DNA from: Gemmatimonadales bacterium
Lineage (GTDB): Bacteria; Gemmatimonadota; Gemmatimonadetes; Gemmatimonadales; GWC2-71-9
DNA length: 63,828 nt
Direction: 5' to 3'
Assembly (NCBI GenBank): GCA_039794085.1
Contig: JBDIWC010000022.1
Span: 1 to 63,828 of the forward strand
In this document: positions 1 through 63,828 of the stretch, one piece after another
Layout: each line of letters starts with the position of its first letter
Position numbering within the stretch: position 1 is the stretch's first letter
Program-made: the position numbers and the translations under genes
The notes under the pieces: generated by a model
Seen by the model: the letters and a program-made list of their open reading frames with translations, nothing else
What the model was told of the DNA's origin: nothing
Database searches by the model: none

Positions 1-158
1 CCACCGCTGCCAGAGATCCTGTTTCTGTGCCGGGGTCAGCCCCGGCCGGTCGGTTCGTATCATCGGGCAACCTCTTCCGTGGAGGACTTCGAAGGAAGAT
101 GTTGCATCGACCCATTGAATGCACCGTGTGAAGTTTGAAGGGGGGGGAATCCATTTCT

Positions 159-221
159 TCAGATGTCCGCGAGCAAGAGCTCCACCGTCGCGCCCATGGC
201 GGAAGAGCGCGACGTGACGAC
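159..221 (-). pseudogene. Remnant of a Uma2 (DUF820) gene 3' end
   Basis: The minus strand reads VVTSRSSAMGATVELLLADI*, versus VVTWRSPDMGTTVEISLAELFADI* at 20268-20342. The DNA aligns with a 12-nt gap. Confidence 0.7.
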
Positions 222-234
222 GATAAGTTCCCTC

Positions 235-263
235 TTGACAGACGAACGGCCGGGTTGTATCGT
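235..263 (+). promoter_or_regulatory. sigma70-type promoter
   Basis: TTGACA (235-240), 17-bp spacer, TATCGT (258-263), upstream of the first operon. Confidence 0.7.
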
Positions 264-481
264 GTCTCTCACAATTGATGTCCCGTGGTGATTTGCCGCA
301 TATTGCAGCCACGTTAAACAAATCGCTAAAAAGCGCGGAGCCGTATCCGCGTTGGGCTCCGTTTCGCAGCTCCCTCCCCCGATTTGTTTGACTCTGGCCG
401 GCGTCTCCGATTCCTTCCGGAGAGGCCCCCCCCTGTTTCACCGGCTGATCACCTCGGGCGATGCCTGAGGAGCAAACGACC

Positions 482-1714
482 ATGCCGGATTCACAACCGA
501 CCTGCCACCCCCCCCACATCCGGGCCGACCGGATGGTTCCCGAGAGCGCCTTCGCCGTGCTGGCGGAGGCGCGTGCCCTGGAGGCGGCGGGGCGAGAGAT
601 CATCCACCTGGAGATTGGACAACCCGACGTACCGCCTCCCGCGCACGTGCTCCGCGCCCTGGAGGAGTCGCTGTGGCGTGGGGAAGTGGGTTACACCGAA
701 CCGGGAGGGCTTCCACGGCTCCGGCGCACGATTGCTGCCACGATCGCGGACGCGGGAGGTCACCAGACACCGGACGACATCGTGGTCACGCCGGGGGGAA
801 AGGCGGCCCTGCACCTCGCGATCGCGAGTCTCGTGGGGGAGGGAGAACCGGTGGCGGTGCCCGATCCGGGGTTCTCTCCCTATTCCGCGCTGGTCCACAA
901 CGCGGGTGCGGAGCCGGTACCGTACCGTGTGGGCCGGGATGAGGGGGAGACGCTCGCCTCCCTCGAGTCGGTCATCACACCGGCAACGCGGGTCGCGATC
1001 CTCAACTTTCCGCACAATCCGACGGGACAGGTGCTCTCGGCGGCGGGACGTGAGCGCCTGGCGGCACTCGCCCTTCGCCATGACCTCACCCTGGTGTCGG
1101 ATGAGGTCTACGGCGCACTGCAGTACGACGGGGAGTTCCGCTCCCTGGTTGCGGTCCCGGGCCTGGCGGAGCGGACCGTGGTCGTCAACAGCCTCTCCAA
1201 GTCCCACGCCGTGCCGGGTTTCCGGCTGGGGTGGCTGGCCGTGCCCCCGGGGGCGTCGGAGGTCGCGGATCGGGCCGAACGGATCGCGGTGAACACCTTC
1301 GGCTGCGTCGCTCCCTTCATCCAATCCGCCGGCGTGGCAGCCCTGGACGGACCCCAGACCGTCACCGAGGCGCTACGGGAACTCCTCGCCGCCCGGGCGG
1401 CGTGTGCCGGGGATCGCCTGACCGAGTGCCCCGGCGTGAGCTGGGTGGCTCCGGCCGGCGGACTCTATCTCTTCGTGAACATCACGGACGCCCTCCCGGA
1501 CGACCGGATGCCTGTGTCCCACGTGGCCGCCTGGCTGCTGCGGAATGAAGGTGTGGCCGTGTTGCCCGGCACGGCGTTTGGCCCGGGCGGCGCGGGCCAT
1601 CTGCGGATCTCGCTTGCCGCCTCCGCGCAACACCTCGCCGAGGGAATCGCCCGGATCGGGCGCGGTCTGGGCCATCTCGCGGCCGGTGAGGCGCCCGAGG
1701 CGGTGACGGCATGA
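482..1714 (+). CDS. PLP-dependent class I/II aminotransferase (aspartate aminotransferase-like)
   Basis: Motifs LEIGQPD, NFPHNPTG, SDEVY and SLSKSHAVPGFRLG. SD GAGGAG precedes ATG 482; alternative start at 461. Confidence 0.9.
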   Translation: MPDSQPTCHPPHIRADRMVPESAFAVLAEARALEAAGREIIHLEIGQPDVPPPAHVLRALEESLWRGEVGYTEPGGLPRLRRTIAATIADAGGHQTPDDIVVTPGGKAALHLAIASLVGEGEPVAVPDPGFSPYSALVHNAGAEPVPYRVGRDEGETLASLESVITPATRVAILNFPHNPTGQVLSAAGRERLAALALRHDLTLVSDEVYGALQYDGEFRSLVAVPGLAERTVVVNSLSKSHAVPGFRLGWLAVPPGASEVADRAERIAVNTFGCVAPFIQSAGVAALDGPQTVTEALRELLAARAACAGDRLTECPGVSWVAPAGGLYLFVNITDALPDDRMPVSHVAAWLLRNEGVAVLPGTAFGPGGAGHLRISLAASAQHLAEGIARIGRGLGHLAAGEAPEAVTA

Positions 1715-2577
1715 GCACGAACCGGGTGACGCTCCACACGCTGCGGGGGCTCCGCGATCGCGGCGAACGCGCGGTCTGGGTGACCGCCTATGACTATCCC
1801 ACGGCCACTTTCGCGGATCGGGCGGGGGTGGACGTGATTCTGGTGGGAGACAGCGCCGCCATGACGATGCTCGGCCTCCCGTCCACGCTCGGGATCGGCA
1901 TGAGGGAGATGCTGGTGTTCATCGGGGCGGTGGTGCGTGGTGTGAATCGGGCGTGGGTGATCGGGGACCTTCCGTTTCTGTCCTATCAGGTGTCCGACGC
2001 CGCGGCAGTGCGGAATGCGGGGCGGATGCTCGCCGCGGGGTGTGACGCGGTGAAGTGCGAGGGGGGGGAGGAAGTGGCGGGCCGGGTGCGGGCGATGACC
2101 CATGCCGGCATCGCCGTGGTGGGGCATCTCGGCCTCACGCCGCAGCGCGCGGGGCTCCTTGGCGGCTACCGGGTGCAGGGGAAGAGCCTCGCGGCCGCGC
2201 ATCGGCTCCGTCGCGATGCTCAGACCCTGGAAGATGCCGGCGCCGTCGCCCTCCTGCTCGAGGCGCTCCCTCCCGAGGTGGCGGCTCACGTCCGGGAGGG
2301 GGTCGGCGTCCCGGTCTACGGGATCGGAGCCGGGCCGGCGCTCGATGGCCAGCTTCTCATCGTGCACGATCTCCTCGGCTGCTTCGTGGGAGACATCGCC
2401 CCGCGGTTTGCCCGGGCGTATGCCGACCTGGCGACGGAGATGACCGGGGCCCTCCGCCGGTATGCCGATGACGTGCGCTCCGGAACCTTTCCCGCCCCCA
2501 GCGAGTGCTACCGGGGCGATCCCGACGTGACCCGCGCGCTTGCCGGGCACGCGACAACCGAGGGGGTGATCGAATGA
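1711..2577 (+). CDS. panB: 3-methyl-2-oxobutanoate hydroxymethyltransferase
   Basis: Motifs TAYDY, ILVGDS, GDLPFLSY, GHLGLTPQ and DGQLLIVHDLLG. Confidence 0.95.
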   Translation: MSTNRVTLHTLRGLRDRGERAVWVTAYDYPTATFADRAGVDVILVGDSAAMTMLGLPSTLGIGMREMLVFIGAVVRGVNRAWVIGDLPFLSYQVSDAAAVRNAGRMLAAGCDAVKCEGGEEVAGRVRAMTHAGIAVVGHLGLTPQRAGLLGGYRVQGKSLAAAHRLRRDAQTLEDAGAVALLLEALPPEVAAHVREGVGVPVYGIGAGPALDGQLLIVHDLLGCFVGDIAPRFARAYADLATEMTGALRRYADDVRSGTFPAPSECYRGDPDVTRALAGHATTEGVIE

Positions 2578-3845
2578 CGACCGATGGCACCGCCGCCACC
2601 CCCACCATCCCCCTCGCTCCCTGGGCCCTGCGGTGCCGAGCCTGTGAGGCGGACCACCCCCCGGCCCCGGTGGCGATCTGCCCCGCCTGTCTCGGTCCCC
2701 TCGACCCGGTGCCCCCGGTCGGCCGGCGACTCCCCAGCCGGGAGGAGATCGCAGCACGACCGACATCCCTCTGGCGCTATCGGGAGTGGCTCCCCTTCAC
2801 GGGTGACCCGGTCGTCTCCACCGAGGTGGGGTACACGCCGCTCCTCGATGCCCCCGAGCTGGCGAGGTGTCTCGGAGTCCGCCGGGTGTGGATCAAGGGG
2901 GACCTGTTCTCGGTGCCGAGTCTGTCCTTCAAAGATCGGGTCGTGGCCACCGCCCTCAACGCGGCACGGGCCTTCGGCCTGTCGGCGGTGGGATGCGCCT
3001 CGACGGGGAACCTGGGAAACGCGGTGGCGGCCCAGGCGGCAGGAGCAGGGATTCCTGCTTGGATCTTCATTCCAGAGGACCTGGAGATGGGGAAGATCGT
3101 CGGGAGCGCCGTGTGCGGTGCGCGGGTGGTGCGCATCCGGGGGCACTACGATGACGTGAACCGACTCTGCACCCAGGTGGCCGATCGCTGTGGGTGGGGA
3201 ATCGTGAACGTGAACCTGCGCGGGTATTACGGCGAGGGCTCGAAAACGATGGCGTTCGAGATCGCGGAGCAACTCGGCTGGCGGCTGCCGACCGCGGTCG
3301 TGGCTCCGATGGCCGGGGGATCCCTGGTTACCAAACTGGCCCGGGGGTTTCAGGAATTCCGCGAGGCGGGGCTCGTCTCGGGTCCGGCACCCCGGGTCCA
3401 TGGGGTCCAGGCCGCGGGGTGCGCCCCGATCATCCACCTGTTCGACCGGGGGGAGGGGAGCACGGCGATCGAACCGGTCATTCCCGCCACGATTGCCCGG
3501 TCGATCGCGATCGGAAACCCGCCCGATGGACTGTATGCCGTCCGTACCATCAGGGAGAGTGGAGGTTGGGCGGTGGCGGTGCCGGAGCGGGATCTGGTGG
3601 AGGGCATGACCCGGCTGGCGCGCACCACGGGGCTCTTTGCGGAAACAGCCGGTGGGGTGACGGTCGGTGGGGCGATCCACCTTGCCCGCCGGGGACACCT
3701 GACCGCCGCCGACGAGGTGGTGCTCTGCATCACCGGCCATGGGTTCAAGACTCCGGAGCCCGTGGCGGCCGTGCTACCCCCCGGTCCGGTGATCGCACCG
3801 CGATTCCGGGATGTTCAGAACCTGATCGACAAGGAGACGAAGTGA
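2574..3845 (+). CDS. Threonine synthase-family PLP enzyme with N-terminal Zn ribbon
   Basis: CxxC...CxxC, SLWRY, SFKDR (PLP lysine), CASTGN, EGSKT and ITGHGFKT. Whether it is a true ThrC is uncertain. Confidence 0.85.
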   Translation: MTTDGTAATPTIPLAPWALRCRACEADHPPAPVAICPACLGPLDPVPPVGRRLPSREEIAARPTSLWRYREWLPFTGDPVVSTEVGYTPLLDAPELARCLGVRRVWIKGDLFSVPSLSFKDRVVATALNAARAFGLSAVGCASTGNLGNAVAAQAAGAGIPAWIFIPEDLEMGKIVGSAVCGARVVRIRGHYDDVNRLCTQVADRCGWGIVNVNLRGYYGEGSKTMAFEIAEQLGWRLPTAVVAPMAGGSLVTKLARGFQEFREAGLVSGPAPRVHGVQAAGCAPIIHLFDRGEGSTAIEPVIPATIARSIAIGNPPDGLYAVRTIRESGGWAVAVPERDLVEGMTRLARTTGLFAETAGGVTVGGAIHLARRGHLTAADEVVLCITGHGFKTPEPVAAVLPPGPVIAPRFRDVQNLIDKETK

Positions 3846-4120
3846 TGACTGTGACTGTGCATCTTCCCACCGTCCTGGCGGCGCTGGCGGACGGCCGGTC
3901 GGAACTGGCCGGGTCGGGGGATACCGTGGGAGCCGTGGTCGAGCATCTCGCCGATACGTGGCCCCGGCTCGCGCCGCGGCTGCGGGACGGCGACGGTGCG
4001 CCGTACCCCTTTGTGACCTACTATCTCAACGACGAGGACGTCCGCTTCGCCGACGGCTTCGCCACACCGGTCCGGGATGGTGACGAGCTCGTCCTCGTTC
4101 CGGCCATCGCGGGGGGGTGA
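3845..4120 (+). CDS. MoaD/ThiS/CysO-family ubiquitin-like sulfur carrier
   Basis: 91 aa with YLNDEDVRF and a C-terminal PAIAGG diglycine. Confidence 0.92.
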   Translation: MTVTVHLPTVLAALADGRSELAGSGDTVGAVVEHLADTWPRLAPRLRDGDGAPYPFVTYYLNDEDVRFADGFATPVRDGDELVLVPAIAGG

Positions 4121-4121
4121 G

Positions 4122-5303
4122 ATGACCAGCGCCCCGTTCGCGTCGGCCCCCCCGGGATCCGGGTTCACGACCCCGGAGCTCCAGCGCTACAGCCGTCACC
4201 TGATCCTCCCCGAGGTGGGCCTGGAGGGGCAGGGGCGCCTGAAGGCGTCGCGTGTCCTCCTGATTGGAGTGGGCGGGCTGGGATCGCCCGCCGCGCTTTA
4301 CCTGGCCGCCGCCGGGGTCGGAACCCTCGGACTCGTGGACTTCGATGTCGTGGACCTCACCAACCTCCAACGCCAGGTACTGCACGGTACCGCGGATGTC
4401 GGCCGACCCAAGCTGGACTCCGCCACCGACCGGATCCGGGACGTCAACCCGCATGTGCATCTCGAACGCTTCGACACCCCTCTCACCACCGGCAACGCCC
4501 GGGAGATCGCCCGGGATTTCGACCTTATCGTGGATGGAACCGACAACTTTCCGACCCGCTACCTGGTGAACCAGGTGAGTGTGCTGCTGGGGAAGCCAAA
4601 CGTGTATGGGAGCATCTTCCGCTTTGAGGGACAGGCCTCCGTGTTCGCTCACCCCGCGGGCCCGTGCTACCAGTGTCTCTTTCCGGAGCCGCCGCCTCCC
4701 GGTCTGGTGCCGAGTTGCGCGGAAGGGGGTGTGCTGGGGGTCCTGCCGGGGATCGTGGGAACCGTGCAGGCCACCGAGGCGATCAAGCTCCTGCTGGGAG
4801 TGGGGCAACCCCTCATCGGAACCCTGCTCCTGATCGACACCCTTCGCATGCGGTTCCGGTCCCTGCGGGTGCGGAAAGACCCGTCCTGTCCGCTCTGCGG
4901 CACGCGGGAGATCCGTGAGTTGACCGCGGTGGGCGCCGCCTGTGGAACCACGGATCCGGCGTCGGAGGGTGAGTCGCCGGGGAGAGTCCGGGAGGTGGAC
5001 GCGCGGGAACTGCAGAAGTTGCTGGGACGCGGACAGGAGATCCAGGTGCTGGATGTGCGGGAGAGGTTCGAATGGGAGATCGGGGCGATCTCCGGGGCGC
5101 GCCACTGTCCCCTGGGTCAGTGGCCCGCGGCCGTGGAGGGGCTGGATCCCGCGGTGGAAACGATTCTGTACTGCAAGGGGGGAACCCGGAGTCGCCAGGC
5201 GGCCGCGATGCTGGCCGACAGAGGGTTCCAGCGGGTCGGAAACCTGACGGGGGGGATCCTGGCCTGGTGGCGGGATATCGACGGAGAGGCGCCCCGGTAT
5301 TGA
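4122..5303 (+). CDS. moeB: MoeB/MoeZ adenylyltransferase-sulfurtransferase (ThiF plus rhodanese)
   Basis: RYSRHL, GxGGLG, NLQRQ, DGTDNF, CYQC, PSCAEGGVLG, and a C-terminal rhodanese CKGGTRS loop. Confidence 0.93.
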   Translation: MTSAPFASAPPGSGFTTPELQRYSRHLILPEVGLEGQGRLKASRVLLIGVGGLGSPAALYLAAAGVGTLGLVDFDVVDLTNLQRQVLHGTADVGRPKLDSATDRIRDVNPHVHLERFDTPLTTGNAREIARDFDLIVDGTDNFPTRYLVNQVSVLLGKPNVYGSIFRFEGQASVFAHPAGPCYQCLFPEPPPPGLVPSCAEGGVLGVLPGIVGTVQATEAIKLLLGVGQPLIGTLLLIDTLRMRFRSLRVRKDPSCPLCGTREIRELTAVGAACGTTDPASEGESPGRVREVDARELQKLLGRGQEIQVLDVRERFEWEIGAISGARHCPLGQWPAAVEGLDPAVETILYCKGGTRSRQAAAMLADRGFQRVGNLTGGILAWWRDIDGEAPRY

Positions 5304-5342
5304 CGACATGTCGGATCGGGGAGGAAGAATGGGAAGAGGGTG

Positions 5343-5370
5343 TTGACAGGAGCGGATAAGCCCCTAGATT
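5343..5370 (+). promoter_or_regulatory. sigma70-type promoter of the cys/hem operon
   Basis: TTGACA (5343-5348), 16-bp spacer, TAGATT (5365-5370). Confidence 0.65.
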
Positions 5371-5379
5371 GGAGCGACG

Positions 5380-5514
5380 ATGAGACTCACGACGATTGCA
5401 CAGACGGTTCGGTTGCTGGCAACCGCCCCCGCCCTGCCCATGGCCGGGTGTATGTGCTGTTGTATGCGCCTGCTCCGGGGCTCTCGCCGCCTGTCTCACG
5501 ATCCGCCACTCTGA
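5380..5514 (+). CDS. Cys/Met-rich attenuator leader peptide (44 aa)
   Basis: MRLTTIAQTVRLLATAPALPMAGCMCCCMRLLRGSRRLSHDPPL*, lying between the promoter and a terminator upstream of cysH. It is absent from the ORF track. Confidence 0.8.
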   Translation: MRLTTIAQTVRLLATAPALPMAGCMCCCMRLLRGSRRLSHDPPL

Positions 5515-5538
5515 TGTTCTGAGTTCACGATGTGTGCC

Positions 5539-5572
5539 ACGCCCGCGGGAGTTCCCCCCGCGGGCGTTTTTG
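5539..5572 (+). terminator. Intrinsic terminator (attenuator) upstream of cysH
   Basis: 11-bp stem ACGCCCGCGGG/CCCGCGGGCGT followed by a T run. Confidence 0.85.
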
Positions 5573-5612
5573 CGTTGGCCCCCATTCACCGCACAGAGGA
5601 GCATGACAGGCG

Positions 5613-6341
5613 ATGCAGATCACAGAAGGTGTTCCGGGAAAGGACCGACCCGCCGAAGATGTCGTGGCGTGGGTGGCAGGCCGGTTTTCCCGGCGGGCCG
5701 TGGTCGTGACGACCGGATTCGGCATGGAGGGGAGCGTGCTGATTCATCTGTTGTCCCGGCACTGGGCGCGTTTCGACGTTCACTACCTCGACACGCATTT
5801 TCTCTTTCCCGAGACCCACCAGGTGCGGGAGGACCTCGCCACACGATTTCCCGGGGTGCGGTTCGTGAATGCGGGCACGAGCCTCACCGCCGAGGACCAG
5901 GCGCGCCGATATGGCCCTGAACTGTGGCGGTCGTCGCCGGATCTCTGCTGCCACCTCCGGAAGGTGGAGCCGCTCGGTGCGTTGCTCCAAGGACGGGACG
6001 TCTGGGTCACTGCTCTGCGGAGGCGATCCGCTCCCACCCGGGCTGGGCTCCTCCAGGTGGCCCGGGATCCGGTCCACCACCTGCTCAAGGTGAGCCCCCT
6101 CGCAGCGTGGAGCCGGCGTGAGGTCCGCGCCTACGTCACCCAACACCAGCTTCCGTACAACGCGCTGTACGATCGAGGCTATCCGAGCATTGGGTGCATC
6201 CACTGCACTCACCCCGTGCCCGGTCACGATCCCGATGACGACACCCGCTCCGGTCGCTGGGCCGGAACCGACAAGACGGAGTGCGGGCTGCACGTCGTCC
6301 CGGGCACCACGACCGGGGTGGGAAGGAGGAGTCTGGCATGA
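5613..6341 (+). CDS. cysH: APS/PAPS reductase
   Basis: LDTHFLFPET, CCHLRKVEP, GYPSIGCIHCT, RSGRW and KTECGLH. The CC...CxxC pattern suggests the Fe-S APS-reductase type. Confidence 0.93.
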   Translation: MQITEGVPGKDRPAEDVVAWVAGRFSRRAVVVTTGFGMEGSVLIHLLSRHWARFDVHYLDTHFLFPETHQVREDLATRFPGVRFVNAGTSLTAEDQARRYGPELWRSSPDLCCHLRKVEPLGALLQGRDVWVTALRRRSAPTRAGLLQVARDPVHHLLKVSPLAAWSRREVRAYVTQHQLPYNALYDRGYPSIGCIHCTHPVPGHDPDDDTRSGRWAGTDKTECGLHVVPGTTTGVGRRSLA

Positions 6342-8077
6342 CCGAACCACAATCAGGAGTTCCGGGAGAGAGCGCGGTGGAAGCCATCAAGCGGGCCAGT
6401 CGTGGGCTGCGGGGAGATCTCGCCCGGCAGGTCACCGATCCGGCTCTCGAGGTCTTCCCGGCCGCGGAGACGCAACTCCTCAAGTTCCACGGGGTCTATC
6501 AGCAGGAGGACCGGGACGCACGGATACCCGGGCGGCACAAGGAGCATCGCCTGATGGTCCGGGTGCGGGTTCCCGGCGGGCGCCTGACGGCCGAACAGTG
6601 GCTGGCCCTGGATCGGGTGGCGGATCGGTGCGGGAGTCCCTCGCTCCGGATCACGAGCCGACAGGGGATTCAGTACCACGGTGTGGTGAAGCACCGGCTC
6701 AAGGCCACGGTGGCGGGCGTGCACAACGCTCTTCTCACCACACTGGCGGCGTGTGGCGACGTGTGCCGGAATGTGATGGCCCCGGCCGCTCCCTATGCCC
6801 GGGGACCCTTCCGGGAGGCGCAGGATCTCGCCGGAGCAATCGCCCGAGACCTCACTCCCACCACGGGTGCCTACCACGAGATCTGGCTCGATGGAGAGCC
6901 GGTGTCGGAACCCGAGAAGGATCCCCTGTACGGTCCGGCCTATCTGCCCAGGAAGTTCAAGACCGGAGTCGCTCTCGACGTGGACAACAGCATCGACGTC
7001 CACACGCTCGACTGCGGGCTGATCGGAGTGACCCGGGAAGGGCGGATCACGGCCTATCTGCTCCTGGCGGGAGGAGGGCTCGGGATGACCCATCGCAAGG
7101 CGGACACCTTCGCGCGGCTGGCGAGCGTCATCGGCACGGTGACACCGGACCAGGCCGTGGAGGCCGTGCGCACGGTGGCGACGATCTTCCGCGACCACGG
7201 GAACCGGGCCGACCGCCGCCACGCCCGGCTCAAATATCTCCTCGAGGCCTGGGGAGTGGAGCGATTCCGTGCGGAATTCGCCCGGCGGGTGGCCTGGACG
7301 CTGGGGCCACCGGTTGCCCTGCCGCCCTCTCGACAGTTTGACCATCTCGGCTGGCACGACCAGGGGGACGGACGGGGGTTCCTGGGGGTCTTCGTGCCCC
7401 AGGGACGGGTGGTGGATGTCGCCAACGGTCCCGCCTACCGGACGGCCTTACGGGAGGTGGCCGCCACCTGTGCGCCCGGGGTGCGGCTCACGCCGATGCA
7501 GAATATCCTCTTCACCGATCTGCCACCGGAGCGGCGAATTGCGGTGGAGGAGATCCTGCGTCGTCACGGGGTCGAAGGACCAGCGGATCTCTCACCCGTC
7601 CGCCGATGGTCGATCGCCTGCCCGGCCCTCCCGACCTGCGGCCTGGCCCTCGCCGAATCCGAGCGGGTCTTCCCCTCGGTGCTGGCTCTGCTGGAAGAGG
7701 CGTTCCCGGTGCTTCGGGAGCGCGATGTGTCCCTCACCGTCCGCATGACCGGATGCCCGAACGGATGCGCCCGACCGTACAACGCCGATCTGGCCCTGGT
7801 GGGACGCCGCCCGGGGGTCTATCACGTCTATGTCGGCGGTGGTCTCCGGGGGGATCGGCTGGCCGACCTCTGGGATGAGGACGTCACCCTCGAGAAACTC
7901 TCCGAGTCACTCCAGCCACTGATGGATCGGTACGCACGGGAACGTCGGGCCGGGGAGTCCCTGGGAGACTTCTACCAGCGGTGGCGGGCGCATGACCGAC
8001 CGCGAATCCTCCTCACCGGACGGGAAGCTCCGAGTCGGCCGGTTCTGACCGGGTCGGGGGAGAGGGGTGCGCCATGA
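6338..8077 (+). CDS. cysI: Sulfite reductase hemoprotein (siroheme/4Fe-4S)
   Basis: KFHGVYQQEDRD, ACGDVCRNV, YLPRKFK, ACPALPTCGLA and MTGCPNGC. Confidence 0.93.
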   Translation: MTEPQSGVPGESAVEAIKRASRGLRGDLARQVTDPALEVFPAAETQLLKFHGVYQQEDRDARIPGRHKEHRLMVRVRVPGGRLTAEQWLALDRVADRCGSPSLRITSRQGIQYHGVVKHRLKATVAGVHNALLTTLAACGDVCRNVMAPAAPYARGPFREAQDLAGAIARDLTPTTGAYHEIWLDGEPVSEPEKDPLYGPAYLPRKFKTGVALDVDNSIDVHTLDCGLIGVTREGRITAYLLLAGGGLGMTHRKADTFARLASVIGTVTPDQAVEAVRTVATIFRDHGNRADRRHARLKYLLEAWGVERFRAEFARRVAWTLGPPVALPPSRQFDHLGWHDQGDGRGFLGVFVPQGRVVDVANGPAYRTALREVAATCAPGVRLTPMQNILFTDLPPERRIAVEEILRRHGVEGPADLSPVRRWSIACPALPTCGLALAESERVFPSVLALLEEAFPVLRERDVSLTVRMTGCPNGCARPYNADLALVGRRPGVYHVYVGGGLRGDRLADLWDEDVTLEKLSESLQPLMDRYARERRAGESLGDFYQRWRAHDRPRILLTGREAPSRPVLTGSGERGAP

Positions 8078-9036
8078 GCCGTCCTCCAGTGACCTGCCAT
8101 GCGGCCGAGCGAGATACGCTGGGGGAGCGGCACCGGGCCTGGCGCGCGGGAAACGGGGAAGGTCTCGAGTGGTCGCTCACGGGTCCCCGGTCGGGCCGTG
8201 TCGTGCTCGCGACGTGCGAACGGTTCGAAGTGTGGACCGAGGGTTCATCGGTCTCGGCGCCTCCCGGTTGGGTGCGGCGGGGGCGGGATCACACCGCCAC
8301 CGCCCATCTCTTTCGCGTGGCCTCGGGTCTCGATTCGCGGATCCCCGGGGAACCCCACATCCTGGGTCAAGTCCGCGACGCGCTGACCGACCCTCGTAAC
8401 CGGGTGACGCCACCGTTGGGGCGGCTCTTCCAGGCAGCGTTGAGAGTGGGGCGGCGCGTACGCCGACTCGCGGGCTTCGATCGTCTGCAGGCATCCTACG
8501 TTACACTAACGGTGGGTTACCTTTCTGACGTCCGTGACTCCGCGGGGCCGCCCGTGGGGATCGTGGGCGGAGGGGCGATGGCGAGGGACCTGGTCACGGA
8601 GTTGACACGCCGCGGAGGGGGTCCCGTCACCGTGCTGACCCGTCATCCGGAGCGAACGGTGGAGCGTTTCGGCGCGGTGCCCGCCGAGTGTGACATCCGC
8701 CCCCTGACGGACCTGGAGAAACTCGTTCCCGCCCTGGAAACGCTGGTGCTTGCGACCTCGGCCTCTCACCCGGTCCTCGACTTGGCCACCGTGCGACCTC
8801 GGCCAACCCGTCTCACGGTGATCGACTTGGGCATGCCCCCCAATCTGGCCTGGGCCACACCGTCCCCTCCCTGGGTCGTGGTGTGGCGACTCGAGGATCT
8901 CGGACGGGGTGCGGACCTGGCTCCGCGGATCCTCCGGCATGCGGAATTATCGGTGACCGCGGAAGTCCGCCGGTTCGTCGAACGGTACCGGGTGGCGGCA
9001 CGGTACACACAGCAGACGGGGGAGACGTGGACATGA
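8074..9036 (+). CDS. hemA: Divergent, shortened glutamyl-tRNA reductase
   Basis: TCERFE (canonical TCNR), HLFRVASGLDS, GEPHILGQVR and GGGAMA. It appears shortened at both ends. Confidence 0.75.
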   Translation: MSRPPVTCHAAERDTLGERHRAWRAGNGEGLEWSLTGPRSGRVVLATCERFEVWTEGSSVSAPPGWVRRGRDHTATAHLFRVASGLDSRIPGEPHILGQVRDALTDPRNRVTPPLGRLFQAALRVGRRVRRLAGFDRLQASYVTLTVGYLSDVRDSAGPPVGIVGGGAMARDLVTELTRRGGGPVTVLTRHPERTVERFGAVPAECDIRPLTDLEKLVPALETLVLATSASHPVLDLATVRPRPTRLTVIDLGMPPNLAWATPSPPWVVVWRLEDLGRGADLAPRILRHAELSVTAEVRRFVERYRVAARYTQQTGETWT

Positions 9037-10658
9037 GTGATGGACTGATAGTGATCCTGGCCGCGCACGGAGCGGGGGAAGCCTCCGCAGCCAACAGTGC
9101 AGTACAGGAGCTGGCCTCGCGGATCGAGAAGCGCCGGGATGATCTGACGGTATGGACGGCCTTCCAGTTGGGTCATCCGTCGTTCTCGGATCTCGCTGAA
9201 CGACTTGCCGGGAGGGCGGCCGTGGTCGTCCCCCTGCTGTCGGACATGGGGCATCACCGGGACCAGCTCGCGTCCGCATGCCGCGTTTCGGACAGGGACG
9301 GTTCCGTGCGTATCGCACCGCCACTCGGCACCCTGTCGCGAGTCCGCGCCGGGGTCATCGCCCGGGTGGCCCGCGTCCTGGAGGGGCGACCGGGTCCCGT
9401 GGCCATCGTGGTTGTGGGACATGGCACGGACCGGAACCCGGACAGCAGTCGGGGCACCCACGCCCTGACCGCGGCCCTGCGGACGGCGTTTCCCACGGCG
9501 GATGTGCGCCTGGCGTTCCTCGATCAGGAACCCCGCCTCGCGAGTCTGCGGATGCCGGCCGTGTCACGACTGGTCGTGGTGCCGTGGTTCCTGGGCGGTG
9601 GTCCCCACACGAGTCACGACATCCCCACCGGGGTGAAGGCGGCGGTGGCAGCTTCCGGGGTGTTCCCCTTCCCCGGGGTTCACTTCCTCCCGCCGATCGG
9701 GGAGGATCCCGATCTGGTGGAGACAATTCTGCGTGAGGTGGATGCGCACGCCCCGACTCGGGTGCTGCGCCTCGGGTCGCGCGGGAGCCGCCTGGCACTG
9801 CGCCAGGCGGAGATGGTGGCCGACGCGTTGACCGCGCGCGGCACGCGGACGGAGATTGTTCCCTTCACCACCACCGCCGACCGCGACCTCGCACGGGCGC
9901 TGGACGCCTTCCCCACGGGAGACCCCTTCGCCGCGGAATTGGAGGAGGCCGTGCTGGCCGGATCCATCGACCTGGCGGTGCACAGCCTGAAGGACATGGA
10001 CTGGCGCCCTCCGGTGGGAACCGAGTTCGCGGCGCTGCTGCCCCGGGGGCCGGCGGGCGACGTGCTGGTGTCGCGCGACGGGCGCCCCCTGGCCCGGTTG
10101 GCCCCTGGCTCCCGGGTCGGCACCAGCAGCGTCCGACGACGTATCCAGGTGGCGGCGCTGCGTCCCGACCTGGAGTTCGTCCCGGTCCGTGGGACCGTGG
10201 AAGCACGCCTGCGCGACGTGACACGGGGATTCCTCGATGCGGTTGTCCTGGCGGAGGCGGGACTCGTCCGGCTCGGGATGGAGGCGGTGATCACCGAACG
10301 GTTTGGCGTGGATTGTCTGGTTCCCGCTCCGGGCCAGGGCGTCATCGCGGTGACCGCACGCATCGAGGACCACGCCGCGCGCGAGCTGCTGCGACCGGTC
10401 AACGACCCGGATACCGCGCGGGTGGTCTCGGTGGAGCGGGTGGTGACCGGACGGGTGATGGAACGGTATCCGGAGCGGGTGGTCGCGGTGCATGCCACGA
10501 CCGGTCGTGATCTGGAGGTACGAGTGCGACTGATCTCACGACTCAGCGGTACGTGGCACGATGTGGTGGTCGCCGCCGCCGAGAACGGGAACCTGGTGGA
10601 CGAGGTTGTGCGGCGGCTGGAAGCGGCGGTGCGGGCCGCCGAGGGGGGATGGCGATGA
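9033..10658 (+). CDS. Fusion of CbiX/SirB-type chelatase and hydroxymethylbilane synthase (HemC)
   Basis: Two CbiX repeats (AHG...GHH; GHGT...GGGPHT) followed by GSRGSRLAL, AVHSLKD, GTSSVRR and PAPGQG. Confidence 0.85.
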   Translation: MSDGLIVILAAHGAGEASAANSAVQELASRIEKRRDDLTVWTAFQLGHPSFSDLAERLAGRAAVVVPLLSDMGHHRDQLASACRVSDRDGSVRIAPPLGTLSRVRAGVIARVARVLEGRPGPVAIVVVGHGTDRNPDSSRGTHALTAALRTAFPTADVRLAFLDQEPRLASLRMPAVSRLVVVPWFLGGGPHTSHDIPTGVKAAVAASGVFPFPGVHFLPPIGEDPDLVETILREVDAHAPTRVLRLGSRGSRLALRQAEMVADALTARGTRTEIVPFTTTADRDLARALDAFPTGDPFAAELEEAVLAGSIDLAVHSLKDMDWRPPVGTEFAALLPRGPAGDVLVSRDGRPLARLAPGSRVGTSSVRRRIQVAALRPDLEFVPVRGTVEARLRDVTRGFLDAVVLAEAGLVRLGMEAVITERFGVDCLVPAPGQGVIAVTARIEDHAARELLRPVNDPDTARVVSVERVVTGRVMERYPERVVAVHATTGRDLEVRVRLISRLSGTWHDVVVAAAENGNLVDEVVRRLEAAVRAAEGGWR

Positions 10659-12151
10659 TGCCGATGGCGGGAACGGTGTATCTCGTCGGAGCGGGGCCGG
10701 GCGATCCGGGTCTGCTGACGCGACGCGGCGCCCGGCTGCTCCGGACGGCGGACGTGATCTTGTACGACCGTCTCGTCTCACGGGCCCTCCTCGCCCTGGC
10801 TCGTCCGGAGGCGGATCGGATCCCGGTGGGGAAACGCCCGGGTGGAATGGGGATCACCCAGGCTGATATTCACGAACGGTTGATTTCTGCGGCACGCCGC
10901 GGACAGGTGGTGGTCCGTCTGAAGGGTGGAGATCCCTTCGTGTTCGGGCGTGGAAGCGAGGAGCGGGAGGCCTGCCTGCGGGCCGGTGTGCCGTGCGTGG
11001 TCGTGCCGGGGGTGACCAGCGCGATTGCGGGGCCGGGTGCGATGGGCATTCCCGTGACGGCCCGAGGCGTGGCCCGATCCTTTGTGGTGCTCACCGGGCA
11101 CAACGCGGACGATGGAGGGGGCAGAGCGGATGGGGAGGAGGAGTGTGACGGGGACTGGGGGCGTCCGGACACGGTCGTGGTGCTGATGGGCCGGCAATCA
11201 CTCCCCGCCGTCACGGCGCGCCTGAAGAAACTCGGGTATGGGCCGGACACCGGGGCGGCGCTGGTGGACCGCGCCACGATGCGTTCACAGCGCGGAGTCC
11301 GGGCCTCGCTCGGCACGATCGCTGCCGCAGCCGACCGCGCGGGGATCGAGACCCCCGCCGTTCTTGTCGTGGGCGACGTGGTGGAGCAATCCGTGACCGG
11401 CCCCCTGTTGCCACTGGCCGGGGCCCGGGTGATGGTGACCCGCCCGCACCACGCATCGACGGTGCTGGCGGAGCACCTGCGGGCCCGGGGTGCCGAGGTG
11501 ATCGTGGGGCCCGCCATCGGGATCACCTACATGGAGCCGGATGTCGGCGCGCTGCCACCGGTGTCGTGGGACTGGGTGGTCTTCACGTCGCGGCACGCGG
11601 TCCGAGGATGGTGGCGGTGGCTGGCGCGCCACAACCTTGACGCCCGGGTGGTGGCGGGGAGCCGGGTGGCCGCGGTGGGACCATCGACGGCGGGGGAACT
11701 GCGTCGCATCGGCCTTCGCGCGGATCTCATCCCGACGGAGTTCCGGGCGGCTGCCCTGGTGAAGACCCTCGCTCCCCATCTCGACCGAGGGAGCCAGGTT
11801 CTCCACCCCTGCGGGACGCGAGCCCGCGCCGAGGTCCGCGAGGGACTCCAGCATGCCGCGGAAGTGCACGATCTGGTGGTGTATGCCACCTGCGACCGGG
11901 CTCCCGGCCCATCCCTCCGTCGCCGGGTGGCGCAGGGAGTAGACTATCTGTTGTTACACAGTCCCTCGGCCGCGCAGGTGATGGTGACCCACCGATTGGT
12001 GCCCCCGGAGGCCGTGATCGCGTGCATCGGACCCACCACCGCGGCGGCCGCGCAATCCCTGGGTCTTTCGCCGCTGATCGTGGCCGAGGAACACACGGAT
12101 CGCGGGCTTGTCGCGGCCCTCGAGCGGCATGCGGGCGGGGACCGGTCATGA
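10655..12151 (+). CDS. cobA: Uroporphyrinogen-III methyltransferase/synthase fusion (CobA-HemD)
   Basis: VYLVGAGPGDPGLLT and RLKGGDPFVFGRG, then HemD motifs VTRP, FTSRHAV, AVGPST and CIGPTT. Confidence 0.92.
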   Translation: MMPMAGTVYLVGAGPGDPGLLTRRGARLLRTADVILYDRLVSRALLALARPEADRIPVGKRPGGMGITQADIHERLISAARRGQVVVRLKGGDPFVFGRGSEEREACLRAGVPCVVVPGVTSAIAGPGAMGIPVTARGVARSFVVLTGHNADDGGGRADGEEECDGDWGRPDTVVVLMGRQSLPAVTARLKKLGYGPDTGAALVDRATMRSQRGVRASLGTIAAAADRAGIETPAVLVVGDVVEQSVTGPLLPLAGARVMVTRPHHASTVLAEHLRARGAEVIVGPAIGITYMEPDVGALPPVSWDWVVFTSRHAVRGWWRWLARHNLDARVVAGSRVAAVGPSTAGELRRIGLRADLIPTEFRAAALVKTLAPHLDRGSQVLHPCGTRARAEVREGLQHAAEVHDLVVYATCDRAPGPSLRRRVAQGVDYLLLHSPSAAQVMVTHRLVPPEAVIACIGPTTAAAAQSLGLSPLIVAEEHTDRGLVAALERHAGGDRS

Positions 12152-13146
12152 CCACCGTCCCCCGGCGTCCCCATCGGCTCCGCACCCGGCCGGCACTTCG
12201 GGCTCTGCGGCGTGAATCCCATCTGGGGTCTGATCATCTGATCCAACCCTTGTTCGTGGTCGAGCACCCACGGGATGCCCGGAGCGAGGAGGGCCCGCCC
12301 TGGGAGATCCGGCTCACTCTGGATGATCTAATCCCGACCGCACGGCGCCTCCGCGATGCGGGGATACCCGGCATTCTCCTGTTCGGGATCCCGGCCCGAA
12401 AGGATCCGGAAGGCGCCGGAGCCGCGGACCTCGACGGGATCGTTCCCCGGGCGGTGGCCGCGGTTCGAAATGCGGTTCCCGAGCTGGCGGTGATCACGGA
12501 CCTCTGCCTCTGTGCCTGGACTGAGCATGGGCACTGCGGCGTCATCCGCCGGGGGCATCTGGATCACGAGGCCACCCTGCCGTTTCTGGGGCGTGTGGCG
12601 GTGGCGCATGCTCGAGCCGGCGCCGATCTGGTGGCACCGAGCGGGATGATCGACGGGGCGGTCCGTGCCATTCGGATGGCCCTCGACGTCGACGGGCTGG
12701 GCGACACGGGGATCATGTCCTATACGGCGAAGTACGCCTCCTCCCTTTATGCGCCATTCCGAGCCTCGGCCAACTCGGCGCCCGAGTTCGGGGATCGCCA
12801 TGCCCATCAGCTCGACCCCGCGAACGCCCGGGAGGCCCTCATGGAGGCCGCTCTGGACGTGGAGGAAGGGGCAGATGTCCTCATGGTGAAGCCGGCCATT
12901 CTCGGGTTGGACATCGTGGCGGCCCTCCGTCGGATTCACCCGGAGTACCCGGTGGCCGCGTTCCACGTGAGCGGCGAGTGCGCGGCCGTGGAGGCGGCCA
13001 GTCGTCTGGGTTGGCTCGATCGGCGGGCCGTGGTGCTGGAAGCACTCCTGGCCATCCGACGAGCGGGCGCGGACATGACCATCACATGGTACGCGGAAGC
13101 CGCGGCGCAGTGGCTCGCCGAGGACTCGGGATGGAGGGGGGCATGA
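12148..13146 (+). CDS. hemB: Porphobilinogen synthase
   Basis: DLCLCAWTEHGHCG, APSGMIDG, MSYTAKYASSLYAPFR and LMVKP. Confidence 0.95.
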   Translation: MTTVPRRPHRLRTRPALRALRRESHLGSDHLIQPLFVVEHPRDARSEEGPPWEIRLTLDDLIPTARRLRDAGIPGILLFGIPARKDPEGAGAADLDGIVPRAVAAVRNAVPELAVITDLCLCAWTEHGHCGVIRRGHLDHEATLPFLGRVAVAHARAGADLVAPSGMIDGAVRAIRMALDVDGLGDTGIMSYTAKYASSLYAPFRASANSAPEFGDRHAHQLDPANAREALMEAALDVEEGADVLMVKPAILGLDIVAALRRIHPEYPVAAFHVSGECAAVEAASRLGWLDRRAVVLEALLAIRRAGADMTITWYAEAAAQWLAEDSGWRGA

Positions 13147-14417
13147 CAGAGCAGTCCAGGAAAGCGTTCTACCGCGCGTGCCGCGTCCTGCCCGGGGGAG
13201 TCTCGTCACCGGTGCGCGCCTTCGGCGCCGTGGGCGGCGACCCACGCTTCCTCCGCCGGGGTACGGGATGCCACGTCGTGGATCTCGATGATCGGGTGCT
13301 GATCGACTATATCGGAAGCTGGGGGGCTTCGATTCTGGGGCATGCCCATCCCGCCGTGGTCCAGGCGGCGAGCGCGGCCCTCCGTGATGGCTCGACCTTC
13401 GGCCTGTGCGTGCCGGGGGAGGCGGCCCTGGCAGAGAGGATCCTGGAGCGGGTCCCCGGGCTGGACCGTGTTCGCTTCACCAACTCCGGGACGGAGGCCG
13501 TGATGACAGCGGTTCGACTGGCCCGTGCGGTCACGCGCCGTGAGGTCATTCTGATGTTCGAGGGAGGGTGGCATGGCCACGCCGACCCCGTCCTGGTCCG
13601 TTCGTCCCTCCCCGGGGGCGTGAGCCATGGCCTCCCGGGGGTTCCGGGGGGGACCGCGGCCGCCACCAGGGTGGTGCCCTACAACCGTCTCGATTTCGTC
13701 GAGGAGCTGGTCGCCCGCGAGGGGAATCGGATCGCGGCCATACTGGTGGAACCGGTGGCCGGCAACATGGGAGTCGTTCCCCCTGAACCGGACTTCCTCC
13801 CGGGGCTGCGACAGGTGGCGGATCGGTGGGGAGCTCTGCTCGTGTTCGACGAGGTCATCACGGGATTCCGCGTGGCACGAGGCGGAGCCATCGAGCGCTA
13901 CGGGGTCCTCCCTGATCTGGTTACCTACGGGAAGATCCTGGGCGGCGGGATGCCGGTCGGAGCGGTGGCGGGTGGGAGCGCGATCATGGACCAGTTGGCC
14001 CCCTCGGGACCCGTGGTTCACGGAGGAACCTTCGCGGGGAACCCGGTCACCATGGCAGCGGGTCTCGCCACGCTCTCCCATCTGACGGCGGCGGTCTATG
14101 ACACACTGGACGCCACGGCGGACCGCCTGGCTGGCGGCCTCGCTGCGGTGTGGCCCGACGCCCGGGTTCAGCGTGTGGGTTCCATGTTGTCGCTGTGCTT
14201 TCACCCCGCTCCGGTCCGGTCAGCCCGGGACCTTCGTGCCGCGGATCAGGAGCGATTCACCCACCTGTTCCACGCCCTGCTCGAGCGCGGTGTGCTGCTC
14301 CCACCCAGCGCGGAGGAGAGCTGGTTCGTGTCGGCGGCCCACGATCTCCGGATCATTGACGTCACCCTGGCCGCGGCCCGCGATGCCGCGGCCGCCCTCG
14401 AAAGGAATCCCGCATGA
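13143..14417 (+). CDS. hemL: Glutamate-1-semialdehyde aminomutase
   Basis: PGGVSSPVRAF, NSGTEA, FDEVITGFR and YGKILGGGMPVG. Confidence 0.95.
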   Translation: MTEQSRKAFYRACRVLPGGVSSPVRAFGAVGGDPRFLRRGTGCHVVDLDDRVLIDYIGSWGASILGHAHPAVVQAASAALRDGSTFGLCVPGEAALAERILERVPGLDRVRFTNSGTEAVMTAVRLARAVTRREVILMFEGGWHGHADPVLVRSSLPGGVSHGLPGVPGGTAAATRVVPYNRLDFVEELVAREGNRIAAILVEPVAGNMGVVPPEPDFLPGLRQVADRWGALLVFDEVITGFRVARGGAIERYGVLPDLVTYGKILGGGMPVGAVAGGSAIMDQLAPSGPVVHGGTFAGNPVTMAAGLATLSHLTAAVYDTLDATADRLAGGLAAVWPDARVQRVGSMLSLCFHPAPVRSARDLRAADQERFTHLFHALLERGVLLPPSAEESWFVSAAHDLRIIDVTLAAARDAAAALERNPA

Positions 14418-15370
14418 TTCACGACTCGATTCTCAGCACGATCGGCAACACCCCCGTGATCCGGATCAATCGTCTCGCACCGAAGGGGATCCACCTCTAC
14501 GTCAAGGTGGAGGCCTTCAACCCGATGTCGTCGGTCAAGGACCGTCTCGCCTGGGCCATCATCCAGGATGCCGAGCGCCGGGGTGTTCTGCAACCGGGGC
14601 AGACGGTGGTCGAAGCAACGTCGGGCAACACTGGCGTCGCCCTCGCCATGGTCTGCGCCGTGCGGGGATATCCGTTCGTGGCTGTGATGACGGAGACGTT
14701 CTCGGTCGAACGCCGGAAGCTCATGCGGGCGCTCGGTGCCCGGGTGCTGCTGACTCCGGCGGCGGAACGGGGGACGGGAATGGTGCGGGTGGCCCGGGAA
14801 CTCGCCGAGCGCCACGGATGGTTCCTGGCCCGACAGTTCGAGAACCCGGCCAACCCGGCCTATCATCGCCAGACCACCGCGCCAGAGATTCTCCGGGACT
14901 TCGCCGATCTCCGGCTCGACTGGTTCGTGACCGGCTATGGCACCGGCGGTACTCTCACCGGTGTGGGCCAGGTGCTGAAAGTGGCCCGGCCTGGCCTCGC
15001 CGTGGCGGTGGCGGAACCGGCGGGGGCGGCCCTGCTGTCGGGCCGGGAGTGGGCGCCCCACAAGATCCAGGGTTGGACGCCCGATTTCATCCCCGACGTG
15101 CTCGACCGGGAGGTGGTGGACCGGATCATTCCGGTGACCGACGACAAGGCGGTGACCTGCGCTCGCGACCTGGCGCAGCGGGAAGGGATCTTCTGCGGGA
15201 TCTCGGCCGGGGGCACCTTCGCCGCCGCCCTCGAGGTGGCGTCCGAGGCGGAGCCGGGAACCCATATCCTGGCGATGCTTCCGGACACCGGAGAGCGGTA
15301 TCTCTCGACGGTTCTTTTCGAGGGCGTATCCGAGGGGTCCGATGACGAGCTCCAGGCCGGGCTGCCATGA
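14414..15370 (+). CDS. cysK: Cysteine synthase
   Basis: [29 protein letters not shown] and [10 protein letters not shown]. Confidence 0.93.
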
Positions 15371-16710
15371 GGACGGGGGAGGCAGGGACACCGACCGGGG
15401 AAGCGCGGAACCGGGAGCGGCTCCGCCTTGTGATCGGGGGACACGTGGACCACGGCAAGAGCACGGTGATCGGACGCCTGCTGGCCGACACGGGGTCACT
15501 GCCGGCGGGCCGCCTGGATCAGGTGCGGGCTCGGTGCGAACGCACCGGGATCCCGTTCGAATACGCCTTCCTGCTCGATGCCCTGCGCGATGAACAGCGG
15601 CAGGGTATCACGATCGAAGCGGCTCGCATCTTCTTCGAGACCGCCACACGGTCCTATCTCCTGTTCGACGCCCCGGGGCACGTCGAGTTCCTGCGCAACA
15701 TGGTGACCGGAACAGCCCAGGCGGATGCGGCCTTCCTGGTGCTGGATGCCCATGAGGGGCTTCGCGAGAATTCCTTCCGGCACGGGGTGCTGATGAGCCT
15801 GCTCGGTGTTCGCCACCTCGCGGTGCTGGTGAACAAGATGGATCTGGTGGAGTTCGAACGCACCGTTTTCGAGACCCTGTCCGGGGAGATCCAGCGGTTC
15901 CTCGGCACGCTCGGCGTCGAGGTGGTGCGGGTAATTCCGGTGAGTGGTCGGGAGGGGAGCAACGTGGTGCACCGGGATCCGCGGATGGCATGGTACGACG
16001 GCCCCACCGTGGTGGAGCAGTTGGATCGCTTCCCCGCGGAGGCCGGTGCCGAGGCGAAACCGTTCCGGATGCCGGTGCAGGACGTCTATCGGTTTCCCCG
16101 CGGTGGCGACCGGCGTCGCATCGTGGCCGGGACAATCGAGAGCGGCACCCTGCGTCCGGGCGACGAGGTAGTGTTCCATCCCTCGGGCAAGAGGAGCCGT
16201 GTGCTCACCCTCGAGGCTTTCCCCCCGGAGGATCGCCACGTCGCGAGGGCCGGAGAGGCGGCCGGATTCACCCTCGCGGAGCAGGTGTATGTCCCCCGCG
16301 GGGAGGTCGTGGCGCGGGCCGCGGAACTTTCCCCCTTGGTGACAACGCGGTTCGGGGCCCGGATCTTCTGGTTGGGTCAGGCACCCCTGGAGTTCGGCAA
16401 GGAGTACGTCCTGAGGGTGGGAACCAGCCGTGGAACGGCGCGGATGGAAAGGGTGGTGCGGGTCGTCAACGCGTCCACCCTGGTGGTGGACGATGGCAAA
16501 TCGCTGGTGGAGCGCCACGAGGTGGCGGACGTCATTCTCGTCTCCGACCGACCCCTGGCCTGGGATCCCCCCGAAGTGTGCCTCGCCATGAGTCGGTTCG
16601 TGATCGTGGAGGATCACCGGATCGTGGGGGGAGGAGTGATCCGGGCGGTGGCGCAAGAGGAGCGTCAGAACGCGCCGGAAGGGAACTCTCTGGTGGGGAG
16701 GAACGCATGA
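15367..16710 (+). CDS. cysN: Sulfate adenylyltransferase subunit 1 (GTPase)
   Basis: [22 protein letters not shown] and NKMD. Confidence 0.92.
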
Positions 16711-17456
16711 GCGCGGCGATGGTCCGGGAAACCCATGGACGGTCTGTCGCCAAGGCGGTGAGCTACCGGCTCCTCGGGACGATGGCCACAATCGGCCTCG
16801 TGTTTCTCTTCACGGGACGCGAGGGTCTCTCCCTCGCCATCGGGGGGCTCGAGTTCGCCTCGAAGATAGCCCTGTTCTGGATGCACGAGCGCGTCTGGGA
16901 CCGGGTGTCCTTCGGTAAGCGACCCGTCAGACCGTCCGTCATCTGGCTCACGGGCCTGTCGGGGTCCGGCAAGACCACTCTCGGCCAATGGGTGACCAAC
17001 GAGCTCCGGCGTCGCGGGTACCCCGTCGAGCACCTCGACGGCGATGGGTTGCGCGCCCTCCTGCCCGCCACCGGGTTCACCCGGGAAGCCCGGGACGAAC
17101 ACGCGCGCCGGGTGGCCGTGCTGGCGGCGGCGCTGGAGCGCAACGGTGTCTTTGTCGTGGTGTCACTCATCAGCCCCTATGCGGCATCCCGCGAATTCGC
17201 GCGAGCGCAGACACAACGGTTCGTCGAGGTGTATGTGAGCACGCCGCTCACTGTCTGCGAGTCCCGGGATGTGAAAGGGCTGTATGCCAAGGCGCGGCGA
17301 GGGGAGATCCCCCGGTTCACCGGGCTCGATGATCCCTTCGAACCGCCACCGCATCCCGAGATCGCGGTCGACACGACGGACCTGACCGTCGCCCAGGCCG
17401 GGCGCCGGATCCTGGACCACCTGGACCAACAGCAGCTGTCGGGAGGGCGGACATGA
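16707..17456 (+). CDS. cysC: Adenylyl-sulfate kinase with an N-terminal DUF2061-like membrane domain
   Basis: N-terminal [10 protein letters not shown]...HERVW, then [22 protein letters not shown] and FTGLDDPFE. Confidence 0.9.
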
Positions 17457-18334
17457 ATCACCTGGATCGACTCGAACACCGCAGTATTCACATCCTTCGG
17501 GAGGCTCACGCCTGCTTCGCGGATCTGTGCATGTTGTGGTCCATCGGCAAGGACAGCACCGTGATGCTGTGGCTCGCGCGCAAGGCCTTCTTCGGACACG
17601 TGCCATTCCCCCTCGTGCACGTGGACACCTCCTACAAGATTCCCGCGATGATCGCCTACCGAGACGCGCTGGCCCGGGAATGGGGACTCACCATGATCGT
17701 GGGACAGAACCGTGAGGCGCTGGCGGTGGGCCGCACCTTTCCCGCCGGTGCGGTGGACCGTCTCACCTGCTGCCGACTGCTCAAGACGGATGCGCTCCGG
17801 AACACACTGGACGGATCCTGGCCCCGACGGCGGCTCAACCATGCCACCGGAGAGTACGAGGAGGACCGAAGCGGCGACGTGTTCACCGGCGTGATCGTCG
17901 GGGCCCGCGCCGATGAGGAGGGCAGCCGGTCGAAGGAGCGCTACTTTTCCCCCCGGGATACCCGAAGCACCTGGCATGTCGGGGAACAGCCTCCCGAGCT
18001 CTGGAACCTGTACAACACCGAGGTGCCCGCGGGTACGCACGTGCGCATCCATCCCCTGCTCGACTGGACCGAGTCCGAGATCTGGGAGTACATCGCCCGT
18101 GAGCACATTCCCACGGTCGACCTCTACTATGACAGGGGAGAGGGCTCGCGCTACCGGTCCCTGGGCTGCGAGGCATGCACCCGTCCCGTGCCCAGCACCG
18201 CCCGTACGCCAGAGGAGATCGTGACCGAACTCCGGGAGGGGGCGCTCGCCCATGTGGCCGAGCGGGCGGGCCGGGCCCAGGATCTGGATGACGGAGGGGG
18301 CCTCGAAACGCTCCGTCGAGAGGGGTACATGTAG
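17453..18334 (+). CDS. cysD: Sulfate adenylyltransferase subunit 2
   Basis: [32 protein letters not shown] and C-terminal EGYM. Confidence 0.95.
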
Positions 18335-18337
18335 CCC

Positions 18338-18367
18338 TTGACGAGGTCTCCACCCGGGGGTTATGGT
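18338..18367 (+). promoter_or_regulatory. sigma70-type promoter of pheA-aroF
   Basis: TTGACG (18338-18343), 18-bp spacer, TATGGT (18362-18367). Confidence 0.6.
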
Positions 18368-18373
18368 TGTGCC

Positions 18374-18451
18374 ATGCAGCGACTCATTCTCACCGGTCTC
18401 TTTACCACCCCCGGCGGCGCGTTCCGGCCGTCCGGAGATGGTCCCTGCTGA
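18374..18451 (+). CDS. Putative leader peptide (25 aa)
   Basis: MQRLILTGLFTTPGGAFRPSGDGPC*. It starts at about the predicted TSS and contains a sequence complementary to the downstream terminator arm. Confidence 0.55.
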   Translation: MQRLILTGLFTTPGGAFRPSGDGPC

Positions 18452-18477
18452 CGCACACCTGACACCGGATGTCCCCG

Positions 18478-18510
18478 ACGCCCCGCCCTCACGGCGGGGC
18501 GTTTTTTGTT
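18478..18510 (+). terminator. Intrinsic terminator/attenuator upstream of pheA-aroF
   Basis: Stem ACGCCCCGCC/GGCGGGGCGT followed by TTTTTGTT. Confidence 0.85.
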
Positions 18511-18535
18511 GTGTCCTCATTATCGGAGTTGCCCC

Positions 18536-20257
18536 ATGCGCGTTGCCATTCAAGGAGCCCGAGGATCCTTCAGCGAGGCCGCCGTCCAGCGGGCCTGGCC
18601 CACCGCCGTCCTGATCCCCTGCCGGAATGTGACCGAGGTGATCCGTGTCGTGCGGAAGGGCCGGGCCGACGCGGGATGCCTCCCGATGGACAACACCCTC
18701 GCAGGCGTGATCCGCCCCGCCTACGACCTGATGCACGAGGCCTTCTCCGATCGAGACCTCCGCCTCACCCGGGAGGTGATTCTCCCGATCCATCACACCG
18801 TGGCGGCTCCGCCCGGAGTCGGCCTGAGCGAGATCACTCACGTTCACTCCCACCCCGTCGCGCTGGAACAGTGTGGCCTCTGGCTCGGTCAACACCTGTC
18901 CGGCGCCACTCTGGTTCCGGAGTGGGACACGGCGGGTAGCGCCGAGGAGGTGGTACGCTCCGGCGACCGGTTCCGGGCCGCCATCTGCGCCCGCTCCGCA
19001 GCGGAACACTGGGGCCTGGCGGTTCTGGAGGAACGGATCGAGGACGATCCGACGAATCAGACGAGGTTCCTGCTCTTTCAGCGGTCCTCGCCGACCATCG
19101 AGACGGAGGAGCGGGAGACGGGGGAACCATGGAAGACGTCGATTGTTGTCTGGACCGAGCACCGGGCGGGGCTCCTCTCAGCGGTTCTTCAGGCGTTTGC
19201 CGGGCGCGGTGTGAACCTCACCAACCTGCAATCCCGTCCGGAACCTTCCGCCCCGTGGAGCTATCGCTTCTACATGGACGTGGAGGGTCACGAAGCCGAC
19301 CCCGGAGTGGCGGATGCCTTGGAGGCGATCGAGTCCCTCGTGTCGCGCCGCGTCGTGCTCGGGAGCTACCGCAGCGGCGAGCCGGGGAGCGAAACCGGCG
19401 ACGGTCCTGCCCCGGTGGTGCCCGCAGAACGGCACGGACCACGCCTTCCCCTCTTCGACCGACGGCACCATCCCGAGGGAACGGTGGTGATGGTCGGGTC
19501 GGTGACCATTGGCGGCCCCGAACCGGTGGTGATTGCCGGGCCCTGCAGCGTGGAGGATCGGGAGATGATCCTCCGTGTGGCGGAGGCCGTTCGGCAGGCG
19601 GGAGGTCACCTGCTTCGGGGTGGGGCCTTCAAGCCGAGAACCTCGCCCTATGCCTTCCAGGGCCTGGGAGTGCCCGCACTCAGGTATCTGGCCGAGGCCC
19701 GGGAGCGGACCGGCCTGCCGGTGGTGACCGAGGTGTTGAGCTGGGAGGATGTGCCACTCATGGCCCGGTACGCGGACATGCTGCAGGTCGGGGCGAGAAA
19801 CATGCAGAACTTCTCCCTTCTGCGGGCCGCGGGTCGGAGCGGAAAGCCGATCCTGCTCAAGCGCGGCGCCGGTGCGACGATCGAGGAGTGGCTCCATGCG
19901 GCGGAATACATCCTGGCGCAGGGGAATCCGAACGTCGTGCTCTGCGAGCGTGGAATCCGAACCTTCGAACGAGCCACCCGGCATACCCTCGACCTGAACG
20001 CGGTGGCCCTGGTGAGGGAACGGAGCCATCTGCCGGTCATCGCGGACCCGAGCCACGCGTCGGGGTTGCGGTCAATCGTCCCCGCCCTGGTCCGTGCGTC
20101 CATCGCCGCGGGGGCACACGGTGTGATGGTGGAGGTGCACCCCGATCCCGACCGCGCGGTGAGCGACGGGGAGCAGAGCCTTGACGTGGAGACGTTCCGC
20201 GCCGTGATGACGGGATGGCAGGGTGGGCTCAGCGGGGTGGGATGTCCCTGCAGTTAA
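18536..20257 (+). CDS. Prephenate dehydratase (with ACT) fused to class I-beta DAHP synthase
   Basis: [23 protein letters not shown] and LQSRP, then [31 protein letters not shown] and DPSHASG. Confidence 0.92.
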
Positions 20258-20267
20258 TAAAGGTCGA

Positions 20268-20708
20268 TCAGATGTCCGCGAAGAGTTCCGCGAGCGAGAT
20301 CTCCACCGTCGTCCCCATGTCGGGAGAGCGCCACGTGACAACCTCGGTGCAGGGCTCGTCGGTTCGCTTCGGCTGCGTGGAGGAGACGAAGACCCGCCGA
20401 GCCTCCAGGTCCACCAGCCAGACCTCCGCAACACCAAGCTGGAGATAGGCGTCCCGTTTGTAGGTGCGGTCGTAGAGGCGGGAGGCGGGACTCAGAACCT
20501 CCACCGCGAGCCAGTGCTCCGTCACGTCGTCCCACGTGGATCCCGGGCCGGGCTTCCGTGACACCAGGATATCGGGCGGCAGCTCTGTCTTCGGGGGGAG
20601 ACGGACAACCCCGGGAGCGGTCACCAGAGCACCAGGCTCAGCCTTGAGCGCCTGAAGAAACGCCCCCGCGATCCGGGTGGCCACGATCTGGTGCGGCAGC
20701 GCGGGCAC
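20268..20708 (-). pseudogene. Uma2/DUF820 endonuclease, N-terminally truncated
   Basis: P...HQ, PDI, LAVEVLSP, D...K...Y...GV.EVWLVD. The usual N-terminal part is missing and it abuts a Fic remnant. Confidence 0.75.
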
Positions 20709-21500
20709 GATCTCCCGACCTTCACTTTGGCAAGTACTCCCCCGGCCGTCAACTCATCGAGATACCTGGTGGCGGTAATGCGAGATACGCTGAGTTCCTG
20801 CGCAAGAAACTTCACCCTGGTGTAGGGGTAGGAGAAGATGTTGTTGATCAGATCCTGGCTGTAGAACCTGTACCTCCGGCGCACCTCGTGCTTGCCGCCA
20901 GCAGCGCCTCTCGAATCGCCACCACCGTCGCGATCCCCTCGCGGGCGGTCTCCTCGACCGCCGTGAGCATGTACAGAACCCACTCCTCCCAGGCATCGTT
21001 CGTGCGGACCTCGTGCAGAAGCCGATAGTATTCCCCCTTGGTCCGCGCGATGTGCCTGCTCATGTAGAGGACCGGGATATCCAGGAGTCCCTCCTTCACG
21101 AGATAGAGCACGTTCACAATCCGCCCGGTCCGCCCATTGGCATCATAGAACGGATGGATACTCTCGAACTGATGATGAACCAGTGCCATCCGAATCAGCG
21201 AATCGATGAAGGAATCCTCCGGATCATTGATGAACTGTTCGAGCTCCTCCATGAGAGCGACGATCGTCCGGGCGTCCTGTGGAGGTGTATAGATCACCCT
21301 TCCGGCCCCATCCTTGATATCTCCGAGGAGGCCTTGGCCTCCTGGATTCCAAGTGTGCTCACGAGGATCTGCTGGTTGGGAATCGATGCCACCACCCCCT
21401 TGAACTCAGCAAGTTGCCGCGACGCGGTCGCCAGATGCTTCAGTACTGACGGCACCTCAAACCGAGACGGATGAATTGAGGTCAAGGGGGGTATAGACAT
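20709..21500 (-). pseudogene. Fic-family protein in three fragments
   Basis: Fic_N (IPNQQILVSTLGIQEAKASSEI), HPFYDANGRTGR and a C-terminal wHTH (YPYT...TATRYL) lie in different frames. There is an internal deletion near 21320 and a frameshift near 20895. Confidence 0.85.
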
Positions 21501-21587
21501 AGCCAGCTTTGTTTACATGTCGCCAACAATGTGTATAGAAAGCAGCCACATATATACACAACGAGGGTCACATGTATAGCCCAAGGC

Positions 21588-22286
21588 TCATTCTGATCCT
21601 CGTGACCGGGGTGCTGGCCCCATGGGGTGGCGGAAAAAGACCAGACAGGTCAGGGGATTGGAGGCCGGAATCGGGCCAGACCAAATGGAGGGGGGGGCGG
21701 CCAGCGGGCACGGAAGAAGGGGGGGTGAAGGGGGCGCCGGGGAAAACCAGCCTTCCCCAGCCCCAAAATTCCTCCCCCCCCCCCCCCCCGCAGTACGGGG
21801 CAGCGTGTCGGATTCCGGATTCATGCGGAGGGCGGAATCGGGGATAGGGCGGGCGGTAGCACCGGAGAGGAGCCCGTTCTGGAAGGCAATGGCCACCGCG
21901 TGGGAAAGGGTGTGGGCGCCGAGGCGGTGGCGTATCTGCCTGAAGTAATCCTGGACCGTCCAGGTGGTCAGGCGCAAGTCTCCGGCAATTTGTTTGGCGA
22001 GCCACCCCTGCGCAACCAGCGCCAGCACGTCGGTCAATCGCGGCGACAGCGACACCACCCGTCCCTCGGAGGCCCTGCCATCGAGGACTCCGTTGTGGAA
22101 GGCGATAGCCACTGCGTGAGGGAGCGTGCGAGCGCCAAGGCAGCGGCGGATGTCCCCGAAGGCATCCTGTACGACTTTCTTGTCCAACGCCAGATCGCCT
22201 GCGATCTGCTTCGCACCATTCCCCTGTGCGAGGAGATCGAGAACGCGCAGTAGCCGTTCGCGGGCTTGAGGTGGCAATCCCTCCAT
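21588..22286 (-). CDS. Tandem LuxR-type HTH regulator
   Basis: Two repeats of VL.L.AQG..AKQIAGDL.L....VQD.F..IR..LGA.TL.HAVAIAF.NG, with SD GAGGAGG. The C-terminus runs through G/C homopolymers and is unreliable. Confidence 0.85.
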   Translation of the reverse strand: MEGLPPQARERLLRVLDLLAQGNGAKQIAGDLALDKKVVQDAFGDIRRCLGARTLPHAVAIAFHNGVLDGRASEGRVVSLSPRLTDVLALVAQGWLAKQIAGDLRLTTWTVQDYFRQIRHRLGAHTLSHAVAIAFQNGLLSGATARPIPDSALRMNPESDTLPRTAGGGGGRNFGAGEGWFSPAPPSPPLLPCPLAAPPSIWSGPIPASNPLTCLVFFRHPMGPAPRSRGSE

Positions 22287-22671
22287 TGACCGTCCTCCTC
22301 TCACGGCACCCGTACGATTCCGATGAGGTGTTCTGTCGCGCGGTGTTCGAAGGGTGGATGGTACACAGGCGTCAGACAGGCAGTCAAGAGATCCAGCCAC
22401 AGACGGGATGGCGCCGCCCCGCAACAGTCATGCCAACGCGAGGCTTACTGGAACACCGACAAGTTGAGGGTGTCGGGATCTCGTGTCGTTCACCAAGTTG
22501 AGGGAGTCGCCGCTCCACTCTGAACGGCACGGGAATACCAGGTGAACGAGGAGGTTGACCCGCGGTACGGAGAAGTGCGCCCGCAAACGAGGGTGCACGA
22601 TCTGGTTTCGCTGCTTGTACCGGGCAATCGCAGACGGGTGTCTGCTTTCCTACTGATGGTTCGGAGATTTC

Positions 22672-23772
22672 ATGATCCACCGATTAGAATGGAGAATCGT
22701 GCGAGCAGTTGCCCATACGGGTGTTCTCGTTTCTCTGTATCTAGGACTCGGTTGTGTACAGGAACCTCGTGGTGCTCCCTCGGAAGAGGCCTGGCCCGAG
22801 TCGGTGGTGAACGCTCCTGTGGGGCACTTCACGGATGTGTTCACGTTGGCCGATTCGCTCACACTGGAGCAGCCACCGGATCAGCCATTGGTTCGGATAT
22901 CCGGGTTGGATGTCAACAGCGAGGGGACCATCGCCATCGCGGACGCATCCGAGGGCAACGTCAAGCTCTACGCACGTGACGGGCACCTCGTTTCCGTCAT
23001 TGGCCGAAAGGGCGAAGGTCCCGGTGAGTTTTCCCAGCCTCGCTTTCCTCGCTTCACGAAAGAAGATCAGTTGATTGTTGGCGACGCTCAGCTTGGCCGG
23101 GTCACATGGTTTGATAAGGAGGGCGGTTATGTGCGTTCCATCAACTTGGGTCTCGTGCCGATCATGGGGTTTCAGCTGACACATGATGGCTTCCTCGTTT
23201 CCGGGGTATCCGGTGATTCGACTGGCGATTCCTTCGCAGTGGCCAGAATCGATACTACCGGGGCCGTCCTGAGTCGACATATTCCCGTCCGTTTGATTGG
23301 ACCGTCTGCTTCCCCGGAATATCCGGGCTGGCGCTCGCTGACCCAGTACTGGGTGGCGGCGAGCGGTGACACCGCTCGAATTGTATCCACCCTCACCAAC
23401 CGACTGGTGTCGCTGCACCTCCCTTCAGGTTCCGTCCAAGTCTCGCAAGTAAACGTTCCTGAATATGTTCCTCCCTCCCCACCGGATGGTGGTCCATCGA
23501 TGACCGTGAAGGATCTGGTGTCCTGGCAGCGGGGGTTCCACATAGCAGCCACAGTCCTGGCCAGCCCTGAGTTGCTCCTGGTGCCCTTCGTGAAAGGGGT
23601 CCTGAACTATGGTGATCCGATGTTGCTTGCCGCCAGGACCAGTGACGGTAGATGGCGCACCTTGACAGGAGCACCTCCGCCGGTCCTAGTAACTGGGGAC
23701 TCCGTGTTCACGATCCTGCACCCCGAAGATCACTCCAACGTTACGCTTGGTGTCTACCGTGTTCAGCGGTAG
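22672..23772 (+). CDS. 6-bladed beta-propeller (NHL-like) lipoprotein
   Basis: Lipobox LGLGC, IAIAD...NVKLY and IGRKGEGPGEFSQP. Confidence 0.8.
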   Translation: MIHRLEWRIVRAVAHTGVLVSLYLGLGCVQEPRGAPSEEAWPESVVNAPVGHFTDVFTLADSLTLEQPPDQPLVRISGLDVNSEGTIAIADASEGNVKLYARDGHLVSVIGRKGEGPGEFSQPRFPRFTKEDQLIVGDAQLGRVTWFDKEGGYVRSINLGLVPIMGFQLTHDGFLVSGVSGDSTGDSFAVARIDTTGAVLSRHIPVRLIGPSASPEYPGWRSLTQYWVAASGDTARIVSTLTNRLVSLHLPSGSVQVSQVNVPEYVPPSPPDGGPSMTVKDLVSWQRGFHIAATVLASPELLLVPFVKGVLNYGDPMLLAARTSDGRWRTLTGAPPPVLVTGDSVFTILHPEDHSNVTLGVYRVQR

Positions 23773-23791
23773 GGCACGCGGGGGTCCGTTC

Positions 23792-24370
23792 GTGACGTTG
23801 TGGGCGATTGTTCTTCTCGCCTTGGGAGGATTGGGTTGTGATCGTGACTCAAGAGGGCCCTTCACGTCGCGGCCAGGGCATGGAGGAATCCAAGCCGGTG
23901 CCGCATGGGGTGAAGTGGGAGAGTCTCTGCACCGGGTACGTCTTCTCGGAAAGGCGGTTTCCTGCGGGACGGAGATGCGATCTCCCGCGACCGGTGTTTT
24001 GCTGATCACAGCCCAACAGTGTCTCAGTTGTCGGAGCGCGGGTGCCCTCATGCGGACAGCGGCGGCGGTGACGGAGGGACGGATGCTGATTGTTGTACCC
24101 GCATCTGATGCCTCTCTCGTCTGTGATTTTGTCCGGCAAGAAAAAGTGTCCCTTCCTGTAATCGAGCAACCTGACCATGCCTTCGGACCGCTCTTCAAGA
24201 CACATATGGTCCTCGCACTGTTGGGTGATTCGTCGTCCGGACACGAAGCCACAAGGATCGTGCTGCGTGATGGTCTTGACGGTATTCGTTGGTTGACAAC
24301 CACTCCTGATGTAGCTGAGGGTGTGGGGAGGCCGCAGGCAACAACAAACTCTAGCGTGGAGGAACGGTAA
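23792..24370 (+). CDS. Exported thioredoxin-like CxxC lipoprotein
   Basis: Lipobox LGGLGC, and a hydrophobic strand VLLIT followed by CLSC. The start is uncertain (23747 or 23792). Confidence 0.6.
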   Translation: MTLWAIVLLALGGLGCDRDSRGPFTSRPGHGGIQAGAAWGEVGESLHRVRLLGKAVSCGTEMRSPATGVLLITAQQCLSCRSAGALMRTAAAVTEGRMLIVVPASDASLVCDFVRQEKVSLPVIEQPDHAFGPLFKTHMVLALLGDSSSGHEATRIVLRDGLDGIRWLTTTPDVAEGVGRPQATTNSSVEER

Positions 24371-24585
24371 TGAAAGTCAATCTGCGAAAGAAGGGGGTCT
24401 TCGTGTTGGCCGTGTTGGGGACCCTCGGGGCCGGAAGTGGCGTCACGGAAAGCGAAGGGCAGGCACTCGAGGAAGGGCACATGCTCGTGATCGGCTGCAA
24501 TGCCGATGGGACTTATACCTGCGCCCAAATCGCCTGCGCTGAACCTCCCTACAACGGGCGCTGGTGCTGCTCGCAAGGAAAGTAG
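24370..24585 (+). CDS. Small secreted Cys-rich peptide A1 (71 aa)
   Basis: SD GGAGG, a basic and hydrophobic signal, and 5 Cys in GCNADGTYTCAQIAC...WCC. Confidence 0.75.
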   Translation: MKVNLRKKGVFVLAVLGTLGAGSGVTESEGQALEEGHMLVIGCNADGTYTCAQIACAEPPYNGRWCCSQGK

Positions 24586-24593
24586 GTGCAGCC

Positions 24594-24782
24594 ATGCGCA
24601 TCGTCCTTCCGTTGTTTCTCCTCGCTGTCGCCGTGCTCGTCACTGGTGTCGTGACAGCTCCCACGATGGTCGACGCTCAAGAACTTGAGCCAGACATGCG
24701 AGATCTCTACATCAAGTCGGGGAATCCAGATGGCTCATTCCTCTGTGCCCGGTGGTGTGGACTAACGGAACCCTGCTGTTAG
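24594..24782 (+). CDS. Small secreted Cys-rich peptide A2 (62 aa)
   Basis: Signal peptide ending VDA, and 4 Cys in GNPDGSFLCARWCGLTEPCC. It is paralogous to A1. Confidence 0.75.
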   Translation: MRIVLPLFLLAVAVLVTGVVTAPTMVDAQELEPDMRDLYIKSGNPDGSFLCARWCGLTEPCC

Positions 24783-24791
24783 CGTAGCGGG

Positions 24792-24832
24792 CCGTACGGT
24801 GTGCCCACTCCGGTAGTGGGCGCACCGGACGG
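24792..24832 (+). terminator. Stem-loop after the peptide genes
   Basis: Inverted repeat CCGTACGGTGTGCCCACT / AGTGGGCGCACCGGACGG. Confidence 0.6.
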
Positions 24833-25001
24833 TGATTTCACGCGGCATGAATGGCGAATCGTCTTTGGCCGGTACTGTCATGCTGCAAAAAAACACGCGG
24901 GTGCTCCGCCTGCGCCATAGGAGTATATTGCAGGCCGGAGGGGCCTGTCATTCTGGTTTCGGCAGAGCGCTGATGGTCGATCTTCCCTCCGGCGTCGCCC
25001 C

Positions 25002-25871
25002 TTACTCTGACCCCTCCCGTTTGCGGCGGGACAGCTCCCGCAGGAACTGCTGCTCCGCCTCGGTCAGGCTCGTCATCCCCTCCGCGCTGATCTTGTCGAG
25101 CACCCGGTTGATCTCCTCGCCAGGCGTCGGACCCGCGATCTCCTCCTCCGGCCCCTCCCGCTCCATCCCACCCCGCGGGGCCGCACTCGACCGTTCGGCC
25201 GACGCAGCCTCGACCCGGAGCCGGATCGGTGCCGCCGCCACCGGAGGCGCGGGACGCTCCTCCGCATCGTCGGCCGCGGGGACGATCCCGCGGAGCCGGA
25301 GAAAGGTCATCGCCGCGATCACGGCCCCCATGTCCGCCAGGTGGAAGAGCCCCCCCGACCGGAACCAGAGCGCGCCGAAGCCGACCACGCCCACCATCGC
25401 CCACACCAGAGTCCGCAACTGAACCGTGAGCGGAAGGGCAAAGACCGGCACCGCCCGATTGCCGTATATGGAGCCGTACGCCACCGCCATCCCCACCACC
25501 ACGCCCCAGGGACCCACCACGGGGGGAAGCTCACCGACCCGGGCAAGCACCAGCGCAAACAACGACGTCCCAAGACCGAGGATGAGGTAGTAGCCAAAGA
25601 AAATACCAGGCCCGAGCCGACGCTCCACCGCCGGTCCAAACACCAGGAGACCGAGCGAGGTCAGGGCCAGATGGCCCAGAGAGGAGTGGACCAGCATCGC
25701 CGTGAAGAGGGTCCACGGTCGGGTGGCGACCTGGTCGGGGATCAGTTGGAGCGACTCGGAAAAAACTGCCGAGGTGAGGATGGTGGACAACACCAGATGC
25801 ACCACCGCATTGACGATGAGTATCCGCCCGATCACGGGGGAGATGGTGGTGTCCTGCGCCTCGGAATCCAT
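25002..25871 (-). CDS. Rhomboid-family membrane protein with a C-terminal DUF6576-like domain
   Basis: PWTLFTAMLVH..LGHL, FGPAVE and C-terminal INRVLDKISAEGMTSLT.E. The GxSG motif is replaced by GPWG. Confidence 0.8.
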   Translation of the reverse strand: MDSEAQDTTISPVIGRILIVNAVVHLVLSTILTSAVFSESLQLIPDQVATRPWTLFTAMLVHSSLGHLALTSLGLLVFGPAVERRLGPGIFFGYYLILGLGTSLFALVLARVGELPPVVGPWGVVVGMAVAYGSIYGNRAVPVFALPLTVQLRTLVWAMVGVVGFGALWFRSGGLFHLADMGAVIAAMTFLRLRGIVPAADDAEERPAPPVAAAPIRLRVEAASAERSSAAPRGGMEREGPEEEIAGPTPGEEINRVLDKISAEGMTSLTEAEQQFLRELSRRKREGSE

Positions 25872-25987
25872 TGTCGGCCCTGCTTCCCGCTGCCGGCCGG
25901 GTTCGAGCCCGGCCGGGTCTGTTGAGTTCCTTGTACCTTGTCTGACGAGCCAGGCCCTCACTTGGTTCCAAGCAAGGAACGGGCCGG

Positions 25988-27004
25988 TCACCCCCGACCC
26001 GGTCGAACCGCCGCCGCACAGATCCGCTCGCAGAGGTCGGGGAAGGCGATTCCGACGGCCGCCGCGGACTGGGGGAGGAGGCTGGTGGCCGTGAGACCGG
26101 GCAGCGTGTTCACCTCCAAACAGAGCAATTCTCCCTCCGGTGTCAAGCGGAAATCCACCCGGGAGTACCCGCCCAGCTTGAGGGCATGGTGGGCCAGGAG
26201 GGCGAGGCGGCGGCATTCGGCTGCCACGGCGGGAGGGATGGGAGCGGGGAAAATCTCCTCGCTCATCCCCGGGGTGTACTTGCATTCGTAGTCGAAGATC
26301 TCGTGCCGGGGAATGATCTCTCCGACAGCGAGGGCCTGCCCGTCGAGAATCCCCACGGTCAGTTCCCGCCCCGGGATGAACTGTTCGATCATGATTTCGT
26401 CGTCGTGACGGCCGGCCAGGGAGAGGGCGGCGGGGAGGTCCGCCGGGGCCCGCACGATGCTGAGCCCCACGGTGCTTCCCTGCTTGGATGGCTTGACCAC
26501 CACCGGCCACCCGAGCCGGTCCTCGATCTCCCGGGCGTCGACTGGCGGAGGGGCCATGAGCCAGGGCGCGGTGGGCACGCCGGCCAGTTGGAAGAGCCGC
26601 TTGGAGATGTCCTTGTCCATCGCCACGGCGCTGGCGAGCTGGCCGCTTCCGGTGTACGGCACTCCCACGACGTCGAGCACGGCCTGGATGGTGCCATCCT
26701 CACCGCGTCCGCCATGGAGTGCCAGGAAGAGAACGTCGGCCTGACGGATGACGGGGAGCGACCCCAGGCTCGACAGCAGCACACCTCGCTCCAGTGTCAC
26801 CAGGGACTCGTTCGTGGGCGGAGTGACGCCCACCTTTCCCGAAAGGAGCGGCTCCTCGTCCGGCGGCGCGATGGTGCCCCGGGCGGTGTCCACGACGGAC
26901 ACGTCGTGACCGAGGCTCCGGAGGGCGGCCACGGTCTGCACGGCGGAGGCGATGGCCACGTCCCGTTCCGTGGAGGTGCCGCCGGTGAGAACAGCGATGC
27001 GCAT
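25988..27004 (-). CDS. ddl: D-alanine--D-alanine ligase
   Basis: GGTSTERDV, LHGGRGEDG, MDKDISK, SRVDF and LEVNTLPG. Confidence 0.96.
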   Translation of the reverse strand: MRIAVLTGGTSTERDVAIASAVQTVAALRSLGHDVSVVDTARGTIAPPDEEPLLSGKVGVTPPTNESLVTLERGVLLSSLGSLPVIRQADVLFLALHGGRGEDGTIQAVLDVVGVPYTGSGQLASAVAMDKDISKRLFQLAGVPTAPWLMAPPPVDAREIEDRLGWPVVVKPSKQGSTVGLSIVRAPADLPAALSLAGRHDDEIMIEQFIPGRELTVGILDGQALAVGEIIPRHEIFDYECKYTPGMSEEIFPAPIPPAVAAECRRLALLAHHALKLGGYSRVDFRLTPEGELLCLEVNTLPGLTATSLLPQSAAAVGIAFPDLCERICAAAVRPGRG

Positions 27005-27020
27005 GCGGGTCTCCCTGGTC

Positions 27021-28430
27021 CTAGCGACCGATCATCCGGTGCAGCAGGTCGTACCTGCTGATGATTCCGGTGAGGGTGTCTCCCTCTCTCACGAGCACCG
27101 CGGGAGTCTCGCGGCTCAGCATCGAGGCCAGGCGGTCAGCGGGGAAGGTGGCCTCGACCACGGGGAAAGCGGGATCCATCACCTCCCGGACCGGTCGATC
27201 GAGAACCTGGGGTTGGCCGAGGGCGTGTGCCATGAGGGACGATTCGATGAGGCCCCCGACGCAGGTGCCATCCTCGACCACCGGGATCTGGCTCACACCC
27301 CAGGTGCTCATGAGGTTGAGCGCCTGGCGCACCGCGGCTGCGGGAGCCACGCTCACCAGCGTCGGCGCGCCGGTGGTCCGGGGGTGGGCCAGGAGATCCT
27401 GGGCCGTGAGGCGCGGCATCTCGAGCATCTGGTTCTCGGCCATCCACTCGTCGTTGAAGAGCTTGGAGAGGTAGCGCTCACCGGTGTCGCAGAGGATGGT
27501 GACGATACAGGCATCGGGGTCGTCCACCTCGCGCGCCACCTGGAAGGCCAGGGCCACGTTGAGGCCCGCCGAACCGCCGACCAGGATCCCTTCCTCCCGG
27601 GCAAGGCGCCGGGCCATGGCGAAGGCGTCGCGGTCGGGAAGCTGGCGGAACTCGTCGATCAGATCCCACCAGACGGTGGTGGGTGCCTTGTCCCCTCCGA
27701 TCCCCTCCACCTTGTAGGGCGCACCCGCGATGCCCTCCATTGACCGGTGGTGGTAATAGTGGGTGTACATCGAACCCGCGGGATCCCCGGCGATGACCCT
27801 TATTCCGGGGTTCCTTTCTTTGAGATACTTGCCGGTGCCGCTCACGGTGCCGCCGGTGCCGGCGCCCGCCACCAGGTGGGTGACCTTGCCGCCGGTCTGC
27901 TCCCAGATCTCCGGGCCGGTGGTCCGGTAGTGGGCCTCGGGGTTCACGTCGTTGTAGAACTGGTTCGCGAGGATCGCGCCCGGGGTGTCCTTCACGATCT
28001 GCTTCGCCTTCATGACGTAGTTGTCGGGATGATCGGGGGGAACCGCGGTGGGCGTGATCACCACTTCGGCGCCGTAGGCCTTGAGGAGGCGGACCTTCTC
28101 CTGGCTCATCTTGTCGGGCATCGTGAAGATGCAGCGGTAGCCCTTGAGGGCGGCGGCGATCGCGAGCCCGACGCCGGTGTTGCCCGAGGTTCCCTCGACG
28201 ATGATCCCACCGGGCTTCAGCTCGCCTCGCTGCTCCGCATCCTCGATGATGGCAAGCCCGATCCGGTCCTTCACCGACGCGCCGGGGTTGGCGTATTCCG
28301 CCTTGCCGTACACCGGTGTGCGGATCCCGGCCCCCACGCGCTGCAGGCGAATGAGAGGGGTCCACCCGATGGTGTCGAGCACCGAGTCGTAGGGGGTGAG
28401 GTGTTGCGGCGTGGCGGGACTGGACGTCAT
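27021..28430 (-). CDS. Cystathionine beta-synthase with CBS domains
   Basis: SVKDRIG, EGTSGNTG, PDKMSQEK and YKVEGIG, with a C-terminal CBS pair. Confidence 0.92.
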   Translation of the reverse strand: MTSSPATPQHLTPYDSVLDTIGWTPLIRLQRVGAGIRTPVYGKAEYANPGASVKDRIGLAIIEDAEQRGELKPGGIIVEGTSGNTGVGLAIAAALKGYRCIFTMPDKMSQEKVRLLKAYGAEVVITPTAVPPDHPDNYVMKAKQIVKDTPGAILANQFYNDVNPEAHYRTTGPEIWEQTGGKVTHLVAGAGTGGTVSGTGKYLKERNPGIRVIAGDPAGSMYTHYYHHRSMEGIAGAPYKVEGIGGDKAPTTVWWDLIDEFRQLPDRDAFAMARRLAREEGILVGGSAGLNVALAFQVAREVDDPDACIVTILCDTGERYLSKLFNDEWMAENQMLEMPRLTAQDLLAHPRTTGAPTLVSVAPAAAVRQALNLMSTWGVSQIPVVEDGTCVGGLIESSLMAHALGQPQVLDRPVREVMDPAFPVVEATFPADRLASMLSRETPAVLVREGDTLTGIISRYDLLHRMIGR

Positions 28431-28837
28431 GGGATGGAGCCTCCTGCGGGAGGGGGGGGCGGAACGAAAAGGACCGGTTGACGGAAGGCGGTGGCCACCG
28501 GCATGCCGCTCCGCAAGGCGGGAGAATAACGGAGTTGGGGCGCCGCGAGAACGGCGGCCGAATCGAGGGCCGGGTAGCCGCTCGACTCGTCGATGCGGGT
28601 GCTGTCGGGGACCACCACCCCCTGGGCCGTGATGTAGAGGCGAAGCAGGACGGTACCGCCGATCCGCTCGGCGAGGAGCGCCGGAGGATAGACCACCGGA
28701 GAATTGGCATTCACCGGAGTCGGGGGTTCGTCGCCGGGGCGCACGCTGCTGGAGACGGGGGGGAGGGCCACCGTCGCGTCATCCGGGGCCCGACAGGCCG
28801 CAACCAGAAGGACCAGGGCCAGACCCCGACGGGTCAT
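28427..28837 (-). CDS. TonB C-terminal domain lipoprotein
   Basis: YPPA...GTV.LRLYI, ESSGYPALD.AA and lipobox VAAC. Confidence 0.85.
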   Translation of the reverse strand: MTRRGLALVLLVAACRAPDDATVALPPVSSSVRPGDEPPTPVNANSPVVYPPALLAERIGGTVLLRLYITAQGVVVPDSTRIDESSGYPALDSAAVLAAPQLRYSPALRSGMPVATAFRQPVLFVPPPPPAGGSIP

Positions 28838-31428
28838 GAGGGGCGACCCGCCCGGCGCTGGAGATCGGCGAGCCGGTTGAGCGCCTGAAGCGGAGTGAGC
28901 GACTCGACGTCAATTCCCCGCAGCTCGGTCACCAGGGGGTCGGGCCCGGAGGCAAAGAGAGCGAGCTGGCCCGGATCCACGGTCGGCGGAGTTCCCGGCA
29001 CCATCCGGTGCTTCCCCTCGAGCTGCCCAAGGATCTCGGTGGCGCGGGAGACGACGGGCCGGGGAAGCCCGGCAAGCTGGGCCACGTGGATGCCGTAGGA
29101 CCGGTCGGTGCCGCCCGGCTCCAGCCGGTGGAGGAAGACCACGGTGCTGGACGTTTCCCGGACCGCCACGTTGAAGTTCCGGGCATGGGCCAGGCGCTCG
29201 GGAAGCTGCATCAGCTCGTGATAGTGCGTGGCAAACATCGTCTTGCAGCCGGCGTGGTCGTGCAGGTGCTCCGTCACGGCCCAGGCGATGGCGACACCGT
29301 CGTAGGTCGAGGTGCCGCGGCCGATCTCGTCGAGCAGGACCAGGCTCCGGGGAGTGGCGTTGTGGAGAATGGCGCTCGTCTCCGCCATCTCCACCATGAA
29401 GGTGGACTGGCCGCGGGCGAGGTTGTCGCTCGCGCCGACCCGGGTGAAGAGCCGGTCCACCACCCCGATCCGGCCCGCGCCGGCGGGGATGAAACTCCCC
29501 ATCTGGGCCAGGATCACGGCGAGGCCGATCTGGCGCAGGATGGTGGACTTGCCCGCCATGTTGGGGCCGGTGACGAGAAGGACCCGGGCGCCGGCATCGA
29601 AGTGGACGTCGTTGGGGATGAAGGACTCCCGCGCCATCATCCGCTCCACGACCGCGTGGCGACAGGCGGTGAGGGTGAGGTCGAACTCGGCGGTGATCTC
29701 GGGCCGCACATACTGATGGCGCACCGCGATCTCCGCCAGGCCGGCGAGGACGTCGAGCCGGGCCAGGACACGGGCCGTGTTCCGGATCCGGCCGACGGCC
29801 TCGCCGGCGCGGGTGCGGAGCGCCCCGAACAGCTCCGCCTCCCGGGTGGTCATCCGCTCCTCGGCGCCGAGCACCTTCGCCTCGTACTCCTTGAGCTCGG
29901 GCGTGACATACCGCTCGGCGGTGGTGAGCGTCTGGCGCCGCTCGTAGTCGGCGGGGATCCGCGCGGTGTGGGTGTGGGTTACTTCGAGGTAGTAGCCGAA
30001 GACCTTGTTGTACCCGACCTTGAGGGAGGGGATTCCGGTCCGCTCCCGCTCCCGCTGCTGCAACCCCGCGATATACTGCTTCCCGCCGTCCCGCAGGGCG
30101 CGGCTCTCGTCCAGTTCGGCGTCGTGTCCCTGCCGGATCACGCCCCCGTCTCCCAACGACACCGGCAAACGGTCTTCGAGGCCCGCCGCGAGCAGCGTGG
30201 CCAGATCGTCGAGCGGGTCGAACGCCGCGGCCTGTTCGATCAAGAGGCCGTCGGCATCGGCGCCGCGGAGAGACTGGAGGGCGTCTCGGATTCCGGGAAG
30301 CCGAAGCAGCGAGTCCCGCAGGGCTCCGAGTTCGCGCGGGGTGGCGCGTCCCGCGGCGGCCCGGCCCCCCAGACGCTCCAGGTCCCGGACGCCGTCGAGT
30401 GCCGCCCGGAGGGAGTCCCGTCCCCGTTCATCCTTCACGAAAAGTTCCACCGCGTCGTGCCGCCGACGAATCGTGTCGGGATCGGAAAGGGGGGACAGCA
30501 GCCAGCGGCGGAGACACCGGGCCCCCATCGGCGTGACGGTGGCGTCGATGTTCTCCAGAAGGGTGACTCCCCGGGCATCGCCGCGGAGCGGCTCCACCAG
30601 CTCCAGGTTGCGGCGCGTCATCTCGTCCACCCACATATACGCCTCGGGGCGCCGAACCACCGGACGGGCCAGGTGCGGGATTCCCCCGGGCTGCAGGTCG
30701 CCGAGATAGCGGAGGAGGGCACCGGCGGCGGCCACCGCGGCCCGGTCGGCCGGAGTGATGCCGAGCCCGTCGAGGGAGGCAATGCCGAAACGGCGGGAGA
30801 GTTCCGGGTAGCCGAGTTCGGAATCGAACTCCCACGCCTCCCGCCGGGTCTGCATGACGTTGGGGAGGTCGGCCCAGGTGGAACCGGCGGGGAGGAGGAG
30901 CTCTGCGGGGTTGAGCCGGCCGAGCACCTCGGCCAACCCGGCGGCCGATGCCGTCTCCAGAACGAAATCCCCGGTGCTCAGGTCGATCGCCGCGATCCCG
31001 ACGTCGGGCGCCTCGCCACCGGCGGAATCGGAGGCCAGCGCCACGAGAAAGTTGTTCCGGCCTCCCGGGAGCCAGCCGTCTTCGAGCATGGCCCCGGGGG
31101 TGAGCGTCTCCACCACCTCCCGCCGGACGATGCCGCGGGCGGCCTTGGGGTCCTCGACCTGTTCACAGATGGCGACGCGGTGCCCCGCCTGTAGTAGTTG
31201 CTTGAGATACTCCGTTGCTGCTTTGACCGGGACCCCCGCCAGGGGGACTCCGTCGCCCCGGGAGGTGAGGGTGATGTTCAGGGCGCGGGCCCCGATCTCG
31301 GCGTCCTCGAAGAACATCTCGTAGAAGTCGCCCATTCGGAAGAAGAGGATGGCGTCCCGATGGTTCGCCTTGATCTCCCGGTACTGCTTGAGGAGCGGTG
31401 TGGTGGTGCCGCCGTTCCCACCGGTCAT
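28834..31428 (-). CDS. mutS: DNA mismatch repair protein MutS
   Basis: GDFYEMF, TGPNMAGKST, STFMVE, DEIGRGTST and ATHYHEL. Confidence 0.98.
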   Translation of the reverse strand: MTGGNGGTTTPLLKQYREIKANHRDAILFFRMGDFYEMFFEDAEIGARALNITLTSRGDGVPLAGVPVKAATEYLKQLLQAGHRVAICEQVEDPKAARGIVRREVVETLTPGAMLEDGWLPGGRNNFLVALASDSAGGEAPDVGIAAIDLSTGDFVLETASAAGLAEVLGRLNPAELLLPAGSTWADLPNVMQTRREAWEFDSELGYPELSRRFGIASLDGLGITPADRAAVAAAGALLRYLGDLQPGGIPHLARPVVRRPEAYMWVDEMTRRNLELVEPLRGDARGVTLLENIDATVTPMGARCLRRWLLSPLSDPDTIRRRHDAVELFVKDERGRDSLRAALDGVRDLERLGGRAAAGRATPRELGALRDSLLRLPGIRDALQSLRGADADGLLIEQAAAFDPLDDLATLLAAGLEDRLPVSLGDGGVIRQGHDAELDESRALRDGGKQYIAGLQQRERERTGIPSLKVGYNKVFGYYLEVTHTHTARIPADYERRQTLTTAERYVTPELKEYEAKVLGAEERMTTREAELFGALRTRAGEAVGRIRNTARVLARLDVLAGLAEIAVRHQYVRPEITAEFDLTLTACRHAVVERMMARESFIPNDVHFDAGARVLLVTGPNMAGKSTILRQIGLAVILAQMGSFIPAGAGRIGVVDRLFTRVGASDNLARGQSTFMVEMAETSAILHNATPRSLVLLDEIGRGTSTYDGVAIAWAVTEHLHDHAGCKTMFATHYHELMQLPERLAHARNFNVAVRETSSTVVFLHRLEPGGTDRSYGIHVAQLAGLPRPVVSRATEILGQLEGKHRMVPGTPPTVDPGQLALFASGPDPLVTELRGIDVESLTPLQALNRLADLQRRAGRPS

Positions 31429-32270
31429 CGGACGACGACGATGAACGGCCCGGTCCCGAAGCGCTCCCGGATGCGAGGCAGGGCCGCTCGGGCCTCGTCG
31501 CGGGTGCGGAAGGGGCCGGCCTGGACCTTGTAGAAACGGCCCTCATGCACCACGACCGACTCGAACCCGAGGGCCTTGAGCCGGGCCGCGAGCTGGTCGG
31601 CGTCGCTCCGGGTCTGCAGTGCGGCGGCCTGGATGCGGTAGACCGGTCCGGTCTGCGCCGGGGGTGGTGCCGGAGCCGGGGGAGGAGGCGTTGGTGCCGG
31701 GGTCACGGCGGACGGGGCGTCGCACCGCTGCTGCTGGAAGTTGAGCTGGTTCCGGAGTTCCACGTCGTCCGTGCCCGCCGCAATTCCAAGCGCGGCAAAG
31801 CGACAGGCTTTAGCGGTATTGCGCTGTTCCCACGCGGCCCGGGAGCCCCAGAGCGCCGCGGCGGCCCGGATCGGGCTCTCGGGGTAGTCGGAGAGGAGGC
31901 GCTCGAAGTAGCGGAGCGCGCCGGCGGGGTCATCGATGGCGTAGTCGAGCTGGCCGAGGAGGAGGAGAGCGTCGTCGGCCCAGGGAGAGAGGGAGAATTC
32001 GACGGTGACGCGCTGGAGGGCGAGGCGCCGGTCCTGGAGGCTCCCGGCGACGAGGCCCTGGGTGTAGAGAATCTCGGGATAGAGGGCACTCGTGGTCGGT
32101 GTGGCGTCGAGCAGGGTGCGGGTAACGGCGCGGGCGGAATCGCCGAGTCCTTCGCGGGCCAGGCGGACGGCGTCCTGCAGACGGGGGTCCTCCTGGGCGG
32201 TGGCCCGGGCCGGCGGAATCAATCCCGCCAGGAGAGCCAGGACGGGGAGGAGGTGTAGTCGGGTGGTCAT
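31425..32270 (-). CDS. TPR plus SPOR domain exported protein
   Basis: Signal peptide, TPR-like helices, a Pro-rich linker and YRIQAAA...YKVQAGPF. Confidence 0.85.
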   Translation of the reverse strand: MTTRLHLLPVLALLAGLIPPARATAQEDPRLQDAVRLAREGLGDSARAVTRTLLDATPTTSALYPEILYTQGLVAGSLQDRRLALQRVTVEFSLSPWADDALLLLGQLDYAIDDPAGALRYFERLLSDYPESPIRAAAALWGSRAAWEQRNTAKACRFAALGIAAGTDDVELRNQLNFQQQRCDAPSAVTPAPTPPPPAPAPPPAQTGPVYRIQAAALQTRSDADQLAARLKALGFESVVVHEGRFYKVQAGPFRTRDEARAALPRIRERFGTGPFIVVVR

Positions 32271-33316
32271 GCGGCTGCCTTCCGGGAACCCTGGAGGCGG
32301 AGAAGGAGGTCGATGACGATGGCGCCCTCGTCCGAGAGGGTGGTGCTCTTCAGTGCCTCGTCGGCCCAGCGGGCGTGGCGGATTCCGGCGCGGACCCGGT
32401 CCATGGGCCAGCGGCCGGCCCAGCGGCTCCAGGCGGCGGCCGTCTCCTTATAGTCTATTCCCCAGAGGCGGGCCTTGCGGAGGGTGTTGAAGACCGCCGA
32501 CTCGAGGGTTCGGCCCCGCTTCCCCTGGTCGTAGAGGGTGCGGGCGAGTCCGAGCCCGACCAGGGTGGTGCCGAGCAGGGTGACGAGGCGGACGCCGGAG
32601 ACCCCCGATTGCTGGAGAACCGGACCGGTGAGGGAGATGGCGCGGGCGGTGTTTCCATCCATGGCGGCATCGCGCCAGTCGAACTGGGTTTCGCCGTGGC
32701 GCACGCCGAGGAGGGCGCCGACCCGGTCGATCCCGATGGGGTCGTCTCCGGAGAGTCCCGAGAGCTTGGCGAGTTCGGAGGCGAGGGAACCGAGGGAGGC
32801 GTTGGTGACGCGTACCAGGTGCTCCACCGCTTCGGGGGTCAGGGTGACTTGCATTCCCTCGGCGCGGCGCTGGACCCAGCGGGCGGCACGTTCCGGCGGG
32901 AGGGGAGCGAGTTCCACGGTCCAGGCGTGCTTGGCGAGGTCGGCATCCGGCGCGGCGTCGCTGGTCTGGACCAGAACGAGGACAGTTTCGGGGGCGGGGC
33001 GCTCGAGATAGGCCAGGACGGCGGCCTTTCCCTTGCTCTTCCGGGCCCAGGCCTCGGTGTCGCGGATCACGACGACGCGGCGGTCGGCCATCATGGGGAG
33101 GGAGCTGCAGATGCCGGGGATCTGGTCCGGGGTGAGGTCGGAGGCGCTCCGGAGGTCGAGGTTGAAGTCGCGGAGGCCGGGGTCGAGGGCCTGGTCGAGG
33201 ATGGCGTGGACCGCTTCGTCCTTGAGCTGGTGCTCGGCACCGTACAAATAGTAGACGGCGTGGAGTTCGCCGGTCTTGAGGGTGCGGAAGAGGGCGTCGA
33301 AGTCGTGGGTGGCCAT
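32267..33316 (-). CDS. holA: DNA polymerase III delta subunit
   Basis: VYYLYGAE, DFNL, LPMMADRRVVV and SELAKL. Confidence 0.92.
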   Translation of the reverse strand: MATHDFDALFRTLKTGELHAVYYLYGAEHQLKDEAVHAILDQALDPGLRDFNLDLRSASDLTPDQIPGICSSLPMMADRRVVVIRDTEAWARKSKGKAAVLAYLERPAPETVLVLVQTSDAAPDADLAKHAWTVELAPLPPERAARWVQRRAEGMQVTLTPEAVEHLVRVTNASLGSLASELAKLSGLSGDDPIGIDRVGALLGVRHGETQFDWRDAAMDGNTARAISLTGPVLQQSGVSGVRLVTLLGTTLVGLGLARTLYDQGKRGRTLESAVFNTLRKARLWGIDYKETAAAWSRWAGRWPMDRVRAGIRHARWADEALKSTTLSDEGAIVIDLLLRLQGSRKAAA

Positions 33317-33344
33317 GGGAGGAAGATAAGGAATCGCGGGGGAA

Positions 33345-34680
33345 GTCGTAGGGGCGGCTGTAGGGGCGGCTCTGTAGGGGTGGCTGTAGGGGCGGCTCGT
33401 GAGCCGCCCTCCGACGCAGTAGATGTCGTCATTGCGAGGAGGCGAAGCCGACGTGGCAATCCCGTGAGCCGAAGCCGGCGTGGAAAGACGAATGGCGGGC
33501 CTTCCTGCCGGAACAGTCATTGCGAGGAGGCGAAGCCGACGTGGCAATCTCGTGAACAGACGCAGGTTCGAGGAGACCGGCGGTTGGCCTTCGTGCTGTT
33601 CCCCGGCTGCACGGTTTTGGGTCGGCGGCGGTCAGGTGACCGTCTGGCCCTCCCCCCCTACTCCCCACTCCCCACTCCCTACTCTCTACTCCCCGCTCGT
33701 ATGAATGGCCGCCCTGCTTCGGGTTGATCCCTGTGGAACCACGAAAAGCACGAAAAGGCACGAAAGGTGGGACGGGCTCAGTTACATCTCTTGAGGCTGA
33801 CTGGTGGCTTGGTGGCGTGAGCCACCTCCTCTGGCCGAGCAAGGGGCGTGAGCCCCGGGACGTCCAAACTCAAAGGCTACGCGAGGGGGTTCCGCCTGAT
33901 GCGTCATCGGCAGGGCGGAGCTGGTTGGTCGCTCTCCGCGCGTTCACGTTGGCTGAAGCCAACGCGATGCACGCTGCGCGTGAGTGCCCTGAAGGGCAGA
34001 TGCCGGGTTGGCGCAGGAATGGCGCACGTTGGAGGGACGGTGTGGAACCACGAAAAGCACGAAAAGGCATGAAAGAGATGAGGGGTGGGCTTCGTACCGC
34101 TCTTCGTTTCGAGGAGCAGACTGGTGGCGTGCGCCTTTTCTGAACCACGGGGCTCACGCCCCGGGCTCGGCGGCGAGAGGCCGTTGACACGGCCGGGTGC
34201 ATCTTCCTGGTTTCGGATCTCCAGCCGTCGTTGCGAGGGGGCGAAGGCGATGCCGTCATCGGGATGGCGGTGGTCGGCACCTTCACGTTGGCTGAAGCCA
34301 ACGCGATGCACGCTGCGCGTGAGTGCCCTGAAGGGCAGATGCCGGGTTGGCGCAGGAATGGCGCACGTTGGAGGGACGGTGTGGAACCACGAAAAGCACG
34401 AAAAGGCACGAAAGAGATGAGGGGTGGGCTTCGTACCGCTCTTCGTTTCGAGGAGCAGACTGGTGGCGTGCGCCACCTCCTCTGGCCGAGCAAGGGGCGT
34501 CAGCCCCGGGACATCCACATCCACACTCAAAGGCTGAGCGAGGGGGTTCCGCCTCATTGGTCCTCGGCAGGGGAGGTTGTTGATGGCTCGTGGCGCGCTC
34601 ACGTTGGCTTCCGGCGTGGTACCTTCATGGCCCACTCCCCACTCCCCACTCCCCACTACCCACTCCCCACTCCCACCTGT
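33345..34680. repeat. Mosaic REP/MITE-like repeat cluster 1
   Basis: GTAGGGGCGGCT units, two GTCATTGCGAGGAGGCGAAGCCGACGTGGCAATC palindromes and three AACCACGAAAAGCACGAAAAGGCA modules. About 190 bp is duplicated at 339-bp spacing (33943 and 34282), and there are (CTCCCCA)n tracts. Confidence 0.9.
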
Positions 34681-35370
34681 CCGTCCGAATCCGCAGCGGC
34701 AGGCGGCCTCGAGGGGCCACTCCCAGCCGGGGCGGGCGTTGTAGGTGGCCAGGGTGAGGCCGAGGGCCCGGCGGACCCGCTGGGCGAGGCGGGTGGTGGT
34801 GGTCCCGGCGGTGTCGGCGAGCTGTCCGGTGTTATCCGCGAGGCGCGGAAGGATGGCGAGGTCGTGGAGGCGTACCAGATCGGAGGGTCGGCAGGAGAGG
34901 ATCTCGTCGACCCGGCGGTGGAGAGTGCGGCGGGACGCACCGTTGGTGCAGCCGTCCTTGTCGAGGCAGGCCATGAGGAGGGCTTCGATGACCTCGGCGG
35001 GCTGTTGAAGCCGGCGGGCGAGCCAGTGGGCCATGGTCGATGGTGCAACGGGGGGCCGCTGGTTCACCGATTGGCGGAGGGTGGCGGCGTCGGGGAGTTG
35101 GGCGAGGGGGTGCGGGAGGACGACGGACTGAGCGGCGCGGGCCTGGTCCAGAGGGGTGAGCAGGGAAGTCAGAGAGGCGGCCAGAGGCTCGGGGGTGACG
35201 GCGACCAAAGGAACCTAAGGGGGCAGGTCCTCCAGGGCGGTGACCAAGAGGGGGAAGCAGTCTGGTTCGGTAATGAGAGCGGCGGTGAGGGAGCCGAGGG
35301 CGAAGCGGGTGGCCGGGGTGATCGGAGTGGAGGTCTTGTCGTTCGGGCCCAGAACTGTCCAAGATCGCAT
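34680..35370 (-). pseudogene. Uncharacterised HTH-like regulator, copy B (nonsense mutation)
   Basis: Close paralog of 43086-43862. TAG at 35215-35217 corresponds to TGG (Trp) in the paralog, and the C-terminus runs into repeats. Confidence 0.75.
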
Positions 35371-35461
35371 CTCTCTCTTCCTCTTCCGGTGTCTGCCGAT
35401 AAGAGAAGCCTCTCAGAAGACGTGTTGTCAAGGAGGGAGAGGTTCTGAGGAGGGTGGTTAC

Positions 35462-35495
35462 CACCAGTTTTGGCCAGAAATGGCCGAAAGTGGTG
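35462..35495. promoter_or_regulatory. Conserved palindrome (candidate operator), locus B
   Basis: CACCAGTTTTGGCCA-GAAA-TGGCCGAAAGTGGTG, with 33/34 identity to 43960-43993. Confidence 0.65.
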
Positions 35496-35609
35496 TTGGC
35501 GGACCAGGTGGCAACCTCAATATTGATGCGCACATCGGAGGTCGGAGAATGCGACTTCGGGCTTCTGCTGCAACGTGACATCGAGAACCCTTTCCCAACG
35601 GAGGCGAAC

Positions 35610-35819
35610 ATGAGGTATCTGAAGTCCCCTCGGTTCTGGCTGGTCGCCGCACTGATCGCAGTCAACGCCGTGCTGTTTGAAGCACGCCCCGCCGAGGCCG
35701 ATGAACCCGGTTACTTCTTGGACTGCTACTGGGTTGGGACTCCTGCGGCGTTCTGCGACTACTTCCCGTTCACACACTGTACTCCAGCGACGTGCGCCCC
35801 AACGGGTCTGGAGCCATAG
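35610..35819 (+). CDS. Small secreted 4-Cys peptide B (69 aa)
   Basis: SD GGAGG and a signal ending AEA. The mature peptide is DEPGYFLDCYWVGTPAAFCDYFPFTHCTPATCAPTGLEP. Confidence 0.78.
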   Translation: MRYLKSPRFWLVAALIAVNAVLFEARPAEADEPGYFLDCYWVGTPAAFCDYFPFTHCTPATCAPTGLEP

Positions 35820-35863
35820 AGAGCCGCAGAAGCATCATCACGGTTCAATCTGGCGGGTCGGCA

Positions 35864-35892
35864 AGACACAGCCACGAAGGGTGGCTGTGTCT
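35864..35892 (+). terminator. Stem-loop after peptide B
   Basis: Perfect 12-bp stem AGACACAGCCAC/GTGGCTGTGTCT, with no strong U tract. Confidence 0.5.
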
Positions 35893-35946
35893 GACCACCT
35901 ATTCCTCGAATAGTCCTGTGCACAACAGGGATGGATCCGTCTACCT

Positions 35947-36501
35947 GTGCGACATCTAACTGCGGCCTTAATCCTTGTTCTCCTCGCGACCGCCACGGCT
36001 CAGTTGGTGGAGCGCTCTCAGTTCAGGCGATCCACAAGCGGGTTTGTTGCGCGCATGGTCGGGGAGACGCTCCCAGACGTCTCGCTGCGCCGGAGCGATC
36101 TTGGTGGGCCTCCGGAGAAGACCGTGAGTACAAGACTGAGCGACGCTGTAGGATCGAAATGTGCCATCGCCTTGTTCTTCAGCCCTACCTGTTTCGCGTG
36201 TGAGGCGATTGCTCCACTCTGGTCGGGTCGCAGTACCGTTCTTCTCGATGGGCAGAGGGCCACGGTTCTATGGATAGCGGTAACCAATGACGTGCAGGAG
36301 AGTGGAGCTTTCATGAGCAGGCATGGACTGAACGGGCCTCTCTACACTCTTCCCAGAATCTCTGATGTGTTTGACTTGGGTGTTCACGGTACTCCTACTC
36401 TCTATTTCATTGACCCAGACCCACGCTTGGAGGGTGTCTCGGATGGAAATCCGGAGACCCTTCCAACGCCACGCAATCCAGGTGCGTGCATCGAGGAATA
36501 G
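35947..36501 (+). CDS. Membrane-anchored TlpA/thioredoxin-like protein
   Basis: N-terminal TM, GETLPDV, FFSPTCFAC and GVHGTPTLYFID (cis-Pro loop). Confidence 0.85.
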   Translation: MRHLTAALILVLLATATAQLVERSQFRRSTSGFVARMVGETLPDVSLRRSDLGGPPEKTVSTRLSDAVGSKCAIALFFSPTCFACEAIAPLWSGRSTVLLDGQRATVLWIAVTNDVQESGAFMSRHGLNGPLYTLPRISDVFDLGVHGTPTLYFIDPDPRLEGVSDGNPETLPTPRNPGACIEE

Positions 36502-36825
36502 TGTTGGTCGACTTCACGCGGGCAGCGAGCGGCAAGTCCCAACCGAGTGATCCTGAAACGTATTGATCGCGTGTGAAGACGTTCTAGGTTTATGATCAGG
36601 CGCATGCCGAAGCGTCGGGGGATGGGGCTGTAGGCGCGGGATTTTACCGCCGACGGACCGGTGTACTCGTCACCAGCACCCCGGCCACATGGCCAACGGC
36701 AGGCTCGGCAATAAGTAGTTCACCCCGGTCAGCACCGATCCTTGGATCGCTCCGGAGGAACAAGAATGGTGGGAACGGACATGGTCAGGTGGCTCCGGGC
36801 AGTGTCGTTTGCTCCGGCAGCTCGC

Positions 36826-38175
36826 ATGCGTAGGTTGCTGAAGATGCTAAGCGTCGGGCTGTTGACAGCGCTATGGGCATGTGGCGGCAGGCAAGACGAG
36901 CCACCTGCACTCGCAGTGACCCTTAGCGACAGCAGCGGGATCAGGGTTGTCTCGCTCTCAACGTCCCTGAACAGCGTGGCATCACAAATGGAAGGGATCA
37001 AGACCCTGGCTCGTGATCGTGTGCTGGGAAGGGAGAGTCCAGGATTCACCGACGTGGCAGATGTGACCACGGTCGGCGACACGGTGGCGGTACTCGATCG
37101 AAACGATGGCGCGATCCACCTCTTCGGGCTTGGTGCGCAGACAGTCGAGCGCACCATCGGGAAGAAGGGAAGGGGCCCGGGAGAACTCATGATACCGTGG
37201 GGAGTGGAACGGGTAGGACCGTGGTTGGTGGTGGCGCAGGGAGTGGAGAGTGGGAACACTCTGACGATGTTCTCCACCGATGACGGGTCGGCGGTGGCGA
37301 CGAGTCCACCGGTGGCGGGGGACTGGGGACAGTTTCTGTTCCGTGGTCCAAACCTCAATCTCGACACACCCACCAAGGCGGGGATCGAGGATTGGGCCCG
37401 CCGCCTTGGCGCCTTCGACGATTCTACCCTGGCCGTGATGGTTCGGGAAAAAGAAGGGGTCGCTGAAGGAGGCGAGGCCATCGTGCCGCAGGTGGTGCAT
37501 ATCCTCCGGGTCCGGCTGCCCCTCCCCGGTGTGGTCGACACCCTGGCCACGCTCTCCGCTCCGCCCGTGGAATTGTGGAGGCCACCGGCGGGGCGCCGAC
37601 CCGCAGTGTTCCGTGAACCGCTGTACGGGCCCCGCCCGCTTTGGAGCGTAGGGGACGACTGGTATGCCCTCGCCGAAGGTGACGTGCCCGAGGTAAAGGT
37701 GTTCCGGAAGGATGGTGAGCCCTTGACTGTGATTCGGTGGCCCCGCGTGGACACTCCGATCTCCGAGGAGGACCAACTGACGGCGGCCGCCTTCACCGCC
37801 ACCTACAGCATCAGGAGTTCGGAGGAGGTGCGCAGGCAGCTTGAGGGCATGTCCGGCAGCGAGCGTGCGGAGGCACATCGCCTGTTCCTGCCGCTCATGA
37901 GCTTCGCGGGCAGTGCTCCGCAGATCACCGCGCTTTATGGGGCTGGGGAGTGCCTCTGGATGAGCGGGTTCAACCCCCGGGATTTTCCGGACGGGACGTC
38001 GCTCACCTGGGTCGGTATCAACGTTCACACCGGGGCCCTTATCCCGCCGGTCAGGATCCCCGGCACCGACGTGCGGGTCCGCCACTTCGATCGGCGTGCC
38101 GTGTACACGAAGGAGTTCACCGAGGAGGACGTGCAGACGGTCGTGCGTTACCCGATCCCCGGGGCGGCATGCTGA
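36826..38175 (+). CDS. 6-bladed beta-propeller lipoprotein
   Basis: Lipobox LWAC, DSSGIRVV, IGKKGRGPGEL and C-terminal VVRY. Confidence 0.78.
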   Translation: MRRLLKMLSVGLLTALWACGGRQDEPPALAVTLSDSSGIRVVSLSTSLNSVASQMEGIKTLARDRVLGRESPGFTDVADVTTVGDTVAVLDRNDGAIHLFGLGAQTVERTIGKKGRGPGELMIPWGVERVGPWLVVAQGVESGNTLTMFSTDDGSAVATSPPVAGDWGQFLFRGPNLNLDTPTKAGIEDWARRLGAFDDSTLAVMVREKEGVAEGGEAIVPQVVHILRVRLPLPGVVDTLATLSAPPVELWRPPAGRRPAVFREPLYGPRPLWSVGDDWYALAEGDVPEVKVFRKDGEPLTVIRWPRVDTPISEEDQLTAAAFTATYSIRSSEEVRRQLEGMSGSERAEAHRLFLPLMSFAGSAPQITALYGAGECLWMSGFNPRDFPDGTSLTWVGINVHTGALIPPVRIPGTDVRVRHFDRRAVYTKEFTEEDVQTVVRYPIPGAAC

Positions 38176-38383
38176 ACGAGCCGTCGGGCGAAGGACAGAG
38201 CATCCTCAACGGACTGGCCTCGATCATGTGCACGGCGATTGAGCCGTAGAGGTTCAAGCAGTAGAACACGCGTGTCGGGTGTGCCACTACATCTCCGTGT
38301 CCTCTGGTTGCGGCTCGTGTCTAGGTAAGTATACAATGCCACAATGCGGCAAGTTGTTCCGCTGCGTTCACAGGATGGAAAGC

Positions 38384-39513
38384 ATGCAAGGCTTGTGCTC
38401 CGGCAGAATGCTCATGGTTGCAGGGGTTACCGGATTGGTACTGGTGACTCCGGGTCTGCTTCTCGCCAGACAGCACACCGCCCCCGATCTCGTCGCCGTG
38501 CCGATCGTGCTCGACACGATCGGCCCGACCCAGGGAACCATCGCGGTCTCCACTCGCGGCATCCTCGCCTTCACGCCCCCAGCCTGGGAGGGTGAGACGA
38601 CGGCGATGCTACGCGTTCTGGATCCGGAGGGAGGAACCCGTTTTCTTGGTGTGTCCACCGGCAAGGGCCCCGGTGAACTCAGTGTGGTTCTCCGGTGGTT
38701 CTTCGAAGGAGACTCCCTCCTCCACGCGTTCGATCCCACCACGTTGCGCATCTCAACCTTCACGGCGGCCGGGGAGTTCCGTCGTTCTCATCAACTTTCC
38801 CAGGTTGGGCTCCCGGTCCGTATAGCCGACGACTCGGTGGACCTCGCTCGCGGTGCCGGCCTGCCCTGGAGCCTGGTTCGGCTCTCCCTGACCACCGGCG
38901 GGAACCGGACACTTCTGGACGCATCGGCCCCCGGTTTCGAGCGTCTCTTCCCGCTCGAACCGGGCACGAATGCAATCGGAAGCCGCCGCCAGCCGGCGGT
39001 GCTTCCTCCAGACCGGAGTTCCACCGAAACGGTGCTTGCCAACGACCTGACCTATTCCATGATTGCGTTCGACGCCGGAGGTACCACACGGCGCGAGGGC
39101 GGCCGATCCGTGCGACCCCGGAAGCGCTCCCCGCAGGAGCTGGAGCGGGCGATCGAACCCGGAAGCAGGCTGAGCGGATGGGTCGTGGTAAGGTCTGGGT
39201 GGACCAGCGTGCTCGGACCCTGCGGACGGAGGATCTCGCCTTCTTTCATTTCACTCACGGTCTCGCGCGGGACAGGGCAGGACGCATCTGGGTGGTCGGA
39301 ATCGCGGAAGGGGGGGAGGAGGTGTTCGCGGATGTGTTCTCGCCGGATCTGACGTTCCTGAAGCGCTACGTGATCCCCTGCCGCGCTTTCGGCAATGGAT
39401 GGGACTTGAACGGGGACTGGCTGGTGCTGCTCTGCGGCCGCGATCCAGAAACATCCCGGAGCACGATCCGGTTGTTCAAAGTGGTGGAGGGGAAAGGGGC
39501 CGGGGGACGATAG
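38384..39513 (+). pseudogene. 6-bladed beta-propeller protein, frameshifted near 39157
   Basis: GKGPGEL lies in one frame and DRAGRIWV...DVFSPD in another. Adding one A (GAAACC) restores AIETRKQAERM, so this may be a sequencing error. Confidence 0.7.
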
Positions 39514-39574
39514 AGCCGGATCCATTCCCCAGGATTGGAAGCTATATGTCAGCGCTTCGCGACGGGCCATGAAT

Positions 39575-40080
39575 GGCCGGATACCGTCACCGCAATTGTT
39601 GTGGAACCACGAAAAGCACGAAAAGGCACGAAAGGTGGGACGGGCTCAGTAACGGCACTTTGAGGTGCATGCCGGTGGCGTGAGCCACCTCACCTGGCCG
39701 AGCAAGGGGCGTCAGCCCCGGGATATCCTAAACTCAAAGGCTGAGCGAGGGATTCCGCCTGGTTCGTCATCGGCCGGGCGGAGGTAATTGATGGCTCTTG
39801 GCGCGTTCACGTTGGCTGAAGCCAAACGCGATGCACGCTGCGCGTGCGTGCCCTGAAGGGCAGGGTCACCGGAGGTGTACCGGGCGGGTTCATCCCGCGT
39901 GATCACGGACGGATAGCCGCTCGGCGACATCCATGGATGGCCGGATGCCGTCATCGCGACTGTTGTGGAACCACGAAAAGCACGAAAAGGCACGAAAGCG
40001 AAGAGGGGCAGGCTCCGTAACATGCATCGAAGTGCACCCGGTGGCGTGACCCATCTCACCTGGCGGAGCAAGGGGTGTCC
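39575..40080. repeat. Mosaic repeat cluster 2
   Basis: Same modules as cluster 1: two AACCACGAAAAG modules, GGCGTGAGCCACCTC..CTGGCCGAGCAAGGGG and TTCACGTTGGCTGAAGCCAA. Confidence 0.88.
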
Positions 40081-40169
40081 GCTGCCTGATGCCTAAACTC
40101 GGCGCTTCGCGACGGGCTATGAAGGAGGGATGTGGCCACCGCGACTATGCGCCACCATGAAAGGAATGA

Positions 40170-41261
40170 ATGCGTCATCGACTGATGTACTTGAGCCTCG
40201 CACTGGCGCTTCTGGGCGGCCTCGGAGGATGCGACGGGGAGGATCGCGAAAATGGAGCCGCGACCGATCCGGTGGCGCGTGATCCGATCATGGTGGTGGA
40301 TGGGCAGCAGTTCGATGACGTGTTCTCGGTGTACGATACGCTGGAACTGGAAGAGCCCCGAGGGGTGCTGTCCGTAGCCCCGATGGTGTCCCTCGATTCC
40401 GGGGGAGGGTTCCTTGTGGCTGATGCCGCGGAGCACCAGGTGCGAGTGTACTCTCCCCAGGGGAAGCTCCGCGAGGTGTTCGGTGAAGGGACCGCCCGGG
40501 TGGACTCCATCAAGTCACCGGGACGCGCTCTCCGCCTGCCCGGTGGAGACATTCTCGTGGTCAACCTGGCCGGCCCTCTGACCATCCTCCCGGCTCGTCA
40601 GGAGGAACCATCCCGGTTCATTCCCCGATCGCTCCGTACGGCGCGCCACGCCGAGATCCTGAACGACCACGAAGTCCTCTTGGTCGGCTCCGACACAAAT
40701 CCGGTAGCGGCCACGCTGTTTCGCCTCGATTTGGCGAATGGCCAATACTCAGAGAAGTACTTGGCACCGCCAGCGCATCTCGACAAGTGGGTGACGACCT
40801 TCATGTCCGCGGTCCGGACCTCTCGGTGGGGAAACCGCATCGCCGCAGTCCACATGCTGTCGGATACGCTCGTGATCTTCGACCTTGCCGGACGAGAGCA
40901 GAAGCGGGTTCCCATTCCCATCGATCCGTTCATGGCTCCAGAGGGCCCCCTCCCGGACGTGACGACGGCAGCCGAACAGCATGCCTGGATGGCGCAGTTC
41001 ACGATGGTGATGAACCTGTTCTGGATCGAGGACAACAAGCTCATCGTCCAATGGGCCAAGGGCCTGGAGAACGGGCTGGATGCCGATATGGGAATCCTGC
41101 AGATGGACACGACAGGCGTCAGGGCGTGGGCCATCGCGCCCTCCCCGACGCTCGTTGCCGTGCGGGGAGAGGAGTTCTTCTTCCGGAATCCGCGCAACCA
41201 TGAACCGAACCGATGGTGGGTGGCGAAGCGGCGAGCAGGTCCGGAGGAACCTCCATCATGA
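40170..41261 (+). CDS. 6-bladed beta-propeller lipoprotein
   Basis: Lipobox LGGC, and FDDVFSVYDTLELEEP resembling FTDVFTLADSLTLEQP of 22672; also FLVAD..HQVRVY. Confidence 0.78.
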   Translation: MRHRLMYLSLALALLGGLGGCDGEDRENGAATDPVARDPIMVVDGQQFDDVFSVYDTLELEEPRGVLSVAPMVSLDSGGGFLVADAAEHQVRVYSPQGKLREVFGEGTARVDSIKSPGRALRLPGGDILVVNLAGPLTILPARQEEPSRFIPRSLRTARHAEILNDHEVLLVGSDTNPVAATLFRLDLANGQYSEKYLAPPAHLDKWVTTFMSAVRTSRWGNRIAAVHMLSDTLVIFDLAGREQKRVPIPIDPFMAPEGPLPDVTTAAEQHAWMAQFTMVMNLFWIEDNKLIVQWAKGLENGLDADMGILQMDTTGVRAWAIAPSPTLVAVRGEEFFFRNPRNHEPNRWWVAKRRAGPEEPPS

Positions 41262-42451
41262 ACCTCCGGTGGTTGGCCGGAGCAGTAGGGGCCGCTGCTC
41301 TCTCAGCGTGTGAGATGCCTCCATCCGGGGACCGAGACTGGACCATTCGTGACAGTGCCGGTGTCACCATTGTCTCCAATCACCCCTCGGATCTGCCCCA
41401 GGGCTGCATCGAGATCGCAACCCCCGCCGAGGTTGTCATTCGGTCAGGAGACGGGAGCGACCCGGGCACCCTGCCCGCACTGATCCAAGTTCGTGGAGGG
41501 ACGGTGCTTTCGGACGGGCGCATTGCCGTCCTGGCCGCCGGTACGTGGCAGGTTCTCTTTTACGATGCGGGAGGCCAGTTCCAGAATGCCACCGGCCGCA
41601 ATGGCCGTGGCCCGGGGGAGTTCCTCACTCCTTCTTGGCTCGGCCACGGTGGCGCCGATACCCTGTTCGTCTGGGACGCTGCCCAGCGCCGGCTCACCGT
41701 GCTGGATGGCACGGGGACGCTCCTGACGACACAGAAGGTGGATGGGGCGGCGGAGCATCCCGACATCGGCGGCAGATTCGGGGACGGCTCCTTCCTGATG
41801 CGTCCCGGTGGGGTGGGGTTCTTTCCCCGGACATCTGGCGTGGTGCGACTGGATGAGACCTACGGGCGGCACGACCTGGCCACCGGGACGACAACCCTTC
41901 TGGCCGAAGGCCAGTCATGGGAGACAGGTCTCAGTGAGACAAGCGGGCGCTACGGCCTGTCATTCGGCAAGACGACCGTGGTGACGGTGGGCAGGGACCA
42001 CCTGGTTCTCGCAGACACCGGCGAGCCCGAGCTGCGGTTCCACGACCTCAAGGGACAGGTTCGCCGGGTCGTCCGGTGGACTTCACCGCCGATCCCGGTC
42101 ACGGCGCAGGACCGGGCGGATTATGTGGCGTACTATGCCGCGGAGGCTCCACGATTCGCTCCTCCACCCGATGCGCAGTTTGCGGGCGAGCGGCCGCACC
42201 TGACCTCGATCGCCACAGACCGCGTGGGGTGGATCTGGGTGAAGAGGTATTCAGGAGGTTGGGAGGAACCCTCCCCCTGGCTTGTGTTCGATGAACGTGG
42301 CGTGCTGCAATGCGAAGTCGAGGCCCCGCCTCGGCTCACGGCGTTGGAGATCGGCAGCGACTATCTGCTCAGCCTGCTGCGCGACTCGACCGGGGAGGAG
42401 ACCGTTATGCGCTGGGGGCTCCGTCGCACGCCGAAGACGGCGGAGCAATAG
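41258..42451 (+). CDS. 6-bladed beta-propeller lipoprotein
   Basis: Lipobox LSAC, RDSAGVTIV, GRNGRGPGEF, DRVGWIWV and WLVFD. Confidence 0.8.
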   Translation: MNLRWLAGAVGAAALSACEMPPSGDRDWTIRDSAGVTIVSNHPSDLPQGCIEIATPAEVVIRSGDGSDPGTLPALIQVRGGTVLSDGRIAVLAAGTWQVLFYDAGGQFQNATGRNGRGPGEFLTPSWLGHGGADTLFVWDAAQRRLTVLDGTGTLLTTQKVDGAAEHPDIGGRFGDGSFLMRPGGVGFFPRTSGVVRLDETYGRHDLATGTTTLLAEGQSWETGLSETSGRYGLSFGKTTVVTVGRDHLVLADTGEPELRFHDLKGQVRRVVRWTSPPIPVTAQDRADYVAYYAAEAPRFAPPPDAQFAGERPHLTSIATDRVGWIWVKRYSGGWEEPSPWLVFDERGVLQCEVEAPPRLTALEIGSDYLLSLLRDSTGEETVMRWGLRRTPKTAEQ

Positions 42452-42504
42452 GTGAGGTGGTAAGCCCAAGCTTGGCGTTTTGCGACGGGACATGGCTGGC
42501 GCGA

Positions 42505-43140
42505 GGTTGTCATCGCGAGGCGGCGCATGGAGTTTGCCACGGGCCCTTCGGGCCCTCGCAACAAGGCCGACGTGGCAATCTCGTGAGCCGAAGTTGGCCT
42601 GGAGAGACGAATTCCGGGCCTACCTGCCGGGACAGACGCCGCCATCGGGAAGGCGGTGGTTGGCGCGTTCACGTTGGCTGAAGCCAACGCGATGCACGCT
42701 GCGCGTGAGTGCCCTGAAGGGCAGATGCCGGATTGGCGCAGGCGTACGGCGGGAGGGTCCGGCACTTCAGTGCCGGTCACCGGAGGTGTACCGCGCGGGA
42801 TTCATCCCGCGTGATCACGGGCGGATAGCCGCTCGGCGACATCCATGGGCCCAAGTAACAGCTTCTTGAGTTGCACTCGGTGGCGTGAGCCACCTCCTCT
42901 GGCCGAGCAAGGGGCGTGAGCCCCGGGATATCCAAACTCAAAGGCCGAGCGAGGGGTTCCGCCCGATGCGTCATCGGCAGGGCGGAGGTGGTTGAGGGCT
43001 CCTGGCGCGTTCACGTTGGCTTCCGATGCGGTACCTTCATGGCCCACTCCTCACTCCTCACTCCTCACTCCTCACTCCTCACTCCTCACTCCTCACTCCC
43101 CACTCCCCACTCCCCACTCCCCACTCCCCACTCCCCACTG
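42505..43140. repeat. Mosaic repeat cluster 3 ending in (CTCCTCA)n(CTCCCCA)n heptamers
   Basis: Shares modules with clusters 1 and 2, and has about 13 heptamer units at 43045-43138. Confidence 0.9.
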
Positions 43141-43862
43141 TCTGCCCGGCCGAATCCGTGGCGGCAGGCGGCCTCGAGGGGCCACTCCCAGCCGGGCCGG
43201 TCGTTGTAGCCGGCCAGGGTGAGGCCGAGGGCCCGGCGGATCCGCTGGGTGAGGCGGGTGATGGTGGTCCCGGCACTGGCGGCGAGCTGTCCGGTGTTGT
43301 CGGCGAGGCGCGGAAGGAAGGCGAGGTCGTGGAGGCGCACCAGATCGGAGGGTCGGCAGGAGAGGATCTCGTTGACCCGGCGGTGGAGAGTGCGACGGGA
43401 CGCGCCGTTGGGGCTGCCGTCCTTGTCGAGGCAGGCCATGAGGAGGGCTTCGATGACCTCGGCGGGCTGCTGGAGTCGGCGGGCGAGCCAGGGCTGCTGG
43501 AGTCGGCGGGCGAGCCAGCGGGCCATGGTCGAGGGTGCAACGGGGGGTCGCTGGTTCACCGATTGGCGGAGTGTGGCGGCGTCGGGGAGTTGGGCGAGGG
43601 GGTGCGGGACGACGACGGACTGGGCGGCGCGGGCCTGCTCCAGGGGAGTGCGCAGGGCCGTCAGGGAGGTGGCCAGAGGCGCGGGGACCACGGCGAGCAG
43701 GGGGACCCAGGGGGGCAGGTCCTCCAGGGCGGCGACGAGGAGGGGGAAGCAGTCCGGTTCGGTGACGAGAGCGGCGGCGAGGGAGCCGAGGGCGAAGCGG
43801 GTGGCCGGGGTGATCGGAGTGGAGGTCTTGTCGTTCGGGCCCAGCATCATCCAGGATCGCAT
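43086..43862 (-). CDS. Uncharacterised HTH-like regulator, copy C
   Basis: Open frame with AraC-like segments ASRRTLHRRV and LAASAG...RLTQRIRRALG. It has a 27-bp in-frame duplication (43464-43517) and stops inside the heptamer tract. Confidence 0.6.
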   Translation of the reverse strand: MRSWMMLGPNDKTSTPITPATRFALGSLAAALVTEPDCFPLLVAALEDLPPWVPLLAVVPAPLATSLTALRTPLEQARAAQSVVVPHPLAQLPDAATLRQSVNQRPPVAPSTMARWLARRLQQPWLARRLQQPAEVIEALLMACLDKDGSPNGASRRTLHRRVNEILSCRPSDLVRLHDLAFLPRLADNTGQLAASAGTTITRLTQRIRRALGLTLAGYNDRPGWEWPLEAACRHGFGRADSGEWGVGSGEWGVGSEE

Positions 43863-43959
43863 CTCCATCTTCCTTCCCTGAAAAACGGCCTGACGATGGG
43901 AGGAAACCTCTCAGAAGACACGTTGTCAACGAAGAAGGGGATCTGAAGAGGGTGGTTAC

Positions 43960-43993
43960 CACCAGTTTTGGCCAGAAATGGCCGAAACTGGTG
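43960..43993. promoter_or_regulatory. Conserved palindrome (candidate operator), locus C
   Basis: CACCAGTTTTGGCCA-GAAA-TGGCCGAAACTGGTG. Confidence 0.65.
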
Positions 43994-44111
43994 TTGGCCT
44001 TCGCACCAGGTGGCTCTATCGTTTAGTCGCGTGTTGGAGAGCAACTTGAAGGAATGACTGCAATGGCCAACCCCGGCCGCAGTTCACCAACCCACGTTGA
44101 ATGGAGGTCCG

Positions 44112-44323
44112 ATGAGAGTGTCCAGATTCTTCCTGGCAGTTACTGTCCTGGCGGTTCTCGGTTTTGGAGCTACTCCCACGCAGGAGGCCAACGCAGAGGG
44201 TGACTGGCGCATCCGCGATGACGGGCTCCTTGGAACTGCAAGTTCAGCTGCGGTTCGAATGGTCCCTCGGTGTTTCCGTGGTGCGCGTGTACGGTCCTCC
44301 CGACTATCATCGTCGAAGGCTGA
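44112..44323 (+). CDS. Small secreted 4-Cys peptide C (70 aa, hidden by a 1-nt frameshift)
   Basis: SD GGAGG and a signal ending ANA. Adding one G at 44223-44225 gives EGDWRIRDDGAPWNCKFSCGSNGPSVFPWCACTVLPTIIVEG*. Confidence 0.68.
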
Positions 44324-44366
44324 TCCGGAAAGGCGACTCGCGACACATGACGAAGAAGGACAAGAG

Positions 44367-44855
44367 ATGACTTGTTGCGGGGATGGGCCGCTCGGATTTC
44401 CCAAGGGACTCTTGGCGGCCCTGTGCCTTCTCAGTTCGGCGGTGGCATCATGCAACTCTGTTGACGTCACGGAATTCGACCTACCCGCATGGGTTGAAGG
44501 CTCGCCGGAACTTGCGAGGCTTGTCAAGGCACACGATACCGTTGTGGTTCTGTTGTACTCTCCGGAAGCCTGCTTTTCGTGCGGGGGCGGCATGGCGCGA
44601 TGGGGGAAACTGAAGAAGGAAGGTCGGCAGATTCATCTAGGCCTGACGCGGCAACCGACAAGTGTGGAGGATCGGAGGTTGAAGCTGGCCAAAGTGCAGT
44701 TTGATTTCGTCCTTTCCAACAGGTCGCTACCCGAGGCCATGGATCTCTTGTTCATTGCGGGTTCTCTCGTCAGGGCTGACACGCTCGCCGGTGCCAGACC
44801 CAGGAGCATATTGGAACTCCTCGACACCACTGAGGAGTATGGCGAATCTCGCTAG
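44367..44855 (+). CDS. Exported thioredoxin-like CxxC lipoprotein
   Basis: Lipobox VASC and VVVLLYSPEACFSC. Confidence 0.65.
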   Translation: MTCCGDGPLGFPKGLLAALCLLSSAVASCNSVDVTEFDLPAWVEGSPELARLVKAHDTVVVLLYSPEACFSCGGGMARWGKLKKEGRQIHLGLTRQPTSVEDRRLKLAKVQFDFVLSNRSLPEAMDLLFIAGSLVRADTLAGARPRSILELLDTTEEYGESR

Positions 44856-45969
44856 ACTCTGCTGTTCGTGGTTCTGTCTCTGCGCGTTGGGGGTCGGAAC
44901 AATGGCGTGTGGGGATACCACGGGCAACGAGGTCGTGCTTCTGGAGCCGACGCGCGAGATCTTCCTCGACGAGCCGGACTCGCTTCCCGTTGGCATGCCG
45001 GGATACCTGGCGGTGGCAGGAAACGGTGCCTTCTATCTGTCCGACGCGATGAATCATCGGGTCGTCAGCTATGATCCCAGGGGAACTCCCCGCGGCACCT
45101 TCGGTCGCGCCGGCCGGGGGCCCGGGGAGTTTACCGGAGCGGGATTTGTTGCGCTCTTTGGTGATACACTGGCCGCGATGGATCACGCCAGTCGCCAGAT
45201 GTTCCTCTTCGATCGCCGAACAGGCGATCTTGTCCGGAGCGTCGGGATGCCGGGCCATCAGCTCTATTCGGCCGCAACCGATGGCGGCACTGCATGGCTC
45301 GGCCTCATCGGTGCACTGGATCAAGGAGACTTTCGTGCCGTGGTCAAGTGGAATCTCGCCACGGACTCCCTGGAGACTCTCCTGCAAGCACCGGCAGAGT
45401 ACTATGCCGTCAGCCCCTCCCCCCTGTGGATTTTTGCCTCTGCCTACCTGACGGAGTGGAACGATACCCTCGCCGTCCTCTTTGGAGCGCGCAACACACT
45501 GGAGCTCTTCACGAGTGACGGGACACTGCTTTCGATTGTCGAACTCCCTGTCCTGCATCGCCGGGGAGTGCCCGAGGATCGGAAGCGTGTCCTCACGCGA
45601 CCGACGGCGAAGGAGATTCCAACTCTCACATACGAAGCAGTACAAGGGAGCCTGTCGTCTCCTCGTGCGATAGGTCGTCTTCCGGATGGAACCATCGCGG
45701 TGGTTCATGCGGACCAGACGGCGGAACGAGGGAAGGTCACGGCACAGCTCTGGCTTACGCTGCTCTCGCTGGATGGTCGCTGGTCATGCGCAGACCGGCA
45801 GGTTCCCGCGTCAAGCGAGGGAAGGCCGGCTGTTGCGATGCTGAGGGATTCACTGTATGTCGTGGATCAAGTGCTCCTGGACAACGATGCGCGAACCCGG
45901 CTTCGGGTCTTCCCCATCGACGACCGTGGGTGTGCAGGGTCATGGAACACCCCGGAGGGTGGCTCCTAG
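44839..45969 (+). CDS. 6-bladed beta-propeller lipoprotein
   Basis: SD GAGGAG, lipobox TMAC, FYLSD...RVVSYD and FGRAGRGPGEF. Confidence 0.8.
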   Translation: MANLARLCCSWFCLCALGVGTMACGDTTGNEVVLLEPTREIFLDEPDSLPVGMPGYLAVAGNGAFYLSDAMNHRVVSYDPRGTPRGTFGRAGRGPGEFTGAGFVALFGDTLAAMDHASRQMFLFDRRTGDLVRSVGMPGHQLYSAATDGGTAWLGLIGALDQGDFRAVVKWNLATDSLETLLQAPAEYYAVSPSPLWIFASAYLTEWNDTLAVLFGARNTLELFTSDGTLLSIVELPVLHRRGVPEDRKRVLTRPTAKEIPTLTYEAVQGSLSSPRAIGRLPDGTIAVVHADQTAERGKVTAQLWLTLLSLDGRWSCADRQVPASSEGRPAVAMLRDSLYVVDQVLLDNDARTRLRVFPIDDRGCAGSWNTPEGGS

Positions 45970-46066
45970 TTACGCCCGAGCGCCATGATCGGTTCTCTCT
46001 TTGGTGGCCGGGTGAGGGGTCTCCGTTCCCATGGACGCCCTCGGAGCGGGTGCGCGCTCTTTTTGT

Positions 46067-46255
46067 ACCACGGGGCTCACGCCCCGGGCTCGGCGGCGAG
46101 AGGCCGTTGACACGGCCGGGTGCATCTTCCTGGTCTCGGATCTCCAGCCGTCGTTGGGAGGAGGGAGTCAGTGGCAAACGTCGAACGGGGCCTGGTGCCG
46201 TCATTGCGAGGAGGCGGACCGGTGGTGCGAGCCACCTCACCTGGCCCGGGATATC
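46067..46255. repeat. Mosaic repeat cluster 4
   Basis: About 90 bp nearly identical to 34144-34233, plus GTCATTGCGAGGAGGC and GAGCCACCTCACCTGGCC modules. Confidence 0.85.
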
Positions 46256-46294
46256 CCATTCCAGAAGCCGATAGCATAGTAGCTGTATCAACAA

Positions 46295-46609
46295 CTACTT
46301 TTCTCGGGTCCTTGTTGATCTGGATCCGGGCCGACCTGCGGGAGGCCGGACGCTCGAACCGGAGAGCGCATCGAGAATCGCGTCACCAGACCGCTCCCGC
46401 TCGGTACGGACAAGGTCCACGAGTTCCCCGGGTCGCAACCGGTTCCGAACCGGCGGAAGAACGTCGAGCGGAGACTCCTCGGAGCGGAGAGGCTGCACGA
46501 TGAACGTGGAGCCATCCTGCCGCCGGATCCGGACCTGGCCCTCCTGGCGGGCCTGATCCAGGAGGGTGGCCAGACGCTGACGGGCCTCTGAATAGGTGTA
46601 GGTCCTCAT
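46295..46609 (-). CDS. Phd/YefM-family antitoxin (no adjacent toxin seen)
   Basis: MRTYTYSEARQRLATLLDQA...VRIRR.DG. Confidence 0.8.
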   Translation of the reverse strand: MRTYTYSEARQRLATLLDQARQEGQVRIRRQDGSTFIVQPLRSEESPLDVLPPVRNRLRPGELVDLVRTERERSGDAILDALSGSSVRPPAGRPGSRSTRTREK

Positions 46610-46740
46610 CCATGCATCATAGGCACACGGTCCACCGGAATCCACTCACGCGGGATGAATCCCGCGCGATGCACCTTCGGTGACCGGCGCTGAAGCGCCG
46701 ACCCCATCCTCCGGCATCTTGCAGGGGAACCGTCCGCCAA

Positions 46741-46843
46741 GGGCGACGCATGCGTCGCCCCTACCGCCTACCGCCCACAGCCAACCGCCCATCACCTACC
46801 GCCTACCGCCTACCACCCACCGCCTACCGCCTACCGCCTACCG
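46741..46843. repeat. REP palindrome plus (CCGCCTA)n heptamers
   Basis: GGGCGACGCATGCGTCGCCCCTAC (GTAG on the minus strand) followed by a heptamer tract. Confidence 0.8.
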
Positions 46844-47371
46844 CATCATTGTCTGAACGTACATCAGGGCCACCAGGGACTTCCCGTCCACCACCTCTCC
46901 GCGCCGGATCATCCGGCCCACCTCCGACCAGCGCACCGTTTCCACCTGAATGAACTCGTCCGCATCGCGCTGGGTGGGAACGGTGCTGAGCCCCGCCGCG
47001 AGGTAGAGATGAATCCGCTCGTCGGTGAAGCCGGGAGTTGTGAAAACCGTGGTAAGTCGTTCCAGGCTCCTGGCACTCACTCCCGCCTCCTCGGCGAGTT
47101 CCCGCGTGGCACAGGCCTCGGGAGATTCGCCCGGCTGGAGAGTGCCGGCCGGGATCTCCCAGATCACGCCGTCCGCCGCGTGACGGAACTGCCGGATCAG
47201 CAGCACCCGCGGATCGGCGTTTCCGGGATCATCGAGGAAGGGAACGACCGCCGAGGCGCCGGGATGGCGGACCATCTCGAGAGTGCCGGTGGAGCCGTCG
47301 GGGAATTGGACCGTGTCGTGGTCCACGTGGATGATGCGGCCGGAGTAGGCGCGGCGGGAGGAGAGGAGCAC
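46838..47371 (-). CDS. NUDIX hydrolase (ADP-ribose pyrophosphatase-like)
   Basis: Nudix box EIPAG...GESPEACATRELAEEAG, with TPGFTDE and DGKS. Confidence 0.92.
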   Translation of the reverse strand: MLLSSRRAYSGRIIHVDHDTVQFPDGSTGTLEMVRHPGASAVVPFLDDPGNADPRVLLIRQFRHAADGVIWEIPAGTLQPGESPEACATRELAEEAGVSARSLERLTTVFTTPGFTDERIHLYLAAGLSTVPTQRDADEFIQVETVRWSEVGRMIRRGEVVDGKSLVALMYVQTMMR

Positions 47372-47480
47372 GATTCTAGGCGGTAGACGGTAGGCTGTGG
47401 GCGGTAGGCATGGACATGTCCAGGGAGTAGAGGGTGTAGTGTGTAGGGAGCAGGCGTAGGGTAATGCCTTTCCTGGGAGC

Positions 47481-48198
47481 TGTCATCCCGAACAAAGTGA
47501 GGGATCTGAGACGGTTCCCTTGTACTTCACGCCGTTGGGAAGGCGGAGGTTGCCGTGCGGCCATCGGGGACGCAGCCAACGGGAAGTGCACCGTTCACGG
47601 TCTCAGATCCCTCGCCTGCGGCTCGGGATGACGGCCCTTTTTGCCCTCGGGATGACGGTCCCTTTGGGCTCGGCGTGGACGGGCTCTGCGTCATCCGAAC
47701 CAATCGGTCGCCAGGTCAAGCCACAACGGATTCTGGCGTTCGATGAGCGCCAACCTTTTGGCCCGGCTCCATTTCTTGATCTGTCGCTCCCGGGTGGCCG
47801 CAGTCAGGGGGTGAGTGTGACTCTCGAAGTAGACCAACTTTGTCACCCGATATCGCCGTGTGAATCCACCGAGTATGCCCTCGCGATGTTCATGGACGCG
47901 CTGCAGGGGCCGGCCGGTCATGCCGGTATAGATCGTCCGGTTGTGGCTTGCCATGATGTACACGTACCAGATACGGGACATGGACGAAGCATACGTGCTC
48001 ACCCGGGCGGGTCGCGGACCGAAAAGATGCAGGTGTGGCCGGTTTCAACGCGGACCTTGGCGTCTGCGCCTGTATCATCGCGAAGAAGGAGGGTGCCTTG
48101 CGGCCATCGGGGACGCAGCCAACGGGAAGTGCACCGTTCACCGTCTCAGATCCCTCGCCTGCGGCTCGGGATGACGGCCCTCTTGCCCTCGGGATGAC
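47481..48198. repeat. REP-like repeats flanking the GIY-YIG gene
   Basis: About 100-bp direct repeats (47556-47656 and 48099-48198) containing CAGATCCCTCG...CTCGGGATGAC, and an inverted copy at 47481-47515. Confidence 0.85.
47691..47981 (-). CDS. Small GIY-YIG nuclease
   Basis: YVYIM...IYTGMT, RV.EH, FT.RY.V.KLVYFE, RERQIKKWSRAK and NP.W.DL. Confidence 0.92.
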   Translation of the reverse strand: MSRIWYVYIMASHNRTIYTGMTGRPLQRVHEHREGILGGFTRRYRVTKLVYFESHTHPLTAATRERQIKKWSRAKRLALIERQNPLWLDLATDWFG

Positions 48199-48216
48199 AA
48201 CTCCATCGGGCTCCCC

Positions 48217-49644
48217 TCATTCCCGCGGCTCGCGCACTTCGCTCGCGCCGAGCCCCAAACGCTCGATTCCGGGACGCACCTTCTCCAGATCCCCCACCAC
48301 CACGACTACCATCCGGTCGGGGTTGATCCAGGTCCGGGCCACGCGCCGCACGTCCTCCGCCGTCACCCCCATCACCCTCTGCACATACGACTCGAAGAAC
48401 GCCGGCTCCTGCCCATAGGTGAGCAACTCGGCGAGCTGGCCCGCCATCTGCCCCGTGGTCTCGAAGTCTCCAGGGAGACCCAGCGCCAGATAGGCCTTGG
48501 CGCGATCGAGTTCGGCGGGCTCCACCGGCGCGGTGCGGATCGCCTCGAGTTCCCGCATGAACTCGACCAGGGAGCTGTCGGTGACGTTGGTGCGCACCTG
48601 CGACGAGGCGAGGAAGGGACCGGGGATCGGCCGGTTCTGGAACCGGGAGCCCGCACCGTAGGTGTACCCCTTCGTCTCCCGCAGATTGGTCATGAGCCGG
48701 GACGAGAACGACCCGCCCAGGATGGTGTTCATGACCTCGACGGCAAACCAATCGGGATGGTCGCGCGGGATGCCGCGATGGCCGAGAAAGAGCACCGACT
48801 GGGCGGCCCCGGGCTTGTCCACCAGGTAGAGCGTGGTGGGCCGGTCCACGGGTGGCGGAGACTGTGCCGAACGTTCGAGGGCCGCGCCCGCCTTCCACCC
48901 GCCGAACCGGGTGGCGATCTCCCGCCGTGCCTCGGCGAGGGTGATGTCGCCGGTGACGAGAAGGGTGGCGCGTTTGGCCACCATGGTCCGCTCGTAGAAG
49001 TCGCGGACGGTGGCGGAATCGAGTGCCGCGGTGGAGAGCGAATCGCCGCCGGGGCTTCGGTGATAGGGGTGATCCGAGGGGAAGAGTTCGGCGTTGAAGA
49101 CGAGATTGGCCACGGCATTGGGCTGGTCCCGCTGCTGCAGAATCGCGGCCAGCCGAAGATCCCGCTGGCGGGTCACCTCAGCGGACGCGAAGGTGGGTCG
49201 GAGAACCACGTCCGCCATGAGGTCGAGTGCCGCGGTCATGGTTCGGCGCGGAACCCGGAGCGTCACCACGGTCTGATCCCAGGTGGCCGAGGTCGAGAGC
49301 GAGGCGCCCAGAAACTCCGCCTCCGCGGCGATCCCGAGCGCGTCCCGGCTCCCGGCGCCCTCGTCGAGCATGCCGGCGGTGAAGGTGGCGAGGCCCGCCA
49401 CCGCCCCGTCCTCCCGGGATCCTCCCGCCACCAGAAGCTGGAACTGGACCAGGGGGACCTCGGTCATCCGCACGAGACGGATCTGGAGACCGTTCGGAAG
49501 CGTCGCCGTTTCGATGGCGGGAAGCCGGAGCTCGGGAGGGGGGGCGAGCTCGGGAGGACGGGTCCGGTCCACGGCCTGCTGCGCGGGCAGGGCGGCCGGG
49601 ATGATGCAAAGCAGGGCGAGGCCTGCGACAGTGGTGATCTTCAT
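48217..49644 (-). CDS. M16 peptidase, non-catalytic subunit
   Basis: LPNGL, MLDEGAG and ILGGSFSSRLMTNLRETKGYTYG; no HxxEH. Confidence 0.9.
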   Translation of the reverse strand: MKITTVAGLALLCIIPAALPAQQAVDRTRPPELAPPPELRLPAIETATLPNGLQIRLVRMTEVPLVQFQLLVAGGSREDGAVAGLATFTAGMLDEGAGSRDALGIAAEAEFLGASLSTSATWDQTVVTLRVPRRTMTAALDLMADVVLRPTFASAEVTRQRDLRLAAILQQRDQPNAVANLVFNAELFPSDHPYHRSPGGDSLSTAALDSATVRDFYERTMVAKRATLLVTGDITLAEARREIATRFGGWKAGAALERSAQSPPPVDRPTTLYLVDKPGAAQSVLFLGHRGIPRDHPDWFAVEVMNTILGGSFSSRLMTNLRETKGYTYGAGSRFQNRPIPGPFLASSQVRTNVTDSSLVEFMRELEAIRTAPVEPAELDRAKAYLALGLPGDFETTGQMAGQLAELLTYGQEPAFFESYVQRVMGVTAEDVRRVARTWINPDRMVVVVVGDLEKVRPGIERLGLGASEVREPRE

Positions 49645-51011
49645 GGGGTGGCTCCGATCGGGGTGGCCGCGAGGTCGGTACGACCCTGCGGCACGATGCT
49701 GAGCATGACTTTGGGCGCGGTCAACCAGGTCCGTACTGCCGTCTGGACGTCGGTGGCGGTGACGGCGCGGTAGCGGTCGAGGTCGGCCTGGAAGCCATCG
49801 GGGTTGCCGGTGGCGTAATAGTAGCTGTTGAGGAGGTCGGCCTTGCGCCCGATCCGCTCGAGGCCGTTCAGGAATCCTGCCTCGAAGGAGTTGAGTGCCT
49901 GTTCGAGTTCCCGCGCGGTCGGCCCCTCGCGGGCGAGGCGCTGGATCTCGTCGTCCAGGACACGCTGGATCTGGGGCAGGGACACCCCGGGCCGGGCGGT
50001 GGCGTAGAGAGTGAAGTCTCCATCCAGGCGCTTCCCATCCTGGAATGCGACCACGTTCGTGGCGAGCTGCCGGTCGTACACCAGCGCCTGGGTGAGTCGG
50101 CTGTTCTTGGCGCCGGCCAGGACATAGGCGGCGAGGTCGAGTGCCGCGTCTCCCACTGCGTGCTCCTTGATGGTGTGCCACTGGTAGTAGAGCCGGGGGA
50201 GCTGGACCCTGTCCTCCAGCACGCTGGCGGTGTCGCGCGCGAGCTGGAAGGCGGGGGCCTCGCGCCGTTTGATTCCGGGGCCCCGGGGAATGTCGCCGAA
50301 CCAGGTCCGAACCATGGCGAGCACGGAATCGGCGTTCACGTCGCCCGCGATGGAGAGGACCGCGTTGTTGGGCGCGTAGTAGGTGCGGAAGAACTCCCGG
50401 GTGTCGTCGAGGGTGGCGGCGGAGAGGTCGGCCATGGATCCGATCACCGACCAGGAATAGGGGTGCCCGGCGGGATACATCATGTGGGTCATCGTTTCCC
50501 ACGCGAGGCCATAGGGCTGGTTCTCGTAGCTCTGCCGCCGCTCGTTCTTCACCACGTCGCGCTGGAGATCGACCTTGGGGGCGTCCATGGTGGGGAGCAT
50601 CCACCCCATGCGATCGGCTTCGAGCCAGAGCATGAGGGGGAGAGCCGTGGCCGGTCCCTCCTCGAAGTAATTGGTCCGGTCCTCGGTGGTGGAGCCGTTG
50701 TTGTTGGCGCCCGCCCCCTCCAGGAGTCGATCAAATTCCGGATAGGGAGCATGCTGGGACCCCATGAACATGAGATGCTCGAACAGGTGCGCGAACCCGG
50801 TCCGGCCGGGCTTTTCGTCTCCCGATCCCACATGATACCAGACATTGGTGACGACGGTCGGGACCGAGTGATCCTCGTGGACGATGACGCGGAGCCCGTT
50901 CGGCAGCGTGTCCATGACAAAGGGAACCCGGAGGGGCGGAGCCTGGGCCCCCACCCCGGAGATGGCACCGAGAAGGAGGGGAAGGACCAGGAGGGGGAGA
51001 CGTCGGGACAT
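49641..51011 (-). CDS. M16 zinc peptidase, catalytic subunit
   Basis: WYHVGS.DE and GFAHLFEHLMF (HxxEH). Confidence 0.93.
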   Translation of the reverse strand: MSRRLPLLVLPLLLGAISGVGAQAPPLRVPFVMDTLPNGLRVIVHEDHSVPTVVTNVWYHVGSGDEKPGRTGFAHLFEHLMFMGSQHAPYPEFDRLLEGAGANNNGSTTEDRTNYFEEGPATALPLMLWLEADRMGWMLPTMDAPKVDLQRDVVKNERRQSYENQPYGLAWETMTHMMYPAGHPYSWSVIGSMADLSAATLDDTREFFRTYYAPNNAVLSIAGDVNADSVLAMVRTWFGDIPRGPGIKRREAPAFQLARDTASVLEDRVQLPRLYYQWHTIKEHAVGDAALDLAAYVLAGAKNSRLTQALVYDRQLATNVVAFQDGKRLDGDFTLYATARPGVSLPQIQRVLDDEIQRLAREGPTARELEQALNSFEAGFLNGLERIGRKADLLNSYYYATGNPDGFQADLDRYRAVTATDVQTAVRTWLTAPKVMLSIVPQGRTDLAATPIGATP

Positions 51012-51041
51012 GGGCACCTCGGCATCAGGGAAAACGGTGGA

Positions 51042-51629
51042 TCAGAAGCTGCGCACCCAGACTACGGGAATCTTCAGCGCCTCGGCGGCGAAATACTCCA
51101 GCTCGCGCCGCGAGTTCCGGATGATGGGGCTTTCGGTCGCGGGCGAGGTCCAGGCGGTGAGTCCCGTGCGACGCGCCTCGAGGCGGAGCCGCAGCATGTG
51201 GAAGGGGTCGCTCACCAGGAGCACCGATTCCACGTTGCGATCCCCCGCCCACTCCGCCACCGAGGACATCGACTCCATCGTGGTGCGCCCCTCGGGACGC
51301 ACGACCACGGCGGTGGGCGGGAGGTCCCGGGCCACGAGATAGCGCTGCCCCACCGTGGCCTCGCTCTGGGTGTCGCCGGTCCCGATTCCGCCGGTCACGA
51401 CGATGATGCCGGCCAGGCCCGCGCGATAGAGCTCCAGCGCGTGATCGAGCCGGGCCTTCAGGACCGCGGACGGCCGCCCATTGTACTGGGCCGCTCCCAG
51501 CACGACGATGGCGTCGGCGGGGCGACGCTGGTCGTCGCGGGCCACCACGACGACAGACACGTACAGCAGGGCGTACACCGTGACCCCGAGCCCGATCATG
51601 ACCAGCACCGCACGAACCAGCCGGCGCAT
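51042..51629 (-). CDS. YdcF/DUF218 family protein
   Basis: DAIVVLGAA, RLDHA, VTGG, SEA and VSDPFHM.R. Confidence 0.88.
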   Translation of the reverse strand: MRRLVRAVLVMIGLGVTVYALLYVSVVVVARDDQRRPADAIVVLGAAQYNGRPSAVLKARLDHALELYRAGLAGIIVVTGGIGTGDTQSEATVGQRYLVARDLPPTAVVVRPEGRTTMESMSSVAEWAGDRNVESVLLVSDPFHMLRLRLEARRTGLTAWTSPATESPIIRNSRRELEYFAAEALKIPVVWVRSF

Positions 51630-53026
51630 CACAGGTCGAACGACTCCCCATGCCGAGGGATGGTCACGTTCTCGACGCCCTCCTCGCGCAGGAGATCCGC
51701 CGTGGCGGTGAGAGCCTCCGGCTCGCCGTGTACCAGGAAGGCGCGCCGCACCGGTCCCCCGAGCTTCTTGATCCAGGATCGCAGTTCCTCCCGGTCGGCG
51801 TGAGCGGAGTAGCCCCCCAGCGTTTCGATCTGGGCCCGGCTCTCCACCATCTCCCCGAAGATCCGTACGGATCTCTCCCCCTCCTGGATTCGTCTCCCGA
51901 GGGTGTGTTCCGCCTGGTATCCGACGAAGAGGACGAGGTTCCGGTGGTCGCCGATGTGATGGGTGAGGTGATGGAGAATCCGACCCGCCTCGCACATGCC
52001 GCTCGCCGCGATGATGACGGCGGGCCCGGGCTGCGCATTGAGCGCGATCGACTCGGCGACGTCCCGGACGTAGGTGACGAGCCTGAAGTCGAAGATGGCG
52101 TCGGTACGGGAGAGGAGGAGCTCGCGGCGGTCGAACACCTCGGGGTGCATCCGGAAGACGTCGGTGGCGTTCACCGCCAGGGGACTGTCGATGAAGATGG
52201 GGATGTGAGGGATTTTCTGATTGCGGAAGAGGTGATGCAGGCTGTAGACCAGTTCCTGAGTCCGGCCCACGGCGAAAGCGGGGATCAGGATCTTTCCCCC
52301 CCGTGCCGCGACGTCGCGCACGAGTTCGCCGAGCCGCTCCTCGCTGTCGGTGACGCTGGGGTGGGTCCGGTTGCCGTAGGTCGATTCCATGATCAAGGTG
52401 TCGACCGGTCCGGAGGGGGGATCGGGGTCGCGGATGATCGGGAGACCGGGTCGCCCGATGTCTCCGCTGAACACGAGGCGGTGGCCCGCGCCACCTGCCT
52501 CGGTGAGGTGGAGATCCAGCGAGGCGGAGCCCAGGATGTGGCCCGCCTCGGTGAACTCGAGAGCGAGATGCTTGCGGAGATGGTGGACCCGCCGGTAGGG
52601 GAGTCCGATCATCAGATCCTGCACCGCCACGGTGTCCGCCATGGTGTAGAGCGGCTCGCTCTCCGGCCCCGCCTTGCCGCGGCGGACCAGATGCTCGAAA
52701 TCCTTTTCCTGGATGTGGGCGGAGTCGGGGAGCATGACGGCCGAGAGATCGCGGGTGGCCGGGGTACAGTAGATGGGACCGTGAAACCCGTGGCGCACCA
52801 GGAGGGGGAGACGCCCGGAGTGGTCGATGTGGGCGTGACTCAGGATCACGGCATCGAGCCGGCGGGGATCGAAGGGGAGGTTGGCGTTGAGGGCCGCCGT
52901 CTCGGCGCGGCGTCCCTGAAAGAGCCCGGCGTCGAGCGCGATCCGGGCCCCGGCCGCCTCGAGGAGGTGCATCGATCCGGTGACCTGGCCGGCCCCGCCC
53001 CAGAAGGTGAGTCGCGCGAGTGCCAT
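51629..53026 (-). CDS. MBL-fold beta-CASP RNA-processing hydrolase
   Basis: SHAHIDHSG, AGHILGS, FSGD, ESTYG, SAHAD and LVHGE. Confidence 0.93.
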   Translation of the reverse strand: MALARLTFWGGAGQVTGSMHLLEAAGARIALDAGLFQGRRAETAALNANLPFDPRRLDAVILSHAHIDHSGRLPLLVRHGFHGPIYCTPATRDLSAVMLPDSAHIQEKDFEHLVRRGKAGPESEPLYTMADTVAVQDLMIGLPYRRVHHLRKHLALEFTEAGHILGSASLDLHLTEAGGAGHRLVFSGDIGRPGLPIIRDPDPPSGPVDTLIMESTYGNRTHPSVTDSEERLGELVRDVAARGGKILIPAFAVGRTQELVYSLHHLFRNQKIPHIPIFIDSPLAVNATDVFRMHPEVFDRRELLLSRTDAIFDFRLVTYVRDVAESIALNAQPGPAVIIAASGMCEAGRILHHLTHHIGDHRNLVLFVGYQAEHTLGRRIQEGERSVRIFGEMVESRAQIETLGGYSAHADREELRSWIKKLGGPVRRAFLVHGEPEALTATADLLREEGVENVTIPRHGESFDL

Positions 53027-53040
53027 GGTGCGATTCTCCG

Positions 53041-53682
53041 TCAGCGGGTCCCGAAGAGACGATCCCCGGCATCGCCGAGGCCGGGGAGGATGTAGCCCTG
53101 GTCGTTGAGCTGCCGGTCGAGCGCCGCGGTGTAGATGGGAACGTCGGGGTGGGCGGTGGACAGGACGCGGACCCCATCCGGCGCGGCGACGATGCAGAGG
53201 AATTTGATCCGGGTGGCCCCCGCCTCCTTGATCATGGAGATGGCGGCGGCCGCCGACCCGCCGGTGGCGAGCATCGGGTCGAGCACGAGGAAGTCGCGGT
53301 CGGATTCGGCCGCGGGGATCTTGAAGTAGTAACTCACCGGCTGCAGGGTCTCGTGGTCGCGATAGAGTCCGATGTGCCCCACCCGGGCCGACGGGATCAA
53401 CTGCGCGATCCCCTCAACCATGCCGAGTCCGGCGCGGAGGATGGGGACAAGGGTGAGCTTCTTCCCCGCCACCATCTGACCGGTGGTCCGCTCGAGGGGG
53501 GTCACCACCTCCACCGGCTTGGTCGCCAGGTCGCGGGTCACCTCGTAGGTCATGAGCATCGCGATCTCGTTCACCAGCTGCTTGAAGTCCCTGGTGGGCG
53601 TGAGCCGGTTCCGCAGCAGGGAGAGCTTGTGCTGGATCAGGGGATGCGAGAGGACGGTAAGACTGGGAAAGGTGGAAGGCAT
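53041..53682 (-). CDS. upp: Uracil phosphoribosyltransferase
   Basis: [22 protein letters not shown] and [12 protein letters not shown]. Confidence 0.97.
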
Positions 53683-53769
53683 GGGGGGAATATGGACCGT
53701 CGCGGACGGTCCGGGAAGCACCCGCCGGGCGGGGGCGTTGCGGCCCCCATCCGGCGAGCCCCTCGCGAC

Positions 53770-54360
53770 TCAGAATCGGTATCCGAAACCGACGCCGATG
53801 ACCACGGGGTCGATGTCGAGGTCGAAGAGCTGGGCCCCGTTCGATTTCACGTCGGTGCCGATCTTGACGTACTTGGCGTCGATGTTGAACACGGCCCGAC
53901 GGTTGAGGGCAAAGTCCACGCCGGCCTGGGCGGCCCACCCGACGCTGGTGTCGAGGTCCAGGTCCTGGAGGGTGCCGGACTTGTTGTAGAAGTAGGTCAC
54001 GTTGCCCCCGCCGCCCAGATAGGGGCGCACGACACCGGTGGAAATCGGGTGGAACTGGAGGAGGAGGGTGGGGGGGAGGTGGTTGACGGCCCCGAGGGAG
54101 CCGTTGGGGTCGGTGACCTCCTGAGCGGCGGAGGCGAGCACCAGTTCGAGCGAGAAGAGCCGGTGGAAGGCGTAGCTGATATCGAGCTCGACAGTACCGT
54201 CGGATTCGACATCGAGCCCGGCCGGGGAGCTGGAGGCGTCGGGGACGATGGCGATGCCGCGGGCCCGGATGAGCCAGGGGTGTTCCGGTCGGGACTGGGC
54301 GAGGACGGAGGAGGAGGCGAGGAGGAGGAGGGCAACTCCGCCGAGAATCGAGATACGCAT
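53770..54360 (-). CDS. ompW: OmpW family outer membrane protein
   Basis: Signal peptide, LPPTLLLQFH, PYLGGG and C-terminal GYRF. Confidence 0.9.
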   Translation of the reverse strand: MRISILGGVALLLLASSSVLAQSRPEHPWLIRARGIAIVPDASSSPAGLDVESDGTVELDISYAFHRLFSLELVLASAAQEVTDPNGSLGAVNHLPPTLLLQFHPISTGVVRPYLGGGGNVTYFYNKSGTLQDLDLDTSVGWAAQAGVDFALNRRAVFNIDAKYVKIGTDVKSNGAQLFDLDIDPVVIGVGFGYRF

Positions 54361-54529
54361 GAAGAGCTCCGAGGGTGAGGTTGACGGGACTCGGAGCGAA
54401 GGTGGCAGGTTCATCATGAAAGGATGATGAATCAGGGGTGATCTGTTCTGGTGGGACTGTTTTGGTGGGAATTGGGGTGGTGGCTTGGCCTTGGGGTGGT
54501 GGCGTCCTTATATTTTGCGGTCGCGTGAG

Positions 54530-54602
<73 letters not shown>

Positions 54603-54702
54603 CTGGTGCCCGTTCCGGGATCTTCTCGGGGCGGGCGTCGTCGTTCGGGGATGCACCTGCGGGCGCTGCGCGTCCTCGGTGACCTCGCCCCTTCCGGGCA
54701 TC

Positions 54703-54767
54703 GGTGCAATTCCCTCTCTGGCCACTGGAGTCCGTTCCGGGATCGTCTCGGGGCGGGCGTCGTCGTC
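54703..54767 (+). repeat. Duplicate of the tRNA 3' end and trailer (att-like)
   Basis: CAATTCCCTCTCTGGCCACTGG...CCGTTCCGGGATC.TCTCGGGGCGGGCGTCGTCGT is repeated 122 bp after 54581-54645. Confidence 0.85.
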
Positions 54768-54772
54768 GCTGC

Positions 54773-55004
54773 CGACCGGTGGATTCGTATCCGGTGCTCG
54801 GGCGACGCTGGCGCGTCGCCCCTGGGTTCGCCCTTGGGGTTCGTCGTCGTGACCGACCGGTGGATGCGCGTCCGGGGCCCGGGCGACGCTGGCGCGTCGC
54901 CCCTGGGTTCGCCCCTGGGGTTCGTCGTCGTGACCGACCGGTGGATGCGCGTCCGGGGCCCGGGCGACGCTGGCGCGTCGCCCCTGGGTTTGCCCTTGGA
55001 GTTC
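54773..55004. repeat. Three 81-bp tandem REP-containing units
   Basis: Units start at 54773, 54854 and 54935. Each holds the hairpin GGGCGACGC...GCGTCGCCC. Confidence 0.9.
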
Positions 55005-55073
55005 GCGCCAATCGGATCCGGCCCGCGTTGATACGGTGACGTGACGATGCGGTGAACGCTGCAGATTGGGTGC

Positions 55074-55613
55074 ATGAGGGCTCCCTACGATCGTCTCCAC
55101 CCAGGGCACAGCCGCATCGCGTACCGGTATCCCGGGGTCTATTTCATCACCATCATCACCCATCTTCGAAAGCCCCTGCTCTGCAGGCGCGTCGGTACCT
55201 CTGTTTCGCTTTCGGTGTTGGGAGAGGTGGTGGCCCGGTGTTGGGAAGAGATCCCGATGCGCTTCCCGCATGTGCGGGTGGACAGTTTCGTGATCATGCC
55301 CGACCACATCCACGGGATCCTCATCCTCCACAGCCCGGTCTCCAGCCCCATCCGTATTCACGAGTCAGGTCCGGGCCTGCCGAAAGGTCCCCCCGGCCTG
55401 GAGCCGGGATCCCTCGCTGCGATTGTCGGCTCGTTCAAGTCCACCGTGTCGCGCGGGATCAACCGGATGCGCGGTACACCCGGGGCCCGGGTGTGGCAGC
55501 GGAACTTTCATGAGCATGTGCTGCCTGATCGGGGGTCGGTGCGCCGGGTTCGCCGGTATATCAGGATGAACCCGTTTGGAATCGGCGCGGTGCCACCGAC
55601 GGTCGGCAGCTGA
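55074..55613 (+). mobile_element. REP-associated tyrosine transposase (RAYT / Y1 HUH)
   Basis: YFITI, VIMPDHIHGIL (HUH), IVGSFKS, VWQRNFHEH and YI.MNP, with REPs adjacent. Confidence 0.9.
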
Positions 55614-55616
55614 GGC

Positions 55617-55730
55617 GTGGAAGCTCCCCTGAGGAGAGTACAGGACCTCTTGGGCCACAAAAATGCCACGACCACGCTGTTGTCTACCTATGCCCTGGAC
55701 CGGGTGGGGCGCGTCAAGCAGGTGTGGGGG
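55617..55730 (+). pseudogene. Tyrosine recombinase C-terminal remnant
   Basis: RRVQDLLGHKNATTT...Y resembles the box II motif. Confidence 0.5.
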
Positions 55731-55872
55731 CGGTACGGAAGCTTCGAACACCACGCGTTGAGGCGTGGGCCACGATCGCAGGCGTTTTTGGACACCGGCG
55801 CGGGTTCAAAGGGTACGCATCCCGGCCTCGCGCGCGTGAGATTCCGGGGCCCTCACCAGGGAGCCGGATCCG

Positions 55873-56765
55873 ATGTCCACTGCGCAGCCGAAGATGAAAC
55901 TGTTGCAGGCCATGCGGTCGAACATGCTTCTGCGCCATTTCAGCCCCCGCACCATCGCGAGCTATCTCTCCTGGGTGAGGCGGTTCGTTCGTTTCCACGG
56001 GATGCGTCATCCCTCCGACCTTGCGGGGGCGGACGTTCGCGCGTTTCTGGGGTGGTTGGCGGAGCAGCGCCACTCGAGGGGTTGGGAGAGGTTCCCCGCG
56101 CCCGAATGCCGATGCGACTCCCGGTGGTCCTGACCCGCGAGGAGATCGGGAGGATCCTGCCGCATCTCCCCGGCTGCTACCGGCTCATCGCGTTGCTGCT
56201 CTACGGGAGTGGCCTCCGGCTTTTGGAATGTCTACCGCTCCGGATCAAGGATGTTGACCTGGTGCGGCAGGAGATCGTCGTGCGCCGGGGGAAAGGCGGC
56301 AAGGACCGGGTCACCGTCCTGCCCGCGGCTCTGTGCCAGCCCCTGTCGGCTCACCTGGAGCAACTCCGCGCTCACCATCTCGCGGACATCGCGGAGGGTT
56401 CCGGATGGGTGGAGCTTCCGGGGGCGCTCCGAACCAAGTGTCCGGCGGCGGGGCGGTCGTGGCCCTGGCAGTGGCTCTTTCCGGCCACGCGACGATACAC
56501 GGACCGGGAGACGGGGGAGCATCGCCGCCACCATCTGCATCCGTCGGCCGTTCAGCGGATGATGACCGGTGCCGTTCGGGCGAGCGGGCTCGGGAAGCGG
56601 GCCACCTCCCACACGTTGCGCCATTCCTTCGCCACCCACCTCCTGGAACGGGGCTACGATATCCGGACGATCCAGGAACTCCTGGGTCATCGGGATCTGT
56701 CCACCACGATGGTCTACGCTCATGTCCTGAACCGGGGGAGGCCGAGGGGTCCGGAGTCCGGTTGA
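55873..56765 (+). pseudogene. intI: Integron integrase, disrupted
   Basis: The SAM-like N-terminus (HFSPRT..SY...RHP) and the catalytic domain (YGSGLR, GKGGKDR, IntI patch LPGAL..K...WQWLFP...RRHH, HTLRHSFATHLL, QELLGH, Y) are in different frames. The STQNQA segment is missing near 56070. Confidence 0.9.
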
Positions 56766-56876
56766 CGACCTGGCGGAGGGGTCCGGCTCGGCCGTCTTGC
56801 AGAATTAGGCTGCCGACCGTGCAATCTCTCCCGAAGGGGCTGTCGGAAGGGCATCTCCTCTGCAGCTCCAATACTT

Positions 56877-56886
56877 GTTATGCCGC
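56877..56886 (+). other. Core recombination site (attI-like) of the first cassette
   Basis: GTTATGCCGC is the near-perfect complement of GCGGTATAAC at attC1. Confidence 0.65.
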
Positions 56887-56996
56887 ATCACCGAGAGCCG
56901 TTCATCTGGGAGGGCTTGAAGGAGACCCCGAGTTGCCCCCGGTACCCCCCGTCACTATACTCTTCCTACTGGTTCTGGTTCCAACCGGGGGACACA

Positions 56997-57182
56997 GTGA
57001 CACCGATAACGCGCGAGCGGGTGCTGGACGTCATCAAGAGCCTCCCGGCGGAGACCTCGGTCGAGGAAGCGATGGAACGCCTCTATTTTCTCGCTGACAT
57101 CGAAGAGGGACTGCGCCAGGTCGAGCAGGGTCAGGTGGTCTCGCATGAGGAAGCCAAGGGGCGGTTGCTGGGGAGGCGATGA
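56997..57182 (+). CDS. Antitoxin (cassette 1)
   Basis: LP...S.EE.MERLY....IEEGL...EQG.VVSHEE, overlapping the toxin start. Confidence 0.8.
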   Translation: MTPITRERVLDVIKSLPAETSVEEAMERLYFLADIEEGLRQVEQGQVVSHEEAKGRLLGRR

Positions 57183-57478
57183 CCCGGGTTGTCTGGACGC
57201 TGCGCGCCGTCCAGAACGTCGAGGCGATCCGAGACCACATCGCCAGCAACTCGCCGCGCTACGCCGCCCTCCACGCCGAGCGCCTCTTCCAAGCGGCGGA
57301 CCGTCTGCGGCAGTTTCCAGAATCTGGCCGCATGGTACCCGAACTACAGCGACCGGATGTCCGCGAGGTGATCACTGGGTCGTACCGGGTCGTCTATCTA
57401 GTCGAGTCGGGCGTCGTCCACGTGCTGACTGTCTTTCACGGTGCGCGCCTTTTTCCGTTGCCGCCGGATGCGGTATAA
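57179..57478 (+). CDS. ParE/RelE toxin (cassette 1)
   Basis: VVWT..A, I.DHIA, L.QFPESGR.VPE, YRVVY and VFHGAR. Confidence 0.92.
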   Translation: MTRVVWTLRAVQNVEAIRDHIASNSPRYAALHAERLFQAADRLRQFPESGRMVPELQRPDVREVITGSYRVVYLVESGVVHVLTVFHGARLFPLPPDAV

Positions 57479-57560
57479 CTAGCAAATGCAGCAGCCGAGC
57501 GCGCCCACGTTGCACCTGCGGTGCAAGCGTCGCTCGCAGCTGATTTGCGATGCGTTATAC
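57473..57560 (+). other. attC site 1 (88 bp)
   Basis: GTATAAC...ATGCAGC...GCTGAT...GTTATAC imperfect palindrome. Confidence 0.88.
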
Positions 57561-57575
57561 GGCGAGCGACAGGCG

Positions 57576-58112
57576 ATGCACGAGACGGCAACGCGGGCGA
57601 TCTCCTTGCTGCGGGCACTCGATCCCGATCTGGACGTCCGACTCGAGCAGCAGGAGACCTTTTGCGCAATCCACTTGCCGGCCGCGCCCCATGGCGAGTA
57701 TCGCTTCAGCCTCTACGTGCACGACGATGGGGAGCCCCAGGTCTGCGCCACCCTTGTCGATGGCGACCCCGAGGCCTACTTCTGGTCTTGGCCGTTCGAG
57801 GAGCCCGACTACGACAATCAATCCGACCGCGAGAAGGCCTTTCTCTCGGCCATCCAGGAACTCGTCACGTCGCCCACGCGAATTCGTCAGAAGCGCGGCC
57901 TACTGAACACTCATTTCCGCTGCGAGGTTCAGCGGGCCTCGGCTTGGTCGCGAGCCGGCCCATTCATGGCCGGTCTGCGATGGGGCACCAAGCCGCCGCC
58001 CATCATGGGCAAGGTCGTCTACTACAAGTCGCCTACCCTCATTGAACCATGGGGCTTGGCCAGGTGTACGGCGAGGCCCGCCAATCGCCGTGTAACAAGT
58101 CGCTGCAGCTGA
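57576..58112 (+). CDS. Hypothetical cassette protein (cassette 2)
   Basis: The ORF fills the space between attC1 and attC2; no family recognised. Confidence 0.7.
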   Translation: MHETATRAISLLRALDPDLDVRLEQQETFCAIHLPAAPHGEYRFSLYVHDDGEPQVCATLVDGDPEAYFWSWPFEEPDYDNQSDREKAFLSAIQELVTSPTRIRQKRGLLNTHFRCEVQRASAWSRAGPFMAGLRWGTKPPPIMGKVVYYKSPTLIEPWGLARCTARPANRRVTSRCS

Positions 58113-58221
58113 CGGCAAGGGCGTTGGTCCAAACGGTCGTGGTACAGTCTGGCGTCGGGCTCGGCTGCCTCAGCGCTGGCGGTCAGCGCCCTTGGCGCAG
58201 CTAAGCTCCTATCCGTTAGGC
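58090..58221 (+). other. attC site 2 (132 bp)
   Basis: GTGTAAC...CTGCAGCTG...CAAGGGCG/CGCCCTTG...CAGCTAAG...GTTAGGC. Confidence 0.85.
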
Positions 58222-58407
58222 AGCCAATGCGACTCACGGAAGCAGCGCTGCTCCATAGCCGTGTGATAGCGACGCACGCTGCGCGGGGAAGGTTATTCGG
58301 GATCGGTCGGGCCATCCCAAATGAGATCTCGCCTGCCGAAGCCAGCAGTTTGCGCCCCGGCAGCTAAGTCATTGCCGCCGAGGGGTTTCGCATCCATCTT
58401 TGTGGTC

Positions 58408-58596
58408 ATGAAGGTCCGGGACGTTCTCCGACTGCTTGCCGATGATGGCTGGTACCTTGCCAGAACCCGGGGTAGCCATCAACAATTCAAGCATCCGACC
58501 AAGGCCGGCTTGGTCACGGTGGCGGGCCACCCGGGAGACGATCTCGCGCCGGGAACCCTCGGCAGCATCCTCAAGCAGGCGGGACTACAATCATGA
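58408..58596 (+). CDS. hicA: HicA toxin (cassette 3)
   Basis: DGW...RGSH.QFKHP...VTVAGH..DL.PGTL.SILKQAG. Confidence 0.93.
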   Translation: MKVRDVLRLLADDGWYLARTRGSHQQFKHPTKAGLVTVAGHPGDDLAPGTLGSILKQAGLQS

Positions 58597-58805
58597 AACT
58601 GCTCGTCGTCGTCGAACAGACCAGCACCGGCTACTCAGCCTACTCCCCAGACCTCCCGGGTTGCGTAGCGGCCGGGCCCTCACGTGCCGACGTCGAGCAG
58701 CGGATGCGCGAGGCTCTTGAGCTCCACCTTGACGGCCTGCGTGCCGACGGGGAGCATCCGCCCGAGCCGCACACGTACGCGACAGTCGTCGAGGTGGCAG
58801 CCTAA
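58593..58805 (+). CDS. hicB: HicB antitoxin (cassette 3)
   Basis: YSAYSPDLPGC.A.G...EALELHL. Confidence 0.93.
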   Translation: MKLLVVVEQTSTGYSAYSPDLPGCVAAGPSRADVEQRMREALELHLDGLRADGEHPPEPHTYATVVEVAA

Positions 58806-58865
58806 CATGCCTATGAAGCTGCCGGTCGCCTTCGGCGCCCGCAGCTTATCGGCGTTGCGTTAGAC
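58800..58865 (+). other. attC site 3 (66 bp)
   Basis: GCCTAAC...ATGAAGCTGC...GCAGCTTAT...GTTAGAC. The hicB stop lies within R''. Confidence 0.88.
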
Positions 58866-58911
58866 GGCAAACGTACATGGGCAATATCGCTCGGCGGCAA
58901 CCTGCAAAGGA

Positions 58912-59859
58912 GTGAACATGAACATGCCGATGCCTATACGAATCACTCTGACCGTTATGTGCGCGATGCAGCTCTCATGCGGCCAGCGGGACGAGTCAGC
59001 GGTCTCGCCGAGCGTGGTAGAGATCACGGCGACTTACAATGCAGAAACGAACGAGCACCTGTTCGTTACAGATGTGGAGGAGATTTCGTCGGGATGGGCA
59101 ACCTTCCGGCTGATCAACGCGTCGCCTGCCGTTCACTTTCTCGTCTTGGAGTTGCTACCCGGGGGCAGGTCGCTCAAGAACACCGTGAGCGAAGTCGTGC
59201 CTGTCTTCCAGCAAGCCATGGACCTGATTAACGGGGGTCAGGTCGAGGATGGATTTGCCAAGCTGACCGACCTGCCGGAATGGTTCGGTGAAGTTCGGTT
59301 CATGGGAGGCCCCGGGCTTGCTTCTCCTGGGCGAACTTCAGAGGCAACGGTCTACCTCGAGCCCGGCAACTACGTCATGGAGTGCTACATCAAGACGGCT
59401 GAGGGGAAGTTTCATTCGTCGCTGGGTATGATTCGCGGCCTGACGGTCACGGAAGGTCGCTCGAAGGCGACACCACCGAGCCGGGTGAGCCTGGAGATGA
59501 ACATGACGAACGAGGGCTTTGGGGTGCACGGAGAGACGAATTCTGGGCCCCACACCATCGCGGTACACTTCGTCGAAGAGGATCCGCCGCTCCTGGGCAA
59601 CGACGTCCACTTGGTGCGACTGAGGGCAGACGCCGAGCTCGGAGAGGTGGCGGCGTGGATGGATTGGAGCCAGCCCGGAGGCATGGTCTCAGATCACGGG
59701 GCCCCATTGCCTTTTCAGTTCATGGGTGGCACGCACGAGATGCCCATGGGCTCGACGGCATACTTCACTGTTGAGTTGACTCCGGGACGGTATGCGTGGG
59801 TCAGTGAGCGGCCTGCGCAGAATCCGTTGTTCAAGGAGTTCACGGTGGTGGCGCGGTAG
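58912..59859 (+). CDS. Exported protein with two cupredoxin-like repeats (cassette 4)
   Basis: Lipobox-like LSC, H...LEPGNYVMEC...H..LGM in the first repeat, and LTPGRY in the second. Confidence 0.65.
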   Translation: MNMNMPMPIRITLTVMCAMQLSCGQRDESAVSPSVVEITATYNAETNEHLFVTDVEEISSGWATFRLINASPAVHFLVLELLPGGRSLKNTVSEVVPVFQQAMDLINGGQVEDGFAKLTDLPEWFGEVRFMGGPGLASPGRTSEATVYLEPGNYVMECYIKTAEGKFHSSLGMIRGLTVTEGRSKATPPSRVSLEMNMTNEGFGVHGETNSGPHTIAVHFVEEDPPLLGNDVHLVRLRADAELGEVAAWMDWSQPGGMVSDHGAPLPFQFMGGTHEMPMGSTAYFTVELTPGRYAWVSERPAQNPLFKEFTVVAR

Positions 59860-59861
59860 CC

Positions 59862-59922
59862 ATCTAACGACGGCATGCAGCGACCTGCCCGGGGCGCCGC
59901 GCTGATCCCGGAGACGTTAGAC
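59862..59922 (+). other. attC site 4 (61 bp)
   Basis: ATCTAAC...ATGCAGCG...CGCTGAT...GTTAGAC. Confidence 0.82.
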
Positions 59923-60144
59923 CGCGCGATGCGCCACCGCGCGATAGAAACGCCGCCCGCCGTATCCGATCAATGCCAGCGGCCTCGTCACGAATTACCA
60001 CCGGACACCGCGTCCGGGCGAATGGTGGCGTGGGGTGTCTCGGGGGCTCGCCGACCTCTTCCTGCGCGAGCTTGACGAGCCGGGCCGGATGGCCCCACGA
60101 GCGACGCCGGTGCTTCGAGGCACCGACCCCACCCGCCCGCCCCC

Positions 60145-60543
60145 TCATCGGAGTGAGTCGAGAGACCGAGCGGGCGTCAACACCTTCAGGCCAAGGACCT
60201 CCCGCCCCATGAACGGTCCGAAGTCCCTCAGGTCTCCCGTGATCAAATGGGTGGCTTTCGCGGAGAGCGCCCCTGCCAGGATCGGCCAGTCCTTTTCCCG
60301 GAGCTCGATGCCCTTTCGAAGCGCCGAGTCCAGGGTCAGGGACCGCGTCACCGTCATGGCCTCGAGGAGACCGTCGAGTCGCTCCACCTGGTCCGCTGCG
60401 GCGAGGTTGCGTCGAGCCTCCGCCACCACGTTGTCCGACGTGAGGAGGGCGACACCGGGAAGATCCCATAGCCGCCGGACGCCGGCGTCCGGACGCCTGG
60501 CAGCCGAAAACAGGACGTTGGCGTCCAGGAAGAGCCGGTCCAA
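60145..60543 (-). CDS. PIN-domain protein
   Basis: LFLDANVLFSA, EARRNL, KD.PIL and LITGD.RDF. Confidence 0.88.
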   Translation of the reverse strand: MDRLFLDANVLFSAARRPDAGVRRLWDLPGVALLTSDNVVAEARRNLAAADQVERLDGLLEAMTVTRSLTLDSALRKGIELREKDWPILAGALSAKATHLITGDLRDFGPFMGREVLGLKVLTPARSLDSLR

Positions 60544-60546
60544 GGG

Positions 60547-60840
60547 TCAGGGGCTCTCGGGGCGTTCGTGCGTAATCGCGTCGGGGTCTAGCCCTAAGGC
60601 CCGAACCTCGGCCACAGCGCGAGCATGGTCGTCGGCATCAACGGCGTTGGAGAGAAGAAATCCCACCTTCCGCTCGGGACCGTTGATCTCCAGGGCGACC
60701 GTCATCGCCGACCGCAGGAGAATTCCCTCCGGCGCCTCCTCGGCGATGTTCTCGGATCCCTCTTCAATCCCAAACCCGTCGAAGCCGGCAGGAATGACAA
60801 GGTGCCCCTCTTTTCGACGCGTGGAGGTTCTCTGACTGGC
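60547..60840 (-). pseudogene. Degenerate AbrB/MazE-like antitoxin upstream of PIN
   Basis: G.LVIPA...FGIEEGS...EGILLR; the start is unclear. Confidence 0.55.
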
Positions 60841-61086
60841 ATACCGACTTCCTGATATTCTGAATGTAGGAATATCGGTCAGAAGGTCAATGGACGGTTT
60901 GCCCGGGCAAGCGGGATCCTGTCGCTGCGCCCTTCGGGATCGCGGCCAGTTCCCCAACTTGATGGGAGTCGATCCACCGGCGGCCCCTTACGGATCAGCC
61001 TGAGTGCAGTACAATTGCTGGGAATGGGCGGGGGTGGGGGAGGCGCATGCACAAGGTGGATGCGTGCAGGAGAAAGGGAAATACAG

Positions 61087-61734
61087 ATGCACAGATGGAT
61101 GGGGCTCAGTTTCGCGATCGGGGTCTTCGGTCTCGGTTCGACAGCGAGGGCGCAGGAACAGGGTGTCATCCGGCCCGCCTTGCTGCTGAGTGAGATCGTC
61201 CAGGGGATGCCGAAAGGCGAGGGGCAGGAGGTACGCGTCCTCAGGGCGAGCTTCCAGCCGGGCGACAAGACTCTGTCCCACACCCACCGGTTCCCGGTGA
61301 CGGTCTATGTTCTGGAGGGCACCTTCACCTTGGAAATGGAGGGGCGCGAGCCAGTCACCGTCCAGACGGGTCAGGCAATGGTGATGCCGCCCCGGGTGAA
61401 AATGACCGGTTGCAATCGCAGCAGCGTCGCGCCGTTGGAGCTGGTGATCTTTTCCGTGAGTGATCCGGATACTCCGTTCCTTGACCCCATACCTCAGGCA
61501 ACTGGCAAACAAGACCCGGCTTCCTCAAGTTCACGTCAGCCATCGCGGGCTGCGGACTCGAGCTTCCGTCCCGGCCGCCCGATCCTGGCGCAAAACCCTA
61601 TCCGGTGGAATCCGGTGGCGGATGAGCTGCTCGACGATCCGGAGCGGCTGAAACAGGTTCTTCTTGAGACGGCGGCGTCGCTGCCGGCACCGAAGCCCAG
61701 AACGCCAAAGGGGCGGAAGACGCGAAAACGGTGA
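61087..61734 (+). CDS. Exported cupin-domain protein with an unrelated C-terminal tail
   Basis: Signal ending ARA, HTH...YVLEG and GQAMVMPP. Confidence 0.75.
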   Translation: MHRWMGLSFAIGVFGLGSTARAQEQGVIRPALLLSEIVQGMPKGEGQEVRVLRASFQPGDKTLSHTHRFPVTVYVLEGTFTLEMEGREPVTVQTGQAMVMPPRVKMTGCNRSSVAPLELVIFSVSDPDTPFLDPIPQATGKQDPASSSSRQPSRAADSSFRPGRPILAQNPIRWNPVADELLDDPERLKQVLLETAASLPAPKPRTPKGRKTRKR

Positions 61735-61877
61735 CCCCGACTCGGGGTGACCCCTGGTGACAAGACCATATGGACCCCGGCGTTCGCCGGGGTGACGTTC
61801 CGATGTCTGCCTGGGGGTCCCTATTCCAAACGTCTCCTCCCTTCACACTTCAAACTTCCTCCTTCAAACTTCACTTC

Positions 61878-63443
61878 CTACCAGTCGGCCGGCCGGTAAT
61901 CCTTGAGAAACACGCCCCAGGTGTGCTCGCCGGTGTTGATCCCGCTGATGATCGGATCCACGATCCGCGCCGCACCATCCACGATGTCCAGCGGAGGATG
62001 GAACCTGTGTTCGGCGGTTTTCCGCGCGGCGATCTCCACCGGATCCTCGTCGGTGACCCATCCGGTGTCCACACTGTTCATGTGGATCCCGTCGTGGAAG
62101 TAGTCGGTGGCCGAGGTGCGCGTCATCATGTTGAGCGCCGCCTTGGCCATGTTGGTATGCGGGTGACGGGTGGTCTTGAACCTCCGGTAGAACTGCCCCT
62201 CCACCGCCGACACGTTGACGATGTGCTTCTCCCGCCCCGGCGTCTGGAGCATCAGCGGCTTGAGCCGAGCGTTGAGGATGAACGGCGCGATGGCGTTGAC
62301 GAGTTGCACCTCGAGCAACTCCACCGACGGCACGTCGGCCATGAGCATCCGCCAGGAGTTGCGGTCCCGCAGGTCCACCTGCTGCAGGTCCTGGTCGAGG
62401 ATCCCCTCGGGAAAGAGATCGTTCTGAGCCTGCTCCTCCTCCGGGAGCAACCGCACCTGGGACAGTTCCGCGGCGTGAGTGAGCCCGGCCAGTGCGGTGA
62501 GCCGGCCGACCGGCGCCACGGGCTCCTCCGGACGGCGAGTCGCCTCTGGGAGCATGTGGTATCCCCGCAGGCCCTCGTAGCGGCCGAGTAGGCGGCGCGC
62601 GGCATCCGGCATGTCGGCCAGAGCCGCCGTCTCCCTCTCCATCATGTGGGCATAGAACTCGGGCGGACGCCGCACGGTCTGGCAGGCGTTGTTGATGATG
62701 AAGTCGAGCCGGTCGTGGGTCTGCAGCATCTCATGGCAGAACCCCTCGACGCTCGGCGTGTGCCGCAGGTCGAGCCCTATGATCTCCAGGCGGTCGCCCC
62801 AGGCGTTGAAGTCCGGCTCGGCGGCGTACCGCAGGGCGGAGTCCCGCGGGAAACGGGTGGTGACGATGAGATGTGCCCCGGCGCGGAGCAGCTTGAGCCC
62901 GGCCTGATAGCCGATCTTCACCCGTCCCCCGGTGAGGAGTGCCACGCGGCCGCGCAGGTCGGCGGTCTCGGTGCGCTTGGCAAAGTTGAACTCGGCGCAG
63001 GCGGGACAGAGCTGATCGTAAAAATGGTGCAGCGTGGTGTAGTGCTGCTTGCAGATGTAGCAGTGCTGGGGGTCGATTGCCTTTGCTTCCTCGGCGCCGG
63101 CTTCGTCGTTTTCCGGACCGAAACCCGCGGGAGGGAACACGTTCGGGCTGGTGAAAACGGTCTGGCGGCGGAGCGTGCGGATGCCGGTGCCCGAGAGGGC
63201 CCGCTCCTCCCGGTCGATTCGTGCCGCCTTCCGGTTCCGCACCGTCGCCTTGACCAACTGGCGCCGGGCCCTGGTATCGGGGTGGTAGACGGTGGCTGCG
63301 GCCTGAATCAAGCGGTGGCGATCCTCGGCGGGAACCCGGGCCAGGAGCCCGCGGTCCGCGATGATCTCCTCCAGGAAGGCCGTTGTGGCGTGGAGACGGG
63401 CGAGGAGCTCGGCATTGGACGGCGTGTGGTCAGGACTGGACAT
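61878..63443 (-). CDS. SDR family oxidoreductase with a Zn-finger-like N-terminal region
   Basis: CYIC...CPAC, TGGRVKIG, NNA, VNVSAVEG and HTNMAKAALNM. Confidence 0.88.
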   Translation of the reverse strand: MSSPDHTPSNAELLARLHATTAFLEEIIADRGLLARVPAEDRHRLIQAAATVYHPDTRARRQLVKATVRNRKAARIDREERALSGTGIRTLRRQTVFTSPNVFPPAGFGPENDEAGAEEAKAIDPQHCYICKQHYTTLHHFYDQLCPACAEFNFAKRTETADLRGRVALLTGGRVKIGYQAGLKLLRAGAHLIVTTRFPRDSALRYAAEPDFNAWGDRLEIIGLDLRHTPSVEGFCHEMLQTHDRLDFIINNACQTVRRPPEFYAHMMERETAALADMPDAARRLLGRYEGLRGYHMLPEATRRPEEPVAPVGRLTALAGLTHAAELSQVRLLPEEEQAQNDLFPEGILDQDLQQVDLRDRNSWRMLMADVPSVELLEVQLVNAIAPFILNARLKPLMLQTPGREKHIVNVSAVEGQFYRRFKTTRHPHTNMAKAALNMMTRTSATDYFHDGIHMNSVDTGWVTDEDPVEIAARKTAEHRFHPPLDIVDGAARIVDPIISGINTGEHTWGVFLKDYRPADW

Positions 63444-63828
63444 GGCGGAAAGGCTAATACGGTGATGGGTGGGGACCAAGGAGAGGACATAGGACATAGG
63501 ACCCAGGACATAGGAAAGGGCCAAATTTCTATGCCCTCCGCGCGACGTCTGCGGCATGTGTGATCCCTCCGTCCACACCCGGGATTGAACCGCGAAGAGC
63601 GCGAAGGGGTGGCGGTTCCCATGACCGGATCCCGATCTTGTACCTGCGGTAGCCGGATGAACGGGTGCCCTTCCACCCTCACCAAACTGAGATCCTTGGG
63701 ATTCCCTTACCGGTTTGCAGAATCGGGGTTTGTGGGCCATACTTGGGGTTTGTGGACCATACTTGTCGGATACCTGACACGGTTCGAGGCGACTGATGGA
63801 CGATCTGCGCACCCGGTTGGAGCAGGCG

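Follow-up and report, generated by a model that had tools for sequence, protein, structure and literature searches.

Three loci lie in the analysed stretch of 63,828 nucleotides from a hot-spring bacterium (hereafter the window), and they are copies of one gene cassette. Each comprises a divergent regulator, one or more exported Cys-rich peptides, an exported CxxC protein of the thioredoxin fold and one or more NHL-type propeller lipoproteins. These gene sets were found at all three places where a preliminary description of the DNA had located them. Signal peptides and lipoboxes were called throughout by simple in-house rules, not by SignalP. The features are as follows.

Locus A
21588..22424, minus strand: regulator of the LuxR/GerE type with two HTH modules (Pfam GerE E 1.4e-14, 53.9 bits, 2 stretches), divergent from the cassette
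22672..23772, plus strand: A_prop, NHL/DUF5128-type propeller lipoprotein (Pfam DUF5128 E 1.8e-7; family HMM E 2.3e-35)
23747..24370, plus strand: A_cxxc, exported CLSC protein with lipobox GLGC; overlaps the end of A_prop
24370..24585, plus strand: A_pep1, ORF of 71 aa with signal peptide and 5 Cys; start shares one base with the A_cxxc stop
24594..24782, plus strand: A_pep2, ORF of 62 aa from ATG (72 aa from GTG 24564) with signal peptide and 4 Cys

Locus B
34624..35370, minus strand: damaged AraC-like regulator of the 'BC' family (family profile match with 1 in-frame TAG near the 5' end)
35405..35500, no strand: regulator-cassette intergenic block common to B and C, 90% identical; repeat family D14
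35610..35819, plus strand: B_pep, ORF of 69 aa with signal peptide, 4 invariant Cys and C-terminal LEP ('ALEP' subfamily); GGAGG upstream
35947..36501, plus strand: B_cxxc, exported CFAC thioredoxin-like protein, cleavable signal ending ATA-Q (PDB TXNDC5/PDI E 1.4e-6)
36826..38175, plus strand: B_prop1, propeller lipoprotein, lipobox WAC, GRGPGE (family HMM E 1.8e-45)
38279..39513, plus strand: B_prop2, frameshifted propeller of another subfamily (the C5 and C35 paralogs match in two frames by blastx)
40170..41261, plus strand: B_prop3, propeller lipoprotein, lipobox GGC, without GxGPGE (83% identical to contig C53 8068-9162; Pfam NHL E 0.019)
41258..42451, plus strand: B_prop4, propeller lipoprotein, lipobox SAC, GRGPGE (79% identical to C53 9114-10352; HMM E 2e-83)

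Locus C
43086..43868, minus strand: regulator of the 'BC' family (AF2 model pLDDT 76; DNA identity 91% in genome G001)
44112..44323, plus strand: broken peptide gene; signal-peptide part in the frame of 44112, 4-Cys part (44225-44323) in another frame
44367..44855, plus strand: C_cxxc, CFSC thioredoxin-fold lipoprotein, lipobox ASC (AF2 pLDDT 74; Foldseek probability 1.00)
44839..45969, plus strand: C_prop, propeller lipoprotein, lipobox MAC, GRGPGE (HMM E 1.3e-35); overlaps the C_cxxc end by 17 nt

Organisation and integrity of the loci

The GC content of the loci is 0.59-0.65, against 0.66-0.73 in their flanks and 0.668 in the whole genome, in line with the preliminary description of them as less GC-rich. 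Housekeeping genes (rhomboid, Ddl, PLP/CBS enzyme, TonB_C, MutS, SPOR, holA) lie between and beside them, and no rSAM enzyme, C39 peptidase or ABC exporter was found among these genes, so that the reported lack of such RiPP functions in the window was confirmed. Neither an outer-membrane exporter nor a lysis gene nor an ABC/C39 transporter was seen within the window. In A and C, and likewise on contigs C35, C69 and C92, the CxxC gene overlaps the propeller gene. GGAGG-type ribosome-binding sites precede A_pep1 (7 nt upstream), B_pep and the start of the C peptide.

Only locus A is intact in the window. The ORF of the B regulator (33904-35208) extends into repeats down to 33904. B_prop2, whose frameshift lies between about 39140 and 39205, is not accompanied by its own peptide or CxxC gene and has no DNA match in G001. 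Judged by their identity to C53, B_prop3 and B_prop4 are orphan duplicates of the propellers of a complete cassette on that contig; the start of B_prop4 overlaps the stop of B_prop3, with GGAGG before the ATG at 41258. Locus B is a composite: a single complete cassette is joined there by a C53-like propeller pair and a broken propeller from a different subfamily. The C peptide gene carries a one-base shift at the G run 44223-44225, which was reproduced with 0 gaps in separate contigs of 3 runs, all from one sample; its Cys part resembles the peptide of contig C31. As the B regulator, one B propeller and the C peptide gene are broken, B and C resemble copies that are decaying or have been reshuffled, a feature that the preliminary description had overlooked.

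A divergent HTH regulator had been claimed for each locus and was indeed found at all three, but that of B is damaged and two unrelated families are involved. The A regulator is unrelated to those of B and C, which share about 83-84% identity over 259 aa. Structure matches of the C regulator model were AraC-family DNA-binding domains (Z 5.1-5.6) and, with Foldseek, AdpA (probability 0.80); the Atlas gave HTH_18 clusters (0.92), and Pfam HTH_18 only E 0.017. This protein has an N-terminal alpha/beta domain followed by what is likely an AraC-type DNA-binding domain. In the genome, cassettes are associated with AraC-like BC, LuxR-type, ECF sigma and AraC regulators. From an alignment of 8 intergenic regions, a motif of ~21 nt within the block of B and C was found to recur at two other cassettes.

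The peptides

Peptides of 62-71 aa with a signal peptide and 4-5 Cys had been described for each locus; this held for A and B, but in C the peptide is split by the frameshift. The claim that the mature peptides are unrelated was too strong, since Cx4C is common to 20 of the 26 peptides collected and 16 of them end in Pro. The number of Cys is even in 24/26, and within the ALEP family extra Cys come in pairs. Apart from Cys, the sequences are highly variable. A_pep1, which has Cx4C and is net acidic, gave no match in family searches, and A_pep2 shares 28% identity with it (E 0.01). An ortholog of B_pep (71% identical, all Cys kept) adjoins a regulator gene and a CxxC gene of the same genus. The families of the peptides are very narrow: a set of 5.8 billion yielded 17 proteins, and one of 1.84 billion yielded 9 representatives. 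All but one of the 26 mature peptides are net acidic. In this respect they differ from typical, cationic antimicrobial peptides and from most membrane-active ones.

The CxxC proteins and the propellers

No mutual similarity between the CxxC proteins of A, B and C was detected by BLAST. Their earlier designation as thioredoxin-like was borne out by the match of B_cxxc to TXNDC5/PDI, by the ResA/TlpA-like model of C_cxxc and by DsbA-like proteins elsewhere. B_cxxc reached E 9.4e-4 against Pfam AhpC-TSA, under the cut-off. Foldseek placed C_cxxc closest to a Bacillus thiol-disulfide oxidoreductase (4nmu, E 6.3e-4), followed by ResA and DsbE. Both proteins have 4 paralogs in the genome, each inside a cassette. 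A_cxxc gave no match in a Pfam search. In an alignment of 12 CxxC proteins its motif comes after a hydrophobic strand; the best PDB matches of the 12-member profile were all thioredoxins, weak at E of at least 0.016, and the TlpA/Redoxin clusters among the Atlas neighbours of A_cxxc (0.91-0.92) are a lead only. A_cxxc is likely a thioredoxin-fold protein, on this weak evidence. Clear DsbA-like proteins occur in other cassettes of the genome (Pfam E 1e-17 to 7e-23), and the CxxC proteins comprise both TlpA/ResA-like and DsbA-like types. DsbA-like proteins are oxidising, and TlpA/ResA-like ones usually reducing. One relative has a single Cys.

The propeller profile matched NHL proteins (TRIM71 E 1e-45, PAL 1e-10); its match to NHLRC2 was not significant (6g7w, E 0.18). 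A_prop, with lipobox GLGC and motif GEGPGE, scored 31.1 bits against DUF5128 (cut-off 22.9), and most propellers of the genome stay under that cut-off. The statement that most propellers carry a lipobox and GxGPGE was correct for A_prop, B_prop1, B_prop4 and C_prop, but B_prop3 lacks GxGPGE and B_prop2 is frameshifted. Among 20 aligned propellers, nothing is near-invariant except the Gly, Pro and Glu columns of a single NHL motif, and no conserved catalytic residues were found; with no catalytic signature, a binding scaffold fits better than an enzyme. In the subfamilies linked to peptides, the propeller itself has two invariant Cys.

Distribution and co-variation

The cassette had been described as present three times; it occurs ~24 times genome-wide. 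Propeller paralogs number 67 in the genome and form 54 clusters; among its ~24 peptide cassettes a CxxC protein (150-240 aa) is present in 19 and a propeller in 22. Enrichment of Cys peptides beside propellers had been set as a test of the proposal, and it was observed in this genome. The ORFs considered were small and signal-peptide-like, had at least 4 Cys and lay outside propeller genes. Of these 82, 27 lie no more than 3 kb from a propeller gene, a zone that makes up 7.1% of the genome; this corresponds to a ~five-fold enrichment (binomial p 6.6e-12; Fisher odds ratio 5.7 against ORFs with fewer Cys). Most of the 55 candidates distant from propellers looked like wrong-frame ORFs.

About 30 of the 54 propeller clusters have no peptide. 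The same applied to 19/20 propeller loci fetched from five other genomes and, in a fuller set from two of those five, to ~24/27 loci. Since most propellers stand alone, the propeller family as a whole needs no neighbouring peptide. In a quick tree, linkage to peptides clusters, with 14 changes against 20 in shuffles, a value reached by 1/500 shuffles.

The partners vary together. ALEP peptides pair with B_prop1-type propellers in 4/4 cases, and 3/3 paralogs of B_prop1 (DNA identity 75% in G001) adjoin ALEP peptides. Peptides of the WWCYNG, YWV and IIVxG/LEP types each have their own propeller and CxxC subfamily. The nearest paralogs of C_prop (C31, C93, C35) are all accompanied by related peptides and by CxxC proteins of the C type. 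The polymorphic module of the preliminary description is real and recurrent, and this co-variation of subfamilies is as expected of cognate partners. No DNA match to locus A (20800-25000) was found in the two same-genus genomes searched, nor to the C cassette including C_prop in G001 and G002. In five genomes of other genera (G301, G121, G247, G019, G023), propellers adjoin tandem 6-Cys signal-peptide ORFs; G301 additionally has BC-like regulators and a CxxC protein of the C type. CarboxypepD_reg/Plug-like proteins recur next to cassettes elsewhere in the genome.

Comparison with known systems

No publication or curated family describing the cassette was found in the literature and family databases, and the cassette family is undescribed. 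In Bacteroidales, DUF5128 '6-bladed beta-propeller' lipoproteins (PF17170) adjoin NVEALA small proteins (PF14055); no paper on this pairing was found. The arrangement of propeller lipoproteins beside small exported proteins is similar, and A_prop passes the DUF5128 cut-off. However, the peptides here have Cx4C and often a C-terminal LEP, most propellers fall under the cut-off, and the suggested NVEALA link fails by sequence (0/26 peptides match PF14055, even with E values up to 10 allowed).

The sublancin locus includes a dedicated thiol-disulfide oxidoreductase, BdbB. Systems of the pediocin/sublancin type belong to Gram-positive bacteria and rely on a double-glycine leader together with an ABC/C39 exporter, plus a small immunity protein. 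As in PedC-type loci of pediocin, a small exported peptide with (here predicted) disulfide bonds shares its locus with a dedicated thioredoxin-like helper. In contrast, the cassettes, in a host that is likely a diderm, have Sec signal peptides, acidic peptides and a propeller lipoprotein, and no exporter. PedC is described as a putative thiol-disulfide oxidoreductase whose co-production raises pediocin potency (PMC4919988).

A close parallel is found in NHLRC2 (animals, some bacteria) and SOQ1 (plant thylakoid lumen), which likewise combine a TlpA-like thioredoxin-fold module with a six-bladed NHL propeller in an extracytoplasmic setting. The Trx-like and NHL domains of NHLRC2 form a conserved cleft proposed as a binding site (PMC6107167), and disulfide exchange is proposed for SOQ1 (bioRxiv 10.1101/2021.03.16.435614). 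Unlike these single chains, the cassettes have separate, often overlapping genes, a CxxC active site (CLSC, CFAC, CFSC) instead of CC(I/V)NC, and no visible counterpart of the C-terminal beta-stranded domain. They also encode a candidate substrate, the Cys-rich peptide, next door, whereas no conserved operon partner was found for the bacterial homologs of NHLRC2 (PMC6107167).

Possible function of the cassette

The explanation that accounts best for these data, and to which we give about an even chance, is a split NHLRC2/SOQ1-like pair that would handle the disulfides of a private Cys-rich peptide. Linkage, folds, co-variation, gene overlap, the missing catalytic signature of the propellers, even Cys counts, the NHLRC2, SOQ1 and PedC precedents and the occurrence in other genera speak in its favour. 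Against it stand the solitary state of most propellers, the non-significant similarity to NHLRC2, the weak evidence for the fold of A_cxxc, the mixture of oxidising and reducing CxxC types with one single-Cys relative, and the failure to find a fused Trx-propeller form, a weak test in which the longer C_prop relatives numbered 2, neither with a Trx domain. A private foldase for each peptide also lacks an explanation.

An unlikely alternative is that the peptide acts as a bacteriocin-like weapon after maturation by the CxxC protein and that the propeller lipoprotein is an immunity protein capturing it at the membrane, lone propellers being a stock of orphan immunity genes. The polymorphic, co-varying parts, the very narrow peptide families and the abundance of intact orphan propellers and tandem propeller arrays would fit, as would low-GC islands that differ between species (locus A and the C cassette being unmatched in two same-genus genomes) and the known bacteriocin loci with their own thiol-disulfide oxidoreductase (PMC4919988). 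However, the window offers neither exporter nor lysis gene for such a weapon, the acidic peptides differ from most membrane-active ones, and the overlap of propeller and CxxC genes suggests that these two products form a complex, not a free-standing immunity protein.

It appears improbable that the peptide is a periplasmic or released cue for its cognate propeller, feeding back on the divergent regulator or, at other loci, on the ECF sigma factor. A dedicated regulator at each cassette, the conserved intergenic motif and the co-variation are consistent with it, yet the BC-family and LuxR-type regulators do not appear to be membrane proteins, and no sensor kinase or anti-sigma gene was seen; therefore, no path from the periplasm to the regulator is visible. 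Some 24 private signals per genome are also hard to rationalise. Equally doubtful is a scheme with the propeller as the working protein, an envelope binding protein or enzyme for another substrate, the peptide as its small subunit, inhibitor or metal-carrying helper, and the CxxC protein keeping the redox state of either. Propellers without peptides, the two invariant Cys of peptide-linked subfamilies and the neighbouring CarboxypepD_reg/Plug-like proteins are in its favour, but the propellers lack conserved catalytic residues and the non-Cys positions of the peptides are too variable for a shared cofactor role. That the small ORFs are not genes and that the CxxC and propeller genes are unrelated envelope neighbours is very improbable: spurious ORFs are common in high-GC DNA, as the wrong-frame candidates illustrate, but the enrichment (p ~1e-11), the ribosome-binding sites upstream of peptide starts, the B_pep ortholog with every Cys retained, the even Cys counts and the same trio in other genera all argue against it.

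On the preferred reading of a split disulfide-handling pair, the regulator would turn the operon on, and the peptide would be a Sec-exported, Cys-rich mini-protein whose gene is accompanied by those of a thioredoxin-fold protein and an NHL propeller lipoprotein, both private to it, and it would be their substrate. These two proteins likely fold or hold the peptide; they would jointly form or rearrange its disulfide bonds in the periplasm, the propeller as substrate-holding subunit and the CxxC protein as catalyst. The end role of the folded acidic peptide may be in bacterial competition, signalling or the inhibition of envelope proteins.

Organisation of the three loci

The cassette consists of a divergently transcribed regulator, an exported Cys-rich peptide with a Sec-type signal, a thioredoxin-like protein with a CxxC motif and an NHL-type propeller lipoprotein. 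All genes named in the preliminary description were recovered among the open reading frames (ORFs) of the window, which is contig C22 of a genome (G000) of 4.16 Mb in 115 contigs with 66.8% GC. Window DNA was found in contigs of four sequencing runs, all from one sample labelled as a hot-springs metagenome, with no RNA run among those listed, and the Atlas neighbours of one window protein were mostly from Gemmatimonadota. The main features are listed below, with names giving the locus (A, B or C) followed by the protein type.

Main features of the cassettes in the window
21588-22424, minus strand: regulator of locus A, LuxR/GerE type with two HTH modules, facing the locus A operon
22672-23772, strand opposite to the A regulator: A_prop, propeller lipoprotein
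23747-24370: A_cxxc, CLSC lipoprotein
24370-24585: A_pep1, Cys-rich peptide
24594-24782: A_pep2, Cys-rich peptide
35610-35819: B_pep, Cys-rich peptide
35947-36501: B_cxxc, CFAC protein
44367-44855: C_cxxc, CFSC lipoprotein, overlapping C_prop
44839-45969: C_prop, propeller

The operon of locus A is compact, with junctions that overlap or lie a few bases apart, while locus B carries four propeller genes (B_prop1 to B_prop4). A lipobox was found in A_prop, A_cxxc, B_prop1, B_prop3, B_prop4, C_cxxc and C_prop. The claim that most propellers combine a lipobox with a GxGPGE motif was borne out, B_prop3 being the only one of the six propellers to lack the motif. The loci are indeed lower in GC than their surroundings (0.59-0.65 vs 0.66-0.73), and the genes between them have housekeeping functions. 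As previously stated, neither a RiPP enzyme nor a C39 peptidase or an ABC exporter was detected within or between the loci in a search of the window genes. Scans for promoters and terminators returned sites no more numerous than in shuffled sequence.

Size of the family and linkage of peptides to propellers

The cassette had been described as present three times. This number proved far too low, as about 24 cassettes and 67 propellers were counted in this 4.2 Mb genome. An iterated HMM search of the whole genome identified 68 propeller ORFs at E ≤1e-5, 67 of them below 1e-10, in 54 clusters. Small ORFs were screened with a crude rule (start codon, charged N-terminus, 10-residue hydrophobic stretch, 40-130 aa), which gave 1410 candidates. 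Those with at least four Cys after the hydrophobic stretch were located within 3 kb of a propeller (27), farther away (55) or inside a propeller gene (3), the 3 kb zone covering 7.1% of the genome. Cys-rich ORFs are thus strongly enriched near propellers (binomial p 6.6e-12), also when compared with candidates containing fewer Cys (Fisher odds ratio 5.7, p 5.9e-10). On visual inspection, some 24 of the 27 near candidates resemble real peptides and most of the 55 far ones resemble wrong-frame ORFs. Two of the far candidates (contig C30, 10485, and contig C1, 129464) are clear family members. The curated set chosen by eye comprises 26 peptides in about 24 cassettes, and the broken peptide of locus C was not included in the alignment.

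Both far family members (G000:C1 128684-129682, locus L019; G000:C30 10485-10727, locus L017) have no propeller in reach, and the one on C1 adjoins a homolog of the CxxC protein of the C27 cassette that is reduced to a single Cys. CarboxypepD_reg-domain proteins some 270-340 aa long, with a weak Plug-like match and no barrel match, repeatedly adjoin cassettes (contigs C103, C104, C71, C30, C35, C69, C41, C108, C1 and C89; loci L005, L006, L009, L013-L015 and L083-L085). Among the 47 ORFs of this type, 14 have a curated peptide at a distance of up to 3 kb, and none lies inside the window. A role as TonB-dependent transporters exporting the peptide was considered and set aside, given the weak Plug match, the missing barrel and their absence from the window.

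Features of the peptides

Mature parts of the peptides are preceded by AxA-like signal-peptidase sites following Sec-type signals, and GGAGG-type ribosome-binding sites were present upstream of all peptide starts examined. The number of Cys is even in 24 of the 26 curated peptides, and 25 are net acidic. A Cx4C motif occurs in 20/26 curated peptides vs 13/60 non-curated candidates, and a C-terminal Pro in 16/26 (LEP in 10) vs 7/60. The subfamily of B_pep-type peptides, here called ALEP, displays four invariant Cys and an additional pair which is gained or lost together. In every respect, the peptide looks like a disulfide-bonded product.

None of the 26 peptides matched any Pfam or NCBIfam family, and the ALEP profile gave nothing below E 0.6 against PDB sequences. 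The parallel with NVEALA peptides that had been drawn was not sustained by sequence: no peptide matched PF14055 at E values up to 10, nor does any of them contain the motif. ALEP is a small subfamily: 5.8 billion clustered proteins yielded 17 members, and a search of 1.84 billion gave nine representatives, two of which are unrelated repeat proteins. In contrast to class II bacteriocin and RiPP clusters, where a leader goes together with a dedicated C39/ABC exporter or a modification enzyme, the peptides carry Sec signals and no gene of this kind occurs within the loci or between them.

CxxC proteins and propellers

A CxxC protein of 150-240 aa was found in 19 of the 24 cassettes. Of the remaining five, two are truncated at the edge of a contig and a third contains a single-Cys homolog. 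Four of the cassette CxxC proteins are plain DsbA/Thioredoxin_4 members (E 1e-17 to 7e-23). In the AF2 model of C_cxxc (pLDDT 74), the CFSC motif is placed between a strand (63-69) and a helix (79-89), as in the thioredoxin fold. Foldseek matches of this model to 4nmu, ResA and DsbE (probability 1.00, TM 0.4-0.5) show that C_cxxc resembles ResA/TlpA-like oxidoreductases. B_cxxc matched TXNDC5 (E 1.4e-6), with Pfam AhpC-TSA under its cut-off. For A_cxxc, a weak profile match and its Atlas neighbours hint at the thioredoxin fold.

Assignment of the propellers relied on profiles of different strength. A_prop matched DUF5128 with 31.1 bits (cut-off 22.9), B_prop4 (19.5 bits) and B_prop3 (NHL, E 0.019) stayed under the Pfam cut-offs, and B_prop1 and C_prop had no direct Pfam match and were recognised by the genome family HMM (E 1.8e-45 and 1.3e-35). 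A profile of 20 members matched the NHL domains of TRIM71 (E 1e-45), Thin (E 1e-45) and PAL (E 1e-10) in the PDB, as well as the exported protein 4raa (E 5e-6). Near-invariant columns are confined to the Gly, Pro and Glu of one NHL motif. Since no catalytic residues are conserved in the family, an enzymatic role resembling that of peptidylglycine lyase was set aside.

Regulators

The type of regulator varies by cassette and includes LuxR (locus A), the family shared by loci B and C (hereafter BC family), ECF sigma factors (C35, C71, C79) and AraC-type proteins (C41, C108). The A regulator matched GerE over two stretches with 53.9 bits (cut-off 23.5). BC regulators had no match above cut-off among Pfam and NCBIfam models, the B and C members reaching about 15 bits with HTH_18 (E 0.017-0.023, cut-off 33.6). 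In their structural model, an alpha/beta domain at the N-terminus is followed by a helical C-terminal domain which resembles AraC DNA-binding domains with middling scores. Residues 120-232 of the model align with AraC-family DNA-binding domains (3mkl, 3lsg, 5chh, 3mn2 and MarA; Z 5.1-5.6), Foldseek indicated AdpA with a probability of 0.80, and HTH_18 occurs in 75% of the members of one Atlas neighbour cluster (score 0.92). The BC profile matched nine times in this genome, including two halves of the locus C regulator (C_reg), and eight times in the same-genus genome G001. Weaker relatives occur in nine other genomes, with matches in 11 of the 301 searched genomes of the class overall.

Tandem 7-mer arrays (CACTCCC and CACTCCT) are located at the 3' ends of both BC regulator genes (34619-34701 and 43038-43162) and encode GEWGVGS-like tails common to all BC family members. 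C_reg (43086-43868) contains a perfect tandem duplication of nine residues in the protein (WLARRLQQP twice), which is absent from eight other aligned members. A motif of about 21 nt, ATGGCC(G/A)AAA(G/C)TGGT(G/A)(T/C)TGGC, was found in the DNA between regulator and cassette (35475-35500, 43973-43998, and on contigs C4 and C104), with weaker versions in the other four aligned cassettes. It is a candidate promoter or operator.

Apparent decay and reshuffling of loci B and C

The peptide gene of locus C lies in two frames, with the signal-peptide part starting at 44112 and the 4-Cys part at 44225-44323, as the result of a one-base frame shift at a run of G (44223-44225). Separately built contigs of three runs from the one sample cover the site without gaps, so the break is probably no artefact of this single assembly. 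In locus B, a frameshift near 39140-39205 splits B_prop2, and homology of the regulator extends to 35370 across an in-frame TAG, its ORF continuing into repeats to 33904.

Locus B has a composite structure with three pieces. The first is a complete cassette that is kept in G001 (peptide 71% identical; propeller 75%, at the DNA level), the second is the broken propeller, which belongs to a different subfamily and has no match in G001, and the third, beyond an interspersed repeat, is a pair of propellers 83% and 79% identical to the pair of a complete cassette on contig C53. Loci B and C share a duplicated regulator together with some 130 bp upstream of it (87-92% identity), but the cassettes that follow belong to unrelated subfamilies. 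Neither the locus A region (20800-25000) nor the cassette part of locus C had a DNA match in the two same-genus genomes (95% and 90% complete).

Interspersed repeats flank or separate the cassettes (33428-34600, 39567-40117, 42547-43085 and 45970-46300). They form a family of several blocks of 50-200 nt, 72-98% alike, with matches on many contigs, and may be the site of cassette recombination. The left edge of the locus A island (20268-21500) contains a Uma2 endonuclease gene and a truncated Fic-domain gene (20848-21297) that matches the C-terminal part of the Fic profile only; a full-length relative is located near a cassette on contig C35. A Phd/YefM-type antitoxin gene (46295-46645) lies immediately to the right of locus C.

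Co-variation of the three parts and occurrence in other genomes

For every peptide-linked propeller, the nearest paralogs share its peptide type and its CxxC family. A quick maximum-likelihood tree was made for 64 propellers; it has many long branches, leaves out three shorter or weaker rows, and its careful search is unfinished. On this tree, peptide linkage required 14 changes vs about 20 with shuffled labels, a value as low being reached in 1 of 500 shuffles. Entire clades consist of lone propellers.

The propeller family was present in 21 of the 31 relatives searched, with at least 61 matches in G001, 22 in G002 (also of the same genus) and 0-23 elsewhere. Of 20 loci with the best propeller scores in five other genomes, one had a Cys-rich peptide. 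Two near-complete genomes of another family yielded four candidates at their 27 propeller loci (264 kb), three of them convincing, and a single, unconvincing one at 20 control loci (200 kb). Near BC-like regulators in other genera, four tandem 6-Cys peptides were found in G301 together with propellers and a CxxC protein of the C type, three Cys-rich peptides lie among propellers in G121, and G247 has a single 6-Cys peptide. The trio thus also occurs outside the genus, where most propellers are solitary.

Tandem paralogous Cys-rich ORFs with signal peptides are found between propeller genes in loci L076 (G301:C2, 15673-16663; four ORFs, 6 Cys each) and L078 (G121:C3, 8599-9086; two ORFs, 4 Cys each). 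The G301 and G121 peptides differ from those of the present genome in their Cys patterns and end with STxC or RP.

Discussion

From bacteria to humans, thioredoxin domains and NHL propellers form a conserved pair. NHLRC2, which is mutated in FINCA disease, is an essential protein, and photoprotection in plants is under the control of SOQ1. In both proteins the thioredoxin-fold and NHL parts belong to one polypeptide, and the conserved inter-domain cleft of NHLRC2, whose active-site motif is CC(I/V)NC, was proposed as the functional site (PMC6107167). The abstracts name no direct substrate of NHLRC2. For SOQ1 the named target is the lipocalin LCNP, and the proposed activity is disulfide exchange (bioRxiv 10.1101/2021.03.16.435614) or methionine sulfoxide reduction. 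The cassettes differ in that the two parts are encoded by separate and often overlapping genes, separate in all three loci, and in that the motifs are CLSC, CFAC and CFSC. A thioredoxin domain was found in neither of two matches among longer relatives of C_prop, which represents a weak test.

Since the two parts are fused in NHLRC2 and SOQ1 and are encoded here by often overlapping genes which diversify alongside a disulfide-type peptide, the thioredoxin-fold protein and the propeller could form a two-subunit, peptide-specific disulfide machine. In this machine, the propeller would hold the peptide and the CxxC protein would act as the catalyst. We give this reading about an even chance. A toxin-immunity pair, with the Cys-rich peptide as toxin and the propeller as immunity protein, would account for the orphan propellers and the species-level turnover; the acidic nature of the peptides and the lack of an export route speak against it, and it is considered rather unlikely. 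Lower still in probability are a peptide signal recognised by the propeller as its receptor and, to the same degree, a system in which the propeller itself is the working protein. A chance neighbourhood of these genes is hardly credible.

Beyond the two-subunit disulfide machine, a broader and doubtful proposal is that the loci represent envelope cassettes of a new class, self-contained and fast-diversifying, each combining a Sec-exported, acidic and disulfide-knotted mini-protein with its own two-part thioredoxin-NHL machine. The mini-proteins would then serve as weapons or identity tags among related bacteria, and the dozens of lone propellers as a repertoire of immunity proteins or decoy binders. 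A literature search revealed no paper describing this envelope system, NVEALA or DUF5128. New here are the scale of the expansion, the common features of the peptides, the way in which the three parts vary together, the signs of decay and reshuffling among copies, and a private regulator family with a duplicated, putative promoter block.

For a genome of 4.2 Mb, 67 propellers and some 24 cassettes are an unusual number. Together with the species-level turnover, this suggests that an envelope system is under strong pressure to diversify. Separate thioredoxin and NHL genes which adjoin and co-diversify with an exported Cys-rich peptide provide a concrete candidate client for the thioredoxin-NHL pair. 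If the new cassette class is real, the job of this pair in NHLRC2 and SOQ1, in animals and plants, would be to grip and re-oxidise a small Cys-rich client.
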